From an uncultured Clostridia bacterium (GTDB lineage: Bacteria; Bacillota; Clostridia; TANB77; CAG-508), in contig CANQJG010000001.1 of NCBI GenBank assembly GCA_947624185.1, positions 1 to 60,497 of the forward strand: DNA of 60,497 bases, written 5' to 3'. Position numbers and translations under genes: made by a program. The first letter of the stretch is position 1, and every line of letters starts with the position of its first letter. The notes beneath the pieces were generated by a model. That model made no database searches. It had not been told where the DNA came from and saw only the letters and a list, made by a program, of their open reading frames with translations. Below, one piece after another: positions 1 through 60,497 of the stretch.

Positions 1-328
1 GTGTATCACCATTTAGATATCTTATTAAAGTAATCTCTCCCCATCCTAATAATTTTGCAAGAGGCTTTTTCCCTATTTTATATTTAGTCAGTATTTTATT
101 TATTTCTTCTACTGTAATTATATTTTCCTTTGCTCTATATACTTTATCAATCCTAGCTAGGTTTTCATCCATTAGTTCATTTGAACTTATTTCTTCACCA
201 CATTTTTTACAGAAACCAATTAATCTATTATACGTATAATTTTTTCCTTTAATATTGGCTATATTTTCAACTTCTTTTACTTTATACTCCACTAATGTAT
301 TGCATTTTTCACAAAAACCTTTATTCAT
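1..328 (-). CDS. MqsA-family type II antitoxin (N-terminal zinc ribbon + XRE-type HTH); 3' end lies outside the window
   Basis: Absent from the ORF track because it is cut by the window edge. Hand translation from ATG 328 (SD GGGAGGTG upstream): MNKGFCEKCNTLVEYKV...RLIGFCKKCGEEISSNE...ITVEEINKILTKYKIGKKPLAKLLGWGEITLIRYLNGDT. This is a CxxC..CxxC ribbon followed by a helix-turn-helix. It starts 25 nt after the stop of the toxin-like ORF, the toxin-first order typical of mqsRA. Confidence 0.6.
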   Translation of the reverse strand, partial: MNKGFCEKCNTLVEYKVKEVENIANIKGKNYTYNRLIGFCKKCGEEISSNELMDENLARIDKVYRAKENIITVEEINKILTKYKIGKKPLAKLLGWGEITLIRYLNGDT

Positions 329-353
329 TAATAAGTTCACCTCCCTTATTTTA

Positions 354-749
354 TCAAAATAATCTCTTTATTTCCTTTTCAGGCTTATGAAAAGAAATAA
401 TAACAATTAAATCTTCTTTCTTTTTGCTTAACTTAATATATACCTTGGCTTTTTCTATTGTACCCCAGTTATTAAGCTCATATTCTCTACAAAAGATATA
501 TAATCTTTCACTTGGATTGTTATAATCATCTGCTGAATAGCAAAAATCATTAACTCTTAATTGCATCATCATTTCTTTTATTTTATTCTTATCTAATTTA
601 TATTTTTCAATAAATTTTCTATTTTTTATATTTTTATTTGTAGTGCATATTATAAATTTATCCCTTTTTATGCTATTCTTTACAATTTTTAAATACTTAT
701 CAATCTCTTCTCTTGTATGGTTTACATGCTTTGCAGTATTTAGATTCAT
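354..749 (-). CDS. putative MqsR-like toxin of a type II toxin-antitoxin pair
   Basis: 131-aa ORF directly upstream of the zinc-ribbon/HTH antitoxin. The C-terminal ...KVYIKLSKKKEDLIVIISFHKPE resembles the ...VYLKITVIHDVLIVSFKEK end of E. coli MqsR as I remember it. The call rests on this weak similarity plus gene order. Confidence 0.4.
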   Translation of the reverse strand: MNLNTAKHVNHTREEIDKYLKIVKNSIKRDKFIICTTNKNIKNRKFIEKYKLDKNKIKEMMMQLRVNDFCYSADDYNNPSERLYIFCREYELNNWGTIEKAKVYIKLSKKKEDLIVIISFHKPEKEIKRLF

Positions 750-782
750 TATTGCTCCTTTCCTATGTACCCCGCCTCCTTT

Positions 783-802
783 ATAGTATCAATTGATACT
801 AT
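783..802. promoter_or_regulatory. perfect 20-bp palindrome ATAGTATCAATTGATACTAT, candidate operator of the toxin-antitoxin operon
   Basis: Read directly from the sequence. Lies 34-53 nt upstream of the toxin ATG (749), in the divergent region shared with yhbY. Confidence 0.45.
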
Positions 803-895
803 TTTACTATTTTTTCTTCTTTTTGTCAAGTTTTTTTTACAATTTTCTTTTTAAAACTTAAAATATATGTTACAATAACCTAAGGAGGTTCAATT

Positions 896-1180
896 ATGAC
901 TAGCAAAGATAGAGCATATTTAAGAAGTTTGGCTAATACTATAGATTCAATTTTACAGGTTGGAAAATCAGGTATAAATGATAATTTGATAAAACAAGTT
1001 GACGATGCTTTAGAAGCTCGTGAGCTTATTAAATTAACCGTTTTGGAAACTTCTCCTGATACTGCTTTGGACATTGGAAATGAATTAGCTGAAAAAACAA
1101 ATTGTACATTAGTGCAAGTAATGGGTAGAAAAATTACTTTATATCGTAAAAAGAAAAAAGATTCAAAAATTAATATTTAA
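896..1180 (+). CDS. yhbY: YhbY-family (CRM domain) RNA-binding ribosome-assembly protein
   Basis: 94 aa. LRSLANTIDSILQVGKSGINDNLIKQVDDALEARELIKL matches the YhbY/CRS1 signature. SD AAGGAGG 7 nt upstream of the ATG. Confidence 0.85.
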   Translation: MTSKDRAYLRSLANTIDSILQVGKSGINDNLIKQVDDALEARELIKLTVLETSPDTALDIGNELAEKTNCTLVQVMGRKITLYRKKKKDSKINI

Positions 1181-1342
1181 TTCTTAGAATATTTTCCTTC
1201 TAGTATAAATATATTTATTTATCAGAAGGAGGCGATTTTAATTAATCAGAATTATCCAACAATTCCATACATAGGCTTTAAAACTGAGACTGAGAAAATT
1301 CCAATAACTTTTCCTAGACAGCATCAAGATGTTCAGCCTGGC

Positions 1343-2143
1343 ATGGAATATAAAATGAAACCTCTTCCAATTTTTGATAATCCAAACTATGTTCCAAGTG
1401 GAAAGCTAAAAGACAAAGTCTTAGTTATTTCAGGTGGCGATAGTGGAATTGGAAGAGCTGTTAGTGTACTTTTTGCAAAAGAAGGAGCTAATATTGCAAT
1501 TAGCTATTATAATGAACATGAAGATGCTAATGAAACAAAGAAAATAATCGAAGGCTTAGGTAGAAAATGTCTATTGTTTCCGGGCGATTTAAGAGATGAA
1601 GGATTGTCTAAATATATTGCCGACAAAACATTAAATAATTTTGGGAAAATTGATATTTTAATTAATAATTGTGGTGTTCAATTTCCACAAAATAGTATAT
1701 TAGATATATCGAGTAATCAACTTAAAGATACATTTGAAACAAACATTTATACCTTCTTTTATTTGACTAAAGCTGTACTTCCACATTTAAAAGAAAATTC
1801 AAGCATAATAAATACTACTTCAATAACAGCTTTTGACGGAAAAAAGAATTTAATTGATTATTCATCTACTAAAGGGGCAATTACCGTTTTTACCAAATCA
1901 CTTTCACTTTCTTTAGCAGATAAGAAAATACGTGTAAATGCAGTTGCTCCAGGTCCAATATGGACGCCTTTAATTCCGTCATCCTTTACTGCATCTGAAG
2001 TGGAGATTTTTGGAACTGATGTGCCGTTAAAACGTGCTGGGCAACCTTTTGAACTTGCTCCTGCCTATCTTTATTTAGCATCTGATGATTCAAGATATGT
2101 AACCGGTCAAATTATTCATGTAAATGGTGGTAGTATAGTTTAG
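1343..2143 (+). CDS. short-chain dehydrogenase/reductase, YghA/YhdF-like; true start probably upstream at a non-ATG codon (about 1241)
   Basis: Cofactor motif ISGGDSGIGRAV and catalytic YSSTKGAI (YxxxK). The frame stays open back to 1181 and encodes the family's conserved N-terminal segment FPRQHQDVQPGMEYKMKPLP. SD AAGGAGG at 1226-1232. Confidence 0.85.
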   Translation: MEYKMKPLPIFDNPNYVPSGKLKDKVLVISGGDSGIGRAVSVLFAKEGANIAISYYNEHEDANETKKIIEGLGRKCLLFPGDLRDEGLSKYIADKTLNNFGKIDILINNCGVQFPQNSILDISSNQLKDTFETNIYTFFYLTKAVLPHLKENSSIINTTSITAFDGKKNLIDYSSTKGAITVFTKSLSLSLADKKIRVNAVAPGPIWTPLIPSSFTASEVEIFGTDVPLKRAGQPFELAPAYLYLASDDSRYVTGQIIHVNGGSIV

Positions 2144-2152
2144 GCTGTTATA

Positions 2153-2283
2153 GTATAATAATAATCTCTGTTTATTAGTGAAGTAAATACTTATACCTTG
2201 ACTTTTATTTTTATATATCGAAATAAAAATTATCTTTTATTAAGTTATTTTTTCACTAATAAATAGAGATTTTTTATTATTAT
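2153..2283. terminator. long inverted repeat between the convergent SDR and mscL genes, probable bidirectional terminator
   Basis: Arms AATCTCTGTTTATTAGTGAA (2163-2182) and TTCACTAATAAATAGAGATT (2252-2271) are complementary with one mismatch and extend into flanking ATAATAA. An inner hairpin TTTTATTT..AAATAAAA is present. A T-run follows the right arm (GAGATTTTTTATTATT). Confidence 0.45.
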
Positions 2284-2309
2284 CACAATATTTTTTAATT
2301 ATATATTAT

Positions 2310-2831
2310 TTATTTTTTTGCCTTTTCAGTTTCTGATTTTGAATCATCTTGCTCTGTAGTTTCTAATTTTGACGTACAATGTGGACATCTATCAGCTTTG
2401 ATGTTAATTTCACTGTAACAATGCGGACAGGTTTTTGTAGTAATCTCTTCTACAACTTTTTCTCCTTTATGTCCCATTGTAGCTAATTTGTTCATAAATT
2501 TTACTATTAAGAAAATGACAAATGCCATTATAATAAAGTTAATCACATCTGTAATGAAACTTCCATATCTTAAATTTAACTTTCCTATTTTCCAACTATA
2601 TTCTGAGAAATTTACTCCACCAAATAGTCCTAATATTGGAGAAATCACATTATCTGTAAGTGATGTAATTATTTTTTGAAATGCACCACCAATTAACACA
2701 CCAACTGCTAAATCTAATACATTTCCTCTTAATGCAAATTCTTTAAATTCATTTATGAATTCTTTATTTTTTGTTTTTGTTTCTTTTAATTTTTCTTTTA
2801 TTTCTTGTTTTACTTCTTCTTTATTTTCCAT
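2310..2831 (-). CDS. mscL: large-conductance mechanosensitive channel MscL with a charged N-terminal extension and a C-terminal zinc-ribbon tail
   Basis: FKEFALRGNVLDLAVGVLIGGAF... is the MscL TM1 signature, and a second TM follows (FIIMAFVIFLIVKF). The C-terminus carries CPHC..(11 aa)..CPHC. Confidence 0.9.
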   Translation of the reverse strand: MENKEEVKQEIKEKLKETKTKNKEFINEFKEFALRGNVLDLAVGVLIGGAFQKIITSLTDNVISPILGLFGGVNFSEYSWKIGKLNLRYGSFITDVINFIIMAFVIFLIVKFMNKLATMGHKGEKVVEEITTKTCPHCYSEINIKADRCPHCTSKLETTEQDDSKSETEKAKK

Positions 2832-2947
2832 TTTTTATCTCATTCCTTCCTAAGACACAAATCTAGTTTGAAAATTGTAATTATTTTTCAACCTTATCTC
2901 CTTGTTTTAACTCTTTTATAAATTGCTTTAATATATCTTTTGTGTTT

Positions 2948-3424
2948 TCATTTATTTTCTATATTTACTATATGTTGAAATTCTTTGTCATTTTTTCTTA
3001 TTACATCTATAAGTATTTCAGGTTTAAAAGTTAACTTGTCCAATTCGCTAATATCTTTCCAAATAAATTCTAAATCTTCTCTTTCTTCTATACCCACTAT
3101 TTTTTCGCGTTTGTATGCTTCGTCATCTCTAAATTTTGCTTCATATGTAACTAATAATTCATGATAATTTTTACTCTCAAGATTAAACATATTCTCCATA
3201 AAAGATACTGGTTTTAATATATCAATATCATAACCCATTTCTTCCTTCATTTCACGTTTTAAAGCTTGTTCTGTTGTTTCCCCTTCTTTTACTCTACCAC
3301 CTGGTAAAGTATAATGGTCACTTTTTAATCCATGGTGTAGCAAAATTTTACTGCCATTTCTGAATATTGTAGATACCCTAAAGTTGAACTTATGATTTCC
3401 AATCATAATTGAAATATCTTCCAT
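2948..3424 (-). CDS. NUDIX hydrolase
   Basis: Nudix box GGRVKEGETTEQALKREMKEEMGY (Gx5Ex7REUxEExGU). Confidence 0.85.
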   Translation of the reverse strand: MEDISIMIGNHKFNFRVSTIFRNGSKILLHHGLKSDHYTLPGGRVKEGETTEQALKREMKEEMGYDIDILKPVSFMENMFNLESKNYHELLVTYEAKFRDDEAYKREKIVGIEEREDLEFIWKDISELDKLTFKPEILIDVIRKNDKEFQHIVNIENK

Positions 3425-3454
3425 AAAATACTATTTCCTTTCTTTTTTCACTCC

Positions 3455-3473
3455 AAAAAGCCATACATATGGC
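3455..3473 (-). terminator. weak intrinsic terminator downstream of the ferredoxin gene
   Basis: The minus strand reads GCCAT-ATGT-ATGGC followed by TTTTT (plus-strand A-run 3455-3459). The stem is only 5 bp. Confidence 0.35.
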
Positions 3474-3568
3474 AAATAAGTAACAAAAATGCAATATATT
3501 AAATTATGTTTTTTACTTTTCTTAAGTATAAATCCATTATTTAAATATTGCATTATGTTTTTATGTAT

Positions 3569-3739
3569 CTAATTTTTTTGAGGTGCACCTACTGGACATA
3601 TTCCAGAGCATGTTCCACACTCTATACATTTTTCTGCATCAATTACATATTGACTATCTCCTTGAGATATGCATTGTACTGGGCATGATGCTGCACATGC
3701 TCCACATTGTACGCATTTGTCTGAAATTTTGTATGCCAT
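3569..3739 (-). CDS. fdx: clostridial-type 2x[4Fe-4S] ferredoxin
   Basis: MAYKISDKCVQCGACAASCP...CIECGTCSGICP carries two CxxCxxCxxxCP clusters. I prefer ATG 3739 because GAAAGGTGGTG lies directly upstream. The ORF-track start at 3757 would translate through this SD. Confidence 0.9.
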   Translation of the reverse strand: MAYKISDKCVQCGACAASCPVQCISQGDSQYVIDAEKCIECGTCSGICPVGAPQKN

Positions 3740-3769
3740 ATTATCACCACCTTTCACATCTATATTTAT

Positions 3770-4696
3770 TTATATGTCATCATCACTGGTGTTCTTTTTA
3801 TCATATTTATCCATTTGCTCTATTTTTTGTAATTCTTTTAATTCTTCAGGGTCAACTTCGTCGTCCCCAGCAATATCTTTCCTATTATCTTTTATGATTT
3901 TTATTTCATTTGCATTATATTTTTTATAGTAATTGTTGCCTTCTTCATCTTTGAATTTGACCTTTATCAATTCTCTTAATACTTCTACGCCTTCTACTAC
4001 TCCTTCTCCTTCATCTGTCTCGACAATTGCTCCAAGGTGTGGTAATTTTTTCATCTTATCTTCATATACATTTTGTTCATATTTTAAGCAACACATTAAT
4101 CTTCCACAATTACCAGTTATTTTTGCTGTGTTTAGTGATAGATTTTGTTCTTTTGCCATTTTTATTGAGACTGAATCAAAGTCATTTAGAAATGAACAGC
4201 AACATAATTCTCTTCCACATATTCCATTTCCGCCTAATCTTTTTATTTGATCTCTTACTCCAATTTGTCTTAGTTCAATCCTTGTCCTATATATTGCTGC
4301 TAAATCTTTTACCAAATCTCTAAAGTCTATTCTGCCTTCTGCTGTAAAATAAAATATTAATTTTGAATTGTCAAACAAATATCTTGCTTCTACAACATCC
4401 ATTTCTAATTTATGTTCTTTTACCTTTTTTCTGCAAGTTTCTAATGCTTCCTTTTCCTTCTTTGCGTTTTCTTGTTGATGCTTTAAATCGTCTTCAGTTG
4501 CTATTTTTAGAATCTTTTTTAAAGGTTCTTTTTGCTTACTTTCATCTATTTGTCTATTGGCTACTGCAATTACTCCAAGTTCTTTTCCCATAACTGTTTC
4601 TACAATTACATTATCGCCTAGTTTTAATTCATAATTATCTGCATCAAAGAAATATATTTTACCTGGTTTCTTAAATCTGACCCCAACTATATTCAT
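3770..4696 (-). CDS. ricT: PSP1-domain protein RicT/YaaT (stage 0 sporulation / RNA maturation complex)
   Basis: NIVGVRFKKPGKIYFFD N-terminus and the Cys cluster GICGRELCCCSF...GNCGRLMCCLKYE. Sits next to holB, as in B. subtilis. Confidence 0.9.
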   Translation of the reverse strand: MNIVGVRFKKPGKIYFFDADNYELKLGDNVIVETVMGKELGVIAVANRQIDESKQKEPLKKILKIATEDDLKHQQENAKKEKEALETCRKKVKEHKLEMDVVEARYLFDNSKLIFYFTAEGRIDFRDLVKDLAAIYRTRIELRQIGVRDQIKRLGGNGICGRELCCCSFLNDFDSVSIKMAKEQNLSLNTAKITGNCGRLMCCLKYEQNVYEDKMKKLPHLGAIVETDEGEGVVEGVEVLRELIKVKFKDEEGNNYYKKYNANEIKIIKDNRKDIAGDDEVDPEELKELQKIEQMDKYDKKNTSDDDI

Positions 4697-4830
4697 TTTA
4701 ACTTGTATGATGTATTTAATAACTTAAATAACCATATCTCCTTGTTCAATAGATTTAGGTTTTTGAAGGCTACCTATAAACCTTTATAAATAATTGGTAT
4801 TAATGGCATAAATTATCTTTATCTATCAAA

Positions 4831-5722
4831 TTATTTGGATGCATTTACCGCTTCATAACAGTGCATTAGCAGATAATCTATACACATATCATAATTGTTA
4901 TTTGCTAGTATTTTTCTTTTAGTCTTTTCCACAATTTCCACACAGTTTATCCACCTTTTTTCGAAAAATATAATATTCAAATATTCTAGCAAACTTATTA
5001 TATCATCTTTACTATCATAAAGTAAATCTGTTTCCGTAAATAACTGTGTTTTTGTTCCGTTTTCTATCACATTTACTATTTTATTTAGTGATTTGTATTG
5101 TTCTAATTTTTCTTCAGATTGTTGTGCATTTTCTAAGCTTCCTTCTAATATTTTTATGAAATTTGAATCTAAATTTGGCATAATAGTTTTAATTTCACTA
5201 TCTGATAATTTTTCAAATTTTACTATTACACATCTTGATTTGATTGTTGCCAAAATCTTACTTTCATTTGATACTATTAGAATTATTACTGCATATTCAG
5301 GTGGCTCTTCTAAAGTTTTTAGCAAGCAGTTTTGCCCTTCTTCACTCATTAAATCTGCATCATCTATGACATATACTTTCCTTGTAGATATAATTGGTTT
5401 TTCTGCAATTTTTTCTTGCATTTTTCTAACTTGTTCTATTTTTAAAGTTTTGCCGTCCGGAAGTATTTCTTGATAATCCGGATTTGAATTTGCATTAAAC
5501 TTTATACAAGAATCGCATTTTTCATCATTTAAGCACATTATCTTTTTTGCATATTCTCGTGCTAGCATTTTCTTTCCAATGCCGTGATTTGCCTACAAAC
5601 ATATAACTATGAGAAATGTTTTTAGTTTCTATTGTTGTTTTTAAATATTCTTTTACCTTATTATTTCCAATTATATCTTCGAACAACTTTTCCTCCACTA
5701 ATTTATTAATCCACTTTTCCAA
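4831..5722 (-). pseudogene. holB: DNA polymerase III delta' subunit (holB) interrupted by a 1-nt frameshift in the P-loop
   Basis: The ORF-track pieces 5525-5722 (...NISHSYMFVGKSRHWKEN*) and 4831-5568 (MLAREYAKKIMCLNDEKCDSC...KTLEEPP...SRC) are the two halves. On the minus strand, gta ggc aaa tca C ggc att gga aag aaa atg cta gca reads FVGKS-GIGKKMLA (GxxGxGK) if one base in 5581-5587 is removed. Confidence 0.8.
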
Positions 5723-6422
5723 ATTTATTAAATGGGAAAAATCTTAATACTACCTTACTTTCTATTTTTTCCAATGGAATACAGCCAAATTCTCTACAAT
5801 CTTTTGAATCAGGCCTATTATCACCCATTGCAAACACGCAGTTGTCAGGAACGACAAAATCATAATATGCTCCTGTTATTGGTGTTTTTAATCCTTCTCT
5901 CAAATAGTTTTCTTCTAATTCTTCTCCATTTATATATACTTTTTCATCTTTTAACTCAACGTGCTCTCCTGGAAGCCCTATAACTCTTTTTATATAGCTT
6001 GTTTTTCCAAATTCCAATACATAGTATACAAATTTATTCCACCAGCCTTGTGGTTCTTTTTCATATTTGGCTATTGGATTTTCTATATCCACATCTCCAC
6101 TTCCACTTGGTGCTTCAAAAGTTATGATATCTCCCCTATTTGGAAGTTTTTTCATAGTTCTATTAATTCTACTCAAAATCAATCTATCAGATTGCTCTAA
6201 AGTAGGATACATTGAGCTTTGTTTTACTACTGTTGGTGTTCCTAAAAAATATTTTATAAGTATTGCTATTACTATCGCTATTACTATACAATATATCCAC
6301 TCTAATATATCTTTTATTACAGCTTTGGTTTTATCATTTACTTCTATTGGTTGTTCTTGATTAACCTTAATTTCTTTCTTGTCTTTACCCATTTTTTCTA
6401 GAATTCCTTTCTTTGAAGGCAT
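5706..6422 (-). CDS. lepB: signal peptidase I (S26)
   Basis: N-terminal TM helix, catalytic Ser box SSMYPTL, Lys box region, and GDNRPDSKDCREFG. Confidence 0.9.
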   Translation of the reverse strand: MPSKKGILEKMGKDKKEIKVNQEQPIEVNDKTKAVIKDILEWIYCIVIAIVIAILIKYFLGTPTVVKQSSMYPTLEQSDRLILSRINRTMKKLPNRGDIITFEAPSGSGDVDIENPIAKYEKEPQGWWNKFVYYVLEFGKTSYIKRVIGLPGEHVELKDEKVYINGEELEENYLREGLKTPITGAYYDFVVPDNCVFAMGDNRPDSKDCREFGCIPLEKIESKVVLRFFPFNKFGKVD

Positions 6423-6472
6423 AATTTTCGATTAATAATCCTAACTATTAGAGATTATTTAACCTTTAAATT

Positions 6473-7807
6473 TTATTTTTTTACTGGTATTCTTATTACC
6501 ACTTCTGTACCTTTTCCTAACGTACTTTTTACATTTATACTTCCCTTATTTTGTTCAATTATCTCTTTTGCTATTGAAAGACCTAAACCTGTTCCACCAA
6601 GCTTTCTTGATCTAGCTTTATCAACTCTATAAAATCTTTCAAATATTTTATCAATATCTTCTTTTGGAATTCCTATTCCGCTATCCTTAATTTTCACATA
6701 TGCGTCATTATGTACATATCCAACATAAATGGATATTTTTCCGCCGTCAGGAGTATATTTTACACTATTACTAATTATATTAATTATTACTCTTTCTATT
6801 CCGTCTTTGTCTGCTTGTACTGGTGGTACATCAGCTGTTACAAAGCATTCTAAATCTTGATTTCTTTTCTTGACTTCTATTTCAAATTTTTCACTACATT
6901 TCTTTGCTAGCTCACCTAAATCAAATTCTGTAACTCTGCTTTGATCTCTCTTATTATCATATCTTGATAATATAAGCAAATCTTGTACTAGCTTTTCCAT
7001 CCTGTCGGCATTATCGTTGATTATTCCTAAGAAATGTTTTTCAGTTTCCTTGTCACAATCTCCTTCAAGTAATGTCTCTGAAAACCCTTTTATTGATGTT
7101 AGCGGAGTTTTCAATTCATGTGATACATCTGCTACGAATTCTTTTCTCATATCGTCTAATCTAACGTGCTCTGTAATATCTTGTATAACAACCATTACAC
7201 CTGTTGGTCTATTGATTTCGTCCTTAAATGGCACGAAAAATAAGTTCATTGATACATTATCATTTTCAATCTTGACTTCTGTTGAAGTCCAACTTTCCAA
7301 ATAAATTATTTTCTCCATATTTATATTATCATATTTTGAAAATATTTTTTCAAATGTTCTGTCTGTTTCCTTTAAATCAAGCATTTGGATTGCTGTCGGA
7401 TTTATATAAGTCACTTTTCCTTTCATGTCAAATGCAATGACACCGTCAGTCATGTGTTTTAATATAGTGTCAGTCTGCCTTTTTTGGCTATTTGCTTCTA
7501 TTAGACTTGTTTTTAAATCTGTAATTAAATTCTCTATTTCACTACTATTTTTGTTAGTAATATCAGTTTCTCCATATATGACTGCACCTTTTAACATTTT
7601 TGACATTGGCTCGATTATTCTTTTTACTGTAAAAATAGCCATAGCAATACAGAAAAGCCCAAGTATCGCTAAGGCTATTACCATTGTTAAAATCAACTTT
7701 GTTCCAAATATATTAAATTGTGCGGATAGAACAAGCCCAAATCCAATAATAACAATGCTACCAATTATGAAGAAAGCTAATATTGATTTAAGTTGATAAT
7801 TCTTCAT
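6473..7807 (-). CDS. sensor histidine kinase (two TM helices with about an 8-residue loop, PAS, HisKA, HATPase_c), PhoR/WalK-like
   Basis: H-box FVADVSHELKTPLTSIKGF, G-box GGTGLGLSIAKEI, and a PAS-like HMTDGVIAFDMKGKVTYINP. There is no extracytoplasmic sensor domain between the TM helices. Confidence 0.9.
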   Translation of the reverse strand: MKNYQLKSILAFFIIGSIVIIGFGLVLSAQFNIFGTKLILTMVIALAILGLFCIAMAIFTVKRIIEPMSKMLKGAVIYGETDITNKNSSEIENLITDLKTSLIEANSQKRQTDTILKHMTDGVIAFDMKGKVTYINPTAIQMLDLKETDRTFEKIFSKYDNINMEKIIYLESWTSTEVKIENDNVSMNLFFVPFKDEINRPTGVMVVIQDITEHVRLDDMRKEFVADVSHELKTPLTSIKGFSETLLEGDCDKETEKHFLGIINDNADRMEKLVQDLLILSRYDNKRDQSRVTEFDLGELAKKCSEKFEIEVKKRNQDLECFVTADVPPVQADKDGIERVIINIISNSVKYTPDGGKISIYVGYVHNDAYVKIKDSGIGIPKEDIDKIFERFYRVDKARSRKLGGTGLGLSIAKEIIEQNKGSINVKSTLGKGTEVVIRIPVKK

Positions 7808-7818
7808 TTACTCCTCCA

Positions 7819-8556
7819 CTATTTGTTAGCTATATAATATCCTACTCCTCTTTTTGTTACTAGAATTTTAGGGTTTGATGTGTTCTTCTCGATTTTTTCT
7901 CTAATTCTTCTTACAGTAACATCAACTGTTCTTATATCTCCATAATATTCATATCCCCATACCTTTTCTAGCAAAGCTTCTCTAGTAACAACTTGTCCTG
8001 GTTTTTGAGCCAAAAATCTCAAAACTTCGAATTCTCTTCTTGTCAAGTCACTTACTATCTGACCTTTTACATTAACTTCAAATTTATCAAGGTCAAGAGT
8101 TAAAGCTCCTACAGAAAGTTTATTTCCTTTTGAATATCCTAGATTAATATCTTGCTCTAATTTTCTAAGATTTGCTTTGATTCTAGCAATCAACTCTCTT
8201 GTGCTAAAAGGCTTTGTAATATAGTCATCTGCTCCAATTTCTAATCCTAATATTTTGTCTATTTCTTCTCCCCTTGCAGAAAGCATGATTACAGGAATAT
8301 TTATTTGCTCTTGTCTTATTCTTCTACAAACTGAAAGACCGTCCATTTTAGGAAGCATAACATCTAATAAAACTAAATCCGGTTTTTCTTCGATTACTTT
8401 TTGTAAGCCTTCTTCTCCGTCTTGCGCAGAGATAAAAGTATAACCTTCTTTTTCAATATTGAACTTTAATAAATCTATTATTGCCAATTCATCATCAACG
8501 GCTAATATCTTCTTTTTTTCTTCATCATAAGTATGATTTACATCAATATTTTCCAT
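7819..8556 (-). CDS. OmpR/PhoB-family response regulator, WalR/PhoP-like
   Basis: Receiver LVLLDVMLPKMDG ... GADDYITKPFSTRELIARIKANLRK and a winged-helix C-terminus ...LVTKRGVGYY. Lies 11 nt upstream of the kinase gene. Confidence 0.9.
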   Translation of the reverse strand: MENIDVNHTYDEEKKKILAVDDELAIIDLLKFNIEKEGYTFISAQDGEEGLQKVIEEKPDLVLLDVMLPKMDGLSVCRRIRQEQINIPVIMLSARGEEIDKILGLEIGADDYITKPFSTRELIARIKANLRKLEQDINLGYSKGNKLSVGALTLDLDKFEVNVKGQIVSDLTRREFEVLRFLAQKPGQVVTREALLEKVWGYEYYGDIRTVDVTVRRIREKIEKNTSNPKILVTKRGVGYYIANK

Positions 8557-8591
8557 AAGCTTACCTTCCTACAAAACTATACTTACTTTTA

Positions 8592-8620
8592 TTTATATCA
8601 TAAGATGTAATATTTTTCAA
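8592..8620 (-). promoter_or_regulatory. candidate sigma-A promoter of the two-component operon (TTGAAA-17-TATAAA)
   Basis: Minus strand: TTGAAA (8615-8620), 17-nt spacer, TATAAA (8592-8597), about 35 nt upstream of the regulator ATG. Confidence 0.35.
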
Positions 8621-8658
8621 TAAATATTGACAAAAAAATTGATATTAATCCTAATTTA

Positions 8659-11600
8659 TTATTTAAAATATCTAGTTACATTATATTGACCTGATTTTTG
8701 TAATACTATTTCTTTTTCTTCCTTTTCATCTATAACCATTAAATTCTTATTACCTTTTACATATTTTATCGTATATTCTGCATCATAATATTTTAATTTT
8801 ACTTCAAACTTTTTCCAATCTTTTGGTACAGACGGATTAATTGTTAAAACTCCACCTTTTATCTGTATTCCTAGTAAATATTCGATTTGTAGTTTGTATA
8901 GCAATGCACTTGAACCAGTATACCAAGTCCAACCGCCCCTGCCAGCTATGGTTCCTTCTGAACATATATCTGCTTCTACAACATAAGGTTCTACCTTATA
9001 TTTGTCTGCTAAATCTGAAGTTAAAGAGTGTTCTATTGGATTTATCATTTTATACATATTAAATGCTTTTTCATTAAATCCTAGCATTACTTCTGCAATA
9101 ATAAGCCATATTGCGGCATGTGTGTATTGACCACCATTTTCTCGTAAACCTTTTGCATAAGCTGAAATATACCCTAAATCTCTATTCTCAAATGGTGGAG
9201 TCAATAATTTTATTAAATTATTTTCATTGTCCACCAAATAATTTTCTGCACTTTCCAATGCCATATATTTTTTGTCATTATCTCCACATTTTGAAATAAT
9301 AGACCAGCTTTGTGCAATGCTGTCGATTTTGCCTTCATCTAATGTTATACTTCCTACTTCAACGCCTTGGTCATCTATTGCTCTTTTATACCATCTTCCG
9401 TCCCAAGCTGTTGTATTTAATGCTGTTTTCAATTTCTCACAAGTGTTTTCAAATTTTTCCTTGATTTCCTCATAATTCAAATTGTTCACATCTTGTATGA
9501 ATTCTACTTTAGCTTCTTGTTTTTCATTATTGTCATTAATTGCTATTGCTACTTCTTTACTTACTCCTTGTTGTTTTAAGAACTTTGCTTCATAGTCAAT
9601 TAACGGAATAAACCTTGTTAATATATCATACATAAAAAATCCCAACCATACACTTTCGCCTATTTCTTTTTGTCCTACTCTATTCATCCCGTCGTTCCAA
9701 TCGCCTGATTTCATTAGTGGCAAATTATTTTTTCCGAATCTTGATGCATACTCTATTGCTTTTATACAATGCTCAAATATCGTTCCTTTATTTTCATATA
9801 CATCATAGATTCCTACTCTATCTTCTTCATCTGCTCTTAATTCATCTGCTTTCAAATACATTTCTTCTTCATTTAATATGCTCATATCTCCAGTAAAATC
9901 AATATATTCTAGCACTGCATAAGGTAACCATAACAAATCGTCTGAGAACCTTGTTCTTATCCCTAAATTAGAATCTTCATGCCACCAATGTTCTACATCT
10001 CCTTCAAAAAATTGATGCTTACTGCACAATAGTATTTGATTTTTTAGAATATTTATATCTACATATTTTAGTCCTATACTATCTTGTAACTGGTCTCTAA
10101 ATCCATAACCACCACTTGCTTGATAAAATCCTGCTTTTGAATACAACCTTGATGCAATTGTTTGATATGCAAGCCAATTATTTTGTAGAAAATCAAATGA
10201 CTTTGACGGAGTTGAACTTTTTACTTTATTAGTTTGTTCTCTCCAATATTTTTTTGTATTTTCAAATTCTTCTTTATAATTTGCAATATATTTCGTTGCT
10301 TTATCTAAACTTTCCATGTCTGTTTCTTCACAGCCTAAAATGAAAATTAATTCTCTTTCTTCTTCCTGCTCTAGTTTTATCTCTATCTCATTTAATTCAT
10401 TGATTTTTTCACTACTTGTGACATATACATATCCTGACGGATTTTTCAGGTTTTTTATTAAATTCATATTTAGACTTTCTTTATATATTTTTGTTACGAA
10501 TCTTTTATCTTCAATGTTTTCACCTATTTGAAAATCTAAATCATACTTTATCTTTAATAATACTTTTTTATCCAAATTATTTTTTAATTTTATAATACTA
10601 ATTTTGCAACTATCATCAATTGGAACATACTGAGTGCATTGTTGATAAATGCCATTGTTTAAGAAATACTTCACATACCCTAATCCAAAGCAAGTTACAT
10701 AGTCTTGATTGTCTTCTGTACTTCTAAATGTCAGATTCCATGTTTTAATGTGTCTTTTATCATCATCAATTTTACTTAATTTTTCATTGTTTTCTTGCCC
10801 ATACAAACTTATAGTAAATCCTTCTGATGCCTTGTCCATATAACTATCGTTTGAGAAATTTGTTATTCTATTAGTTCTACTGTTTTTATACCATGTAAAT
10901 CCTCCCATAGAATCAGTTACAATACTTCCAAATTTTTTATTTGCTAGTACATTGGACCATGCTACTGGCAATATATTATTTTTATTTTGTATTATCCAAT
11001 ATTCTGAGCCGTCGTTATTGAAACCACCATATCCATTAAACAATTTTAAATCTTTTATTTTTATTATACTCTCTTCCTTGCTTTCAATTATGCTCCTTTC
11101 ACTTTCTATTTTTCTCTTTATGTCGTTTTGTTCTATTTCTCCACTTTGACTGTAACTTTTTTTCATACCATTTTCCATTAATTCTTCTTGGCTTTCACTT
11201 TTTGTTGGATTGTTTTCCATTTCTCCTTCTTGATTGCAGATTTTTGCTTTGTCGTTTTCTGTTACTTCTACTTGACTGTCACTTTCTATTGCATCCTTTT
11301 CCGTTTCGCTACTTGCACTTTCTAGCTCATTAATTTGTTTTTCCAGTAATCCGTTTGTAGCATCAATAACTAAATTGGCTCTTAATTCTAATATTTTCCT
11401 TTCTTCTCTTGGCAAGTTATTCAATACAAAAATTCCACCATTTTGATTTAAATACCTATTCATATTGCTATTTTCAATATCTTCTTCTATATCCACTTTA
11501 GTCGTAATCACAACTTCTACTTTTATATTTTTGCTCAAAAAATATTCATAAGCTTTTAATACTTCTTTAACCACATAATAGTCATTTAAGTCTTTTATAT

Positions 11601-14600
11601 TTACCAGTAATATTGGATAATCTCCTGATATTCCATATTTCCATATTTTCTGATTTGATAAATCTATATTTAAGTTTCTATCATCAATATTTATATTATT
11701 TGGTTCTATTAAAAATTTTAACATTTTTTGATATGTTGATATGTTCTTTCCCTTAATTCCTAAATACCTTGTTTCTGCTTCTGTTTGTACTTTGGACAAT
11801 TCGAATACTCTATCTAAATTATTTACATTTTGATATTCTACCAAATTCTTTAAAGCTTGATTTTCATCATATTCTGCAGAATTTATTAAATATATTTTCT
11901 TTGTTTCTTGAGATTTTACGTTTATTATCCTTCTCAATGCTATAATTGGATTTATTACTGTTCCTTGTTTTTTACTAAATGGCCATGATTTTAGTACTGC
12001 ATCTGGAACACCATGATTTTTTCTACTTACAAACTTTTCTTTATCTATTTCGAATTCTACATTTCCTTCTTCTGCAAATAATGTTGTCACATAGCATGGA
12101 ATCTTTTCATTTTCTATTCTTTTTGCTCTTGTTACGACTAACTTTTCGTCCAGATTTTTAAATCTTAAAAACATATTTTCAAATGCTGGATGTGCTTCAT
12201 ATTGTCTTTTATATACAAGCATTGGTTTGGCTACACTTGTAACTTCCAAGTTCAAATCCTTATTACTTTTATTTGTTAATTTTATTTCCTTGATTTCAAC
12301 TTGCAAATCCGGAGCTATTGTACTTCTTATTTTTATTTTTAATTCATTATCTTCTATTTTGTATTCATTATCATAGCTTGTGAAGGCTGTCTCACGGCTT
12401 TTTCCATTTTTTTCTGTTGTTGCTATTTTATTCTCTGTAATTAATTCGTTATTTTTTCCTACACCAGTTAAATGCCTTACTTTTGAACTATCTATATCTT
12501 TAATATAAATATTATTTTCATCTGTTAATGTAATATCATTTAGTTTATTAGTTTCGGATCCGTTTTGATAATTAATAGTTGTAAAATCTTTTGTTGAGAT
12601 AACATTTAATCCTGTATTTCTTTGAGAATATTCGTCATAAACTTTATATCTTATTTTTTGTGCTTTTTCTTTTATTTCTTTTGTTAAAATTATATTATTT
12701 GGAACATTTTCTTGCAATAATACTTTTATTCCTTCTATCTCAGGGTTTCTCATAAATCTTTTTTGAAAAATATTATTATTTAAGGCATTATTTATCGCTG
12801 CTAAAATCATCCCTTGATGATGTGCCATAAATACCTTTATTACTTCTTTTGTTGGATTATAGTCAATTGCATCATAAAATCCATATTTTCCGGTAGCACC
12901 TTCTTTTTCAAGTCTTTTTAAATTATTTATTGCATCTTTTCTATTTTCTGTTAATGTTAAAAATGTAGAATATGGACTTACCACTATATCTTGATTTAAT
13001 CCCCTTTTTAATCCAAGCCATGGTATTCCGAAAGTTTTATATTGATAATTTCCTTGAAAATCCTTTACGCTAAAAGAGCTTTCTGATATACCCCATGGCA
13101 CTCCTAATTTTGCACCATATTCTTTTTGGCTTAAAATTAATAGCTTGCATGATTCATCTAATAAAGTAGATTCATAAGTTGGAATTATTAAATTTGGCAT
13201 CAAGTATTCAAATGCCGTTCCGCCCCATGATACCAATCCAACATGACCTTTTAGACTGGTTAAAGTCCTTCCTAGCATGCTCCACGCTTTAGTTGGAACA
13301 TCTTTTTTTGCTATTGCAATCAATATAGTCTGTCGTGATTCTGAAGCTAACAAATCATAATATGAATCTATTAATCTATTTTCTTCAACATTGAATCCAA
13401 TTGAAAATAGGCCAATATTTTCATCATATAATTTACTAAAATCAGTATCAGCTATCAATTTATTTATTTTCTCTAACATTGAACTTAGTTTTGTGATTAT
13501 TGGTTTTTCCTTTATTAAATCCAAGCTTTTATTTTCTCTTATTTTACTATCCATTTCTTCATAATTATCATCTTCAGCTATTTTTCTCTTTTTATCGTTG
13601 TTATCTTTACTTTCTTGCATTTCAATTTCTTCAACTAAAAACTGCTTTAACACATACAGATAACCCACAAAATTCCCGCTATCCACAGTAGATACAAAGC
13701 ATGGATACAGTGGTTCTAATTTTTTAGTGTCATACCAATTATACAAGTGTCCGTTCCATTTAGGCAATTTTTCAATTGTACTTATGGTGTTTTCTAACAG
13801 ATCAATTACATACTCTTTACTTTCATACCCCAAATCATAACTTGTGATAATTGATAATATTTGCAATCCGATATTTGTTGATGACGTTCTATATACTAGC
13901 TTATTTCTTCTACTTTCTTGATAATTATCATTTATTAAATAATTGGTCATATTATCTTTGAAATATTTCCACGTCTTTTCTCCAATGTCTAATATATAAT
14001 TTTCATTTTCCTTTGATAGTCTGTAAGTTTGCTCTTTCTCGCCCTTGCCCATTAAATACATTATAAGTGGTGCAAATATCCACAAAAATGCAAAAGGATA
14101 TGGCATTGTGAAAATACCAACAAGCACAGTAAAAATCATTGATAAATAATAATCGCTAATCCCAATATTGGACATATTTTCCGCTTCATTTGCAGTAGTC
14201 CACTCTAACAAATATAAATGCGATATTCTCATCCTATAAATTGATTTTAAAAATGCATTTAACTCTACATTTGCTATATCAGGCAATAGCACTATATCTA
14301 AAATGTATCTATATATTGCCCTTTGTATTTCAGTAAATGTTGGTACAAATAGTTTTTTGTTACACTCTCCCGATTTTTTATTTATAAATAAATCTATTAA
14401 CCTTAATATCATTGGAGTTGCTAGCAATATTAAAGGCACGAAAATGCTTACTGGAGAGCGCATAATCATCCCAATAATTAATGCTGTAAATATAAATAGT
14501 TCGTTTAAATTTCTTACTATATTATCAACTATTTTGTACTTTGATAGAAAATTTAATGAACTCCTTATCCAACTTAATATTTGTATATCGCCCCTAATCC

Positions 14601-16833
14601 ACCTATGTTGCCTGATTTTGTAAGCATTATAGCTAGAAGGAAATCCGTCCATTAAATAAATATCATTTGCAAGTCCAGCTCTTAAAAAATTTCCTTCTAA
14701 TAAATCATGGCTCAATACTTTATTTTCCGGGATTGAATCTTTTAAAACTTCATAAAAAGTTTCTAAATCATATATTCCCTTTCCTGTAAATATTCCTTCA
14801 TCAAAAGTGTCTTGGTAAACATCTGAAACTGCAGTTGAATACAAATCAGTTCCTGAATTACCAGCAAATAATCTTGCAAATAAAGTTTTTCTTCCATTAT
14901 TAATATCCAAATTAACTCTTGGCTGGATTATCCCATGTCCCTTAAATACAATATTTTTAATCTTATCAACTTCAGGCCAATTAAGAATATGACTTATTGC
15001 TCCAATTAGCTTAAATGCACTATCCATTACCAAATTGGTATCTGAATCTATTGTAATCACATATTTTATTTTAGGAATTTTTTTCAAATCACAGTTGTTA
15101 GTTTCAAACTGTGATTTACCAGTCATTAGAAATTCATTGAATTGGTTAAGCATCCCCCTTTTTCTTTCCCAACCCATGTAACATCTTTGCGATTCAGACC
15201 ACTCACGCTTTCTATAAGTGAAGAAAAATATTTCTCCATATTTTTTATTTAGTTTTTTAGACTGTTCTAGCCCTTCTTTTATAATCTCATTATCATAATT
15301 TTCTTTTTGCTTAACACTACTTTTGCAATCTCCTAAAAGAGTAAAAAAAATGTTTGGAGATTTATTAGCAAGATAATATACTTCCATTTTTTTAAACATT
15401 TCTCTTACATCTTCTTTAGATGCTAGAGAAATCGGTGTTACACACATTGTAGCATTTTCTTCATCTATATGATTTTGCAAATTTATTTTTGGAATATGCC
15501 TTTGCTTAACAAGTCTGCTCAAGAAATACTGTATAATCTGCGTTACAGCATTTTGTATTGGTATAAATAATAAAATTGCTACAAATTTTAACCACTTTGA
15601 AGCAATAATCGTTGCTAAAATTGTAAAAAAATAAATTGAAAAAACATACAACTTAGCTTTTGCATCTGATGACATCCTTTTTACCTTTTTGTTAAGTAAC
15701 TTGCCTAATAAAATGTCTTTTCCGTCATCTATAAGATAATATCCGACATGTGACATTTTTTGTTTTCTAATTTTGTTGGTTTTTTCAGTATATCTGTCAT
15801 TGGAAATTTCGTCCTTATGCAATTCATTTTGTTTGCACAAATCTAGTACTGTCTCAGCTATAAATATTTCTGATATTTTAGTCTTTTTAGATATTTCTAA
15901 TATCTTTGATCTGTAATAATCTTTGCTTGTATATTCCATTTTCTGATAAACCCCTGCTGGATCTTGGTTCAAGATTTTTTCAACCACATTTATTTCTTTA
16001 AAAATAGAAATCATGTTCATCCTAGAAATATCTCGCAAGCTAATAATTGCATTTTTTATTGACAATTTTCTAACCGCAATATTAAAATGCTCTCTATTAA
16101 TTACTTCTGATATTGTCATGCCCATTTTATTAACTTGTTCTTCAAAAGCTTGCAAATATGGCATGCCGTCTTTGCCATATCTTTTTAATCGATATGACAT
16201 ATATTCAATAAATGGATATGCACCATTTGCCGAAAATTTTATTTCTTTTTCAGGCTTGTTTTCTATGATTCTTTTAATCATATTATAACCCTTGTATTTT
16301 TCCATTTGAGAAATAAAAATTCTTTCGCAAATATGCCTAATTTTCTCAATAATATTAATTTGCAAGAAAAGTGGAATAGACCAAATTTCTTCCATAGTAA
16401 GATTTTTTTGAGTTTGATATTGAATCAAATAATCTTTTAAATCGCTCTTATTAATCTTTCCGTCTGTATTAGATACGATTTCATTTGTAAGCATGAAAAT
16501 TCTAGCAAAGCCATTTTGAGAAATACCCGGAAGATTAATATATTTTGTTAAAGATAAATCCTTTTCAATAGTTTTTACAGCTTTTTCAATCATGTAAAAA
16601 TTATCCAATATCCACTCTCCAGCTGGATGAATTGGAATCCCAATTTTTATATGCTCATTTAATAAAGTATACACTAACGATATATACTTGCAATTATCTC
16701 GTAATCTTGGTATTGGATATGTGCTTTTTTCAGAAAATTCCTTTACAATATTATCTGATGCAAATTTCGCTAAATATTCTTCTAAATCTTTTTTATTAAG
16801 TACGGAATCTTTTGTGTACAAAATTTTCAACAT
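8659..16833 (-). CDS. cyclic beta-1,2-glucan synthase-like multidomain enzyme (GT84 glycosyltransferase + central alpha/alpha-barrel domain + C-terminal GH94 phosphorylase-like domain)
   Basis: 2724 aa. HPAGEWILDNFYMIE N-terminus, multiple TM helices, GT motifs ITIDSDTNLV and QHRWIRGDIQ. Central TSSTNIGLQILS, VDSGNFVGYLYVL and WGISESSF. GH94-type GGYGFRDQLQDS, HWWHEDSNLGIRTRFSDDLLWLPYAV and SGDWNDGMNRVG. Same domain order as Cgs/NdvB/ChvB. Confidence 0.8.
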   Translation of the reverse strand: MLKILYTKDSVLNKKDLEEYLAKFASDNIVKEFSEKSTYPIPRLRDNCKYISLVYTLLNEHIKIGIPIHPAGEWILDNFYMIEKAVKTIEKDLSLTKYINLPGISQNGFARIFMLTNEIVSNTDGKINKSDLKDYLIQYQTQKNLTMEEIWSIPLFLQINIIEKIRHICERIFISQMEKYKGYNMIKRIIENKPEKEIKFSANGAYPFIEYMSYRLKRYGKDGMPYLQAFEEQVNKMGMTISEVINREHFNIAVRKLSIKNAIISLRDISRMNMISIFKEINVVEKILNQDPAGVYQKMEYTSKDYYRSKILEISKKTKISEIFIAETVLDLCKQNELHKDEISNDRYTEKTNKIRKQKMSHVGYYLIDDGKDILLGKLLNKKVKRMSSDAKAKLYVFSIYFFTILATIIASKWLKFVAILLFIPIQNAVTQIIQYFLSRLVKQRHIPKINLQNHIDEENATMCVTPISLASKEDVREMFKKMEVYYLANKSPNIFFTLLGDCKSSVKQKENYDNEIIKEGLEQSKKLNKKYGEIFFFTYRKREWSESQRCYMGWERKRGMLNQFNEFLMTGKSQFETNNCDLKKIPKIKYVITIDSDTNLVMDSAFKLIGAISHILNWPEVDKIKNIVFKGHGIIQPRVNLDINNGRKTLFARLFAGNSGTDLYSTAVSDVYQDTFDEGIFTGKGIYDLETFYEVLKDSIPENKVLSHDLLEGNFLRAGLANDIYLMDGFPSSYNAYKIRQHRWIRGDIQILSWIRSSLNFLSKYKIVDNIVRNLNELFIFTALIIGMIMRSPVSIFVPLILLATPMILRLIDLFINKKSGECNKKLFVPTFTEIQRAIYRYILDIVLLPDIANVELNAFLKSIYRMRISHLYLLEWTTANEAENMSNIGISDYYLSMIFTVLVGIFTMPYPFAFLWIFAPLIMYLMGKGEKEQTYRLSKENENYILDIGEKTWKYFKDNMTNYLINDNYQESRRNKLVYRTSSTNIGLQILSIITSYDLGYESKEYVIDLLENTISTIEKLPKWNGHLYNWYDTKKLEPLYPCFVSTVDSGNFVGYLYVLKQFLVEEIEMQESKDNNDKKRKIAEDDNYEEMDSKIRENKSLDLIKEKPIITKLSSMLEKINKLIADTDFSKLYDENIGLFSIGFNVEENRLIDSYYDLLASESRQTILIAIAKKDVPTKAWSMLGRTLTSLKGHVGLVSWGGTAFEYLMPNLIIPTYESTLLDESCKLLILSQKEYGAKLGVPWGISESSFSVKDFQGNYQYKTFGIPWLGLKRGLNQDIVVSPYSTFLTLTENRKDAINNLKRLEKEGATGKYGFYDAIDYNPTKEVIKVFMAHHQGMILAAINNALNNNIFQKRFMRNPEIEGIKVLLQENVPNNIILTKEIKEKAQKIRYKVYDEYSQRNTGLNVISTKDFTTINYQNGSETNKLNDITLTDENNIYIKDIDSSKVRHLTGVGKNNELITENKIATTEKNGKSRETAFTSYDNEYKIEDNELKIKIRSTIAPDLQVEIKEIKLTNKSNKDLNLEVTSVAKPMLVYKRQYEAHPAFENMFLRFKNLDEKLVVTRAKRIENEKIPCYVTTLFAEEGNVEFEIDKEKFVSRKNHGVPDAVLKSWPFSKKQGTVINPIIALRRIINVKSQETKKIYLINSAEYDENQALKNLVEYQNVNNLDRVFELSKVQTEAETRYLGIKGKNISTYQKMLKFLIEPNNINIDDRNLNIDLSNQKIWKYGISGDYPILLVNIKDLNDYYVVKEVLKAYEYFLSKNIKVEVVITTKVDIEEDIENSNMNRYLNQNGGIFVLNNLPREERKILELRANLVIDATNGLLEKQINELESASSETEKDAIESDSQVEVTENDKAKICNQEGEMENNPTKSESQEELMENGMKKSYSQSGEIEQNDIKRKIESERSIIESKEESIIKIKDLKLFNGYGGFNNDGSEYWIIQNKNNILPVAWSNVLANKKFGSIVTDSMGGFTWYKNSRTNRITNFSNDSYMDKASEGFTISLYGQENNEKLSKIDDDKRHIKTWNLTFRSTEDNQDYVTCFGLGYVKYFLNNGIYQQCTQYVPIDDSCKISIIKLKNNLDKKVLLKIKYDLDFQIGENIEDKRFVTKIYKESLNMNLIKNLKNPSGYVYVTSSEKINELNEIEIKLEQEEERELIFILGCEETDMESLDKATKYIANYKEEFENTKKYWREQTNKVKSSTPSKSFDFLQNNWLAYQTIASRLYSKAGFYQASGGYGFRDQLQDSIGLKYVDINILKNQILLCSKHQFFEGDVEHWWHEDSNLGIRTRFSDDLLWLPYAVLEYIDFTGDMSILNEEEMYLKADELRADEEDRVGIYDVYENKGTIFEHCIKAIEYASRFGKNNLPLMKSGDWNDGMNRVGQKEIGESVWLGFFMYDILTRFIPLIDYEAKFLKQQGVSKEVAIAINDNNEKQEAKVEFIQDVNNLNYEEIKEKFENTCEKLKTALNTTAWDGRWYKRAIDDQGVEVGSITLDEGKIDSIAQSWSIISKCGDNDKKYMALESAENYLVDNENNLIKLLTPPFENRDLGYISAYAKGLRENGGQYTHAAIWLIIAEVMLGFNEKAFNMYKMINPIEHSLTSDLADKYKVEPYVVEADICSEGTIAGRGGWTWYTGSSALLYKLQIEYLLGIQIKGGVLTINPSVPKDWKKFEVKLKYYDAEYTIKYVKGNKNLMVIDEKEEKEIVLQKSGQYNVTRYFK

Positions 16834-16969
16834 AAAAGTTTTTTACTCCTCTTCAAAGATAACATTTTTCACATATTTTCCCCGATTTGTGGAAAATTTA
16901 TACACAACTGTTAGAATTAAATAGTTTTAAAACTTTTTTACAAAATTTAATGCAATTGTTTAAATTTTG

Positions 16970-16978
16970 TGTTATAAT
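16970..16978 (+). promoter_or_regulatory. extended -10 element TGTTATAAT upstream of the DUF3800 gene
   Basis: TGnTATAAT read at 16970-16978, 44 nt upstream of ATG 17022. The -35 is poor. Confidence 0.35.
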
Positions 16979-17021
16979 TTATGTTAAATATTACCAGCAT
17001 AAACTTGTAAAGGAGATTAAT

Positions 17022-17837
17022 ATGCAAGAAAATATATATAATAACACATACTTTTTCGTAGACGAATCAGGAGATACAACATTTTATAATAGAAAAAGTA
17101 AATGGATTGTTGGAGAAGAAAATGGATCTTCCAAAATATTACTTATGGGATTTATCCGAACTACTGAGCCACAATTTTTAAGGAAAAAAATCAATGAATT
17201 AAAGTATAAAATATTGCACGATGAATATTTAAAAGATATACCTTCTATGAAAAAAACCAAAATAGCATTTCATGCAAAAGACGATTGCCCTGAAGTTAGA
17301 TATAAAGTTTTTACATTATTAAAAGAATTGCCTTTTTCTTGTAATATAGTTGTGGCAAGAAAAACAGAGCATGTATTTAATAAATTTAATGGTAACACTC
17401 AAAAATTATATGATTCATTGATAACAAATTTATTTAAAAATGTATTACATTTATCTAATAATAATTATATTTACATAGCAACTAGGGGAAGTAAAAAAAG
17501 ACAGGAACCATTGGAGCAAGCAATACAAACATCTTTATATTATACTGAAAATAAATTTAATACTACTATTGAATCTACCCAAAAGATTTTACCACAAACA
17601 CCTTCCGGAGAAGTCTGTTTGCAAATTGTAGATTATTGTAATTGGGCAATACAACGAGCTTTTTTACAAAATGATATGAGATATTATAATTTTTTAAAAG
17701 AAAAGTTTGGATTGATTGTTGATTTGTATGATTATAAAAAAGGCTGGAAAAATTTTTATAGCAAGAAAAATCCATTTGATATAAAAAAGATAAGCCCTTT
17801 ACGGCTAGGTATTAAAATACTCACAGCTTGTAGCTGA
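17022..17837 (+). CDS. DUF3800-domain protein
   Basis: N-terminal YFFVDESGDTTF is the DUF3800 hallmark. I prefer ATG 17022 (SD AAAGGAG 7 nt upstream) to the ORF-track start at 16887, which runs through the promoter region. Confidence 0.65.
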   Translation: MQENIYNNTYFFVDESGDTTFYNRKSKWIVGEENGSSKILLMGFIRTTEPQFLRKKINELKYKILHDEYLKDIPSMKKTKIAFHAKDDCPEVRYKVFTLLKELPFSCNIVVARKTEHVFNKFNGNTQKLYDSLITNLFKNVLHLSNNNYIYIATRGSKKRQEPLEQAIQTSLYYTENKFNTTIESTQKILPQTPSGEVCLQIVDYCNWAIQRAFLQNDMRYYNFLKEKFGLIVDLYDYKKGWKNFYSKKNPFDIKKISPLRLGIKILTACS

Positions 17838-18081
17838 CTTTCGCACATAAAGGACTTATTATAAATAAAACTTATTTTTGTTATTATTTTATGTTCTATT
17901 AAATTAATTATACATAAAATAAGTTTGTTTGTCAATTACATTATAAAAAATATTTTTGCTTTTATACAATATTTTTCCAAATTACAGAAGATTAATATAT
18001 AACAATTTTTTAATCGCAATCATAAAATACATTTCCATACATAATAATTACTAATACAAAATTATTAATTAAGGATTGTTT

Positions 18082-18780
18082 ATGAAGGAAAGATTTTCTC
18101 TAATTGCCGTTTGTTTATTAATTTCAATTGCATTTGCGAATTTCAGTGCACATTCAGACGTTCAACTTGTTGAAACGATGACACTTCCGGTTTCTAATAA
18201 AATTATTGTTTTAGATGCTGGACATGGAACACCTGATGAAGGGGCTACCAGTACTAATGGGACATCTGAAGCACAGATAAATTTAAATATTACATTAAAA
18301 CTTCAAAAGTTGCTGGAAAGTAGTGGAGCAACAGTCATTTTAACACGTTATGATGAAAATGCAATATATGAATTGGATTCTAAAACTATTACTCAGAAAA
18401 AGGTTTCAGATATAAAAAACAGAGTGAAGATTGGAAACGAATCTTCTGCTGATATATTTGTTTCAATACATTTAAACAAAATTCCTGAGAAACAATACTA
18501 TGGTTGGCAAACCTTTTACAAAGAAGGAAATGAAAATTCTAAAAATCTTGCAACATCCATACAAAATAATTTAAATTCAACAATAAATACCCCTAACAAC
18601 AGAGTGCCTTTAATTCTCAACAATATTTATATTATGAAACATATTGAAATACCAATTGCATTGGTTGAGTGTGGTTTTCTTTCAAATGATAATGAAGAAT
18701 CTCTTCTAATCACAGATGAATATCAAGATAAGCTTGCTTGGGGCATATATAATGGAATAATGGACTATTTTAATCAATAG
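18082..18780 (+). CDS. cwlD: N-acetylmuramoyl-L-alanine amidase, CwlD-type (germination-specific)
   Basis: Signal/TM segment, then VLDAGHGTPDEGA, FVSIHLN and ALVECGFLSN (amidase_3 zinc ligands). About 230 aa, single domain, like CwlD. Confidence 0.75.
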   Translation: MKERFSLIAVCLLISIAFANFSAHSDVQLVETMTLPVSNKIIVLDAGHGTPDEGATSTNGTSEAQINLNITLKLQKLLESSGATVILTRYDENAIYELDSKTITQKKVSDIKNRVKIGNESSADIFVSIHLNKIPEKQYYGWQTFYKEGNENSKNLATSIQNNLNSTINTPNNRVPLILNNIYIMKHIEIPIALVECGFLSNDNEESLLITDEYQDKLAWGIYNGIMDYFNQ

Positions 18781-18870
18781 CCCATTATTTTATTAATTTA
18801 TTATTTCTATTAATCCATTGTTTTTATTAATCTATTATTTTTATAATATATTTCTTTTTATAATAAATCC

Positions 18871-18890
18871 CCAACTCGTGTATGAGTTGG
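18871..18890. terminator. hairpin CCAACTC-GTGTAT-GAGTTGG between convergent cwlD and the 122-aa ORF
   Basis: 7-bp GC-containing stem read directly. On the minus strand it is followed by GGATTTATTAT. Confidence 0.45.
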
Positions 18891-18903
18891 AGATCTATTA
18901 CCA

Positions 18904-19272
18904 CTACTTTACAAAGACTTCTAATAGGATTCCTGTAGAATCCCAAAATACTGCGGAACGATTGAGATCCACTTCATAACCATCTTCGTTTTCAATAACT
19001 TCCTTCAATTTTGAAAAAATTTCAATCTTATTGAATTTTTTAAGTGGTTCTGATAGGTCATAAATCGAATACACCTTATATTCGCTACCATAAATGTTTC
19101 TCAACTTTTTCTCTCCCTTAAACAGGCAAATCTTTGTTGAGTCTAAATATCCCTTTTTGGTATCTAAATCAATTAGATCCAAAATCCAATCAAAGATTCC
19201 TTCAGCTACAACTGTAAGATCATGTTGCCTTCTTTCAATCCGCCTTTGACGGACTTCTTGAGCCTTTGTCAT
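18904..19272 (-). CDS. hypothetical protein, 122 aa, no family recognised
   Basis: ORF with SD AAGGAGGAG and a consensus promoter upstream. Visibly more G+C-rich than its neighbours. Basic N-terminus MTKAQEVRQRRIERRQHDL. Confidence 0.6.
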   Translation of the reverse strand: MTKAQEVRQRRIERRQHDLTVVAEGIFDWILDLIDLDTKKGYLDSTKICLFKGEKKLRNIYGSEYKVYSIYDLSEPLKKFNKIEIFSKLKEVIENEDGYEVDLNRSAVFWDSTGILLEVFVK

Positions 19273-19352
19273 AGTAACTCCTCCTTATAATTATTCGGTG
19301 GATATACCCGCCGTAATTTTTGGTTTCCTTTGGGTCCAAATGAATTAGATAG

Positions 19353-19381
19353 ATTATATCAAATTTATAACATAATTGCAA
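19353..19381 (-). promoter_or_regulatory. near-consensus sigma-A promoter TTGCAA-17-TATAAT of the 122-aa ORF
   Basis: Minus strand: TTGCAA (19376-19381), 17-nt spacer, TATAAT (19353-19358). The ~75-nt leader contains the hairpin CGGCGGGTATATCCACCG (19299-19316). Confidence 0.5.
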
Positions 19382-19406
19382 GTATATTAATCATATTTAG
19401 GTTTTG

Positions 19407-19508
19407 GAGATATTTTCACTTACTAGTTACATATATTATTAATCCTGTTTAAATTTTTGAGACATTTTCACTTATCGGTCACATATATTAATCCTGTTTA
19501 AGTTTTTG
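19407..19508. repeat. imperfect tandem duplication (53 + 49 bp) of the 3' end and 3' UTR of the AI-2E permease gene
   Basis: GAGATATTTTCACTTACTAGTTACATATATTATTAATCCTGTTTAAATTTTTG (19407-19459) versus AGACATTTTCACTTATCGGTCACATATATTAATCCTGTTTAAGTTTTTG (19460-19508). The second copy contains the real stop codon (19488-19490). Confidence 0.8.
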
Positions 19509-20609
19509 TTCTATAAAATCATCTATTATTAATTTAATCAAGGCTACTATTGGTACTGCAATAAACATACCCATAACTCCAAAGTATGCTCCACCAATTG
19601 TTACTGCAAAGATTACAAGCAAAGGACTTATCTTTAATTTTGAGCTTGTTATCCTTGGATTGATAATATTTGCATCTATTTGTTGTAACACTATAACCAC
19701 TATTGCCATTATTAGAGCTTGTTTCCAGCCACCTGTTAAAAGTGTAATTATAATTGATATAGCAACTCCTACAATTGCTCCAAAGTATGGTATCAAGTTT
19801 GATACTCCTATAAATACACCCAATAGCAATGAATATTTTACTCCCATTATAGCCATTGCAATAGTTGATATTACTGCTACTATTAATGCATCGATTACTT
19901 GACTTGATATAAATTTAAAAAATATTTGATTACCTGACGTAAAATATCTGACAAATTTTTTATATCCTTTTTCTGTCATAGTTGCTTTGGCTAATTTATT
20001 TATAAAATTGACGATTGATTCTCTCTGAGCGATTATATATACTGAGCATATAAATGATATAAATATATTTACTATGCTTTTTACAGCTCCAAATGCTGAA
20101 CTTACATACGTTTTTATTCTTTCAGGTGTAAACATTTCTTCAAAATTTATATTTTGTATATAGTCTACTATTGGCTTTAATATATTGGTTTGTAGCCATG
20201 GTGAAATGTCTGAATTTAGTTCATTTGCTGCAATTGAATTATAATAACTTTGTATATTATTAATCAAATCTGCTATACTTTCCGCTATTATTGGCACAAT
20301 GAATTTTATTATCAAGGCAATGGCTGTAATTGCTAAAGTATACACAATTGCAATACTTGCACCCCTTGAGTGTTTTATCTTTTTGCTTAAAAACTTCTCT
20401 ATATTTTTACATGGAACATATAAAATATATGCAATAATAATTCCTATTAAAAATGGTAATAAAACTGAAAGTAGATTAAGAAGCCATTTTCCAATTCCTG
20501 AAAAGTTGTCTAAAAATTTATATACTAATATTAATATGATTCCTATTGAAAGCCAATAAAACCACCTTTTAGTTCCCATTACTTTATCTTTTTTCATTTT
20601 CAATTTCAT
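19488..20609 (-). CDS. AI-2E family (PerM/YdbI-like) membrane transporter
   Basis: 373-aa polytopic membrane protein with the family's ...NLIPYFGAIVG... segment and long hydrophobic C-terminal half. Confidence 0.8.
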   Translation of the reverse strand: MKLKMKKDKVMGTKRWFYWLSIGIILILVYKFLDNFSGIGKWLLNLLSVLLPFLIGIIIAYILYVPCKNIEKFLSKKIKHSRGASIAIVYTLAITAIALIIKFIVPIIAESIADLINNIQSYYNSIAANELNSDISPWLQTNILKPIVDYIQNINFEEMFTPERIKTYVSSAFGAVKSIVNIFISFICSVYIIAQRESIVNFINKLAKATMTEKGYKKFVRYFTSGNQIFFKFISSQVIDALIVAVISTIAMAIMGVKYSLLLGVFIGVSNLIPYFGAIVGVAISIIITLLTGGWKQALIMAIVVIVLQQIDANIINPRITSSKLKISPLLVIFAVTIGGAYFGVMGMFIAVPIVALIKLIIDDFIEQKLKQD

Positions 20610-20669
20610 CCCTTCCGTGCCTTTTCTTCACTTATTACTCAAATCTAGTCGTCAAAATTTAAATTTTAA

Positions 20670-21434
20670 TTATAACAACAAATTTATCTCTAACTCAATT
20701 GGGCAGTGATCGCTACCAAGAACCTCACTATGTATTTTTGCATCAACAATTTTATCTTTGATTCTATCTGATACTATAAAATAATCTATTCTCCACCCTG
20801 CATTATTTTCTCTTGCATGAAACATATACGACCACCATGTATATGCTTCTTTCTTATTTGGATATTTATATCTAAATGTGTCTACGAAACCGTCTTTTAA
20901 TAGCTTGTCAATTTTGTCTCTTTCTTCGTCTGTAAAGCCTGCATTATGGTGGTTACTTGAAGGATTTTTCAAATCAATTTCTTCGTGTGCTACATTTAAA
21001 TCTCCACAATAGATTACAGGTTTCTTTTTATCTAATTCTTTTAAATATTCTCTAATTTTATCTTCCCATTTCATCCTGAAATCAAGTCTTTCAAGCTCTC
21101 TCTTGGAATTCGGTGTATAGCAATTGACTAAATAAAAATTTTCATATTCACAAGTAATAATTCTGCCTTCATCATCATCACCGTAAGTTACTGATATTGG
21201 CTCTATTTTAGAAAAAGTAGCTGTTCCGGAATATCCTTTTTTTACTGCACTGTTCCAATAATTATATTCTGTTAGTTTTTTCATATCTGCATCAATTTGA
21301 TTTTCTTGCAATTTTGTTTCCTGTATACAAAATATGTCTGCATCTTCTTTTACAAAAAAATCTTTAAATCCTTTATTTACAGCTGCTCTTATACCATTTA
21401 CGTTCCACGAAATTAATTTCATTTGCTTCTCCAT
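20670..21434 (-). CDS. xth: exodeoxyribonuclease III (AP endonuclease)
   Basis: KLISWNVNGIRA, GDLNVAHEEIDL, SDHCPIELEI. Confidence 0.9.
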   Translation of the reverse strand: MEKQMKLISWNVNGIRAAVNKGFKDFFVKEDADIFCIQETKLQENQIDADMKKLTEYNYWNSAVKKGYSGTATFSKIEPISVTYGDDDEGRIITCEYENFYLVNCYTPNSKRELERLDFRMKWEDKIREYLKELDKKKPVIYCGDLNVAHEEIDLKNPSSNHHNAGFTDEERDKIDKLLKDGFVDTFRYKYPNKKEAYTWWSYMFHARENNAGWRIDYFIVSDRIKDKIVDAKIHSEVLGSDHCPIELEINLLL

Positions 21435-21460
21435 TTCTTTACTTTTATTCCTTCTATAAT

Positions 21461-21600
21461 ACTTGCTTTTCTAAATAATTTGCTTTTTAATAATCTGTCT
21501 TTTATAATCTGTTTTATTTATAAGTAATTTGCTTTTTAATAATCTGTCTTATTTAGATCATTTGCTTTTTAATAATCTGTTTTTATTTAAACAATCATCT
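21461..21600. repeat. cluster of direct repeats (core ATTTGCTTTTTAATAATCTGT) upstream of xth
   Basis: AATTTGCTTTTTAATAATCTGTCT is identical at 21477-21500 and 21526-21549. A third copy is CATTTGCTTTTTAATAATCTGT at 21559-21580. Partial copies lie at 21461-21476 and 21503-21519. Confidence 0.7.
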
Positions 21601-21699
21601 ATTTTTAATAGCTAATTTTGTTTGTTATCACTTGATTTTTTAATTACTAGCTAAAAAGCTGGATGCCAATAAATTGACACTCAGCCTTTGCTACAAATA

Positions 21700-22707
21700 T
21701 TAGTTCATTGCGTTAAAATACCAGTTACCACCTATTTTAACACTTCCTGAAGTTTGATATCCTCTAAATGATAAATAGTTGTGGTTTCTTTTTCCATTTA
21801 ATGCGTCTTCTACTGCTTGCTTTACATAATCGGCATAGTTACCATTTAATCTTTTTACCCAATATGAGTCTATAGAGTAACAGAATTGGTGTGGTGCCTT
21901 ATATTGGCTTAATGGGTCTGTACCATTTTTGCTCCAAGTAGAACTTTGTGCCCTGTTACAAGCTGTTGTGATTACAGCTAAAGCTCCTTCATAACTTGAA
22001 CTACACTCTTGGGCTGTAATAGCACATAATAAGTCTAATTCTTCACTTGAGTAGCTCCATCTACCTTCTGATACATAAGTTACACTTCTTGATGTAACAG
22101 CTCTTGTTCTAACTTCGACAATTTTATTAACTGGTTCTTTTATTATAGTTGAAGAAATTTCTGTTTTTTCAATCTCTTCACCATTTTGATATTTTATTCT
22201 ATAAGTAACTTCTCTAATTCCATTTACACCTATTTGTGTGACTCTATTTTGGGTTGTGCTACTTCCGTTTGAAACATCTTTTGTTATAGTTTCATAAGGA
22301 ATTTCTTCTTGTACTGTGATAATTTTTTCTACTATAGATGTATAACTTTGAAGTATTTCTTCTGATGAGAAAAATATTTCTTCTGCTTTTTGTTTTGCTA
22401 TTCCCTTTTCAATTACAATTGTTTTATTATCTGATAACTCCGAATCTGCATCAGGAGTAACGTTTTCATCTTCTAAAACAATAATATGATTTTCAGCTAA
22501 AATATCTGATACTTTTTTGTTAGTTGTCATAACGTTCATTTCATAACCACTTGAAAGTACAATCTTAACTGACATTAATCTTTCGTTAGAAGCCATTACA
22601 CCAATCATCCCAGCAATTAGGAAAAATATTATTAATATTACTAAAATTCTTCTAAGTGGAAGCATTGATCTTTCAGGCTTTTCTTGTTTACTTAATCGTT
22701 TTCTCAT
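21700..22707 (-). CDS. YabE-like membrane-anchored protein: DUF348/G5 region plus C-terminal SleB-type cell-wall hydrolase domain
   Basis: N-terminal TM, then VKIVLSSGYEMNVMTTNKKVSDIL (DUF348-like) and a G5-like middle. C-terminal LLCAITAQECSSSYEGALAVITTACNR...PHQFC...AVEDALNG resembles the SleB/Hydrolase_2 pattern. Confidence 0.6.
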   Translation of the reverse strand: MRKRLSKQEKPERSMLPLRRILVILIIFFLIAGMIGVMASNERLMSVKIVLSSGYEMNVMTTNKKVSDILAENHIIVLEDENVTPDADSELSDNKTIVIEKGIAKQKAEEIFFSSEEILQSYTSIVEKIITVQEEIPYETITKDVSNGSSTTQNRVTQIGVNGIREVTYRIKYQNGEEIEKTEISSTIIKEPVNKIVEVRTRAVTSRSVTYVSEGRWSYSSEELDLLCAITAQECSSSYEGALAVITTACNRAQSSTWSKNGTDPLSQYKAPHQFCYSIDSYWVKRLNGNYADYVKQAVEDALNGKRNHNYLSFRGYQTSGSVKIGGNWYFNAMN

Positions 22708-22820
22708 AAAACCTCCTTCTTAAGTAACACAATTATATTATACCATTTTTTATATAATATGTCAAATCATTATTTGGTTGTTATGTAAACAAGCAGGGTT
22801 TTATTGTGACGAATTACTTG

Positions 22821-22869
22821 AAAAATCAATCAAGTCTATATGTATAAAATTTTACATATAGACTTGATT
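22821..22869 (-). terminator. strong intrinsic terminator of the 2874-aa adhesin gene
   Basis: Perfect 17-bp stem AATCAAGTCTATATGTA (22828-22844) / TACATATAGACTTGATT (22853-22869), 8-nt loop. On the minus strand a T-run follows (plus-strand A-run 22821-22825), 28 nt after the stop. Confidence 0.75.
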
Positions 22870-22896
22870 TTATTGTTTATTAACTTTTAGAATGTC

Positions 22897-25800
22897 TTAT
22901 TCTTTTGAGTCTGTTGATTCCTTACCTTTTTTTCTTTTAATTCCTTGAACAACTATTGCAGCTGATATTCCACCTATTACAATTGTTAGCAATATTATCA
23001 TTATTATGTCACCTGTTCTTCCTAAACCAGTTGATATTGCTATAATTATGCTTGCAGTAGATTCATCATTGCCTGTATTAATATCCTTAAATCCTGCTTC
23101 ATTGTTTGTTCCAGCTATCCTTACTTTATTTTCTTTAGTTCCTAGGTTTGTTAAATAGTTATCATATCTTAGCCAAATTGTATATTCCCTAGTTTCTCCT
23201 GGTTCTAAGTTGTCTATTTTTAGGGTAGCATCATTTGCATGAACTTCCCATTGTGGGTTTCTTTCAGGTTTCATTTGCATTCCGCTTGGTATATATTCTA
23301 TTACTTCTACGCTTCCTGCTAATTCTCCTTCGTTTTTAACTGTAACAATATACATAAACCATGCATCTGCACTAGGTATATTTCTAGTTCTTATTTCAAG
23401 TTTTGGTAAGTCATAGTTTAATTCTGTTCTTGTACCATTATATTCTTGAGCTACTACTTTCTTCTTGATGCTTATGTCAAATCTCTTCTTTTTATTTAAC
23501 ATTTCAAATGGTTGTACTTCAGGAGTATCTTTTATCTCTATTTGCATGTCTTTTGCTCCATGGTATCCGGTTGGTATTTGCTTTTCTTTTAATGTATATT
23601 TTCCTACTGGTAGTCTCTCTAATCTTTCTGCCTGCTCTTTAGTTTCTATTTCTGCTACTACTTCCCCGTTTTCATCCACTACTTCTATTATTCCGCCTTT
23701 TAAGAATTCCTTTGTTTCTTCATCTTTCAAACTAATTTCTACTTTTGTGAAGTCTTGTTCTACAACAAATTTTTGTACTACATTTACATCTTTTACTTTT
23801 ATTTCTCCACCTGATGTTACATATCCCCTATTTTCAGGATCTTTTGTTACTATATCATACTCTCCTACATCTAATCCTTCTATTATTTCGATGTCTTCAC
23901 CTGTTGTAAAACTATATACGACTTCTCCTGTTTCCTTGTCTCTAATTTCAACTTCGATTCCAGGTATATGTTCTTTAGTTTCCTTGTCTACTACGTTTAG
24001 CTCTATCCTTGTTCTTTCATCGAGCATTTCTACTCTTTCTATCTCAATATTTTCTATTAAGAATTCTTCATCGTCTTCAATTCTTTGATATAGCTTTCCG
24101 TCATCTCCTACAAAGAATTTGATTTTTCTTGCAGTTACATATCCTTTTGCAGGTTTCTTTTCTCTTAATGTATAAGTTTTACCTTTTTCTAATTTTTCGA
24201 ACATTGTAACCTGATCAGTAGTTGTCCATGTTTCTATTACATTACCATTTTCATCTAATATTTCTAGTTCTACTCCTTCTACTAATTCACCTTCTTTGTT
24301 TCTCTTTTCAATTATAGTATCAATTCTTCTATTTGTTATTACTTCACTTACGTCAATAATTTCTACATCTTGTCCCCTGTATGTACTATTGAATACTACT
24401 TTTTCTGAATTTGGTTTATAGTTTTCAGGTGGTTCTATCTCTTGAATATAATATTTTCCTAATGGTAAATCTGCCTTGAATATTGCTTGTCCTTGTTCAT
24501 TAGTTATTGATTTTTCTATTAATGCATCTTTTTTAATTAGTACATTTCCATTTTGGGCTCTTATATCTTCAAATGCGTATAATCCAAATACTGCGCCTTT
24601 TAGTCTTTCTCCAGTCAAAATGTCTTTTTTGATTATTCCAAGTTTTCCATTTTCTTTTACTTCTATTTCTTCGTCATCTTTATCAGTTACTTTCTCTTCT
24701 ATTGGTTCTTCTGGATTATCTGGATTGTCTGGATCTTCTGGATCTACCGGTTTATCTGGATTTTCTGGATTGTCTCTTATTATTGTACCTGTTGCCATTA
24801 CCACATTGTCAATTAGATGTTTTTCTGTTCCTTCTACTGGCAATGTAACTCCTTGTGGAATATCATATTCATACCTTAATATGATTTCTTCACCTGGTTC
24901 TATTTTGTCTATAATAACTACATTTCTATCTTCTCCAGCTTCAGTTGTTTTGTATGCAATCTTTACTCCATTTACGCTTGAACCTTCTAAATCCACAAAT
25001 CTACCATTTATTAATGTTTCTTCTGTTTCAACATTATGTAGAGTTGCATCTCCTGTATTTATTACGTGAATGATATATTGAGCAGTTTCTCCTGGTTCAT
25101 ATACTTTCTTTTGAGCTTCTTTTATTACTAATATTTTTCCTTCTGTTACATATACATCTTCATCATCTTCGTCATCTACTGTCACAGTTATCTTTTTATG
25201 TGGATCATCTGGATCAGGAATTTCTGTAGTTCCTTCAGCTTTTACAACATTTGTAATTTTTACTTTTTCTTCTCCTTCTTCCAATTCACCTATTTGTGCA
25301 GAGAATCTTAGGTTAACACTTTCTCCCGGTTTTAACCTTTCAATACTTACATGTGTACTATCTATCTTCTTTACATTATCTGTGTCAATATATTCAAATT
25401 CACCATTTATTCTTGTCTCTGATACAGTTATATCTGTTATATCGTTGTTTGTTGGATTGCTTACTTTAATTGTATATGTTGCTGTTTCACCAGGTTTATA
25501 CCATTTTTTATCTGCTATCTTTTCAACTTTAATTCCTTCTTCACCGTTTAAATTAATTTTTTGTCTTTCATTAATGTATTCTATTTCTACAGTTTGAGTA
25601 GGTGTAGTTTGACCTTGATAGCTTATTTCAAATTCTTTTTGTTCCTTATTTAGTACAAATCCATATCCTGCTTCTGTTTCTTTAATATAATATTTTCCTA
25701 TTGGCAAATTATCTACATAACCTATTCCTTGTATATTTGTTGTAATTGTACCAACTAATGCATCTTTCTCATATACTATAACACTTGAATCATATTGGGC

Positions 25801-28800
25801 ATATATATTTTCTTTTGCTCTTATTTCGAATTTTGCATTTTCTATTGCTCCAAGTTCATATTTAAAGTCTATACTTCCGTCTTCGTTTTGACTTGCTCCA
25901 GTTAAATATTCACCTTTTTTAATTAGCTTTAATTCGCCTTTCATTTGTGTGTTATATTGTTCTACACTAATTGTTAACGCGTCTGTTATAGTATCTTGAT
26001 AATATGCTTGGTGTGATGATACGCTAAATCTTACAGCTTGTCTTGGTTCGTTAGTTACTTGACCATTTAATATTGATCCTTCATGTCCTGTTAAAACATA
26101 TCCGTCTGGTGCAGTTACTTCTCTTAATTCATATTCTCCTACTGTTAAGTTTACTGGTGTTATAAAGTATCCTTCTTCATTGATTCTATATGGATTTTTC
26201 TCAGTTCCTACTACATCTGCTTTTGGATATCTTATTGGTTGTTCAATATATCTATTTTCTGTGAAACTCCATATTCTGTAGGCTGCATCTTTATTTAATA
26301 CCATTTCTCCATTTTCAGTATCTCTCTTATTTACTCTTATTGTTGCTTCAAATTCTCTATCTAAGAAATATCTTTCATTTTGTGGAGTTTTACTATCTTT
26401 TGTTACAACTACTATAAATGGATCGATTATATATCTTTCATCTGGAATAGTAGTCTCTACTACTACATAAGTTCCATAAGCCAACTCTGGACTTGTGAAT
26501 TTTCCTAATTCATCTGTAAACTGCTCTTTTATCCTTGTTCCGTTTTGATTATTACTATAATCCAATGCTGTTTGTTCATTTTGATAATTATATCCAATAA
26601 AATCTTTTGGATTATATTTACCATTTGCATCAGGTTTTACTGTTCCATTTTTAACAAAGCTTAAGTCACTTACTAAGTAAATTTTAAATCCAGCTCCTTC
26701 TAATGGGAATGCTTCTGTCGTTTCATTATTTTCACTTAATTTTACTAATTGGAATGCCTGTTTCTTTACTTGTTCATGAACAGTTGTGCTTGTATCGATG
26801 TGTGGTATAGTTTCATTTTGATAATCTATACTTACATTATATTTGTTTTCATCAGGTAAATATCCTACTGGTGGCGTTATTTCTTTTACATAATACTTTC
26901 CTATTTCTACATCGTCAAATACTAACTTACCACCTTGTATAGTTTGCTCCTGTACTTTCTGATCTTTTACATATATAGTTCCCTTTACAGTATCTTTATG
27001 TTTTATTTCTTCAGCAGCATATAGTCCATATACTGCTCCGTCAAGTGTAGCATCTCCTTGTGCTAAATATCTATTTGTTTCTACATCTATTTTGCTTACA
27101 GTTATAGTTCCAAGTACCCTAGTATTATAATATAAACCTGAATGATTATCTATTGTTAATGTACTTCCATTATTTCCTGCTGTTATTGTAATGTCGTTTA
27201 CTACTTTTGTTTTTGTTCCTGAAACATAGTCACCATAATATCCTTCTGGTGCTCTAGTTTCTATTATTCTGAATTTTCCTTCATTTCTTCTATTTGCATA
27301 TAACCAATCACCACTTATATAACTTCTGTCTTCTTGGAATTCTAATTTTATTGTACTACCTTGTCTGTTTATTTTGTACTCTTCATATTGTTTAGTGTTT
27401 TTATTATATTCATATACTGTATAATCGGCACCTTCTATTCTATTTTTTGTTTCACTATCTACTTTTATAGCCTTTATTTTTACTTTCCATGGTTCATCTT
27501 TTACATTGTAATTAGCATGATCTGAATATGTGTAGGTATGGAATCCTGGATCTGTTAATGTAATAGCTATACTGGTTCCTGGATTTGTATAATAATATGG
27601 TGCTGCTTCTTCGTCGATTTTAAATCTTCCTTGGTTAGTTGCTGAATACTCTAATACTCCTGCTTCATGTTCTCCTGGAGTTTTATATGTTCCGTCTCCA
27701 TTATCTGTTAGCAAGCCCCTTGCTACCCAGTTATTAGAATTTTTATTCCATTCATATATTCTGAATTTTGCTTCATCTAATACTTCACTTGTTATTGAGT
27801 CTGTTTTTCTCAAAATTATTTGTGCTTTTGGATATGGTGTATTATCCATTGTCCATGTTAATTCGTGAAGTATTTTAGTTTCATCTTTTTCTAATGTTAC
27901 ATCATAAGTTTTTCTGTATTTTGGATCATCTTCGTCACTATAACCATAATAGTGTTCTGGTGCTCTTTCTTCAACTATTTTAAATCTACCCTGATTTATT
28001 GGTGAATATTCAAATATAGCTGAAGTATAGCTTCCGTTTTTATTATCAGTTAATTGACTTTTTCTTGTATAATTACTAATATCACTTGTACTTCCACTTC
28101 CTTTGTATTCATATAATGCAAATATTGCTCCTGGTAACTTTGCATGAGTAACATTATCTGTTTTATTTACTGTTACTCGTCCTTGTGGATAATGTAAGTT
28201 TGTTACATCCCATGTTATACTATGCAATATCTCACTTGAACTTATAGTTAAAGTTATATCTTTTACTTTTCTATATGATGCATCATCTTTGTCACTATTT
28301 CCATAATAATGAGCTGGTGCTTTTGTTTCTACTACTTTAAATCTTCCTTGGTTTGTTGGTGTGTATTCAAATACATTTGAAGTATAACTTCCACTACCAT
28401 TGTCTTTTAATGTCTCTACTTCTTTATAACTATTTAAATCTGAAGTGCTTCCACTTCCTTTATATTCATATAACTTAAATGTTGCTCCAGACAATTTTGC
28501 TTTCGTGATACTATCAGTTTTACTTATTGTAACCTTACCTTGTGGATAATGGACATTTGTTGCATTCCATGTTATATTATGTAATATTTCAGTTGAACTT
28601 GTAGTTAAAGTTATATCTTTTACTTGTCTATATTTTTCATCATCTGAACTGCTATGTCCAAAATAATGTTCTGGAGCTTGTGTCTCTACGACTTTAAATT
28701 TACCTTGATTTGTTGGCGTGTATTCAAATACCTTTGAAGTATAGCTTCCACTACCATTGCCAGATAATGTTTCGACTTCATTATAACTACTTAAACTTGA

Positions 28801-31521
28801 AGCATCTCCAGTTCCTTTATATTCATATAACTTAAATGTTGCTCCTGGTAATTTTGCACTTGTAATACTATCAGTTTTATTTACTGTGACTTTTCCTTGT
28901 GGATAATGGACATTTGTTGTATTCCATGTTAGATTATGTAATGTTTGGTTCGCATCTTTTGACAATGTTATGGAATGTTCTTTTCTATATGATGCTGCAT
29001 CTGAATCACTATATCCATAATAGTGTTCTGGAGCTCTTGTTTCTACCACTTTAAATTTTCCTTGGTTGGTTGGAGTATATTCGAATGTACTTGATGTATA
29101 ATTTCCATTTGAAGTATATGATAATGTCTCAACTTCCTTATAAGTATCACCAGTTCCTGTATATTCATATAGTTTAAATATTGCTCCTGATAGATTTGCA
29201 TTTGTAATACTATCTTTTTTATTTACTGTTATTTTTCCCTGTGGATAGTGGACATTTGTTACATTGTATGAATATGTAAAATTGTTTTTCTTGTTATCAG
29301 TTATTAAATTAATTGTTTGACTCCAATCTGGAGCATAATAATGTGCTGGTGCTGCAGTTTCTTCAATTTTAAACTTTCCCTTATTGGTTTCTGAATATGT
29401 TATTGTTGCAGTATATGTTCCATTATTTCCTGATAGAGTTGTTCCTGTTGTTTTATAATTACTTGTTGAGTTATCCCATTCAAATACTTTGAATGTAACT
29501 CCTGTTAGCTTTGCGCCACTACTACTATCTGTTTTATTTATAGTTATTGTTCCACTTATTGGTGAACAAACAACAGTTACAGTTCTATCTTCTCTAACAT
29601 CACTCAATGTTACTGATCCACCGTCTGCATAACTTGATTGATAAACAGATGATCCATCTACTGTTACATTGCTTACATAATAGCCTGGACTTGGATTAAA
29701 TGTTACTGTTTTGTTTTCATGTATTTTAACATCATTATCTGTTTCAGTTATAGTTCCATGTGTTATACTTGTTGTTACTTTGTAGTTCAATGTTGTTTGT
29801 ACTTTATTTGAATTTCTGCTTTCAGTCCTTCCGTCTCTTGTGTATGAATACATAGCTATGTTATCTATATATTTATTACCACTATTAAATGTTGCACCTT
29901 TTCCTACTCCACTTTTTACTTGTACTGGAATTCTTATATTATAAGTGTGTGAATAATAAAATGCATCATTTTGTAATGTATCAGGCTTTGCTGTTACAGT
30001 TACTTTATTACCACTTACTGATACCGTAAAATAGCTTGATTTATCAACTCCGTCTTCTGTTGTTATTTTTATATTATTTGTATTTGTAATAGTTAAATCT
30101 GATGGTATTGTATCAGTAATTGAAAAAGTATTATATCTTGGATCTTTAATATTTGAATATTTTGTATCAAAATGTAAAAACTGACCATAATAGTTACTTG
30201 GAATATATTGTTGTATTACATAATTGAAACTTGCTTGTTCTCTTACATCATTTGATTGTTTTAATGTACTATTCTCTTCTATATATTTTTTTATGCTTTC
30301 TTCATTAAATGCTACTGGTGATACAAAGTTGTACCATAATCCACAGCTATCTCCACCATATTTGAAACTAAAATCTCCTTTTGTTTGTAAGTCAGTTGTC
30401 ATACAAGCTGATGTTTTGTACCATATACCATTTGTATTAGTTTCACATGCTGTACATGCTATACCATTTTCTTTTTCATCTAAAACTACTTTATATGTAG
30501 GATTAGTATTTTTTTCATTTCTATCATACCAAATTGTAGAACTTCCAACTTGTGGAGCCATACCTTCGTCTCCACCAAAGAAGACTCCAGCTGCATCATC
30601 AGCAGATGATGGTATAGCAGTATGTGGAACATCAAAATCGAAAAAGAAACTATTTACTCCAGTTACATTTGCCTTTTGCTTTGTTGAGTTATAAGTTCCG
30701 GTTCTATAATATTCCATTTTAAAAGTACAACTTGCATGATATGCCTGTAAGTGGAAAGTAACTAAATGTCCTTCTTTTGTAAAATCATCTTCTTTATCAT
30801 CATACCCTGAACCACTAGTATCTGCAGTTGGTGCATTTTGATTATTTATATATTGCATTCCCCTAAATTTAAGTTGAATGAAATCTGAATTATCTCTATC
30901 ATCATCATCATGAGCTATATCATCATCACTATCTGGTGTTATATAACTACCTTTTCTATAGCTTGTTACATTATCAACTGTAAAAACAACATCAAATGCA
31001 TTTCCGTCAGCATCAACACCACAGTTTGTTACAACAAATTTAATTATATCACCTTGATAAGCTCTAAATTTAGGCTTGTCTTCTCCACTTGGGTCTTTAG
31101 CCATGTAATGTTTTGCATCTGTTTTAGTATCACTTAATACTGTTACCTTACTATTAGATTGCCAAACTAAGGTCGAATATGAATATTTCTCATTTAATGA
31201 TGATAGCGTAGACCAGTCTCTATAAGTTGTAGAGCTAGTAACTGCTATTGGCATAGGTTCTGCTACTGAAGCTATTTGTGCTGCATCTTCTTGTGCATCT
31301 TCAGCAATAGTATTATTTTCTACATCATTCGCATTAGTATTTACTTTATCGTTTTCTATTTGCTCTTCTTCAGAATTATTCTCTTGATTTGTTGCTGATT
31401 GTCTAATACTTTCTTGAATATCGTATGATATAACAATATTGACAACTCTAAAAAAGATAGATGCAAATAGTATCATAGCTGTTGACATTATAAAAATACC
31501 TAAATAGAATCTTTTTTTCAT
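22897..31521 (-). CDS. giant cell-surface adhesin, 2874 aa: N-terminal anchor/signal, unique ~450-aa head, SpaA/Cna-B-type repeats, DUF11 repeats, C-terminal TM anchor
   Basis: Start moved to ATG 31521 (MKKRFYLGIFIM..., SD AGAAGGAG), because the ORF-track start at 31611 runs through the promoter. Repeats of ...GKVTVNKTDSITSAKLPGATFKLYEY...GKFKVVETQAPEHY.. are SpaA-like prealbumin fold. DUF11-like GETATYTIKVSNPTNNDITDITVSE. Ends ...IAISTGLGRTGDIIMIILLTIVIGGISAAIVVQGIKRKKGK. Confidence 0.9.
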   Translation of the reverse strand: MKKRFYLGIFIMSTAMILFASIFFRVVNIVISYDIQESIRQSATNQENNSEEEQIENDKVNTNANDVENNTIAEDAQEDAAQIASVAEPMPIAVTSSTTYRDWSTLSSLNEKYSYSTLVWQSNSKVTVLSDTKTDAKHYMAKDPSGEDKPKFRAYQGDIIKFVVTNCGVDADGNAFDVVFTVDNVTSYRKGSYITPDSDDDIAHDDDDRDNSDFIQLKFRGMQYINNQNAPTADTSGSGYDDKEDDFTKEGHLVTFHLQAYHASCTFKMEYYRTGTYNSTKQKANVTGVNSFFFDFDVPHTAIPSSADDAAGVFFGGDEGMAPQVGSSTIWYDRNEKNTNPTYKVVLDEKENGIACTACETNTNGIWYKTSACMTTDLQTKGDFSFKYGGDSCGLWYNFVSPVAFNEESIKKYIEENSTLKQSNDVREQASFNYVIQQYIPSNYYGQFLHFDTKYSNIKDPRYNTFSITDTIPSDLTITNTNNIKITTEDGVDKSSYFTVSVSGNKVTVTAKPDTLQNDAFYYSHTYNIRIPVQVKSGVGKGATFNSGNKYIDNIAMYSYTRDGRTESRNSNKVQTTLNYKVTTSITHGTITETDNDVKIHENKTVTFNPSPGYYVSNVTVDGSSVYQSSYADGGSVTLSDVREDRTVTVVCSPISGTITINKTDSSSGAKLTGVTFKVFEWDNSTSNYKTTGTTLSGNNGTYTATITYSETNKGKFKIEETAAPAHYYAPDWSQTINLITDNKKNNFTYSYNVTNVHYPQGKITVNKKDSITNANLSGAIFKLYEYTGTGDTYKEVETLSYTSNGNYTSSTFEYTPTNQGKFKVVETRAPEHYYGYSDSDAASYRKEHSITLSKDANQTLHNLTWNTTNVHYPQGKVTVNKTDSITSAKLPGATFKLYEYKGTGDASSLSSYNEVETLSGNGSGSYTSKVFEYTPTNQGKFKVVETQAPEHYFGHSSSDDEKYRQVKDITLTTSSTEILHNITWNATNVHYPQGKVTISKTDSITKAKLSGATFKLYEYKGSGSTSDLNSYKEVETLKDNGSGSYTSNVFEYTPTNQGRFKVVETKAPAHYYGNSDKDDASYRKVKDITLTISSSEILHSITWDVTNLHYPQGRVTVNKTDNVTHAKLPGAIFALYEYKGSGSTSDISNYTRKSQLTDNKNGSYTSAIFEYSPINQGRFKIVEERAPEHYYGYSDEDDPKYRKTYDVTLEKDETKILHELTWTMDNTPYPKAQIILRKTDSITSEVLDEAKFRIYEWNKNSNNWVARGLLTDNGDGTYKTPGEHEAGVLEYSATNQGRFKIDEEAAPYYYTNPGTSIAITLTDPGFHTYTYSDHANYNVKDEPWKVKIKAIKVDSETKNRIEGADYTVYEYNKNTKQYEEYKINRQGSTIKLEFQEDRSYISGDWLYANRRNEGKFRIIETRAPEGYYGDYVSGTKTKVVNDITITAGNNGSTLTIDNHSGLYYNTRVLGTITVSKIDVETNRYLAQGDATLDGAVYGLYAAEEIKHKDTVKGTIYVKDQKVQEQTIQGGKLVFDDVEIGKYYVKEITPPVGYLPDENKYNVSIDYQNETIPHIDTSTTVHEQVKKQAFQLVKLSENNETTEAFPLEGAGFKIYLVSDLSFVKNGTVKPDANGKYNPKDFIGYNYQNEQTALDYSNNQNGTRIKEQFTDELGKFTSPELAYGTYVVVETTIPDERYIIDPFIVVVTKDSKTPQNERYFLDREFEATIRVNKRDTENGEMVLNKDAAYRIWSFTENRYIEQPIRYPKADVVGTEKNPYRINEEGYFITPVNLTVGEYELREVTAPDGYVLTGHEGSILNGQVTNEPRQAVRFSVSSHQAYYQDTITDALTISVEQYNTQMKGELKLIKKGEYLTGASQNEDGSIDFKYELGAIENAKFEIRAKENIYAQYDSSVIVYEKDALVGTITTNIQGIGYVDNLPIGKYYIKETEAGYGFVLNKEQKEFEISYQGQTTPTQTVEIEYINERQKINLNGEEGIKVEKIADKKWYKPGETATYTIKVSNPTNNDITDITVSETRINGEFEYIDTDNVKKIDSTHVSIERLKPGESVNLRFSAQIGELEEGEEKVKITNVVKAEGTTEIPDPDDPHKKITVTVDDEDDEDVYVTEGKILVIKEAQKKVYEPGETAQYIIHVINTGDATLHNVETEETLINGRFVDLEGSSVNGVKIAYKTTEAGEDRNVVIIDKIEPGEEIILRYEYDIPQGVTLPVEGTEKHLIDNVVMATGTIIRDNPENPDKPVDPEDPDNPDNPEEPIEEKVTDKDDEEIEVKENGKLGIIKKDILTGERLKGAVFGLYAFEDIRAQNGNVLIKKDALIEKSITNEQGQAIFKADLPLGKYYIQEIEPPENYKPNSEKVVFNSTYRGQDVEIIDVSEVITNRRIDTIIEKRNKEGELVEGVELEILDENGNVIETWTTTDQVTMFEKLEKGKTYTLREKKPAKGYVTARKIKFFVGDDGKLYQRIEDDEEFLIENIEIERVEMLDERTRIELNVVDKETKEHIPGIEVEIRDKETGEVVYSFTTGEDIEIIEGLDVGEYDIVTKDPENRGYVTSGGEIKVKDVNVVQKFVVEQDFTKVEISLKDEETKEFLKGGIIEVVDENGEVVAEIETKEQAERLERLPVGKYTLKEKQIPTGYHGAKDMQIEIKDTPEVQPFEMLNKKKRFDISIKKKVVAQEYNGTRTELNYDLPKLEIRTRNIPSADAWFMYIVTVKNEGELAGSVEVIEYIPSGMQMKPERNPQWEVHANDATLKIDNLEPGETREYTIWLRYDNYLTNLGTKENKVRIAGTNNEAGFKDINTGNDESTASIIIAISTGLGRTGDIIMIILLTIVIGGISAAIVVQGIKRKKGKESTDSKE
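27844..29256. repeat. four in-frame tandem repeats of 342-357 bp (114-119 aa SpaA-like modules) inside the adhesin gene
   Basis: Module starts N(V/L)HYPQG(K/R)(I/V)T at 29256, 28914, 28557 and 28200. The next, more divergent, module starts at 27843. CCTTGTGGATAATG recurs on the plus strand at each boundary. Confidence 0.85.
31482..31510 (+). promoter_or_regulatory. plus-strand promoter-like element TTGACA-17-TAGAAT, antisense to the first codons of the adhesin gene
   Basis: TTGACA 31482-31487, 17-nt spacer, TAGAAT 31505-31510. It would fire across the adhesin RBS, 5' UTR and promoter toward the hairpin at 31632. Confidence 0.3.
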
Positions 31522-31564
31522 CTTAAGCTTATCTCCTTCTAGATAAAATAATTTTGCTGTAAAT

Positions 31565-31593
31565 AATTTATATATATATTTTAATAAAGTCAA
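31565..31593 (-). promoter_or_regulatory. candidate sigma-A promoter of the 2874-aa adhesin gene (TTGACT-17-TAAATT)
   Basis: Minus strand: TTGACT (31588-31593), 17-nt spacer, TAAATT (31565-31570), about 40 nt upstream of ATG 31521. Confidence 0.4.
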
Positions 31594-31631
31594 TATATTG
31601 TTTTTTCTCATTTTTTATATCTAGTTTAATC

Positions 31632-31651
31632 TACCTACGGAAGGTATTTTT
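31632..31651 (+). promoter_or_regulatory. conserved stem-loop TACCT-ACGGA-AGGTA + T5 (terminator-like on the plus strand), copy 1
   Basis: Read directly. A homologous element lies at 59754-59775, upstream of the other adhesin operon. Confidence 0.4.
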
Positions 31652-31696
31652 GCATTTTTTAAAGTAATATTATTACTTTTATGTGACATTTTTGTT

Positions 31697-31720
31697 AAAA
31701 AAAGCGCCCAAAAGGGCGTT
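31697..31720 (-). terminator. intrinsic terminator of the acpS-tatD unit
   Basis: The minus strand reads CGCCC-TTTT-GGGCG followed by CTTTTTTT (plus-strand GCGCCCAAAAGGGCG at 31704-31718, A-run 31697-31703). Confidence 0.8.
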
Positions 31721-31837
31721 TTCTTTAGGGAATTAGAACTTTCACAATCTAATTTTTTATCTGTCATAATAATAATACCTTATAGCTTTATATCTTAGTC
31801 TCTTATTTTAGTATTTTATATCATATACACTTATATG

Positions 31838-32620
31838 TTATATATTGTATATATTCAATGCATTTTGATAAGTAGCTTTTGCTATCTCTTCAATTGATAT
31901 GTTTTTTAAATCTGCTATTTTTTGTGCAGTATATTTAACATTTCTCGGATCATTTCTAGTTCCCCTAACTGGTTCAGGGGCTAGATAAGGACTGTCCGTT
32001 TCTATTAATAATCTATTTAAAGGTATTAAATTGGCTATTTCTTCAGCACTTTTTGAGTTTTTAAAAGTAATCGGTCCAGCAACAGATATATAAAATCCAA
32101 GCTTAAGACCTTCCTTTATAAGTTCTCTGTTAAATGGACAACAATGGAATATTCCTTTTTTATTTACAGGATTTTGTTTTAATATCTCTAATGTGTCCAT
32201 TACTGCATCTCTTGTATGAATTGTGATTGGAAGGTTATGTTTATTCGCTATCTCGATTTGCTTTATAAAAGCTTGCTTCTGCCACTCTTTATCTGTATCA
32301 TAATGATAATCTAAGCCTATCTCTCCAACTGCTACAATCTTTGCTTTTTTAACTTCATTTTCATTAGCTTGTAATATTTCATCTATTTTTTCCACATCTT
32401 TTGACCAGTTTGTGGATAAGTCATTTGGCGAAATACCCACCGTTGCATATATATAATCATATTTTTTTGAAAGCTCTATTGCTCTTAACGAACCTTGCAA
32501 ACTATATCCACAATTAACAAAAGTAGTAATACCTGCATTGTAAATTTCAGGTATTACTTTCTCTCTATCAATATCAAATTTTTCGTCATCTAAGTGACAA
32601 TGTGAATCTAAGAACTCCAT
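31838..32620 (-). CDS. tatD: TatD-family metal-dependent hydrolase (YabD)
   Basis: DSHCHLDD, GEIGLDYHYD, ETDSPYLAP. Confidence 0.9.
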   Translation of the reverse strand: MEFLDSHCHLDDEKFDIDREKVIPEIYNAGITTFVNCGYSLQGSLRAIELSKKYDYIYATVGISPNDLSTNWSKDVEKIDEILQANENEVKKAKIVAVGEIGLDYHYDTDKEWQKQAFIKQIEIANKHNLPITIHTRDAVMDTLEILKQNPVNKKGIFHCCPFNRELIKEGLKLGFYISVAGPITFKNSKSAEEIANLIPLNRLLIETDSPYLAPEPVRGTRNDPRNVKYTAQKIADLKNISIEEIAKATYQNALNIYNI

Positions 32621-32622
32621 TT

Positions 32623-32988
32623 CTATTCTCCCATGAAAAAAACACTGGCAATTGCATACTCTTTAAGATGAGACAGACTCACATCAATATCTACACATTG
32701 TATATCAATATCAATAAAGTTGATGTATGGTCTGCCATTATCGTCATTTAATATCTCAACATTTTTCCATGAGATAGAATATTTATCTTGTAGATACTTT
32801 GATATTGCTTTAAAGCACGCTTCCTTTGCTGCAAATCTTGCAGCGTAATGCTGATACTTTGCACTTTTTTTACTTTCACAGTATGCAATTTCTTTATCTG
32901 TGAACACGGTATGTGCAAACTTTACATTTTCAAACGCATCCTTTATCCTATTAACTTCTATTATATCCGTACCAATTGTAGTTTTCAT
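32623..32988 (-). CDS. acpS: holo-[acyl-carrier-protein] synthase
   Basis: IGTDIIEVNRI and FAAKEACFKA, 121 aa. Confidence 0.9.
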   Translation of the reverse strand: MKTTIGTDIIEVNRIKDAFENVKFAHTVFTDKEIAYCESKKSAKYQHYAARFAAKEACFKAISKYLQDKYSISWKNVEILNDDNGRPYINFIDIDIQCVDIDVSLSHLKEYAIASVFFMGE

Positions 32989-33081
32989 TTCATTTTCCTA
33001 TTTTATATAATTCAATTTTTAAGACTAAGAATAATTATAATTAATCTAAAATATTATGGTTGATAGCATCTGTGCTAAACT

Positions 33082-33115
33082 CCAACCGGAGCCTTTAGGC
33101 GCAGGGCGAATGAAG
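33082..33115. repeat. GC-rich 34-nt element CCAACCGGAGCCTTTAGGCGCAGGGCGAATGAAG, left copy of an inverted pair
   Basis: About 31 of 34 positions match the reverse complement of 38656-38687 (CTTCATTCGCCCTACGCTAACGCTCCGGTTGG). It is a conspicuous G+C island in AT-rich spacer DNA. Confidence 0.7.
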
Positions 33116-33128
33116 TAATTTTATATAT

Positions 33129-33911
33129 CTATATATCCAATCCATTAATTAAAATAATTATTCCAATTATTATAAATACAACCAACAGAATTATTCCAAA
33201 CCTTTTATATGCAATATTTTCGTTTAGCTTATTATTTTTATATAGCAAGTCAAATTGATTTTCTACTGTAATGTATATCTTGTCTAATTTAAGCTTTTCT
33301 CGTAATGTGTCGCAGAATTTATCCTTATCTGTTTCTGTTACTGCATATACTTGTTGTGAAAAATCTACATAACTATTTCTTGCTTTGTCGAACAAATTTG
33401 GAAATTGTAATTCTTTATTTATCTTATTTAAATATATTAATTTATACAATTCTAATACTTGTGCATACAAATGCTCTTCTTTACTGTCTTTTAATTCGTA
33501 AGCGTCTTCTGATCTTAGATTAATCTCTTCCATTTCTTGTGTTTCTTCATATTTAGTTAGTTTTTTAACAACCGCTTCATTGTCAGTAACTGCAAAACAT
33601 ACACCTGTACTAAAACATATTACTATATTCTTATCTTTTTCGAATACATTGCAATTATAAGTACTGCAAATCGCAGATTTTAAGTCATTTCCTAAACTAT
33701 TATATTCTGCTATTACTTCTTTTGCGTTCATATTAAATGACCAAAATAAGTATTCTCTAATGCTTGGTAGAAAATAATCATATACTGATTTATTCTTTTT
33801 CTTATCAAATATTTTTAGTTTGTACTTATCTTCTAACAAAAGCTCATAATATCCTGATATTCTTTTCTCATCAATTAAATATGGATAAATCTTAATTTTC
33901 TTTTGTTCCAT
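33129..33911 (-). CDS. hypothetical protein with C-terminal TM anchor, 260 aa
   Basis: ORF with SD-like GGAGATTACGAA before the ATG. A single C-terminal helix FGIILLVVFIIIGIIILI. No family recognised. Confidence 0.55.
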   Translation of the reverse strand: MEQKKIKIYPYLIDEKRISGYYELLLEDKYKLKIFDKKKNKSVYDYFLPSIREYLFWSFNMNAKEVIAEYNSLGNDLKSAICSTYNCNVFEKDKNIVICFSTGVCFAVTDNEAVVKKLTKYEETQEMEEINLRSEDAYELKDSKEEHLYAQVLELYKLIYLNKINKELQFPNLFDKARNSYVDFSQQVYAVTETDKDKFCDTLREKLKLDKIYITVENQFDLLYKNNKLNENIAYKRFGIILLVVFIIIGIIILINGLDI

Positions 33912-34022
33912 TTCGTAATCTCCTTGTATAATTTTTTATAAATTTTTTAATACAGATTTTATAAACATACTTTTTATTTCATTTAGTTTTTGCAAGGGTT
34001 TTATATAAATACATAATAATCA

Positions 34023-35546
34023 CTATTCATTTACATCTGTGTAATAATTTGCATTTAGGTCAGGTGCCAAATGCCATTTATTTATGAAACTTATAACTGT
34101 ATTTTGATTAAAACTGTATGTTGGCTCTACTATTACCTTTCCAACAGCGTCTATTGCTCCCCATTTTCCGTCTTTCTTTATTGCTGCAAATCCATAGTCA
34201 TTTTGTTCTGTTGCATCATCATATATATAGTCAACTACTACTATTCCATTTTTGTCTACAAATCCGTATTTATTATTATTTTTTGATAGGAATAATGTAT
34301 TACTTGATAGCACATCTTTTACATTTTTTTCTTCTAATTTGAAATTATAATACTTATATTCTCCGTTTTTTCTTACTTTAATATATCCTAGATTTGTATT
34401 AATTTCTGATAATATTCCTGATGTCTTTATTGTAAATGTTTCATCTAATAAGTCCATTTCTCCGTTTTCTTTTTCTGCTTCGATAAATCCTTCTTTGCTT
34501 GAAAATGATATATTGCTGTAAGTATAGTCAACTACTACTTTACCTGTTGTGTCAATTATTCCATATTTTCCGTCCTTTTTTGCAATATAATTTCCTTCAA
34601 ATAGATATTTCAAATCTTGATATTCTTGTGGTATTACGTTTTCGCCTGATGAAGAAATGACACCATAGTTATCATTTGTTTTAACGATTATGTTGCTATT
34701 GTCAATGCTTACCGCTTCGCTGAATCCATTTTTTAATTTAATTAGTCCTTCTGCATCAACTAATTCAATATCGTTTTCTTCTTTTACAATATACATTTTA
34801 CTACCGTATATATGCATTATTTCAGTATATTTGCAGTCTAACATCTGCTTTCTACTGTAATTCACTAGTCCATATTTTCCGCTATCATTTTTTACAATAT
34901 AGCCGTCTTCATATTTATCAGTTAATGCTATTATATCAGCATATTCGTTTTCAATAATTATACTTCCGCTATTGTCGACTAATCCTTTTTTTCCGTCTTT
35001 TTCTGTGACAAAACTTTTTGTTACATTTCTTAGTGGTGTAATTGAAGTATATTCAGGAGATAGCAATTCCTTTCCGCTAAAGTTTATTAGTCCATATTGT
35101 CCATTTTTTTCAACTTTTAATACACTTGTGTCATAGAATACGTTTCCATTGCTATCAACATTTTGCATAGCTTCGACATTATCATATAAACTGAATAATC
35201 TATTAGAGTGGTCGTCTATTGCAAATGATTTATATGTATTACCTTCAAGATTAACATCTTCTTGGCATATAAATATAGCCTTAGTTGGATCTGGTATTAC
35301 AATCATTTGGTCATATTCAGGGTTTATTATTATTTCGCCTTTTGAGTTAATTACGCCCCATTTATCATTTGTTGATACAACTAAATATGAATTTGTTACA
35401 TTTTTTGTTTCAACTTTGCTTTTTAGATTTGGAAAATTAATCATTAGCACGATTATCATTACTATAACTGCTAAAGCAAGTACAGTAGCAACAACTTTTT
35501 TCACATTAAGTTTTCTTTCGCCGTCATATCTCTTTCCTCTTCCCAT
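34023..35546 (-). CDS. WG-repeat (KWG) protein with N-terminal TM anchor
   Basis: At least eight repeats of the form G(K/Q)(W/Y)G(L/V/I)(I/V)(N/D)..G..(I/V/L)(I/V)...Y, for example DKWGVINSKGEIIINPEYD, GKYGLVNYSRKQMLDCKYT and GKWGAIDAVGKVIVEPTYS. Confidence 0.85.
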   Translation of the reverse strand: MGRGKRYDGERKLNVKKVVATVLALAVIVMIIVLMINFPNLKSKVETKNVTNSYLVVSTNDKWGVINSKGEIIINPEYDQMIVIPDPTKAIFICQEDVNLEGNTYKSFAIDDHSNRLFSLYDNVEAMQNVDSNGNVFYDTSVLKVEKNGQYGLINFSGKELLSPEYTSITPLRNVTKSFVTEKDGKKGLVDNSGSIIIENEYADIIALTDKYEDGYIVKNDSGKYGLVNYSRKQMLDCKYTEIMHIYGSKMYIVKEENDIELVDAEGLIKLKNGFSEAVSIDNSNIIVKTNDNYGVISSSGENVIPQEYQDLKYLFEGNYIAKKDGKYGIIDTTGKVVVDYTYSNISFSSKEGFIEAEKENGEMDLLDETFTIKTSGILSEINTNLGYIKVRKNGEYKYYNFKLEEKNVKDVLSSNTLFLSKNNNKYGFVDKNGIVVVDYIYDDATEQNDYGFAAIKKDGKWGAIDAVGKVIVEPTYSFNQNTVISFINKWHLAPDLNANYYTDVNE

Positions 35547-35862
35547 ACTTCTCTTATAGCATACATTTTATATAAAATAAAATTGATATACTATAATCTC
35601 CTTTCTTAACTTAGATTTTGCACTTTATATACACATTTTGTAAATATGTGAAATTACAAATCTAAGGAATAATCTTAGTCAACTATAATATATCAAGTTT
35701 TTACATTTTTTTCAATAGAAAAATTGAAATTTAATAATATTAATTTTTTTGTTGCCAAATTATTACAGCAACTAACTTTCAGTATTTTTCTTTATTAAAG
35801 CCATTATCTGTAACATATTATTTTCAAAGAAATCCTCTTTAAAAATATTATCTAATAATATA

Positions 35863-38295
35863 CTATTTTTTTATGACTTTTACAACCATTACACTCATAT
35901 CGTCTTTTGGCTTGCCTACACAGTTGTCTATAGCTTCTTTTAAGATTATATTGGCAATTCTTTCAGGTACATCAGTTTGTATATCTTCTAGCAAATATTT
36001 TAACCACAAATCTCTGTTAGCATATTCAATACTTGAGTCTAATATTCCGTCACTACACATTACTATAATGTCGCCATTTTCAAGGTCTTTATCATATATA
36101 TCTACTTTTATGTCGTTCATGATTCCAGTAGGAAGTGAGTTCGATTTTATTAAACTTACATTTCTATTTTTCTTTATATAAGTAGGACATGCTGCGCTTT
36201 TTATTAGTTGTATATTTCCTGCATACAAGTCTAATATACTTAAATCCAAAGTAGCATAGCTATCTTCTTTATTAGCTGTTAAAATAGCGGAATTGATGAG
36301 TCTTAAAGATGTTTCCTTTTCAAATCCTGAACTTAGCAATCTTTCTAACATACTTATTGCTATTTTACTATTTTTTTCAGCATCTTTACCTGTTCCCATA
36401 CCGTCGCTTATTGCAAATAAATATTTTCCGTCTCCAAGTCTTACACTTGACATCATATCTCCTGATACAGTTTCTCCGTCTTTTTTTGCTTTTGCAATGC
36501 CGGTTTGTAGTAAAAAGTTATCATCTGAAATATATGTATATACGCAAGTATCTCTATTTAACCTAATTCCACATTTTTGGTCTTGTACTGTTAGTCTTTC
36601 TCCGAGTGCACTTGAGATTCCTTTAGATATTTGCTTAATTGGGCATAGCTTTCCTGCCATATCATCACATACATCAGTATATGCGTTTATTATAAATCTT
36701 CCGGAATTTTCTCTCCTGATTTTTAAATCTTTTATCTCTATATTTTTGTCTTTTAAAGTTTTTATTATCTTTTCTTTTTGTAATTTGAATTCGTCGTTGT
36801 CTGTTTCTATCATATCGTCTGTAATGTTTTCTATTGCGGTTTTAACCGTTTTTAATTGGTCAGACATATTTTTATTTGCTTCATCTAATTTTTTCTGCCA
36901 TACAAGATTTACTTTGCAAATTCTATATGCTGAGTTTATTGCTTTAAGCATCTCTCTAATTTCTTTTTCTTCTACTTCATTTGCCACCATGTCATCTAAA
37001 CTCATTAAATAAGTATTATGCTTTGCAAATATACTAATAATCGCATTTTGAGTAAGTATACCATTTTCCATTAGATTATCAAATATATCTTTTAATATGC
37101 TTCCGTCATCATTATAAATGTCATCATATAAAAGGTTGTCTTCCATGCCTTCTAATGATTTCATTACTTCATCTTCAAAGGTTTCTTCATTTTTTTCATA
37201 AAGCTCGTCCTGTTTATAATTATTAGCAATATCTGAAATAGTTTTTGATATGCTATTAAGTTTTATCAATGCTTCGTCATTACCTTCTAATACTCTTCCT
37301 GCTTCAGGCAAAAGCTTTGTTTGTGGGATTATTTTATCTATATTTATTTTTGTACTTTTTGGTACTGCTAGTAATCCAACTGATGCGATTAAGATTTCCT
37401 GAAACATAATTATATCAGCTGCTCCACCATTTGCACTATATGCTATAAGTATATTTCCAAGTGCAAATCCTATTATTACTCCAATTTTTCCGAATCTATT
37501 TAATAATCCTGCCAACATACCTGATATTGCATACGTTGCTATCAACGCCACATTTCCGTCTCCAATTATACCTAAAACGATTCCTACTGTAGTTCCACTA
37601 ATTCCACCTACTAATATGCCATTTCTCCAACCTAAAACTAACACTATAAAAATACATATTATATTTCTTAGTGAAAATGAAAATAATTGCACATTACTTA
37701 GAGAAATCGTTGCAATAGCTATAAGTAAACTAGCTCCAATCACTTCTTCTATTGAAAAAACTTTTTTAATTCCATACTGCTCTATCACATCTAAGGAATT
37801 TACAAATATTTTGTAGAAAATATAACTTGAAACACTTGTCGTAACAGCTACTAGCAAATCGTAAAAGTAAAATCCCCTAAAAATTATTGCAATAGCTTGT
37901 ACTACAAATATTGAAATAAAAAGATATCCTCCTAATCTGATTTTCTCATTTTCTTCTTCTCTTCTAGCAGGCTTTTTAACTAAAACCATAAGTAACATCA
38001 AAATTGAAGAAAATACAAATAGAAGGGTATTACTACCACCAAATTTTATAGCTGTTCCCAAAAGACTTGCTAAATATACTACTGCAATTGGCACTCCATT
38101 ACTTATACTTGCGGCAACCATAGCTAGTCCAAATGGTGCAATTACAGTTTGGTCAACTCCGAATCCAACCATTGATAACATTAAAGTTAATATGTATATA
38201 AAAATATTTTGAATACTAAAAATTTTTGAAAGTACTTCTTTTAAATTAATATTTTCCCTATTTTCTTCATAATCTCTTGAAATATTTTGTAACAT
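35863..38295 (-). CDS. spoIIE: stage II sporulation protein E (membrane PP2C phosphatase)
   Basis: About 10 N-terminal TM helices and a C-terminal PP2C domain (FAISDGMGTGKDAEKNS ... IIVMCSDGILD). ATG 38295 with SD GAGGTGG is preferred to the GTG at 38304. Confidence 0.9.
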   Translation of the reverse strand: MLQNISRDYEENRENINLKEVLSKIFSIQNIFIYILTLMLSMVGFGVDQTVIAPFGLAMVAASISNGVPIAVVYLASLLGTAIKFGGSNTLLFVFSSILMLLMVLVKKPARREEENEKIRLGGYLFISIFVVQAIAIIFRGFYFYDLLVAVTTSVSSYIFYKIFVNSLDVIEQYGIKKVFSIEEVIGASLLIAIATISLSNVQLFSFSLRNIICIFIVLVLGWRNGILVGGISGTTVGIVLGIIGDGNVALIATYAISGMLAGLLNRFGKIGVIIGFALGNILIAYSANGGAADIIMFQEILIASVGLLAVPKSTKINIDKIIPQTKLLPEAGRVLEGNDEALIKLNSISKTISDIANNYKQDELYEKNEETFEDEVMKSLEGMEDNLLYDDIYNDDGSILKDIFDNLMENGILTQNAIISIFAKHNTYLMSLDDMVANEVEEKEIREMLKAINSAYRICKVNLVWQKKLDEANKNMSDQLKTVKTAIENITDDMIETDNDEFKLQKEKIIKTLKDKNIEIKDLKIRRENSGRFIINAYTDVCDDMAGKLCPIKQISKGISSALGERLTVQDQKCGIRLNRDTCVYTYISDDNFLLQTGIAKAKKDGETVSGDMMSSVRLGDGKYLFAISDGMGTGKDAEKNSKIAISMLERLLSSGFEKETSLRLINSAILTANKEDSYATLDLSILDLYAGNIQLIKSAACPTYIKKNRNVSLIKSNSLPTGIMNDIKVDIYDKDLENGDIIVMCSDGILDSSIEYANRDLWLKYLLEDIQTDVPERIANIILKEAIDNCVGKPKDDMSVMVVKVIKK

Positions 38296-38324
38296 CCTTA
38301 CCACCTCTAACTTTCTTAGCTTAG

Positions 38325-38357
38325 ATTGTAATACAAGCTTTTTGATTTTTTTGTCAA
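38325..38357 (-). promoter_or_regulatory. candidate spoIIE promoter: TTGACA and TACAAT separated by 21 nt, with a Spo0A-box-like TACGACA upstream
   Basis: Minus strand: TTGACA (38352-38357), 21-nt spacer, TACAAT (38325-38330), about 30 nt before the ATG. Alternative -10 TATTAC at 18-nt spacing. Plus-strand TACGACA at 38384-38390 matches TTCGACA at 6 of 7 positions. Confidence 0.4.
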
Positions 38358-38544
38358 AATTACGTACCTATGCTAAAAAAGTCTACGACATTTTGTGATA
38401 TATTTTTTTCTTATTTTATCTTAATTTATTCAAAATTACAAGGTTTTATAAAAAATTATAATAATTAATAACCCTAAAATAATGAATATCGTCATATTTT
38501 TTTACTAATTATTAAATATAATACAATAAAAAATAATAAATATA

Positions 38545-38715
38545 AGTCATTTTTTCATGCCTTGCTGTCGCAAATTCCATTATGCCTTCATGGCTTTGCA
38601 ATTAATTTACTTCATAAAGCTTACATAATGCCATTCGGCGCTTGTATGAAATTTGCTTCATTCGCCCTACGCTAACGCTCCGGTTGGGCGCTGCGCGGCG
38701 TATTCTAAAATGACT
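38545..38715. other. GC-rich structured intergenic element (candidate ncRNA or repeat-derived element), strand unknown
   Basis: Closing stems AGTCATTTT (38545-38553) / AAAATGACT (38707-38715) and GCCTTGC (38559-65) / GCGCGGC (38693-99). Internal hairpin 38570-38599. Two mutually exclusive hairpins: 38611-38620 with 38640-38650, or 38637-38650 with 38657-38666. Confidence 0.35.
38656..38687. repeat. right copy of the GC-rich inverted pair (CTTCATTCGCCCTACGCTAACGCTCCGGTTGG)
   Basis: Reverse complement matches 33082-33115. Embedded in the 3' part of the structured element 38545-38715. Confidence 0.7.
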
Positions 38716-38818
38716 ATATTCATTATTTTTTTTATTATTTATTATTTATTATTCATTACTATTTATATGTTTGATGTACTATTCATAATGTTTCATAAAA
38801 TTTATTATTATTATTCAT

Positions 38819-38861
38819 AAAAGAACAGTGGATTGCTTTCGCAATCACACTGTTCTTTTTT
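38819..38861 (-). terminator. strong bidirectional intrinsic terminator ending the A2-B2 adhesin unit
   Basis: GAACAGTG-GATTGC-TTTC-GCAATC-A-CACTGTTC (38823-38855), flanked by an A-run (38819-38822) and a T-run (38856-38861). Lies 17 nt after the B2 stop. Confidence 0.8.
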
Positions 38862-38877
38862 AGTTAGCATTTAAGCA

Positions 38878-41800
38878 TTATTCTATTCTTTTGATAATCA
38901 ATATACCTGTAACTAGTATTAATATTACTGCAACTGATATTATAAGTATTGGTAAATAGTTTCTATTTTCACCAGTTGGTGGTAGTATTATTATTTTTTG
39001 GCTACTGTCTGCATCAATTTCTGTAGGTGTAACTAAATCAACTGATGTGTAAACTTCTTCACTAGTATCATCTCCTAATGATTGGTCTGACATTTCTTGG
39101 TTTCCTGATACTGAGTAAGCCATTCTTCTACCTTGAGTATTTGATGTAGCTATAATTTCTGCTAAGTTGTTATATACAAAGTTTCCTTCGCCAGTATTTG
39201 ATAATAATGCTGATATTACAAGTCTTGTAGGTGTTGTCTTTGACTTATCTTCATCAAATAATGCTGGTAATAATTCGTCTGTTGATAATTTGTCTGTTGT
39301 TACCATTGTATTATATGTTGATGTTTGTGGTAAATATGCTCTATTTACTAAGTCACTATCTAATTTTGCTTCATCTACTATTAATTCACCCTTATCATTT
39401 AATGTTGATGATTTGATTATATCTTGTGCATTTATTACTTTCCAGCTAGAGTCTATATCTTGAATGTTTTCATCAAATTTTGATAAGTTAGATATATAGT
39501 CTATGATTTGTTTTGCACTTGTCTTTGATACTTTTTCTAAGTCATTTGGATATTGTGATTTTCCTGTATAGTAGAATTGCTTATCTATATAGTCAACTTC
39601 ACCTACGTTTTCTACTGATATGTCATAGGTTGCTTCTACTGTAGCTCCTGCAATTAATTCTTCATCCATATATGCCTGTATTAATTCAGGTAATGCTTTA
39701 GAATTTCTTGCAAGTTCATATCCGTCTAATCTGTATCCATTATATTTTACGCTATGTCCATTATGTTTTGCAAAGAACAAGTTATTTACAGATTGCGTTG
39801 TATCAAATAATGTTTGTTTATTTGCAAGTACTAATTTAAAGTTTGTTACTTCTTTATTTAATTTCAATTGTGCCTTTGGTCTTTCTTGTAGTCCTAGGTC
39901 AATGTCACCGATTGTATAAGCTATTTTATTGTTGTTTCCTTGGTTTTCAGTATTATGTGTATTATATTCTATTTCTGTATCTATAATACCTGTTTCTGCA
40001 ACCATAGCAGTATTTGCTATTAATTCATTTATTTTATTATTCTGTGAACTTTTTTGTTCTTCTGTTGTATTGTATTTATATGATCCAAGACTTTCAAATG
40101 AATTTAATATTTCTGCTCTATTATTTAATAATATTTTATCACTTGCTCCTGCAGACCAAGTATTTACTTTTTCTCTATAGCTATATACGTCTTTTGCATC
40201 TGATGCACCTTGTACATTAGCACTTGAGTCTATATCATATACATACATTGAAGATTTATTTGCAAAATTGTTTTCGTTTTGAGTTTCATAATTTTTGTAT
40301 CCTAATATTCCATTATAATTTGTGTCTTGGTTTATTTCTGTTTGATATGTTGTTGTTTTATAATCTTGACCGTTATATGATTTTGCATTTAAACCTTTTT
40401 CTCCTAATAATGTGTTTACATCATTATCTGTATTTAATAATACTGTTTGTTTACTATCTCCATAAGTAAATCTTATGAAGAAGTCTCCTGCTGGTACAGA
40501 TTTGAATGAGTATGCTCCATTATTTGTTCCTAAGCTATCTGCTTTAACACTTAGTATTCCAGGCCCTGTAAGTATTACTTTTGATAAACCTATTCCGCTA
40601 AAGTATCTATCATTATTTTCGCTTATTTTTACTAATTGTCCGTTTGCTCCATAATCATAAGTTGTAGTTCCCCATACTTTTTCACCATTGTAGCTTCCTA
40701 AGAACATACCGTTGTTATCAACATTTTGTACAAGTTCTACAAGTTCTACTTTAACACCGTTTATTAATGGTTCACCGTCTTCATGTTTACCATTTCCAAC
40801 TACAGCTTTGTCGTTTGTAACAGTTCTTGTATCTTCATATACATATCCTGATAGCTTTCTGGTATCATCTTCTCCATTATCTGAAGTTATTACTATCTTA
40901 ATATTTGGTGCCTTATCTGTATCTGTTTCAAGTCTGTTTTCTACTTCACTTGTTGTTGATGATCTTAAATCTCCATTGCTTGTCAAATCAATTTCTTCTA
41001 AGCTTCCGGCGTTAGATTGTGTACTAATAATTCCTGCAACTTTTTCAGAAACTGATGTTTCTACTCTATTATTGTCTTTGTCTAAGTAATTTGGAATATG
41101 AGCATTTTGACTATAATATGAAGAATATCCATTGATTTCTGCTATATTACGTTTTCCAACAGTAATTGTTCCTGTATTTAAGTCTTGGTCTAGTTTTATT
41201 TTTCCTGTTGCTGGATCATTGTTTGCTTTAAATGTTAGATATACATAAGCTTTTTCTCCTGGAGCTAATCTATCACTTCCTGATGCTGATTTGATTCCAG
41301 TAATATATAATGAACTGTAGTTATAATTTCCGTTTGAAAGTTTTTTGTTTTCTTCTCCGTCTGCAAAGCTTGTCTTGTTGCTTACTACTAGTCTACTATT
41401 TTCCATTTTATGTCCTCTAGTATCAGCACCAATATAAGAATTTACATATGTTTCTGTTATGTTTCCATTTTCATCATATTTGTTATATGAATTTACATTA
41501 TATGTTCCATTTCCATTTAATGTTCCGTCAAATGTATATTGGTCTGCATCATAGTAATCAACAATTTCGTTTATTGATGAATATAATGTTTGAGAACTGT
41601 TCTTTACTATTATTCTATATGTTACAAATACTTGCATATTTTTAGCTGTTGCGTTTTCGTCGTTATATAGATATTCTGAAGGACGAACTTCTCTAGTATA
41701 TGAGTATGTACCATTATATAACTCATCAGCTGCTCTTACTTCTATGTTCCAGCTTCCGTCGTCGTTTTCATCTTTTTTAGAATACATATAGTCTTGATTT

Positions 41801-44007
41801 TTACCATTTACAATAACAGTCGCCTTATAAACATCTTTTTGTAAACGTAAATCTTCTGACTCTCTTCTAGTTATTCCAAAGTCTACATATCTACTTTGGT
41901 CTGATTTCTTAGTATATAGATATGAATATGTATTTCCTAATGTAACGGTCTCCACATTTTCAGGTGGATTATCTAAGTCTTCTAATACAAATCTATCATA
42001 TACTGGATATTGCACTAATGATGTGTCACTTGTTAATGGATCATCTACCTGAGTAGTTGCTTCTATCATACAATCTTTGATAAATGTAACAACTCCTGCA
42101 CGATCTACACTTCCTACACCCTTAGATTGTAGCCATTTTGTAAGTTCTGTATAAGCTTTATCATATGAAAGAGTTGATGCTGATAATTCTAAGAACTTAT
42201 TCCATGCATCTTCGAATGTTAGTGCTGTAATGATTCCTTCTTCATTTTTTCCATTTTCAATGTATTCACCATTATCTCTTGCAAGTTTTGATAGCAATGC
42301 ATACGCTTTATGCCATTCACCATTTACTTTGTAATTTTTTGGTGTTGAGTCTATTTTTCCAAACTTGTTATTAAATGCATCTCTTGAAATGTCTTGTGCA
42401 TTTGAATATCCACCTGTTAAATTATTTTTATAATATGTAGCTTGATAAATTTGTCCGTTATATACAAATTTTACATAATATTTTAACATTGGATCTAGTT
42501 TATAGAAATGATATTGTCCATTACTATCTGTTGCAGTTGTAGCAACTAGATTATTGTTCTCATCATATAATCTAACTTCTATTCCTGCAAATGGTGTATC
42601 GTTAGATAATCTTATTCCTGAAATAATTCCTGTTTTAACTTCAGGTAAATCTAACCATACATTTCCACCTAATTCCATTAATAGGTCTGTATCTCCAAAG
42701 AATGGTGAACATGTATCTTCTTTTGCTAATACTGATACTTTAACATTTCCGTCTTCTACCCAGTTAGCCCTTATACCAGCATCTGCTGATCCTTCAATTC
42801 CTAATTTAACAAGCTCTTGTAATCTGCTTGGTACTTCGATTTCTGCTTTATATTTAAATGATTTAATATAGTAATAATGATGTCTTTTACCATTACCGTC
42901 AGGTACTACTCCTTCATCTGTTCCGTCTGTTATGTCACATTGTAATACCTTTAATCCCATTGCTGCAGCTTCGTTTCCTTTATCAGTTAAAGTTCCTGTT
43001 AAATCTAGACCTACATCTTTTTGTGGATCAAAAATGTCTGCAGATACTTTATGTGGATCAAAGTTGTCAGGTACTTCAATTCTTACATTAACATCATTTA
43101 TGTATCCTTCTACTGTTCCTTTTGATCCAATATAAACTGAACCAACTCCTGAAACTTCTTTAATATATCTTATTCTAATTGCTGGATTAACCTTTGTTAC
43201 ACCTTTATTAGGTTTGAATTTAATGTAGAATTCTTTTCCTAATCCAGGGAATTCCATTTCTCTTCCATTTTTATCAATATATTTAATATCTGTTCCGTCT
43301 ATTCCTTCCATTTCGATAGATGCAAAAGGTACTGTATCAGAGAAATCATTAATTCTAGCTAATTCATTGAAGAATATAGTTTTAGCATCAGGTGCTATAT
43401 CTGGATTATTTGTTTTTACATCTAACTTATAAGGTCCAACTATATAGAAGTCATTAATTGAATCTACTAATACTCTACAATTTTTTGATTCATTTGTAAA
43501 TTCAATTTTGCCGTCTTTGTTAAGTATTCCATAATAGAATTGTGCATATTGTTCTGCTCTAGCTTGCAAATCTGATTTTGCATAACCTGTTGCATCATCA
43601 CTAGCATAATCCATAAGCATTTGTTGGAATTTATCTGAGTCTTTATATTGATCTGATGCCCAAATAATATCTTGTATTGCTTCTGCATCCCAATTTCCTG
43701 TTTGTATTGCTGTATAAATTCCGAATGCAACACTTTGCTCCAATTTAATATCTTTACTATATTTATAATCAATTACTCTTGAATTAGTATCTATAGTTGC
43801 ATTTTGAAACCAATATGATCTAAGATGATCAATACAGAATAGATATGCATCATTTAGATAAGCTTCTGTTGCAGGATCTGATATGGTTATACTTTTATCA
43901 CTAGGATTATAAGTTGTTTTACCATATACTGATTGGCTTATTAACCATATAATTGCAGTAACGATTATCATTAGTAAAATTTTAAATTTTTTACTACTTA
44001 ATCTCAT
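38878..44007 (-). CDS. B-type giant wall-anchored adhesin, paralog 2 (1709 aa): thioester-like N-terminal domain, SdrD-B/Cna-B-like stalk, LPPTG sorting signal
   Basis: Signal peptide. AYLFCIDH ... AIQDIIW. GGNVWLDLPEVKTG...GIEVRLYDENNNLVATTATDSNGQYHF. SGYVYEDTRTVTNDKAVVGNG. PAGDFFIRFTYGD. C-terminal LPPTGE (38971-38985) + hydrophobic helix + KRIE. Confidence 0.85.
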   Translation of the reverse strand: MRLSSKKFKILLMIIVTAIIWLISQSVYGKTTYNPSDKSITISDPATEAYLNDAYLFCIDHLRSYWFQNATIDTNSRVIDYKYSKDIKLEQSVAFGIYTAIQTGNWDAEAIQDIIWASDQYKDSDKFQQMLMDYASDDATGYAKSDLQARAEQYAQFYYGILNKDGKIEFTNESKNCRVLVDSINDFYIVGPYKLDVKTNNPDIAPDAKTIFFNELARINDFSDTVPFASIEMEGIDGTDIKYIDKNGREMEFPGLGKEFYIKFKPNKGVTKVNPAIRIRYIKEVSGVGSVYIGSKGTVEGYINDVNVRIEVPDNFDPHKVSADIFDPQKDVGLDLTGTLTDKGNEAAAMGLKVLQCDITDGTDEGVVPDGNGKRHHYYYIKSFKYKAEIEVPSRLQELVKLGIEGSADAGIRANWVEDGNVKVSVLAKEDTCSPFFGDTDLLMELGGNVWLDLPEVKTGIISGIRLSNDTPFAGIEVRLYDENNNLVATTATDSNGQYHFYKLDPMLKYYVKFVYNGQIYQATYYKNNLTGGYSNAQDISRDAFNNKFGKIDSTPKNYKVNGEWHKAYALLSKLARDNGEYIENGKNEEGIITALTFEDAWNKFLELSASTLSYDKAYTELTKWLQSKGVGSVDRAGVVTFIKDCMIEATTQVDDPLTSDTSLVQYPVYDRFVLEDLDNPPENVETVTLGNTYSYLYTKKSDQSRYVDFGITRRESEDLRLQKDVYKATVIVNGKNQDYMYSKKDENDDGSWNIEVRAADELYNGTYSYTREVRPSEYLYNDENATAKNMQVFVTYRIIVKNSSQTLYSSINEIVDYYDADQYTFDGTLNGNGTYNVNSYNKYDENGNITETYVNSYIGADTRGHKMENSRLVVSNKTSFADGEENKKLSNGNYNYSSLYITGIKSASGSDRLAPGEKAYVYLTFKANNDPATGKIKLDQDLNTGTITVGKRNIAEINGYSSYYSQNAHIPNYLDKDNNRVETSVSEKVAGIISTQSNAGSLEEIDLTSNGDLRSSTTSEVENRLETDTDKAPNIKIVITSDNGEDDTRKLSGYVYEDTRTVTNDKAVVGNGKHEDGEPLINGVKVELVELVQNVDNNGMFLGSYNGEKVWGTTTYDYGANGQLVKISENNDRYFSGIGLSKVILTGPGILSVKADSLGTNNGAYSFKSVPAGDFFIRFTYGDSKQTVLLNTDNDVNTLLGEKGLNAKSYNGQDYKTTTYQTEINQDTNYNGILGYKNYETQNENNFANKSSMYVYDIDSSANVQGASDAKDVYSYREKVNTWSAGASDKILLNNRAEILNSFESLGSYKYNTTEEQKSSQNNKINELIANTAMVAETGIIDTEIEYNTHNTENQGNNNKIAYTIGDIDLGLQERPKAQLKLNKEVTNFKLVLANKQTLFDTTQSVNNLFFAKHNGHSVKYNGYRLDGYELARNSKALPELIQAYMDEELIAGATVEATYDISVENVGEVDYIDKQFYYTGKSQYPNDLEKVSKTSAKQIIDYISNLSKFDENIQDIDSSWKVINAQDIIKSSTLNDKGELIVDEAKLDSDLVNRAYLPQTSTYNTMVTTDKLSTDELLPALFDEDKSKTTPTRLVISALLSNTGEGNFVYNNLAEIIATSNTQGRRMAYSVSGNQEMSDQSLGDDTSEEVYTSVDLVTPTEIDADSSQKIIILPPTGENRNYLPILIISVAVILILVTGILIIKRIE

Positions 44008-44009
44008 TG

Positions 44010-47000
44010 CTAACTCCTTTCTATAAAATTATACATTTTGTTTATAATGTGTTTTTTTATTTCATATATTGCTATACCTAATATTGCTAATATTCCTAAT
44101 GTAATTCCTGTAAATGATGCTATTTCTTTACCTGTTGCCATTCCTATTACTACATCTGCTGATGATTTGTCATCTACTACATCTTGGGTATTTCCAGAAT
44201 TTGCATCAGTATCTTCTAATCCATATTCATTATAAGACATTGCTATTTCTGCTGTATTTCTAACTGTACCTGTATTTTCTCCTGTCATCTTTCTGCTTAA
44301 TACTAAATTAACAACTACAGTTTCACCTGGATTAATTAATGTATTTGCTAAGCTTGTATTATAAGCATTTCCGTCTTGTCCTAAATACCATGAACTGTTT
44401 AATTCTGAGCTGAATGTCATTCCTTCAGGAATATAATCTACAATTGATTTTGCATATCCTGAAACTTGACCTTTATTTTCTATACTAATCTTATATTCGA
44501 TTAGAACTGTTGCAAACTCTGCATTAGCTGTTGCTAATTCAACTTTTGCTACTGATAAATCATTTTGATTATAAACTTTTGTCTCTGCCTTAGTGTTTGT
44601 TACAGTTATTCTTGTTATTGTTTTGTTAATGTCTAAATCGAATATTCTATTTTTTACAAGTCCTAAATCTATATTGTATATATTTGCATTGTCTATAACG
44701 ATTGTATCTGTAGTAGCTACTTCTTTCTCATTCATCTTTGTTGTTACGAAGTCTGAATTTTCTGAATCTGATATATTAGCTACTTTATATGATGTTACAC
44801 CATAATTTAAACCGTCTATTTCAACAACAACTATGTAGCTTCCTGGATTTACATTTACAAAAATGTATGTTCCTGATGAATTTGTTGTTGTTACTAATTC
44901 TTTTCCGTCAACATCTTTTGCTACATTTCCAGTTTGCTTGTCATATAGTCTAACTGTTAATCCTGATATTCTTTCTTCTGCTTGTTCTTTTCTACCGTCT
45001 ATATTAGCATCTAACCAAGCTGTTCCGCTGACTTTATATGTTCCTTCTTTTGTTACAACATCATCTATATCTTCATTTCCGCTTCCTGGCTTTCCACTTG
45101 GCTCTGTACTTGAACCTGCTGAATTTTCTGATGTTCCAACAATTTTATGTGTTAATGTATTAGTATTTATAGTATTTTCTCCATACGTTACAGTTGCTAC
45201 ATTTTGTATGTCTTCAACTCTTCCTTTTTGTAACATATATGGGCTTGTTATTATTGTCAATCTTGCTGTTTGAGATGCTTCTATATCTAATGATACTAAT
45301 ATGTCTGATGCACCTATATCTTTTTGTTTTGTTCCATTAGCATCTTGAACTTCATAACTTAATACACCTAATGCTGAAGCAATAGTATCTTTTACTGTTA
45401 CTCTTATTTTTTCACTACTATTATTTTTAACATCTATGTAATATTCTAAATCATCATTATCTCCCATGTTTCCTTCAGGGATGTTGCTTGATAATGAAGC
45501 TGTTACAAAGTTTTGTGCTGTTTTATATGAAACTGTATTTATTTTTGATTCTCCTTCAATTCCTTCACATGTAACACTTCCTGTTATGCTTATTTGCTCG
45601 TCATTTTTTGAATTTACAACTTCAAGATTTATTACAAAACCGTTTGTTGCGCCAGATTTTAATGTACCACCTTTATAAGTTAATGTATGACTTGCTTCAT
45701 CATAGCTGTATTCTGTATTTTCATTATTTAATACATTTACTAATTTGAATTGACTAGGTATACTAACCTTAGCTGTTACATTATTTTTAGCTTCATAGTT
45801 TGCATTTCTGATTTCTACGCTATATTTTACTGTATCTCCTACACTAATTACTTTATTAGTCTTATTAGATGTAGCTAAAGTTTCTATATCTCCTTTAACA
45901 ACACGTACTGTTATTTGTGATGTAACATTTTCTTCTAGTTTATCTGCTGTAACTGTTGCCATAATTTTTTGTTCTGTTGCTTCATTTTCTGCTCCAGTAA
46001 CTATTTGTACTATGGCTAAAGTATATTCTACTGTTTTTGTTTCACCAATGTTAAGTACATCTATTGTAAAACTTAATGTTTTAGTATTGTAATCGTTAGT
46101 ATATTTTGGAACATCTGTCATACTACGAGTTTCATTTACTGGAACTATTCCAGTTGGTAAATTAATATTTACCTTTACATTATTTGCTACATCTTTTCCA
46201 TCATTTTTTACATTTAATCTGTATTTAATAATTTTTCCTTCTTTAACTTGACCATTGTTTTGTATTTGAGTTCCTGTTGTAAATTCAGTAACAATTGGTT
46301 CTAATTTAATTTCAGGTATTTCTCCAGTAGTTAATCCTACTGCCTTAGCTAATACAACGTTTTGTGATTGACCTTGTTCTGCATTGTTGTTGTAATATAC
46401 TGCATAAGTAGATTTAGCTGTATTGCCATATTGTAAGTTTTCAGGAACTTTTATACTATAATCAAATGTCATTGATGAAATTTGTTCTACTGGTCCATTT
46501 GCAATTATTTTATATGCTTTTGAATTTTCATTATAAGCATTTGTCCATGAACTTCCGTCAACTGTTTCATTTGCATTTTCACTATATAATACATTTGCTT
46601 CTAATCCATTTACATTAACTGCACTATTTAATTTTGTATCGAAGTTTGAACCTAAATCATTTTCATTTGCATCTTTGTTCCCTCTAGTTGGTAATGTTCC
46701 TAAAATTGTAACTCCTGTTGCTTCATGACCTAAGTTATTAACAATTGTTCCACTAATTGTTACATTTTTCTCTGTATCATTAGCTTGTATTTTAGAGATT
46801 TTTTCTTCTCCTTCTTGAGCTGTTACCTTTTCTCCATTTACTTCTAATGAGTTAGTTGTAACAAATCCTGTTGGAGCAACTATTCCTATATTTTCTTGTA
46901 CTTGATTAATTTCTCCTGTTGCTTCATTTGAATAATCTAAAGTAATTGTTCCTTCTGTTGTTGGTGCTAGATTATCCAATGTTATATCTGTAACTAATCT

Positions 47001-48791
47001 TATTACTGTTCCATTAGCTGTTGCTTGTGAACTGTATTTTGTTTGTGTTCCGTCTAAAGTAAATGAAATAACATTTCCATTTACTTTTAAGTTATTTAGA
47101 ACTAATTCATCTTCATATATAAGGTTAGCTTCTTTTATATTTATTTCTTTTACTTCTTTAGGTAATGTAATGTTTAATTTAGCATTTGTATATAATGCAT
47201 TGCTTATCTTCTTTGTGTCTAGTGTAGTTGTTAAAATTACATCTTCATTTTTAACAACTGTTGATAAATTATCTACGTTTATATCTATTTGTGCAGTTGA
47301 TGTTGGTTCTGCTAATTTTGCAGATTTTGCAATCTTCTTTGAACTATTTACATTTCCTTCTTTGTATCCTTCAACTACTGCATTAGTTGTTAATTCAGTA
47401 AAGCTTGCTATCTCTTCTCTAGAGAAAGATCTGTTTGAGTTGATTACCTTTGAAATAATTACTTCTAAATCCCCTTCTTTTTCTACTTTACTTGTTTCAA
47501 TAGATATAAGCTTTTGATTTACTTCTAATTCAAGATTATCTTTTGATAAAGTTCCTAATTCTGTTCCGTCTTCAGCTATAACTTTGATAGTTCCATTTTC
47601 TCCAAGAATTTCGGTTAAATTGTCTTTATCAATTCTAACTTTTTTATCTGTTATAGAATTACTTGCAATTTTGCCATTAAACATTGGATCGCTTTCTTGC
47701 ATTTTTATTGTATCTAAAACATCTTTAAAACCAACATTTGCTCTTAATCTAACTTCAAAACCGGTTTCATAATTGTTTTGTTCATTTTTTAAGTTTGTAT
47801 ACATATACCCTTTGTTTATCTCATCTGTTCCAAAGGCTTCTATTTCAACAAATTCTCCGATTTTTTCATTTAATTCAAAAGCATTATTTATAGTTGTTTC
47901 AACTGCATTACCTTTTACTTGTGCCTTAACTGATACATTTGATTCAATTGATGTTTTCTCAGCTTGAACATCATAAATATATGTGATCATATATTCATCT
48001 TGAGAATCCCATTTTATTTTTCCTTCTGAGTCAGGTTTATTTTCTTTCTTTATTGTAACTTTTCCGTTCTCATAAGAATATGTAATTCCTGTTCCTATTA
48101 CTATAACATTGCTTGGTTGTTTATTTTCTAATACTGGAACGTTAACAATAATTTCCTTGCTTTGTACAGGCATTTTATTATCTTCAATACCTTCTTTAAT
48201 CTTAAAGCTTATCATTGTTTTATTTTCATCAAACTTAATATACCTAACTAAATTTTGTTCAGCTAATTCTTTTAATTCAGCATTCCACTCTAGGTGTTCT
48301 GTTAATGTTTTCTTTATTTTTCTCTCTTTTCCGTTTTCATTAACATAGATTGCATTAAGAGTAACCGTGCTGTCTCTACCTAGTATGTCTTCTGAAACTC
48401 TAGCTTCCTTTCCAAGCTTGATTGGTAATGAAACATTTAGCATTTTTCCTGTGTTAACTTCATCAAGTTCAATAACATTTCCGTTTATTGACTTTACGTT
48501 TAGTTCTCCGTTATCAATAATTTCAAAGTTATTGTTCTCTAATGTAACTGTTGAATTTTTTAAATAACCTGTTCCTGAAACCTTAATATTTAATACTAAG
48601 TTTCCTTGTTCTGCAACATCTAATAATGCATTATAATCATTATTAATAGTTGCATTAAATTCAACATTTTCTTCTGATGTTTTGGTATCTTGCGCTGTAC
48701 TTGTAGCATAAGAAACTACTGGCATAAAATTTACGCTAGCTAGCATTGCTACAACTATTACTGCAATTAATTTGTTTAAAAGCTTTTGCAT
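44010..48791 (-). CDS. A-type giant DUF11-repeat surface protein, paralog 2 (1593 aa), C-terminal TM anchor
   Basis: Signal peptide ...NFMPVVSYA. DUF11-like units (GKIIKYRLNVKNDGKDVANNVKVNINLP; GDTVKYSVEIRNANYEAKNNVTAKVSIP). SdrD-B-like VSGTAWLDANIDGRKEQAEERISGLTVRLYD. Ends VVIGMATGKEIASFTGITLGILAILGIAIYEIKKH. The stop is 2 nt before the B2 ATG. Confidence 0.85.
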   Translation of the reverse strand: MQKLLNKLIAVIVVAMLASVNFMPVVSYATSTAQDTKTSEENVEFNATINNDYNALLDVAEQGNLVLNIKVSGTGYLKNSTVTLENNNFEIIDNGELNVKSINGNVIELDEVNTGKMLNVSLPIKLGKEARVSEDILGRDSTVTLNAIYVNENGKERKIKKTLTEHLEWNAELKELAEQNLVRYIKFDENKTMISFKIKEGIEDNKMPVQSKEIIVNVPVLENKQPSNVIVIGTGITYSYENGKVTIKKENKPDSEGKIKWDSQDEYMITYIYDVQAEKTSIESNVSVKAQVKGNAVETTINNAFELNEKIGEFVEIEAFGTDEINKGYMYTNLKNEQNNYETGFEVRLRANVGFKDVLDTIKMQESDPMFNGKIASNSITDKKVRIDKDNLTEILGENGTIKVIAEDGTELGTLSKDNLELEVNQKLISIETSKVEKEGDLEVIISKVINSNRSFSREEIASFTELTTNAVVEGYKEGNVNSSKKIAKSAKLAEPTSTAQIDINVDNLSTVVKNEDVILTTTLDTKKISNALYTNAKLNITLPKEVKEINIKEANLIYEDELVLNNLKVNGNVISFTLDGTQTKYSSQATANGTVIRLVTDITLDNLAPTTEGTITLDYSNEATGEINQVQENIGIVAPTGFVTTNSLEVNGEKVTAQEGEEKISKIQANDTEKNVTISGTIVNNLGHEATGVTILGTLPTRGNKDANENDLGSNFDTKLNSAVNVNGLEANVLYSENANETVDGSSWTNAYNENSKAYKIIANGPVEQISSMTFDYSIKVPENLQYGNTAKSTYAVYYNNNAEQGQSQNVVLAKAVGLTTGEIPEIKLEPIVTEFTTGTQIQNNGQVKEGKIIKYRLNVKNDGKDVANNVKVNINLPTGIVPVNETRSMTDVPKYTNDYNTKTLSFTIDVLNIGETKTVEYTLAIVQIVTGAENEATEQKIMATVTADKLEENVTSQITVRVVKGDIETLATSNKTNKVISVGDTVKYSVEIRNANYEAKNNVTAKVSIPSQFKLVNVLNNENTEYSYDEASHTLTYKGGTLKSGATNGFVINLEVVNSKNDEQISITGSVTCEGIEGESKINTVSYKTAQNFVTASLSSNIPEGNMGDNDDLEYYIDVKNNSSEKIRVTVKDTIASALGVLSYEVQDANGTKQKDIGASDILVSLDIEASQTARLTIITSPYMLQKGRVEDIQNVATVTYGENTINTNTLTHKIVGTSENSAGSSTEPSGKPGSGNEDIDDVVTKEGTYKVSGTAWLDANIDGRKEQAEERISGLTVRLYDKQTGNVAKDVDGKELVTTTNSSGTYIFVNVNPGSYIVVVEIDGLNYGVTSYKVANISDSENSDFVTTKMNEKEVATTDTIVIDNANIYNIDLGLVKNRIFDLDINKTITRITVTNTKAETKVYNQNDLSVAKVELATANAEFATVLIEYKISIENKGQVSGYAKSIVDYIPEGMTFSSELNSSWYLGQDGNAYNTSLANTLINPGETVVVNLVLSRKMTGENTGTVRNTAEIAMSYNEYGLEDTDANSGNTQDVVDDKSSADVVIGMATGKEIASFTGITLGILAILGIAIYEIKKHIINKMYNFIERS

Positions 48792-48833
48792 TGTAATCCT
48801 CCTTATTAATATTTACATAATAATATACTATAT

Positions 48834-48862
48834 ATTATACAACGTTTTTGCTTTATTTTCAA
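48834..48862 (-). promoter_or_regulatory. consensus sigma-A promoter TTGAAA-17-TATAAT between B1 and A2
   Basis: Minus strand: TTGAAA (48857-48862), 17-nt spacer, TATAAT (48834-48839), about 40 nt upstream of the A2 ATG (48791). Confidence 0.5.
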
Positions 48863-48869
48863 GGTTTTT

Positions 48870-51800
48870 TTAGTATTTTTTTAATAATATCTTTTTTCTT
48901 ATCATATAAATTGAAATTCCTACTATTACCAAAGCAGTTATCGTTATTACAATTGCTCGATTTATGTTCTTATTTTCTCCAGTTGGTACCATTACTTGTG
49001 TTTTTTGTCCACTATCTGAATCTATTTCACTTGGAGTAATCCATGTGGTTGATCCGTCTTCTGTTTTATCTTTTGATTGATATGCCATTGCTTGATTTCC
49101 TGCTTTTGATAATTGCATTCTACGTCCTAAAGTATTTGTTGTTTCTAATATTTCTATTAAGTTATTATATGTTAAGTTTTTCTCTTGAGTAGTATTAGTT
49201 AATAATGTAGATAATGTCAAATATAGTTCTCTTCTTGACCTTGAATATGGCTCTACACTATCGACTGCTCTTGGAACTAATGAACCATTTAATTTCTTTG
49301 TTGTGATTAATATATTATAAGTATTTAAATTATCTTCATATATATCATTTACTAGGTTATCATCTTCTGTTGAAGTTGATCCTAACAATTTAGTAACTGT
49401 AACTAATCCCCAATCATCTGATTCGTTTTGATAGTTTGGTTCGTAGTTTATTTCATTAGTTACATAGTCTATAACATTTACTGCTCCTGTTTTTGACATG
49501 TTTCCAACTGTTGCACTGTTTGTTTTACCGGTGTAATAGAATTGCTTATCGTTATAATCTACTTCTCCTATATTATCTACTGTAATTTTATAGATCAATC
49601 TAATTGTTGCACCACTCATAAGTTCTTCATCCATATAAGCAGTTACTAATTCTTCCATTCTTTCTTCTTGTTCTTTAGCTATAGCTGTTCTTAATCTATA
49701 TCTATTTCCTGTTTCATATACATTTTTATGTGTATAATGTGAACCATAAGATAGATTTGGTATAGATTGAGTCGCATCAAATAGAATTTGTCCACTAGCA
49801 AGTCTTACTTGAACATTTACAAGCTCTTTTGATAATGCAAGCTGTGCTTCTGGTCTTTCTGTAAGTCCTAAGTCTATATCTTGAACATTATAACTCAAGT
49901 CTTGTATATAATTTTTTGTTGTCTCATCATAAACTTGTGTTTTCGTTTTGTTATATTCTACTTCTGTATTTATTACACCTGTCTGAGCAACCATAGCTGT
50001 ATTTTTTATCAATTCTTCTATTGCTTTTCTTTGATACTCTGCTGCTGTTGCTTTATCATTTCTATCAAGTGCATCTTGTGCTTTTAACACTAACTGCGTT
50101 GCAGAAGCTAATACTTCAGCTCTGTGATTCTTTAATGTCTGCAATCCTGTAATAGATGAATTTGATGTACTTCCACTTGAATAAGACATTTCCTTTTCTC
50201 TATATGAATATACATCTTTTGCATCTGATACATTCTTTGCAGGTGCACTTTTTGCAATATCATAATAGTACATTGAAGCTTTGGTTTTATAATCTTTGTA
50301 ATTTTGATCATCAAAGTTTATAAATCCTGTTATTCCATTATAACTTGAATTTTGGTCAATTCCTTTTTGATATACTGTTGATTTATAGTCTTGTCCAGTA
50401 TATGATCTGCTATTTAATCCAGTTGTACCCAATATTCCATTAGCACTACCTTGGCTGACAAATTGCGATTTTTGAGTATTTGTTAATTGATTTATCAATT
50501 TTTGAACATCATTATTATTTGAATTTGTTAGTACTGTTTGACTGGTATCTCCATATTTAAATCTTATAAAGAAGTCTCCTGGTGGAAGTGATTCAAACAT
50601 ATACTCTCCTGCTCCTTCTGTCAAACTCTTTGCAGTTACTGCAAATATTCCTGGTCCTGATAATATAACTTTAGATGATTTTGTTCCACTATAATATCTT
50701 GTATCATTAATATTTGCTTTTAAATTTGTTCCATAGCTAATGCTTGACCATACATGTTCTCCTGTATAATTACCAGTAAAGAAGCCTTCTGCTGTCGTTT
50801 CTTGCACTAATTCTACTAATTCAACAGTAACACCATTGATTTTTTTATCAGCATTGTTTTGTACATCTTTATCTTTTGTATTATATTCTCCGTTTCCAAT
50901 AACTGCATTATCGGAGATATCTGTCCTTGCATCTTCAAATACATATCCACTGAAATTTCTAGGGTCCTTTTGATCAATCTTTAATTTTAAGTTTCCAGCC
51001 TTATCACAATCATCTTCTAATCTATTTTCCCATGAATTATTACTTGAGATGATATCTCCATTACTGTTTAAGTCTTTAGCCTTTAAACTTCCTGGATTTG
51101 AGTCAACATCTATAACTCCAGCTTTTGACCATGTATAGTTTCCTTCAGTTCCATTTCTATAGAATGTCTTATATCCATTTATTTCTGCAATATTTCTCTT
51201 TCCTATTGTGTCTTCAACTTGACCATTCAATAATTTACCTATATCTTGGTCAATTTTTACTTTCTGTGTAGATGTATCATTTACAACTTTAAATGTAATA
51301 TACGCATAAGTAAGTTGTCCTGGGCTTAGTCTTTCTTCTCCATTATCTTCTCTTATTCCAGTTAAAAATAGTGAAGAATAATTATATATTTCATTTATAT
51401 TACTACTATTTGCATTATATCCTGTCATAGAGCCATAGATAGATGTATAAATTGAATTTTCGCTTACATTTAAATCACCTATTTTGTTACCTTTTCTATC
51501 TCCTAAGAATGTATTGTCTTTTATTATTGTACTATTTACATCAAATGTAAAATTGCTTGAATCATAATAGTCAACTATTTCCGATACTGATGTAAATATA
51601 TTTTGTGATTGATTTTTTATTGCAATTTTATAAGTTACAAATACTTGTAAATTCTTTTGATCTTCTGTTTTTGCATTTCCGTCAGGGTGTGCGTCAGAGC
51701 CGTCATATAGATATTCCGATTTTCTTATTTCTCTTGTATATGTATTTCCACCATATTGCTCTCCAACATAATCTTTATTACTATTTCTTTTTGCAGAATC

Positions 51801-54800
51801 AGATACTTGTGGTACAGTTTGTGCAGGATATTTTGCTTCCGTTTCTTTGTATTCGTAAGTTCCTGTTCCCATATTAACATACCAGTTTCCGAACATATCA
51901 GTTTCTGATTTCTTTTTATCATATACATACTCTTGTTTCTTTCCATTTACTAATACTGTACATTTATATAAATCTTTTGTAAGAGCTAAGTCTGCATTTG
52001 TTCTTAGATACATTCCAAAATCTACATGTCTACTCATATCTTTAGATTTGTTATACAAATTTGGGTATCCCAAGGTAGAGCCATTTTGTGGGCTACTTAC
52101 ATTTTCTAATGTAAATTTCTTTTCTTCTGGATATGCTATAGTTGAAGCAGAAATCAATGTATCCATAATATAATTCCATATATTATTTACTTCTGCATCT
52201 GAAATTTTTCCTATAGCCTGTAAACGTTGTTTGAATGTTCCTGATAAATTACTATAAGTTTCATTTTTACCGTCTTTTAGACTATAATAAGAACTATTCA
52301 TTGTATTAGCATTTGTTTGAATAAAGTTATGTGAATTAGTTGCTATAGTTTTAAAGATCTGCAATGCATCATAATATCTAAATGAACCTGAGTTAGTGCC
52401 CGAATTCGTATATTTTATATAGTTTCCACTTGAATCTTCTATTTTAGAATACAAACCATACGCTTTTCGATTGCTTCCATTACTTATATAATTTCTTGGT
52501 GAACTATAAATTTCATCAAATTTATCATTGAAATTCGTTCTATTAGAAGCACTTGGCTTTCCTTCATCTGCTGTTGAATATCCACCAGTTAAATTATTAG
52601 TATATGTTGTGTCTTCAAATCTCATACCGTCATATGTAAATACTATCCTATATTGATGCATTGGATTTAGTCCTTGAAAACCATATTCACCTTGTGCATC
52701 TGTTCTTGTACATAATCTTCTAGTATTATAATATCTAGATTTGGTTGTTGCATCATATAATTCGACCTGTATTCCAGCAAGATTCAAAGAATGTTCATTT
52801 TTCTTTGATCCAAATTCCCCGAGCTTGACACTCGGTAATGATTGCCATACATTTCCGCCAATATACATATTTATATCTTTACCTGGAAGTGTAATCTTTT
52901 CTACTGCACCTTGCAAGTTTGAGAAAAATTTCCATTGTGTTTTTCGCGTTTCATCCCATTCATACCTAATTTCAATTTCTCCATCTCCATCTATATCTAG
53001 AGTATAATCTTTTTCTGTATCAATTTCACCCTCTATATATGTATCGATTTTCTTCCAGTAATGTATCTCTTGTCCTGGTTTAGTTGGATCTGGTGGTGGT
53101 GGTAGGACTGGTGGGTTTGGCTTGTCTGGCTCTGGATCAATTGGCATTGCAATGCTATCAAATTGCACTGCTGGTTGAATTTTCCCATTCTTTTCAATAA
53201 TTTGTATTTTTGAAACTTTAGCCGCAAAATATATTTTAACATCATTTTTAAGTTGAGCTAATATTGCATCTATAGCTCTATTATATGCATTATCATCATA
53301 ATGGTCTCCTGTAGGCCACCATGCTGACCAGTTAGTTCTATAAGTACTTCCGTCAGGTAAATTGTATACTGCAAGTTGCATTCTTCGTTCCGTATATCTA
53401 TCTAAATATCTACTATCTTCATTAGTTGCTTCAAAATGCTGATAGGCAGCATTTGCACTATAAAATGTTTGATTATGATTAGTACATTTCCATACTTCTC
53501 TATCTTCAGTCGGATAACCCATGCTAGGTGTTATGTTTGTATTAGGATAAAATTGATTTTTATAATAATATCCAATTTCCTGTTCTAGAATAACTTGAAT
53601 AGCCTTTTCATCATTTAATCCCCAGCTACTACAAAGTTCTTTTATTTTTTGTCTAAGAGCAAGTTCTAATGAATTTCCCCAATTTAACAATAATCCCTTT
53701 AATTCATCAAATGCATCTTGATTAGCCGATGTAGGATAACTTCTACCTTTACCTTCAGGATCATTCTCAGGCTTATTTACAACTAACCAATATCCAGAGC
53801 TAATATCTCTTTCTATCTTTAGTCCAATATGCGAAATTTCCAATGTTTTAATTACTGATTGAAATATTCCAGCATAATCCATTGTCATATTATATGTTAT
53901 GCTCGATGATCTATATACATAGGCTTTTCCTGAGAATTTTGTCATATAATTAATACGAATAACTGGTTTAATCATTTGGATTTGATCTGCATCTACTGAT
54001 GTTGTATACCTTACATAAAATTTCTTTCCAAACTCAGGGAAAACGACTCCATTTACAGCACTTATTACTGCTCCATTTTCATCAATTAATTGTATATTAC
54101 TAACATAATTCTTTTTATTATTTGTTCCATCTATTTCAGCATATACTGAACCTGTACAAAATTGATTAGCTGTTGTTTCTCCCGGGTTTCGTTTAAGTAT
54201 TTCATCATATACCAGTTTTCCCATTGATTTATTCCAACCATTAACCCCAGTATCATCACAATTGTCAAAGGTAATAGAATAAGGTCCAACAGTATATGTA
54301 CAGTTACTTTGGTCTACCATTACTTTAAGCTTAGCATCATTATCTTTAGTTGGACTACTTGGACTACATTTTAATCCCAATTTATTACCATTTAGTGCTA
54401 TATATACAAAATTAGCAAATTGATAAGATCTTCCTGCTCGATTAGATTCTGTTGAGGATATTTTATCCTTGTTTCGATCTATATCTATTAAGCAACTTTT
54501 CTCATACCCATAATCACTCCATTGATATGAAGACCATACTACCCTTTGTAATTCTTCGTTCTTTGCTCCATTTGCTCTAGCATAAGCTATACATTGTGGG
54601 ATATCTACTACATTCTTTCTTTCCCATTCTACCACTTGTTGAGCATTATCAATACCACCGTCAGGTACAAATAGTTTCTCTGTTGCGGAATATGTTAATC
54701 TTCTTGGTAATGCCCAGCCATGTCCAGCACAATATGTATCACTTCTAAATGTATACATTTCATTTGCATTAGCTCCACTAAGACTTCCACCTGTTATTTT

Positions 54801-54953
54801 TAGCTCACCTAAAGAGGCAACTATATCTTCTACGTCTTGAGATGTTTCTTTAGTTTCAGCATGATTTAAAACTTTTCCTAATTGTATTATACTTACTAGA
54901 ATAGCTGAAACTACAAATATAATCATACATCCATATTTAAGTCTTTTTTTCAT
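48870..54953 (-). CDS. B-type giant wall-anchored adhesin, paralog 1 (2027 aa): thioester-like N-terminal domain, extra ~240-aa insert with polyproline linker, SdrD-B/Cna-B-like stalk, VPTG sorting signal
   Basis: DTYCAGHG ... ELQRVVW. PIDPEPDKPNPPVLPPPPDPTKPG. GGNVWQSLPSVKLG. SGYVFEDARTDISDNAVIGNG. PPGDFFIRFKYGD. C-terminal MVPTGE (48978-48992) + helix + RKKILLKKY. Confidence 0.85.
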   Translation of the reverse strand: MKKRLKYGCMIIFVVSAILVSIIQLGKVLNHAETKETSQDVEDIVASLGELKITGGSLSGANANEMYTFRSDTYCAGHGWALPRRLTYSATEKLFVPDGGIDNAQQVVEWERKNVVDIPQCIAYARANGAKNEELQRVVWSSYQWSDYGYEKSCLIDIDRNKDKISSTESNRAGRSYQFANFVYIALNGNKLGLKCSPSSPTKDNDAKLKVMVDQSNCTYTVGPYSITFDNCDDTGVNGWNKSMGKLVYDEILKRNPGETTANQFCTGSVYAEIDGTNNKKNYVSNIQLIDENGAVISAVNGVVFPEFGKKFYVRYTTSVDADQIQMIKPVIRINYMTKFSGKAYVYRSSSITYNMTMDYAGIFQSVIKTLEISHIGLKIERDISSGYWLVVNKPENDPEGKGRSYPTSANQDAFDELKGLLLNWGNSLELALRQKIKELCSSWGLNDEKAIQVILEQEIGYYYKNQFYPNTNITPSMGYPTEDREVWKCTNHNQTFYSANAAYQHFEATNEDSRYLDRYTERRMQLAVYNLPDGSTYRTNWSAWWPTGDHYDDNAYNRAIDAILAQLKNDVKIYFAAKVSKIQIIEKNGKIQPAVQFDSIAMPIDPEPDKPNPPVLPPPPDPTKPGQEIHYWKKIDTYIEGEIDTEKDYTLDIDGDGEIEIRYEWDETRKTQWKFFSNLQGAVEKITLPGKDINMYIGGNVWQSLPSVKLGEFGSKKNEHSLNLAGIQVELYDATTKSRYYNTRRLCTRTDAQGEYGFQGLNPMHQYRIVFTYDGMRFEDTTYTNNLTGGYSTADEGKPSASNRTNFNDKFDEIYSSPRNYISNGSNRKAYGLYSKIEDSSGNYIKYTNSGTNSGSFRYYDALQIFKTIATNSHNFIQTNANTMNSSYYSLKDGKNETYSNLSGTFKQRLQAIGKISDAEVNNIWNYIMDTLISASTIAYPEEKKFTLENVSSPQNGSTLGYPNLYNKSKDMSRHVDFGMYLRTNADLALTKDLYKCTVLVNGKKQEYVYDKKKSETDMFGNWYVNMGTGTYEYKETEAKYPAQTVPQVSDSAKRNSNKDYVGEQYGGNTYTREIRKSEYLYDGSDAHPDGNAKTEDQKNLQVFVTYKIAIKNQSQNIFTSVSEIVDYYDSSNFTFDVNSTIIKDNTFLGDRKGNKIGDLNVSENSIYTSIYGSMTGYNANSSNINEIYNYSSLFLTGIREDNGEERLSPGQLTYAYITFKVVNDTSTQKVKIDQDIGKLLNGQVEDTIGKRNIAEINGYKTFYRNGTEGNYTWSKAGVIDVDSNPGSLKAKDLNSNGDIISSNNSWENRLEDDCDKAGNLKLKIDQKDPRNFSGYVFEDARTDISDNAVIGNGEYNTKDKDVQNNADKKINGVTVELVELVQETTAEGFFTGNYTGEHVWSSISYGTNLKANINDTRYYSGTKSSKVILSGPGIFAVTAKSLTEGAGEYMFESLPPGDFFIRFKYGDTSQTVLTNSNNNDVQKLINQLTNTQKSQFVSQGSANGILGTTGLNSRSYTGQDYKSTVYQKGIDQNSSYNGITGFINFDDQNYKDYKTKASMYYYDIAKSAPAKNVSDAKDVYSYREKEMSYSSGSTSNSSITGLQTLKNHRAEVLASATQLVLKAQDALDRNDKATAAEYQRKAIEELIKNTAMVAQTGVINTEVEYNKTKTQVYDETTKNYIQDLSYNVQDIDLGLTERPEAQLALSKELVNVQVRLASGQILFDATQSIPNLSYGSHYTHKNVYETGNRYRLRTAIAKEQEERMEELVTAYMDEELMSGATIRLIYKITVDNIGEVDYNDKQFYYTGKTNSATVGNMSKTGAVNVIDYVTNEINYEPNYQNESDDWGLVTVTKLLGSTSTEDDNLVNDIYEDNLNTYNILITTKKLNGSLVPRAVDSVEPYSRSRRELYLTLSTLLTNTTQEKNLTYNNLIEILETTNTLGRRMQLSKAGNQAMAYQSKDKTEDGSTTWITPSEIDSDSGQKTQVMVPTGENKNINRAIVITITALVIVGISIYMIRKKILLKKY

Positions 54954-55001
54954 TTTGGATTAATTGCCCCCTTTCTTTTGTATTTTTATTTCTTTTTATA
55001 A

Positions 55002-58000
55002 TTATCTGTTAAGTAATTTATATATTACATAACCTGCTAATGTCATTGCTGTTACTATGCATACTGATATGGTTATAATTAATATTGTATTTTTTACAGT
55101 ATTATCTTTTATAACTATATCTGCTACTTTTACATTTATTTTTGCTAAGTCTGTTATATTTGTTTTTGCACCATATTGATTGTATACTTCTCTTAGCTCT
55201 GAAGTAGTATGTATTAAATCAACATCTTCTGAAGTTATATCCTTTACTAATATTAATTTAATATCTTGTGACTCATTAGGTCTAAGCTTTGTATTTGCCA
55301 TACTTGTATTTATGGCATCTCCATTAGCATCTATATACCAATCTGCATTTAGTTCAGATATAAATTTCATTCCTTTTGGTATATAGCTTGCAATATTTGT
55401 TGCATATCCTTCTACATTACCTTCATTTTTTATTGTTATAAGGTATTCTATTACTAATGTGATATTTTGTTTTTTATTTAATTGTAGAGTAGCATTGTCA
55501 GCATTGAAATCATAGACTTTTGTATCTTTTCCATTTATTACACTTATTTTTGATATTTTTTCTTCTAATTCTAGATTAAATTTTTCTATGTCTTTTAATC
55601 CTAAATCTATATTGTAAATATTTCCACCGTCTATTGTAATCACATTTGTGGTTGCTTTTTCGTTAGATTCTATAAAATCTGAGTCTTCATTTGGTGTTAA
55701 ATCTTTTTCTTGATAATTCGAAATCTCATAGTTTGCTGTATCATAGTTTGCTATAACTATATATTGTCCTTTTGCTAAGTTTTCGAATTTATATTCTCCA
55801 TTATCATTTGTATATACTTCTATGTCTTTTCCATTCATATCTTTTACTATTGAATTTGTTGCAACATCATAAAGTGTTACTGATACTTTTGATATTCCAA
55901 CTTCATCATCATCTTGTTTTGAATTAGAATTTTTGTCATACCATATTTTACCTGAAATAGAATTAATATTTTCCTGTTCTTCTAGAGTTTCATCTGTGAT
56001 GTTTGTGTTAAAATTAGATGTTCCTTCTATTTGATGTTTTAGTGCATTAATATTTAATTCCATACCGTTAACAGTAACTGATGCTTGATTTTCTGTTTCC
56101 TTAATTTGACCAACGCTATCTAATATATATGGTTTTGCAATTACTGTTACTCTTAATGTTTCTCCTGGATTTACATCTTCAGTTACTAGTACGGATGATG
56201 CAGGATTTTCTTCTGTATATCCAATAACTCCATTTTTGACGGTGTAACTAATTAGTTGTAGTTCATTTGGTAATTCATCTGTAATGCTTATATTTGCTGT
56301 CTTTTTAGAGTCATTTTTTACATTTATATAATATTCTATTGTATCAGTATCTAACATTTTATTAGATATGTTACTACTCATTGTTGCTGAGAAACCTTTT
56401 GTGTCCATTACTGTATTTATATATTTATTAGATTTTATTTCCTTCTCTGCACCGTCAAAAGTAGCTGTTGCTGATAATTCTATTGCTTGGTTTGGTTCAT
56501 CACTATAAGTTACTCTTGCATTTAATAAGAACTCTTTATGACTTTCTATGCTATCTATATTATAAGTTAAAATACCTGTTTTTTCATCAAAACTTCCACC
56601 TTCGCAATTAGTTATTTCTAGATATTTTGGTATATTAACTTTTACAGTAACATTGTTTAGATTTTCATGATTGTTATTGTCAAGTATTACATAATAACAC
56701 AAATCTTCATTAATAAGTACATCTTCGTTATATAGCATATTACTTAGTCTTAATTCTAGTGTTCCTTCTGTTATTGTATTTTCAAATGAAGCACTTGAAT
56801 TTTCTAACATATTTTCTGCCGAAATCTCTGTTCTAATTATGTATATATCATTTACATTTGCCCATGAATATACTTCTACACTTATTTCTATATCCTTTGT
56901 TTCTCCCGCTTCAATCCTATCTATTGTTTGTGATAATTCATTAGAATAATCATAATATCTTTCCATTCCACTATCTTTATGATATTTTACTAGATAAAAT
57001 TCTGTATTATTGTTATCATCTTGTTTGTTAATTTTAACTGTTACATTCTCTGCTGCCTTTTTACCTGTATTAGCCACATGGATAATGTATTTAACAATTT
57101 TTCCAGCATTTACTGTGTCTCCATTATTTATTTGTTCTTTGTTGTAATAGTTTTCTGCTGTAATAGTTGTCTTTATTATTGGAATATTTTCTGTTGCTAT
57201 GCTTAATAATTTTGCCATGACAACATTTTTGCTTATTCCTTCTTCTGATTTATTATCATAATAAACTGAGTATGTTGAAATTGCTTGTTTTTCATAATCA
57301 ATATTTCTTGGAACATTTATGTCATAATTGAATGTTACTTTTTGAGCTGGCTCTATATTTGTTTTTGCTACTATCATGTAAGATTTTACATTTTCATTTA
57401 TTGCTGTAGTCCAGCCATTATCAGGATCAGATAATTCATATCCTGCATTTCCATTGCTTGAATAATATACATCTGCATCAATTCCGTTTACTGATATGGC
57501 ACTCGCAAGAGTGGTCGTGAATGTTGAGTTTATTTTTTCGCTACTTGAATTTGTCAATGTAGTTTCTTCAGCTGGTACTCTTCCTAATATCATTAAGCCT
57601 GATGTTGATTCTTGTAAATTGCTTACAATTGTACCGCCTAATTTAATTCTCTTTTCTATATCATTTGCTGCAATCTGCATTGTAGCATCTTCACTAATAG
57701 CTGTTACTATTTGACTAATTGCTCCTTGATTTGCTGTTACAAATCCTGTTGGTGCAATTATATTTACTGGAGTTTGTGTTGATTTTAGCTCATTTCTTGC
57801 TTTGTTAATATATTGTAATTTAATATTTTCATTAGAACTTACAGCAAAATTATTTAATGATAAATCTGCAACAATTCTTATAATTGAACCTTTTGTGTTT
57901 GGTATATTGTTATATTGTGTTTGTGTTCCTTGTAATTTTAAATATATTTGTTTTCCAATCATTTTAAAATCAATTGGTTTTAGCTCATTTTCATATATTA

Positions 58001-59636
58001 ATTTTGCATCTTTTAAATTTACTTCAGATATTTGTTCAGGTAATGTTATCAATATTTCTGGATCTGCGTATAATGCATCACTGATATCATCTTTTTCTAA
58101 TGTTGCTGTTATAACTACATTTTCATTTTTAACTATTGTTGATAGATTTTCTTTACTTATGCTAATTGTAGCTTTTGATTCTGGTTCTATTAAATTAATA
58201 TTTTTTTGTATACGATTAGCTAGAATTTCTTGTCCTTGATATAATATATGTGCTTCAACACTATTTTCAATTGTTGCTACTCCTGCAAGAGATTGTTTAG
58301 TATAAGTTAAATTTGGATTTACAACTTTATCTAATGCAATGTTTATGTTTCCTTCTTGTACTGGTTTACTAACAATAAATTTAAGTCCATAATGATTTAC
58401 TTCCAATTGCAAATTATCTTTATTCAAATTTCCTAATTCTGTGTCATTGCTGTCTAATACTCTTATTGTTCCTTCTTCTCCAAGCATTTTTATTAATTCA
58501 TCTTTGTCAACTGTGATTTTTCTATTCAATGTTAAATAATTGCTTGCATCTTCTCTTATTTGAATTTCATCTACAAATTCTGCTAATCCAATGTTTATCT
58601 GATATCCTGATTTGTAAGGGGTTTCCAATTTATTTTCAGTTCTATTTAAATTGGTGTACATATATCCTTTGTTTATACCGTTGTCCCCAACCATATTTAC
58701 ATCTACTAAATTTCCAACTGTGTTTTGAACATTGTAAACAAGTTTATCAGTTCTTGCTTGTATCTCTTTTCCTGAAACTGTTTTTGCTAACATAACTGAT
58801 ATTGTTTCTATACTTGTTTGATCTGTATTTGTGTCATATATATAAGTTACTATACATTCATCATTAGAATTCCATTGAATTTTGTCATCTTGTGTATATT
58901 TTTTATTTAATACTGTTACTTGATTTTGATATGTATAACTTAGATTTTCGCCTGAAGCAATTACCTTACTTGGCTCTTGTCCATTTATCATAGGTGCTAA
59001 CATTTGAACTGTTTTTTCACTAATTGGAAATTTGTTATCTTGAACTCCTGTATTTACTTTAAAACTTATCAATGTTTTATTTCCATATTTTAAGTATCTT
59101 GTTAATTCTTGAGAAATGCTTGCTTGTACATCCATATCCCATTTTAAATGCTCATTAATTGTTTTTGATATTTTCTCTTCTTTTCCATTTTCATTTATAT
59201 AAGTCGCATCAAGCTTTATAGTGCTATCTTTATCAAAATAGTCATTATCCATTATATCTTTCTTTTCAAACTCTATTGGGATAGAGTAATTTACTGGTTG
59301 ATCACTATTCACCTGACCTAGCTTAATTTTATTGTCTTTTATATTAACATCATCGTCTATTTTATAATTATTATTTTCAATTGTGATTGTTCCTTCTTTT
59401 ATGTAACCTTCATTTTTAATAGCTAAATCAATGTCTAAATTAAGCTTTTCATCAATATTTGCTACATCAGTATCATTGTTGATTGTTGCATTAAATATTA
59501 TGTTACTCTCTTCGTTTAACATAGCAATTTCATTTGCAGCATAACTAACAACAGGTATAAAGTTGGATCCAACTAATACTATTGCTGTGAATGTTGATGT
59601 GAATTTTGCTGTGATTTTACTTAGATACTTATGCAT
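55002..59636 (-). CDS. A-type giant DUF11-repeat surface protein, paralog 1 (1544 aa), C-terminal TM anchor
   Basis: Signal peptide ...NFIPVVSYA. FNATINND, INKGYMYTNL and DUF11-like GKIVKYIIHVANTGKKAAENVTVKI. SdrD-B-like ISGKIWYDKNSNSKQDDDEVGISKVSVTLYD. Ends in TILIITISVCIVTAMTLAGYVIYKLLNR with no xTG motif. Confidence 0.85.
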   Translation of the reverse strand: MHKYLSKITAKFTSTFTAIVLVGSNFIPVVSYAANEIAMLNEESNIIFNATINNDTDVANIDEKLNLDIDLAIKNEGYIKEGTITIENNNYKIDDDVNIKDNKIKLGQVNSDQPVNYSIPIEFEKKDIMDNDYFDKDSTIKLDATYINENGKEEKISKTINEHLKWDMDVQASISQELTRYLKYGNKTLISFKVNTGVQDNKFPISEKTVQMLAPMINGQEPSKVIASGENLSYTYQNQVTVLNKKYTQDDKIQWNSNDECIVTYIYDTNTDQTSIETISVMLAKTVSGKEIQARTDKLVYNVQNTVGNLVDVNMVGDNGINKGYMYTNLNRTENKLETPYKSGYQINIGLAEFVDEIQIREDASNYLTLNRKITVDKDELIKMLGEEGTIRVLDSNDTELGNLNKDNLQLEVNHYGLKFIVSKPVQEGNINIALDKVVNPNLTYTKQSLAGVATIENSVEAHILYQGQEILANRIQKNINLIEPESKATISISKENLSTIVKNENVVITATLEKDDISDALYADPEILITLPEQISEVNLKDAKLIYENELKPIDFKMIGKQIYLKLQGTQTQYNNIPNTKGSIIRIVADLSLNNFAVSSNENIKLQYINKARNELKSTQTPVNIIAPTGFVTANQGAISQIVTAISEDATMQIAANDIEKRIKLGGTIVSNLQESTSGLMILGRVPAEETTLTNSSSEKINSTFTTTLASAISVNGIDADVYYSSNGNAGYELSDPDNGWTTAINENVKSYMIVAKTNIEPAQKVTFNYDINVPRNIDYEKQAISTYSVYYDNKSEEGISKNVVMAKLLSIATENIPIIKTTITAENYYNKEQINNGDTVNAGKIVKYIIHVANTGKKAAENVTVKINKQDDNNNTEFYLVKYHKDSGMERYYDYSNELSQTIDRIEAGETKDIEISVEVYSWANVNDIYIIRTEISAENMLENSSASFENTITEGTLELRLSNMLYNEDVLINEDLCYYVILDNNNHENLNNVTVKVNIPKYLEITNCEGGSFDEKTGILTYNIDSIESHKEFLLNARVTYSDEPNQAIELSATATFDGAEKEIKSNKYINTVMDTKGFSATMSSNISNKMLDTDTIEYYINVKNDSKKTANISITDELPNELQLISYTVKNGVIGYTEENPASSVLVTEDVNPGETLRVTVIAKPYILDSVGQIKETENQASVTVNGMELNINALKHQIEGTSNFNTNITDETLEEQENINSISGKIWYDKNSNSKQDDDEVGISKVSVTLYDVATNSIVKDMNGKDIEVYTNDNGEYKFENLAKGQYIVIANYDTANYEISNYQEKDLTPNEDSDFIESNEKATTNVITIDGGNIYNIDLGLKDIEKFNLELEEKISKISVINGKDTKVYDFNADNATLQLNKKQNITLVIEYLITIKNEGNVEGYATNIASYIPKGMKFISELNADWYIDANGDAINTSMANTKLRPNESQDIKLILVKDITSEDVDLIHTTSELREVYNQYGAKTNITDLAKINVKVADIVIKDNTVKNTILIITISVCIVTAMTLAGYVIYKLLNR

Positions 59637-59698
59637 TTCTCTTCCTTTCTTTTTATGTAATTTAGCTATTTATTTTTTTATGCTATTTAATCATACTA

Positions 59699-59727
59699 AT
59701 ACTAAAACAGAAAGAAAATTTTTTCAA
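59699..59727 (-). promoter_or_regulatory. candidate sigma-A promoter of the A1-B1 unit (TTGAAA-17-TAGTAT)
   Basis: Minus strand: TTGAAA (59722-59727), 17-nt spacer, TAGTAT (59699-59704), about 60 nt upstream of ATG 59636. Confidence 0.3.
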
Positions 59728-59753
59728 TAAGTACTTTTTTTAATTTTCTCTTA

Positions 59754-59775
59754 TGCCTTTACGGAAGGCATTTTT
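59754..59775 (+). promoter_or_regulatory. conserved stem-loop TGCCTT-TACGG-AAGGCA + T5 (terminator-like on the plus strand), copy 2
   Basis: Read directly. Shares ACGGAAGG and the T5 run with 31632-31651. An alternative pairing GAAGGC (59764-69) / GCCTTC (59777-82) is possible. Confidence 0.4.
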
Positions 59776-59952
59776 AGCCTTCTAATATTAAATTTATATT
59801 ACAAAATAATTGCAAAATGGCTTGTTATATGCGTTTTTCGACGTTCAAATTATTACTTGCGTAAGCTTTTTATTGTAACATTAGTTCTATATTTTTAGTA
59901 ACTTTTTTTAATTTGATTCATATAATATTATAGTTACATTTAGGAGGTAGGC

Positions 59953-60497
59953 ATGAACGATAATGATATGAACGAAATGTTTAAAAAGGCTCAGTTTATG
60001 ATACAGAATAATCAGATTCCTGAAGACATCCAAAAACTAATCAGCACTTATGCTAACAATAACAACAGTAACAATAATAACAATAACAATTATAATAATA
60101 ACAACAATAGTAACAATAACAATTATAATAATAGTAACAATAGCAACAACAGTAATAATAACAATAACTACAACAACAATAATAACCGTAATAGTAACAG
60201 TCATAGTAATAGCATAAATAACAGTAATAATAATATAAATAATAATCGTAATATAAGCCACAGTAATTATAATAATAAAAGTAATTACAACAATACTAAC
60301 CCAAATAATAGTAACTTGAACAATAATAACTTAAATAATAATTTTAATAATAATTCTAACAATCATTTTAACAATAACAATTCAAATAATAATAACTCAA
60401 ACAATAACCCTGGCATAGACATGGAAACATTAATGAAAATTCAAAACATCATGTCTAAAATGAAAAATAGCGAAAATGATGATATGAGTAAATTACT
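59953..60497 (+). CDS. hypothetical protein with an extreme Asn-rich low-complexity tract; 3' end outside the window
   Basis: Not in the ORF track because no stop lies within the window. SD AGGAGG 5 nt before ATG 59953. Hand translation is open to the window end: MNDNDMNEMFKKAQFMIQNNQIPEDIQKLISTYA-(about 117 residues, mostly N/S/Y)-PGIDMETLMKIQNIMSKMKNSENDDMSKLL. Confidence 0.7.
   Translation, partial: MNDNDMNEMFKKAQFMIQNNQIPEDIQKLISTYANNNNSNNNNNNNYNNNNNSNNNNYNNSNNSNNSNNNNNYNNNNNRNSNSHSNSINNSNNNINNNRNISHSNYNNKSNYNNTNPNNSNLNNNNLNNNFNNNSNNHFNNNNSNNNNSNNNPGIDMETLMKIQNIMSKMKNSENDDMSKL

Follow-up and report, generated by a model that had tools for sequence, protein, structure and literature searches.

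The 60,497-nucleotide window (the whole stretch of DNA analysed here) carries a 20.8-kb block of four minus-strand ORFs in the order A1–B1–A2–B2, two copies of a single two-gene cassette. A1 (55002..59636), of 1,544 aa, has a signal peptide followed by an A-specific Ig-like region, three stretches of CLIPPER, SdrD_B, the C-terminal module and lastly a TM helix with basic tail; in B1 (48870..54953), of 2,027 aa, the putative thioester-type head is enlarged (C75, LQRVVW), and the stalk leads to the motif MVPTG ahead of a TM helix and basic tail. A2 (44010..48791) is a predicted headless rod protein of 1,593 aa, taken as the type member for modelling, and B2 (38878..44007) a putative thioester-domain adhesin of 1,709 aa with the sorting signal LPPTG. 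All four ORFs were reproduced with exactly the coordinates and lengths given in the preliminary description, as were spacers of 48 nt (A1–B1), 78 nt (B1–A2) and 2 nt (A2–B2), and each of the A and B motifs quoted there was found in both copies. The proposed pairing of the copies is upheld by blastp, which aligns A1 with A2 at 36% identity over the full length (~1,600 aa) and B1 with B2 at 38% identity over 1,486 aa, with a further 25% identity across the N-terminal head; the SdrD_B module is the sole similarity between A and B at this level. GC content is even (27–32%). A third giant adhesin in the same window, G2, has an A-type anchor and stands alone.

The B1–A2 spacer does hold the consensus promoter claimed for it, a sigma-70-type promoter-like site, TTGAAA-17-TATAAT (48834..48862, minus strand), with 11 of 12 positions matching and the top rank among promoter-like sites in the 20 kb scanned. 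The main promoter presumably sits in the divergent intergenic region upstream of A1 (59637..59952), where a weak 9/12 site lies at 59699–59727 on the minus strand. After B2, an intrinsic terminator hairpin with a U-run (38819..38859, minus strand; −26.7 kcal/mol, z = −8.8) closes the four-gene unit, and a folding check found no RNA structure in either internal spacer. The divergent gene beyond the A1 upstream region (59953..60497, plus strand) encodes an Asn-rich small protein whose ORF runs past the window end; such a gene is a conserved neighbour, found 200–700 nt upstream of A in 40 loci, and may be a mere syntenic one. Directly downstream of the block lies spoIIE, in the window as in many other loci, and with mreBCD, PBP2 and minC upstream the neighbourhood is one of general cell-envelope synteny, though the A–B pair is also found in unrelated contexts (L006, L086 and L088).

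Protein A is, as modelled, a length-constrained, all-beta, headless rod. The AF2 model of A2 is all-beta with a pLDDT of 87, and its fold matches are generic Ig/MG arrays only, the Ig-like stalk of PrgB among them. Its A-specific N-terminal region (residues 31–830; 46302..48701, minus strand) is a predicted chain of beta-sandwich domains whose most conserved motif, I-x-K327-G-Y-M-Y-T-N, includes an invariant lysine, and it is followed by the CLIPPER/DUF11 block (residues about 840–1230; 45102..46274, minus strand), the least conserved part of A. CLIPPER is a domain known from the stalks of fibrillar adhesins, where it is cross-linked (PMC12617251). Of the ‘many DUF11-like repeats’ described previously, DUF11 itself is present (49.5 and 42.3 bits in A1 and A2, Pfam cutoff 24.6), but just three Pfam-detectable stretches occur in each protein and the remainder is Ig-like without a Pfam match; the SdrD-B-like module scores above the Pfam cutoff in both, as had been proposed. 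With 930 representative clusters (418 at E ≤ 1e-30), the family is both large and uniform; its length, ~1,600 aa, has a coefficient of variation (CV) of 3.4%, compared with 13% for whole B proteins and 39% for their heads.

The head of B is predicted to be a Class II-like thioester domain (TED), and its motifs and fold suggest that the thioester is formed. In B2 the head spans residues about 30–440 (42688..43920, minus strand), with candidate Cys58, a Q112/W116 helix motif and Gln397, the candidate bond-forming glutamine; in B1 the head region (residues about 33–698; 52860..54857, minus strand) bears the TED motifs YC75AG, LQ136RVVW and KIQPAV around a far bigger insert. All three TED motifs as defined in the literature (PMC6194298) are thus present, and the AF2 model of the B2 head (pLDDT 78) finds as its best Foldseek matches 6FWV (E = 4.5e-8, probability 0.99) and 6FWY (E = 2e-4), which supports the earlier suggestion of a ‘covalent-type’ adhesin; the thioester models of Pfam and NCBIfam give no hit to B. 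Among 38 alignable heads, Cys58 and W116 are each kept in 37 and Q112 and Q397 each in 36, and the TED motifs are kept in 68–71 of 74 heads overall, with the accessory-motif Gln missing from one B clade. Behind the head lies a conserved stalk of ~1,250 aa with isopeptide-type domains, of which ~600 aa, including a helical insert, are non-Pfam; SdrD_B is above cutoff in B2 and below it in B1 (24.2 versus 29.7 bits, Pfam). In relatives the head of B is exchanged for, or extended with, a VWA or a DD-carboxypeptidase-like (S11) module.

The C-terminal parts are the most conserved in both families, and here the preliminary description needs revision. The anchoring module of A2 (residues 1250–1593; 44013..45044, minus strand) consists of SdrD_B, a last Ig-like domain (DLGL...K...IEY...NTAEI), an acidic linker, GMATG, a TM helix and a basic tail, and that of B2 (residues 1370–1709; 38881..39900, minus strand) ends in LPPTG (1675–1679), a TM helix and KRIE. 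The two modules are homologous (hhalign probability 99.65%, E = 4.5e-25), and the T-G of A aligns in register with LPPTG. The B tails are as first described, LPPTG in B2 and MVPTG in B1 before helix and basic tail, and the view that A has no sorting motif is right for A1 (NTVKN) but not for A2 or for 73 of 78 A family members, in which x-x-T-G-(K/R/E) is conserved ahead of the helix. Simple membrane tethering therefore does not describe A, and the contrast drawn earlier with a wall-anchored B has to be revised; A probably carries a degenerate form of B's sorting signal, lost in the A1 clade only. The signal varies in B as well: the B1 clade has (V/A)PTG, and 16 of 72 B proteins (22%) have LPPFG, without the Thr after which sortases cleave. 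The sorting signal is atypical when set against curated models: the B2 tail falls just short of the LPXTG cutoff (TIGR01167; 15.1 versus 15.9 bits) and the A tails have no match.

A followed by B is a near-obligate two-gene cassette in uncultured low-GC gut Clostridia. In 77 species-level genomes selected by A, each of the 81 A genes for which downstream sequence exists has a giant gene behind it on the same strand, a recognisable B in 72 cases (median gap ~15 nt) and fragmented or divergent in nine; conversely, in an independent, B-centred metagenome sample, 57 of 65 B genes lie directly behind A and six more in A-containing clusters, so the two families are indeed neighbours elsewhere. Order and adjacency persist down to 25–30% identity, in the most distant B-like proteins and in those with VWA or S11 heads, and in one lineage A and B are fused in frame at the syntenic site. 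Two B genes (L113 and L126) have no A within the sequence available and some clusters read A-B-B or B-A-B, so the 1:1 ratio does not hold strictly everywhere. We infer a functional pair from the conservation, the tight coupling and the single gene fusion, although co-conservation by itself proves no complex, because operon partners share history. The nearest neighbours of A1 and B1 are the upstream copies of other species and those of A2 and B2 the downstream copies, and by this grouping the duplication was a single, ancient event, unit-wise as first proposed, with both partners kept and both pair types having orthologues in other species; one MAG carries its two pairs on different contigs (L039 and L013). 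The cassette was also described as lacking a sortase, and this extends beyond the window: a Pfam scan of the window's ORFs of at least 150 aa (except 16887–17837, plus strand) detected none, a search out to 10 kb from A in the 77 A-selected loci gave no TLxTC-type sortase ORF, and the sortase Pfam family is absent from every neighbourhood gene list retrieved. An A–B pairing of this kind, with no need of an adjacent sortase, is not known to have been described.

We interpret the block, with a probability of roughly 60%, as two ancient paralogous bicistronic cassettes that build a two-protein adhesive surface structure in these bacteria. A would be a Sec-exported headless rod, a chain of beta-sandwich domains running from the A-specific Ig-like region through CLIPPER to SdrD_B, and B a Sec-exported fibrillar adhesin whose distal Class II-like TED head, carried on the conserved isopeptide-type stalk, is expected to capture a ligand amine covalently. 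Both end alike, in a last Ig-like domain, an acidic linker, (LPP)TG, a hydrophobic helix and a basic tail. Likely co-transcription and translational coupling, with gaps of 2–48 nt here and ~15 nt typically, would yield both proteins together, in the same place and in similar amounts. Both may be displayed through the common C-terminal module: a sortase encoded elsewhere would process B, and also A unless A stays in the membrane. B would then be the variable ligand-binding partner and A the constant structural one, which may associate with B or support it by way of the conserved regions near the wall. Target specificity and anchoring have probably come to differ between the two pairs, given the lost T-G of the A1 clade and the (V/A)PTG of the B1 clade.

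The foremost alternative, which we nevertheless consider unlikely, is that A and B are independent adhesins that are merely co-expressed, A either using its Ig-like N-terminal domains to bind a ligand of its own or acting as a periscope or shield, and B binding another ligand, with no physical cooperation. Free gain, loss and reshuffling are usual among independent adhesins, whereas here order, ~15 nt spacing and adjacency survive to 25–30% identity, through head swaps, whole-unit duplication and moves to other genomic sites, and an A–B fusion exists; a length held within 3.4% would also be unusual for a free-standing repeat adhesin. The solitary G2 with its A-type anchor and the clusters that depart from 1:1 nonetheless fit such independence, as does the finding that stalk-like domains can bind ligands, which blurs the border between stalk and adhesive domains (PMC9210967). 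Ranked next, and likewise improbable, is a minimal sortase-built heteromeric pilus in which a sortase encoded elsewhere joins the LPPTG Thr of B to a Lys of A, for example K327, with B as tip and A as shaft and base, anchored by its variant T-G. TED and VWA, both seen as B heads, are the two classic pilus-tip adhesin modules, A and B bear one sorting signal in two forms, like tip and base pilins, and A is headless, length-constrained and has an invariant Lys within the top-conserved motif of its N-terminal region. However, pilus operons nearly always bring their own class C sortase, and none is found beside the pair in the 77 A-selected loci or in the gene lists retrieved; neither A nor B has a YPK pilin motif or an E-box, both are 5–10 times pilin size, F replaces T at the cleavage position in 22% of B, and the natural fusion already joins both ectodomains in one chain.

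Two further readings draw on genomic context and on fold. The adjacency of spoIIE, in the window and in many loci, could point to a sporulation or spore-surface appendage system, which appears very improbable given the general cell-envelope synteny, the unrelated contexts in which the pair also occurs, a strong terminator between B2 and spoIIE, a sigma-70-like internal promoter, and Sec signal peptides and wall/membrane anchor signals typical of vegetative surface proteins. Least probable of all is a mating or aggregation adhesin of a mobile element, similar to PrgB or to the Class II TED adhesin of pLS20, on which conjugation of that plasmid in B. subtilis reportedly depends; A matches the PrgB Ig-like stalk and a TraG-like gene lies ~10 kb downstream in L088, but the match is to generic Ig arrays only, the chromosomal position among housekeeping genes is kept in dozens of species, GC is uniform, and a Pfam scan of the larger ORFs found no relaxase, T4SS or integrase genes in the window.

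Among known systems, Class II TIE proteins (BaTIE/BA5258 of B. anthracis, 6FWV; EfmTIE86 of E. faecium, 6FWY; SaTIE of S. aureus) are the best fold matches to B and share its N-terminal TED, the three motifs, a beta-rich insert between the Cys and the bond-forming Gln, a stalk of isopeptide-type Ig domains and an LPXTG-like end signal. B differs in being 3–5 times larger, with its ~600 aa conserved non-Pfam stalk and helical insert, in escaping the TED Pfam/TIGR models, in a sorting motif that drifts to LPPFG in one clade, in a head replaceable by VWA or extended with a DD-carboxypeptidase-like domain, and in lying almost always directly behind a dedicated partner gene, which has not been reported for known TIE proteins. 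Heteromeric pili (Cpa/FCT of S. pyogenes; RrgA-RrgB-RrgC; SpaCBA) similarly place a TED- or VWA-headed adhesin gene beside a headless Ig-domain partner, with cross-linked domains and two variants of the C-terminal sorting signal across the partners, but have a pilus-specific sortase, pilin motif and E-box that the A/B locus lacks, and subunits of 30–100 kDa rather than 1,500–2,700 aa; the A/B locus has two genes only and no sign of polymerisation. Periscope or shield proteins of the SasG/Aap type are, like A, long headless repetitive beta-rods that could set the height of a neighbouring adhesin or modulate access to it, yet their length varies with repeat number, whereas A is fixed at ~1,600 aa and built of domains that are not near-identical to one another. 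CLIPPER/DUF11 and SdrD-type fibrillar adhesins (B9T28_05395 of A. silvestris, 9IFR; SdrD of S. aureus) share with A and B the logic of signal peptide, stalk and anchor and the use of CLIPPER and SdrD_B stalk domains, a type for which intramolecular isopeptide bonds have been shown or predicted (PMC12617251), but the known ones unite head, stalk and anchor in a single polypeptide, whereas A and B are split into paired genes with a homologous anchor module. We rate the A/B system as a form of fibrillar/TIE adhesin in which the headless and headed proteins are encoded by separate, paired genes.

The four genes lie consecutively on the minus strand as A1 (55002–59636, 1,544 aa), B1 (48870–54953, 2,027 aa), A2 (44010–48791, 1,593 aa) and B2 (38878–44007, 1,709 aa), with spacers of 48, 78 and 2 nt in that order. 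The ORF list reproduces exactly the boundaries in the preliminary description, and comparison of the sequences located each motif quoted there in both copies. A scan of 20 kb for promoter-like sites gave its best match in the B1–A2 spacer (TTGAAA-17-TATAAT, 48834–48862), and RNA folding places a hairpin with a U-run 3′ of B2 (−26.7 kcal/mol, z = −8.8), such that we read the four genes as one unit with an internal promoter. RNA folding found no fold in either internal spacer, and Rfam and tRNA scans of the window returned no matches. Beyond the unit, the spacer between B2 and spoIIE holds a GC-rich structured island (38540–38730) amid AT-rich sequence, flanked by the inverted repeat TATAGTCATTTT...AAAATGACTTATA; its RNA fold (−55.1 kcal/mol, z = −4.2) was equalled in 0 of 200 shuffles, nothing in Rfam matches it, and none of the 88 related loci fetched by then contains its core sequence. 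The island may be a small RNA, or else a miniature mobile element.

The four genes represent an ancient duplication of a whole A + B unit in which both partners were retained, as had been proposed from the sequence. All-against-all blastp upholds the pairing of A1 with A2 (36% identity over ~1,600 aa) and of B1 with B2 (38% over 1,486 aa, and 25% over a further ~250 aa in the N-terminal head), with an SdrD_B module as the sole part shared between A and B at this level. In other species, the closest relatives of A1 are the upstream A copies (73, 60 and 48% identity) and those of A2 the downstream ones (82, 67 and 59%), B1 and B2 split between upstream and downstream copies in the same way, and one MAG carries the A1/B1-type and A2/B2-type pairs on separate contigs (loci L039 and L013); together, the orthologue split and the separated pairs support duplication of the unit as a whole. 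An assembly artefact or a recent tandem duplication is ruled out, as the copies are only 36–38% identical and each has its own orthologues.

Outside this genome, A and B are again neighbours, a point that the preliminary description had left to be checked. An alignment of 12 A-family sequences, searched against a species-representative genome collection, yielded 146 relatives and 77 loci, all from gut MAGs titled uncultured Clostridia or Clostridium (rabbit, mouse, human, sheep, deer). When all large ORFs in these loci were classified, 81 A genes had 1.5 kb or more of downstream sequence. For 72 of them the next gene was a recognisable same-strand B, at a median gap of ~15 nt, and the other nine were followed by frameshifted B fragments or a divergent giant ORF. 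Because these loci had been picked through A, a separate B-centred scan of metagenome contigs was run independently of A selection (243 relatives, 74 loci): among 65 B genes with at least 900 nt of upstream sequence, a profile-recognised A lay immediately upstream of 49 and a contig-truncated ORF with an A-type tail preceded eight, while six were within B–B–A or B–A–B clusters and two had no A within the sequence available. Full-length relatives of both proteins were plentiful in database searches, with the contigs of A and B hits agreeing in length pair by pair, and the A/B cassette is spread over at least 77 species-level genomes.

Gene lists of individual relatives give the same picture: a close relative has the order A–B–A–B before spoIIE, as in the window, a relative at 32% identity has one A–B pair, a Hadza gut contig has two, and in a differing genomic context A is followed by a B of 2,755 aa; the pair occurs in unrelated contexts as well. 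The A-then-B order is kept for the most distant B-like proteins (25% identity), for a B protein with a complete Peptidase_S11 domain and for one with a VWA head. In one locus (L089, 4210–12942, protein P0153), A and B are fused in frame into a single protein of 2,910 aa; the syntenic position, following PBP and MinC, is unchanged, and A's ISTG–helix–VKKGK tail runs directly into B's signal-peptide-like helix, an arrangement that keeps both ectodomains outside. The A-then-B cassette is near-obligate and translationally coupled.

The two partners differ in build. Both A1 and A2 match CLIPPER/DUF11 (PF01345) in three stretches, together with SdrD_B (Pfam; 49.5 and 42.3 bits against a PF01345 cutoff of 24.6), and both match TIGR01451 (NCBIfam; 36.6 and 35.7, cutoff 24). 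A is therefore a predicted secreted, anchored and elongated protein with PF01345 above gathering score, which is how CLIPPER/DUF11 fibrillar adhesins are recognised; CLIPPER itself was recently demonstrated to be a CnaA-like stalk domain with an intramolecular isopeptide (PMC12617251). An AF2 model of A2 residues 1–1200 (mean pLDDT 87) is all-beta, an unbroken chain of beta-sandwich domains that matches generic Ig/MG arrays only (the PrgB stalk, alpha-2-macroglobulin, complement proteins, a mastigoneme), and neither the model nor its fold matches contain a recognisable adhesive head in these first 1,200 residues. PDB sequence searches with A1, A2, B1 and B2 found no relative of any of them. 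The A-specific N-terminal 800 aa delimits a large and uniform family of 930 representative clusters (E ≤ 1e-3), with 418 of them at E ≤ 1e-30. Nearly all are 1,550–1,750 aa long and match at the same position; length is close to fixed across the family (CV = 3.4%, n = 78). Its most conserved N-terminal feature is IxK327GYMYTN, in which the Lys is invariant.

In B, SdrD_B is the only Pfam domain (below cutoff in B1), the curated thioester models (Pfam TQXA_dom / TIGR03934) gave no match at E ≤ 0.01 in Pfam or NCBIfam, and the B-family profile matched no PDB sequence. Three motifs have been set out for thioester domains (TEDs): [YFL]C-hydrophobic-hydrophilic, TQxx-hydrophobic-W, and a weak hydrophobic-Q-hydrophilic-hydrophobic-hydrophobic motif with the bond-forming Gln (Miller et al. 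2018, PMC6194298). Candidates for all three are present in B. The putative thioester Cys lies in LFC58ID of B2 and TYC75AG of B1, and its position is occupied by Cys in 68 of 74 B heads (37/38 alignable heads); the accessory helix motif reads IQ112DIIW116 in B2 and LQRVVW in B1, with Trp116 in 71 of 74 heads (37/38) and Gln112 in at least 59 of 74 (36/38), although its leading Thr is not conserved. A candidate bond-forming Gln, Q397 (RLQELV), is found C-terminal to the Cys in 36/38 alignable heads, and a large, variable, beta-rich insert lies between the two (alignable heads, n = 38). One B clade (heads of L046, L049, L051, L052, L064 and L072) has Ala in place of the accessory-motif Gln, for example SWETAYGIW, with Cys and Trp kept; according to published work this Gln is dispensable for bond formation.

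An AF2 model of B2 residues 1–1050 (mean pLDDT 78) has as its top Foldseek PDB match the TIE protein of B. anthracis (6FWV; E = 4.5e-8, probability 0.99), followed by the TIE86 thioester domain of E. faecium (6FWY; E = 2e-4). Both are Class II TEDs; UafA and SdrD rank after them through multi-domain alignments, and the low global TM-scores reflect the nature of the query, a multidomain model of 1,050 aa. With motifs and fold matches in agreement, yet the curated models silent, we predict B to be a divergent Class II-like TED adhesin. Pfam gave no SdrG_C_C or Collagen_bind match of the kind that marks an MSCRAMM-type N2–N3 DEv-IgG region, only the SdrD_B stalk module.

Conservation in B is lowest in the head (length CV = 39%) and highest in the C-terminal 1,250 aa; the head is modular, being a TED, a VWA, or a TED plus a DD-carboxypeptidase-like domain. 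One variant (proteins P0139–P0150, e.g. L085 10001–16453) has a complete Peptidase_S11 domain of the DD-carboxypeptidase/PBP5-like type between head and stalk (residues 701–939, 149 bits) and is widespread, one cluster having 950 member sequences. In a further variant, P0161, there are two VWA domains. The presence of the S11 module hints at peptidoglycan stem peptides, and so at other bacteria, as a possible target.

The ends of the two proteins have a common origin. When a profile of A's last 240 aa (77 sequences) is compared with one of B's last 360 aa (72 sequences), the anchor modules align over 212 columns (probability 99.65%, E = 4.5e-25). B's I-L-P-P-T-G-E falls in register opposite A's V-I-x-x-x-T-G-(K/E), and helix and basic tail align as well; the anchoring modules of A and B are therefore homologous, and A appears from this alignment to carry a degenerate version of B's sorting signal. 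The preliminary description had taken A to be membrane-tethered with no motif, which fits the window's A1 but not the family: 73 of 78 A tails have T-G, and the five that lack it are the A1 clade, to which the window's A1 belongs. Since this T-G aligns in register with B's LPPTG, A is not simply a membrane-tethered protein without a motif. Most B tails have LPPTG, TPPTG or MPPTG, and those of the B1 clade have (V/A)PTG; in the window, B2 has LPPTG and B1 MVPTG, each before a hydrophobic helix and basic tail. An NCBIfam scan of the isolated C-terminal tails (E ≤ 10, exosortase-type CTERM models included) matched no curated sorting signal in A and returned only sub-threshold LPXTG_anchor hits, to B2 (TIGR01167, 15.1 bits, cutoff 15.9) and to G2, the third giant surface protein of the window.

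Sortases cleave after the Thr of LPXTG. Across the B family that position is T in at least 46 of 72 tails and F in 16, the latter a clade with LPPFG (L050, L054, L057, L059–L063, L066, L068–L071, L075, L076 and L079) whose A partners retain K-T-G; hence the Thr of sortase cleavage is not conserved in B, and the LPPFG tails may point to an unusual anchoring enzyme. G2 (22897–31611, minus strand, 2,904 aa; 14 SpaA, CLIPPER and AgI/II C2 domains) stands alone without a partner gene, and its C-terminus, 29% identical to that of A2, has a tail of the A type as well (ASIIIAISTG, helix, KRKKGK), so that the x-x-T-G signal also occurs in at least one stand-alone adhesin of this genome.

Most of the neighbourhood consists of cell-envelope housekeeping genes and spoIIE. 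Its most conserved member is a small Asn-rich protein, encoded on the plus strand beyond a 316-nt divergent intergenic region 5′ of A1 (59953–60497, cut by the window end); of the 41 loci having it, 40 place it 200–700 nt upstream of A, and the protein matches no Pfam family and has conserved ends (N-terminal MNDNDM..KKAQ.MI.NNQIPD, C-terminal DDMSKLL.SLKPYLR..KK.K.DEY). No regulator lies nearer than a two-component pair at a distance of 30 kb (6473–8556, minus), which sits beside the gene of a 2,724-aa GH94 protein resembling cyclic beta-1,2-glucan synthases/phosphorylases (8659–16833, minus). This GH94 gene directly follows A1/B1-type pairs in L039, L080 and L087, and so part of this neighbourhood is syntenic too.

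How the two proteins act together can be proposed with varying confidence. Both A and B would be displayed on the surface and act together, B as the ligand-capturing partner and A as the constant structural one. A bolder reading has them form a novel type of Gram-positive surface fibre needing no pilus-specific sortase, in which A would be a length-fixed shaft or base and B an interchangeable tip, joined covalently or via the homologous wall-proximal modules; we consider this tentative, at odds of roughly one in five. A covalent link could run through B's sorting-signal residue; otherwise a conserved lysine of A, for instance K327, could take part in a spontaneous isopeptide or thioester reaction. 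A rival reading is a two-subunit pilus built by a sortase encoded elsewhere in the genome. In the sortase searches, the Pfam family was absent from the window's ORFs of at least 150 aa (other than 16887–17837, plus strand) and from every gene list of relatives examined, and the flanks of A, out to 10 kb in the 77 A-selected loci, contained no TLxTC sortase-like ORF. The absence of an adjacent sortase noted from the sequence alone thus extends to the relatives examined, and the A/B locus is not a classical pilus locus.

Alternatively, A and B may be two independent adhesins that are merely co-expressed, for which the stand-alone G2 may be cited; the near-obligate order and the in-frame fusion are the observations against which this has to be weighed, although operon partners have a common history whether or not they interact. 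A spore appendage, for which spoIIE beside the unit might be cited, is poorly supported, the other neighbours being envelope genes, and so is a conjugation adhesin, where the resemblance is that of A2 to the PrgB stalk within a set of generic Ig/MG matches. Should the fibre reading hold, it would describe an adhesion organelle with a 'plug-in head', built from two genes, in uncultured Clostridia from human and animal guts.

The bacteria that carry it form an uncultured, low-GC lineage, frequent in gut metagenomes from humans, mice, rabbits and ruminants; one closed MAG measures only 1.57 Mb. The A/B cassette takes 10–20 kb, ~1% of such a genome, and has been kept through speciation, duplication and relocation, which marks it as central to attachment; proposed targets are host mucus, food particles and other microbes. 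It raises the question of why a TED-, VWA- or DD-carboxypeptidase-headed giant always stands behind a length-fixed headless rod that shares its anchor. The families further offer a large natural set of divergent Class II-like thioester domains missed by present Pfam/TIGR models, a sorting motif in the course of drift (LPPTG, LPPFG, x-x-T-G), which may lead to an unusual enzyme of anchoring, and surface antigens that could serve to label, enrich or culture these bacteria.

We found no description of a paired A/B system like this in the literature searched; the 'pilin' of a published TANB77 paper belongs with the small type IV-like pilins and bears no relation to A or B. Sortase-assembled pili have a dedicated class C sortase in the locus, whereas none was found at the A/B loci, and the YPK Lys and E-box of their subunits were found in none of A1, A2, B1 and B2 by regular-expression search. 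CLIPPER/DUF11 fibrillar adhesins carry their adhesive head on the same polypeptide, whereas the modelled part of A appears to have none. What is new here is thus the arrangement: fibrillar and TIE adhesins, each already known, in an obligately paired organisation.
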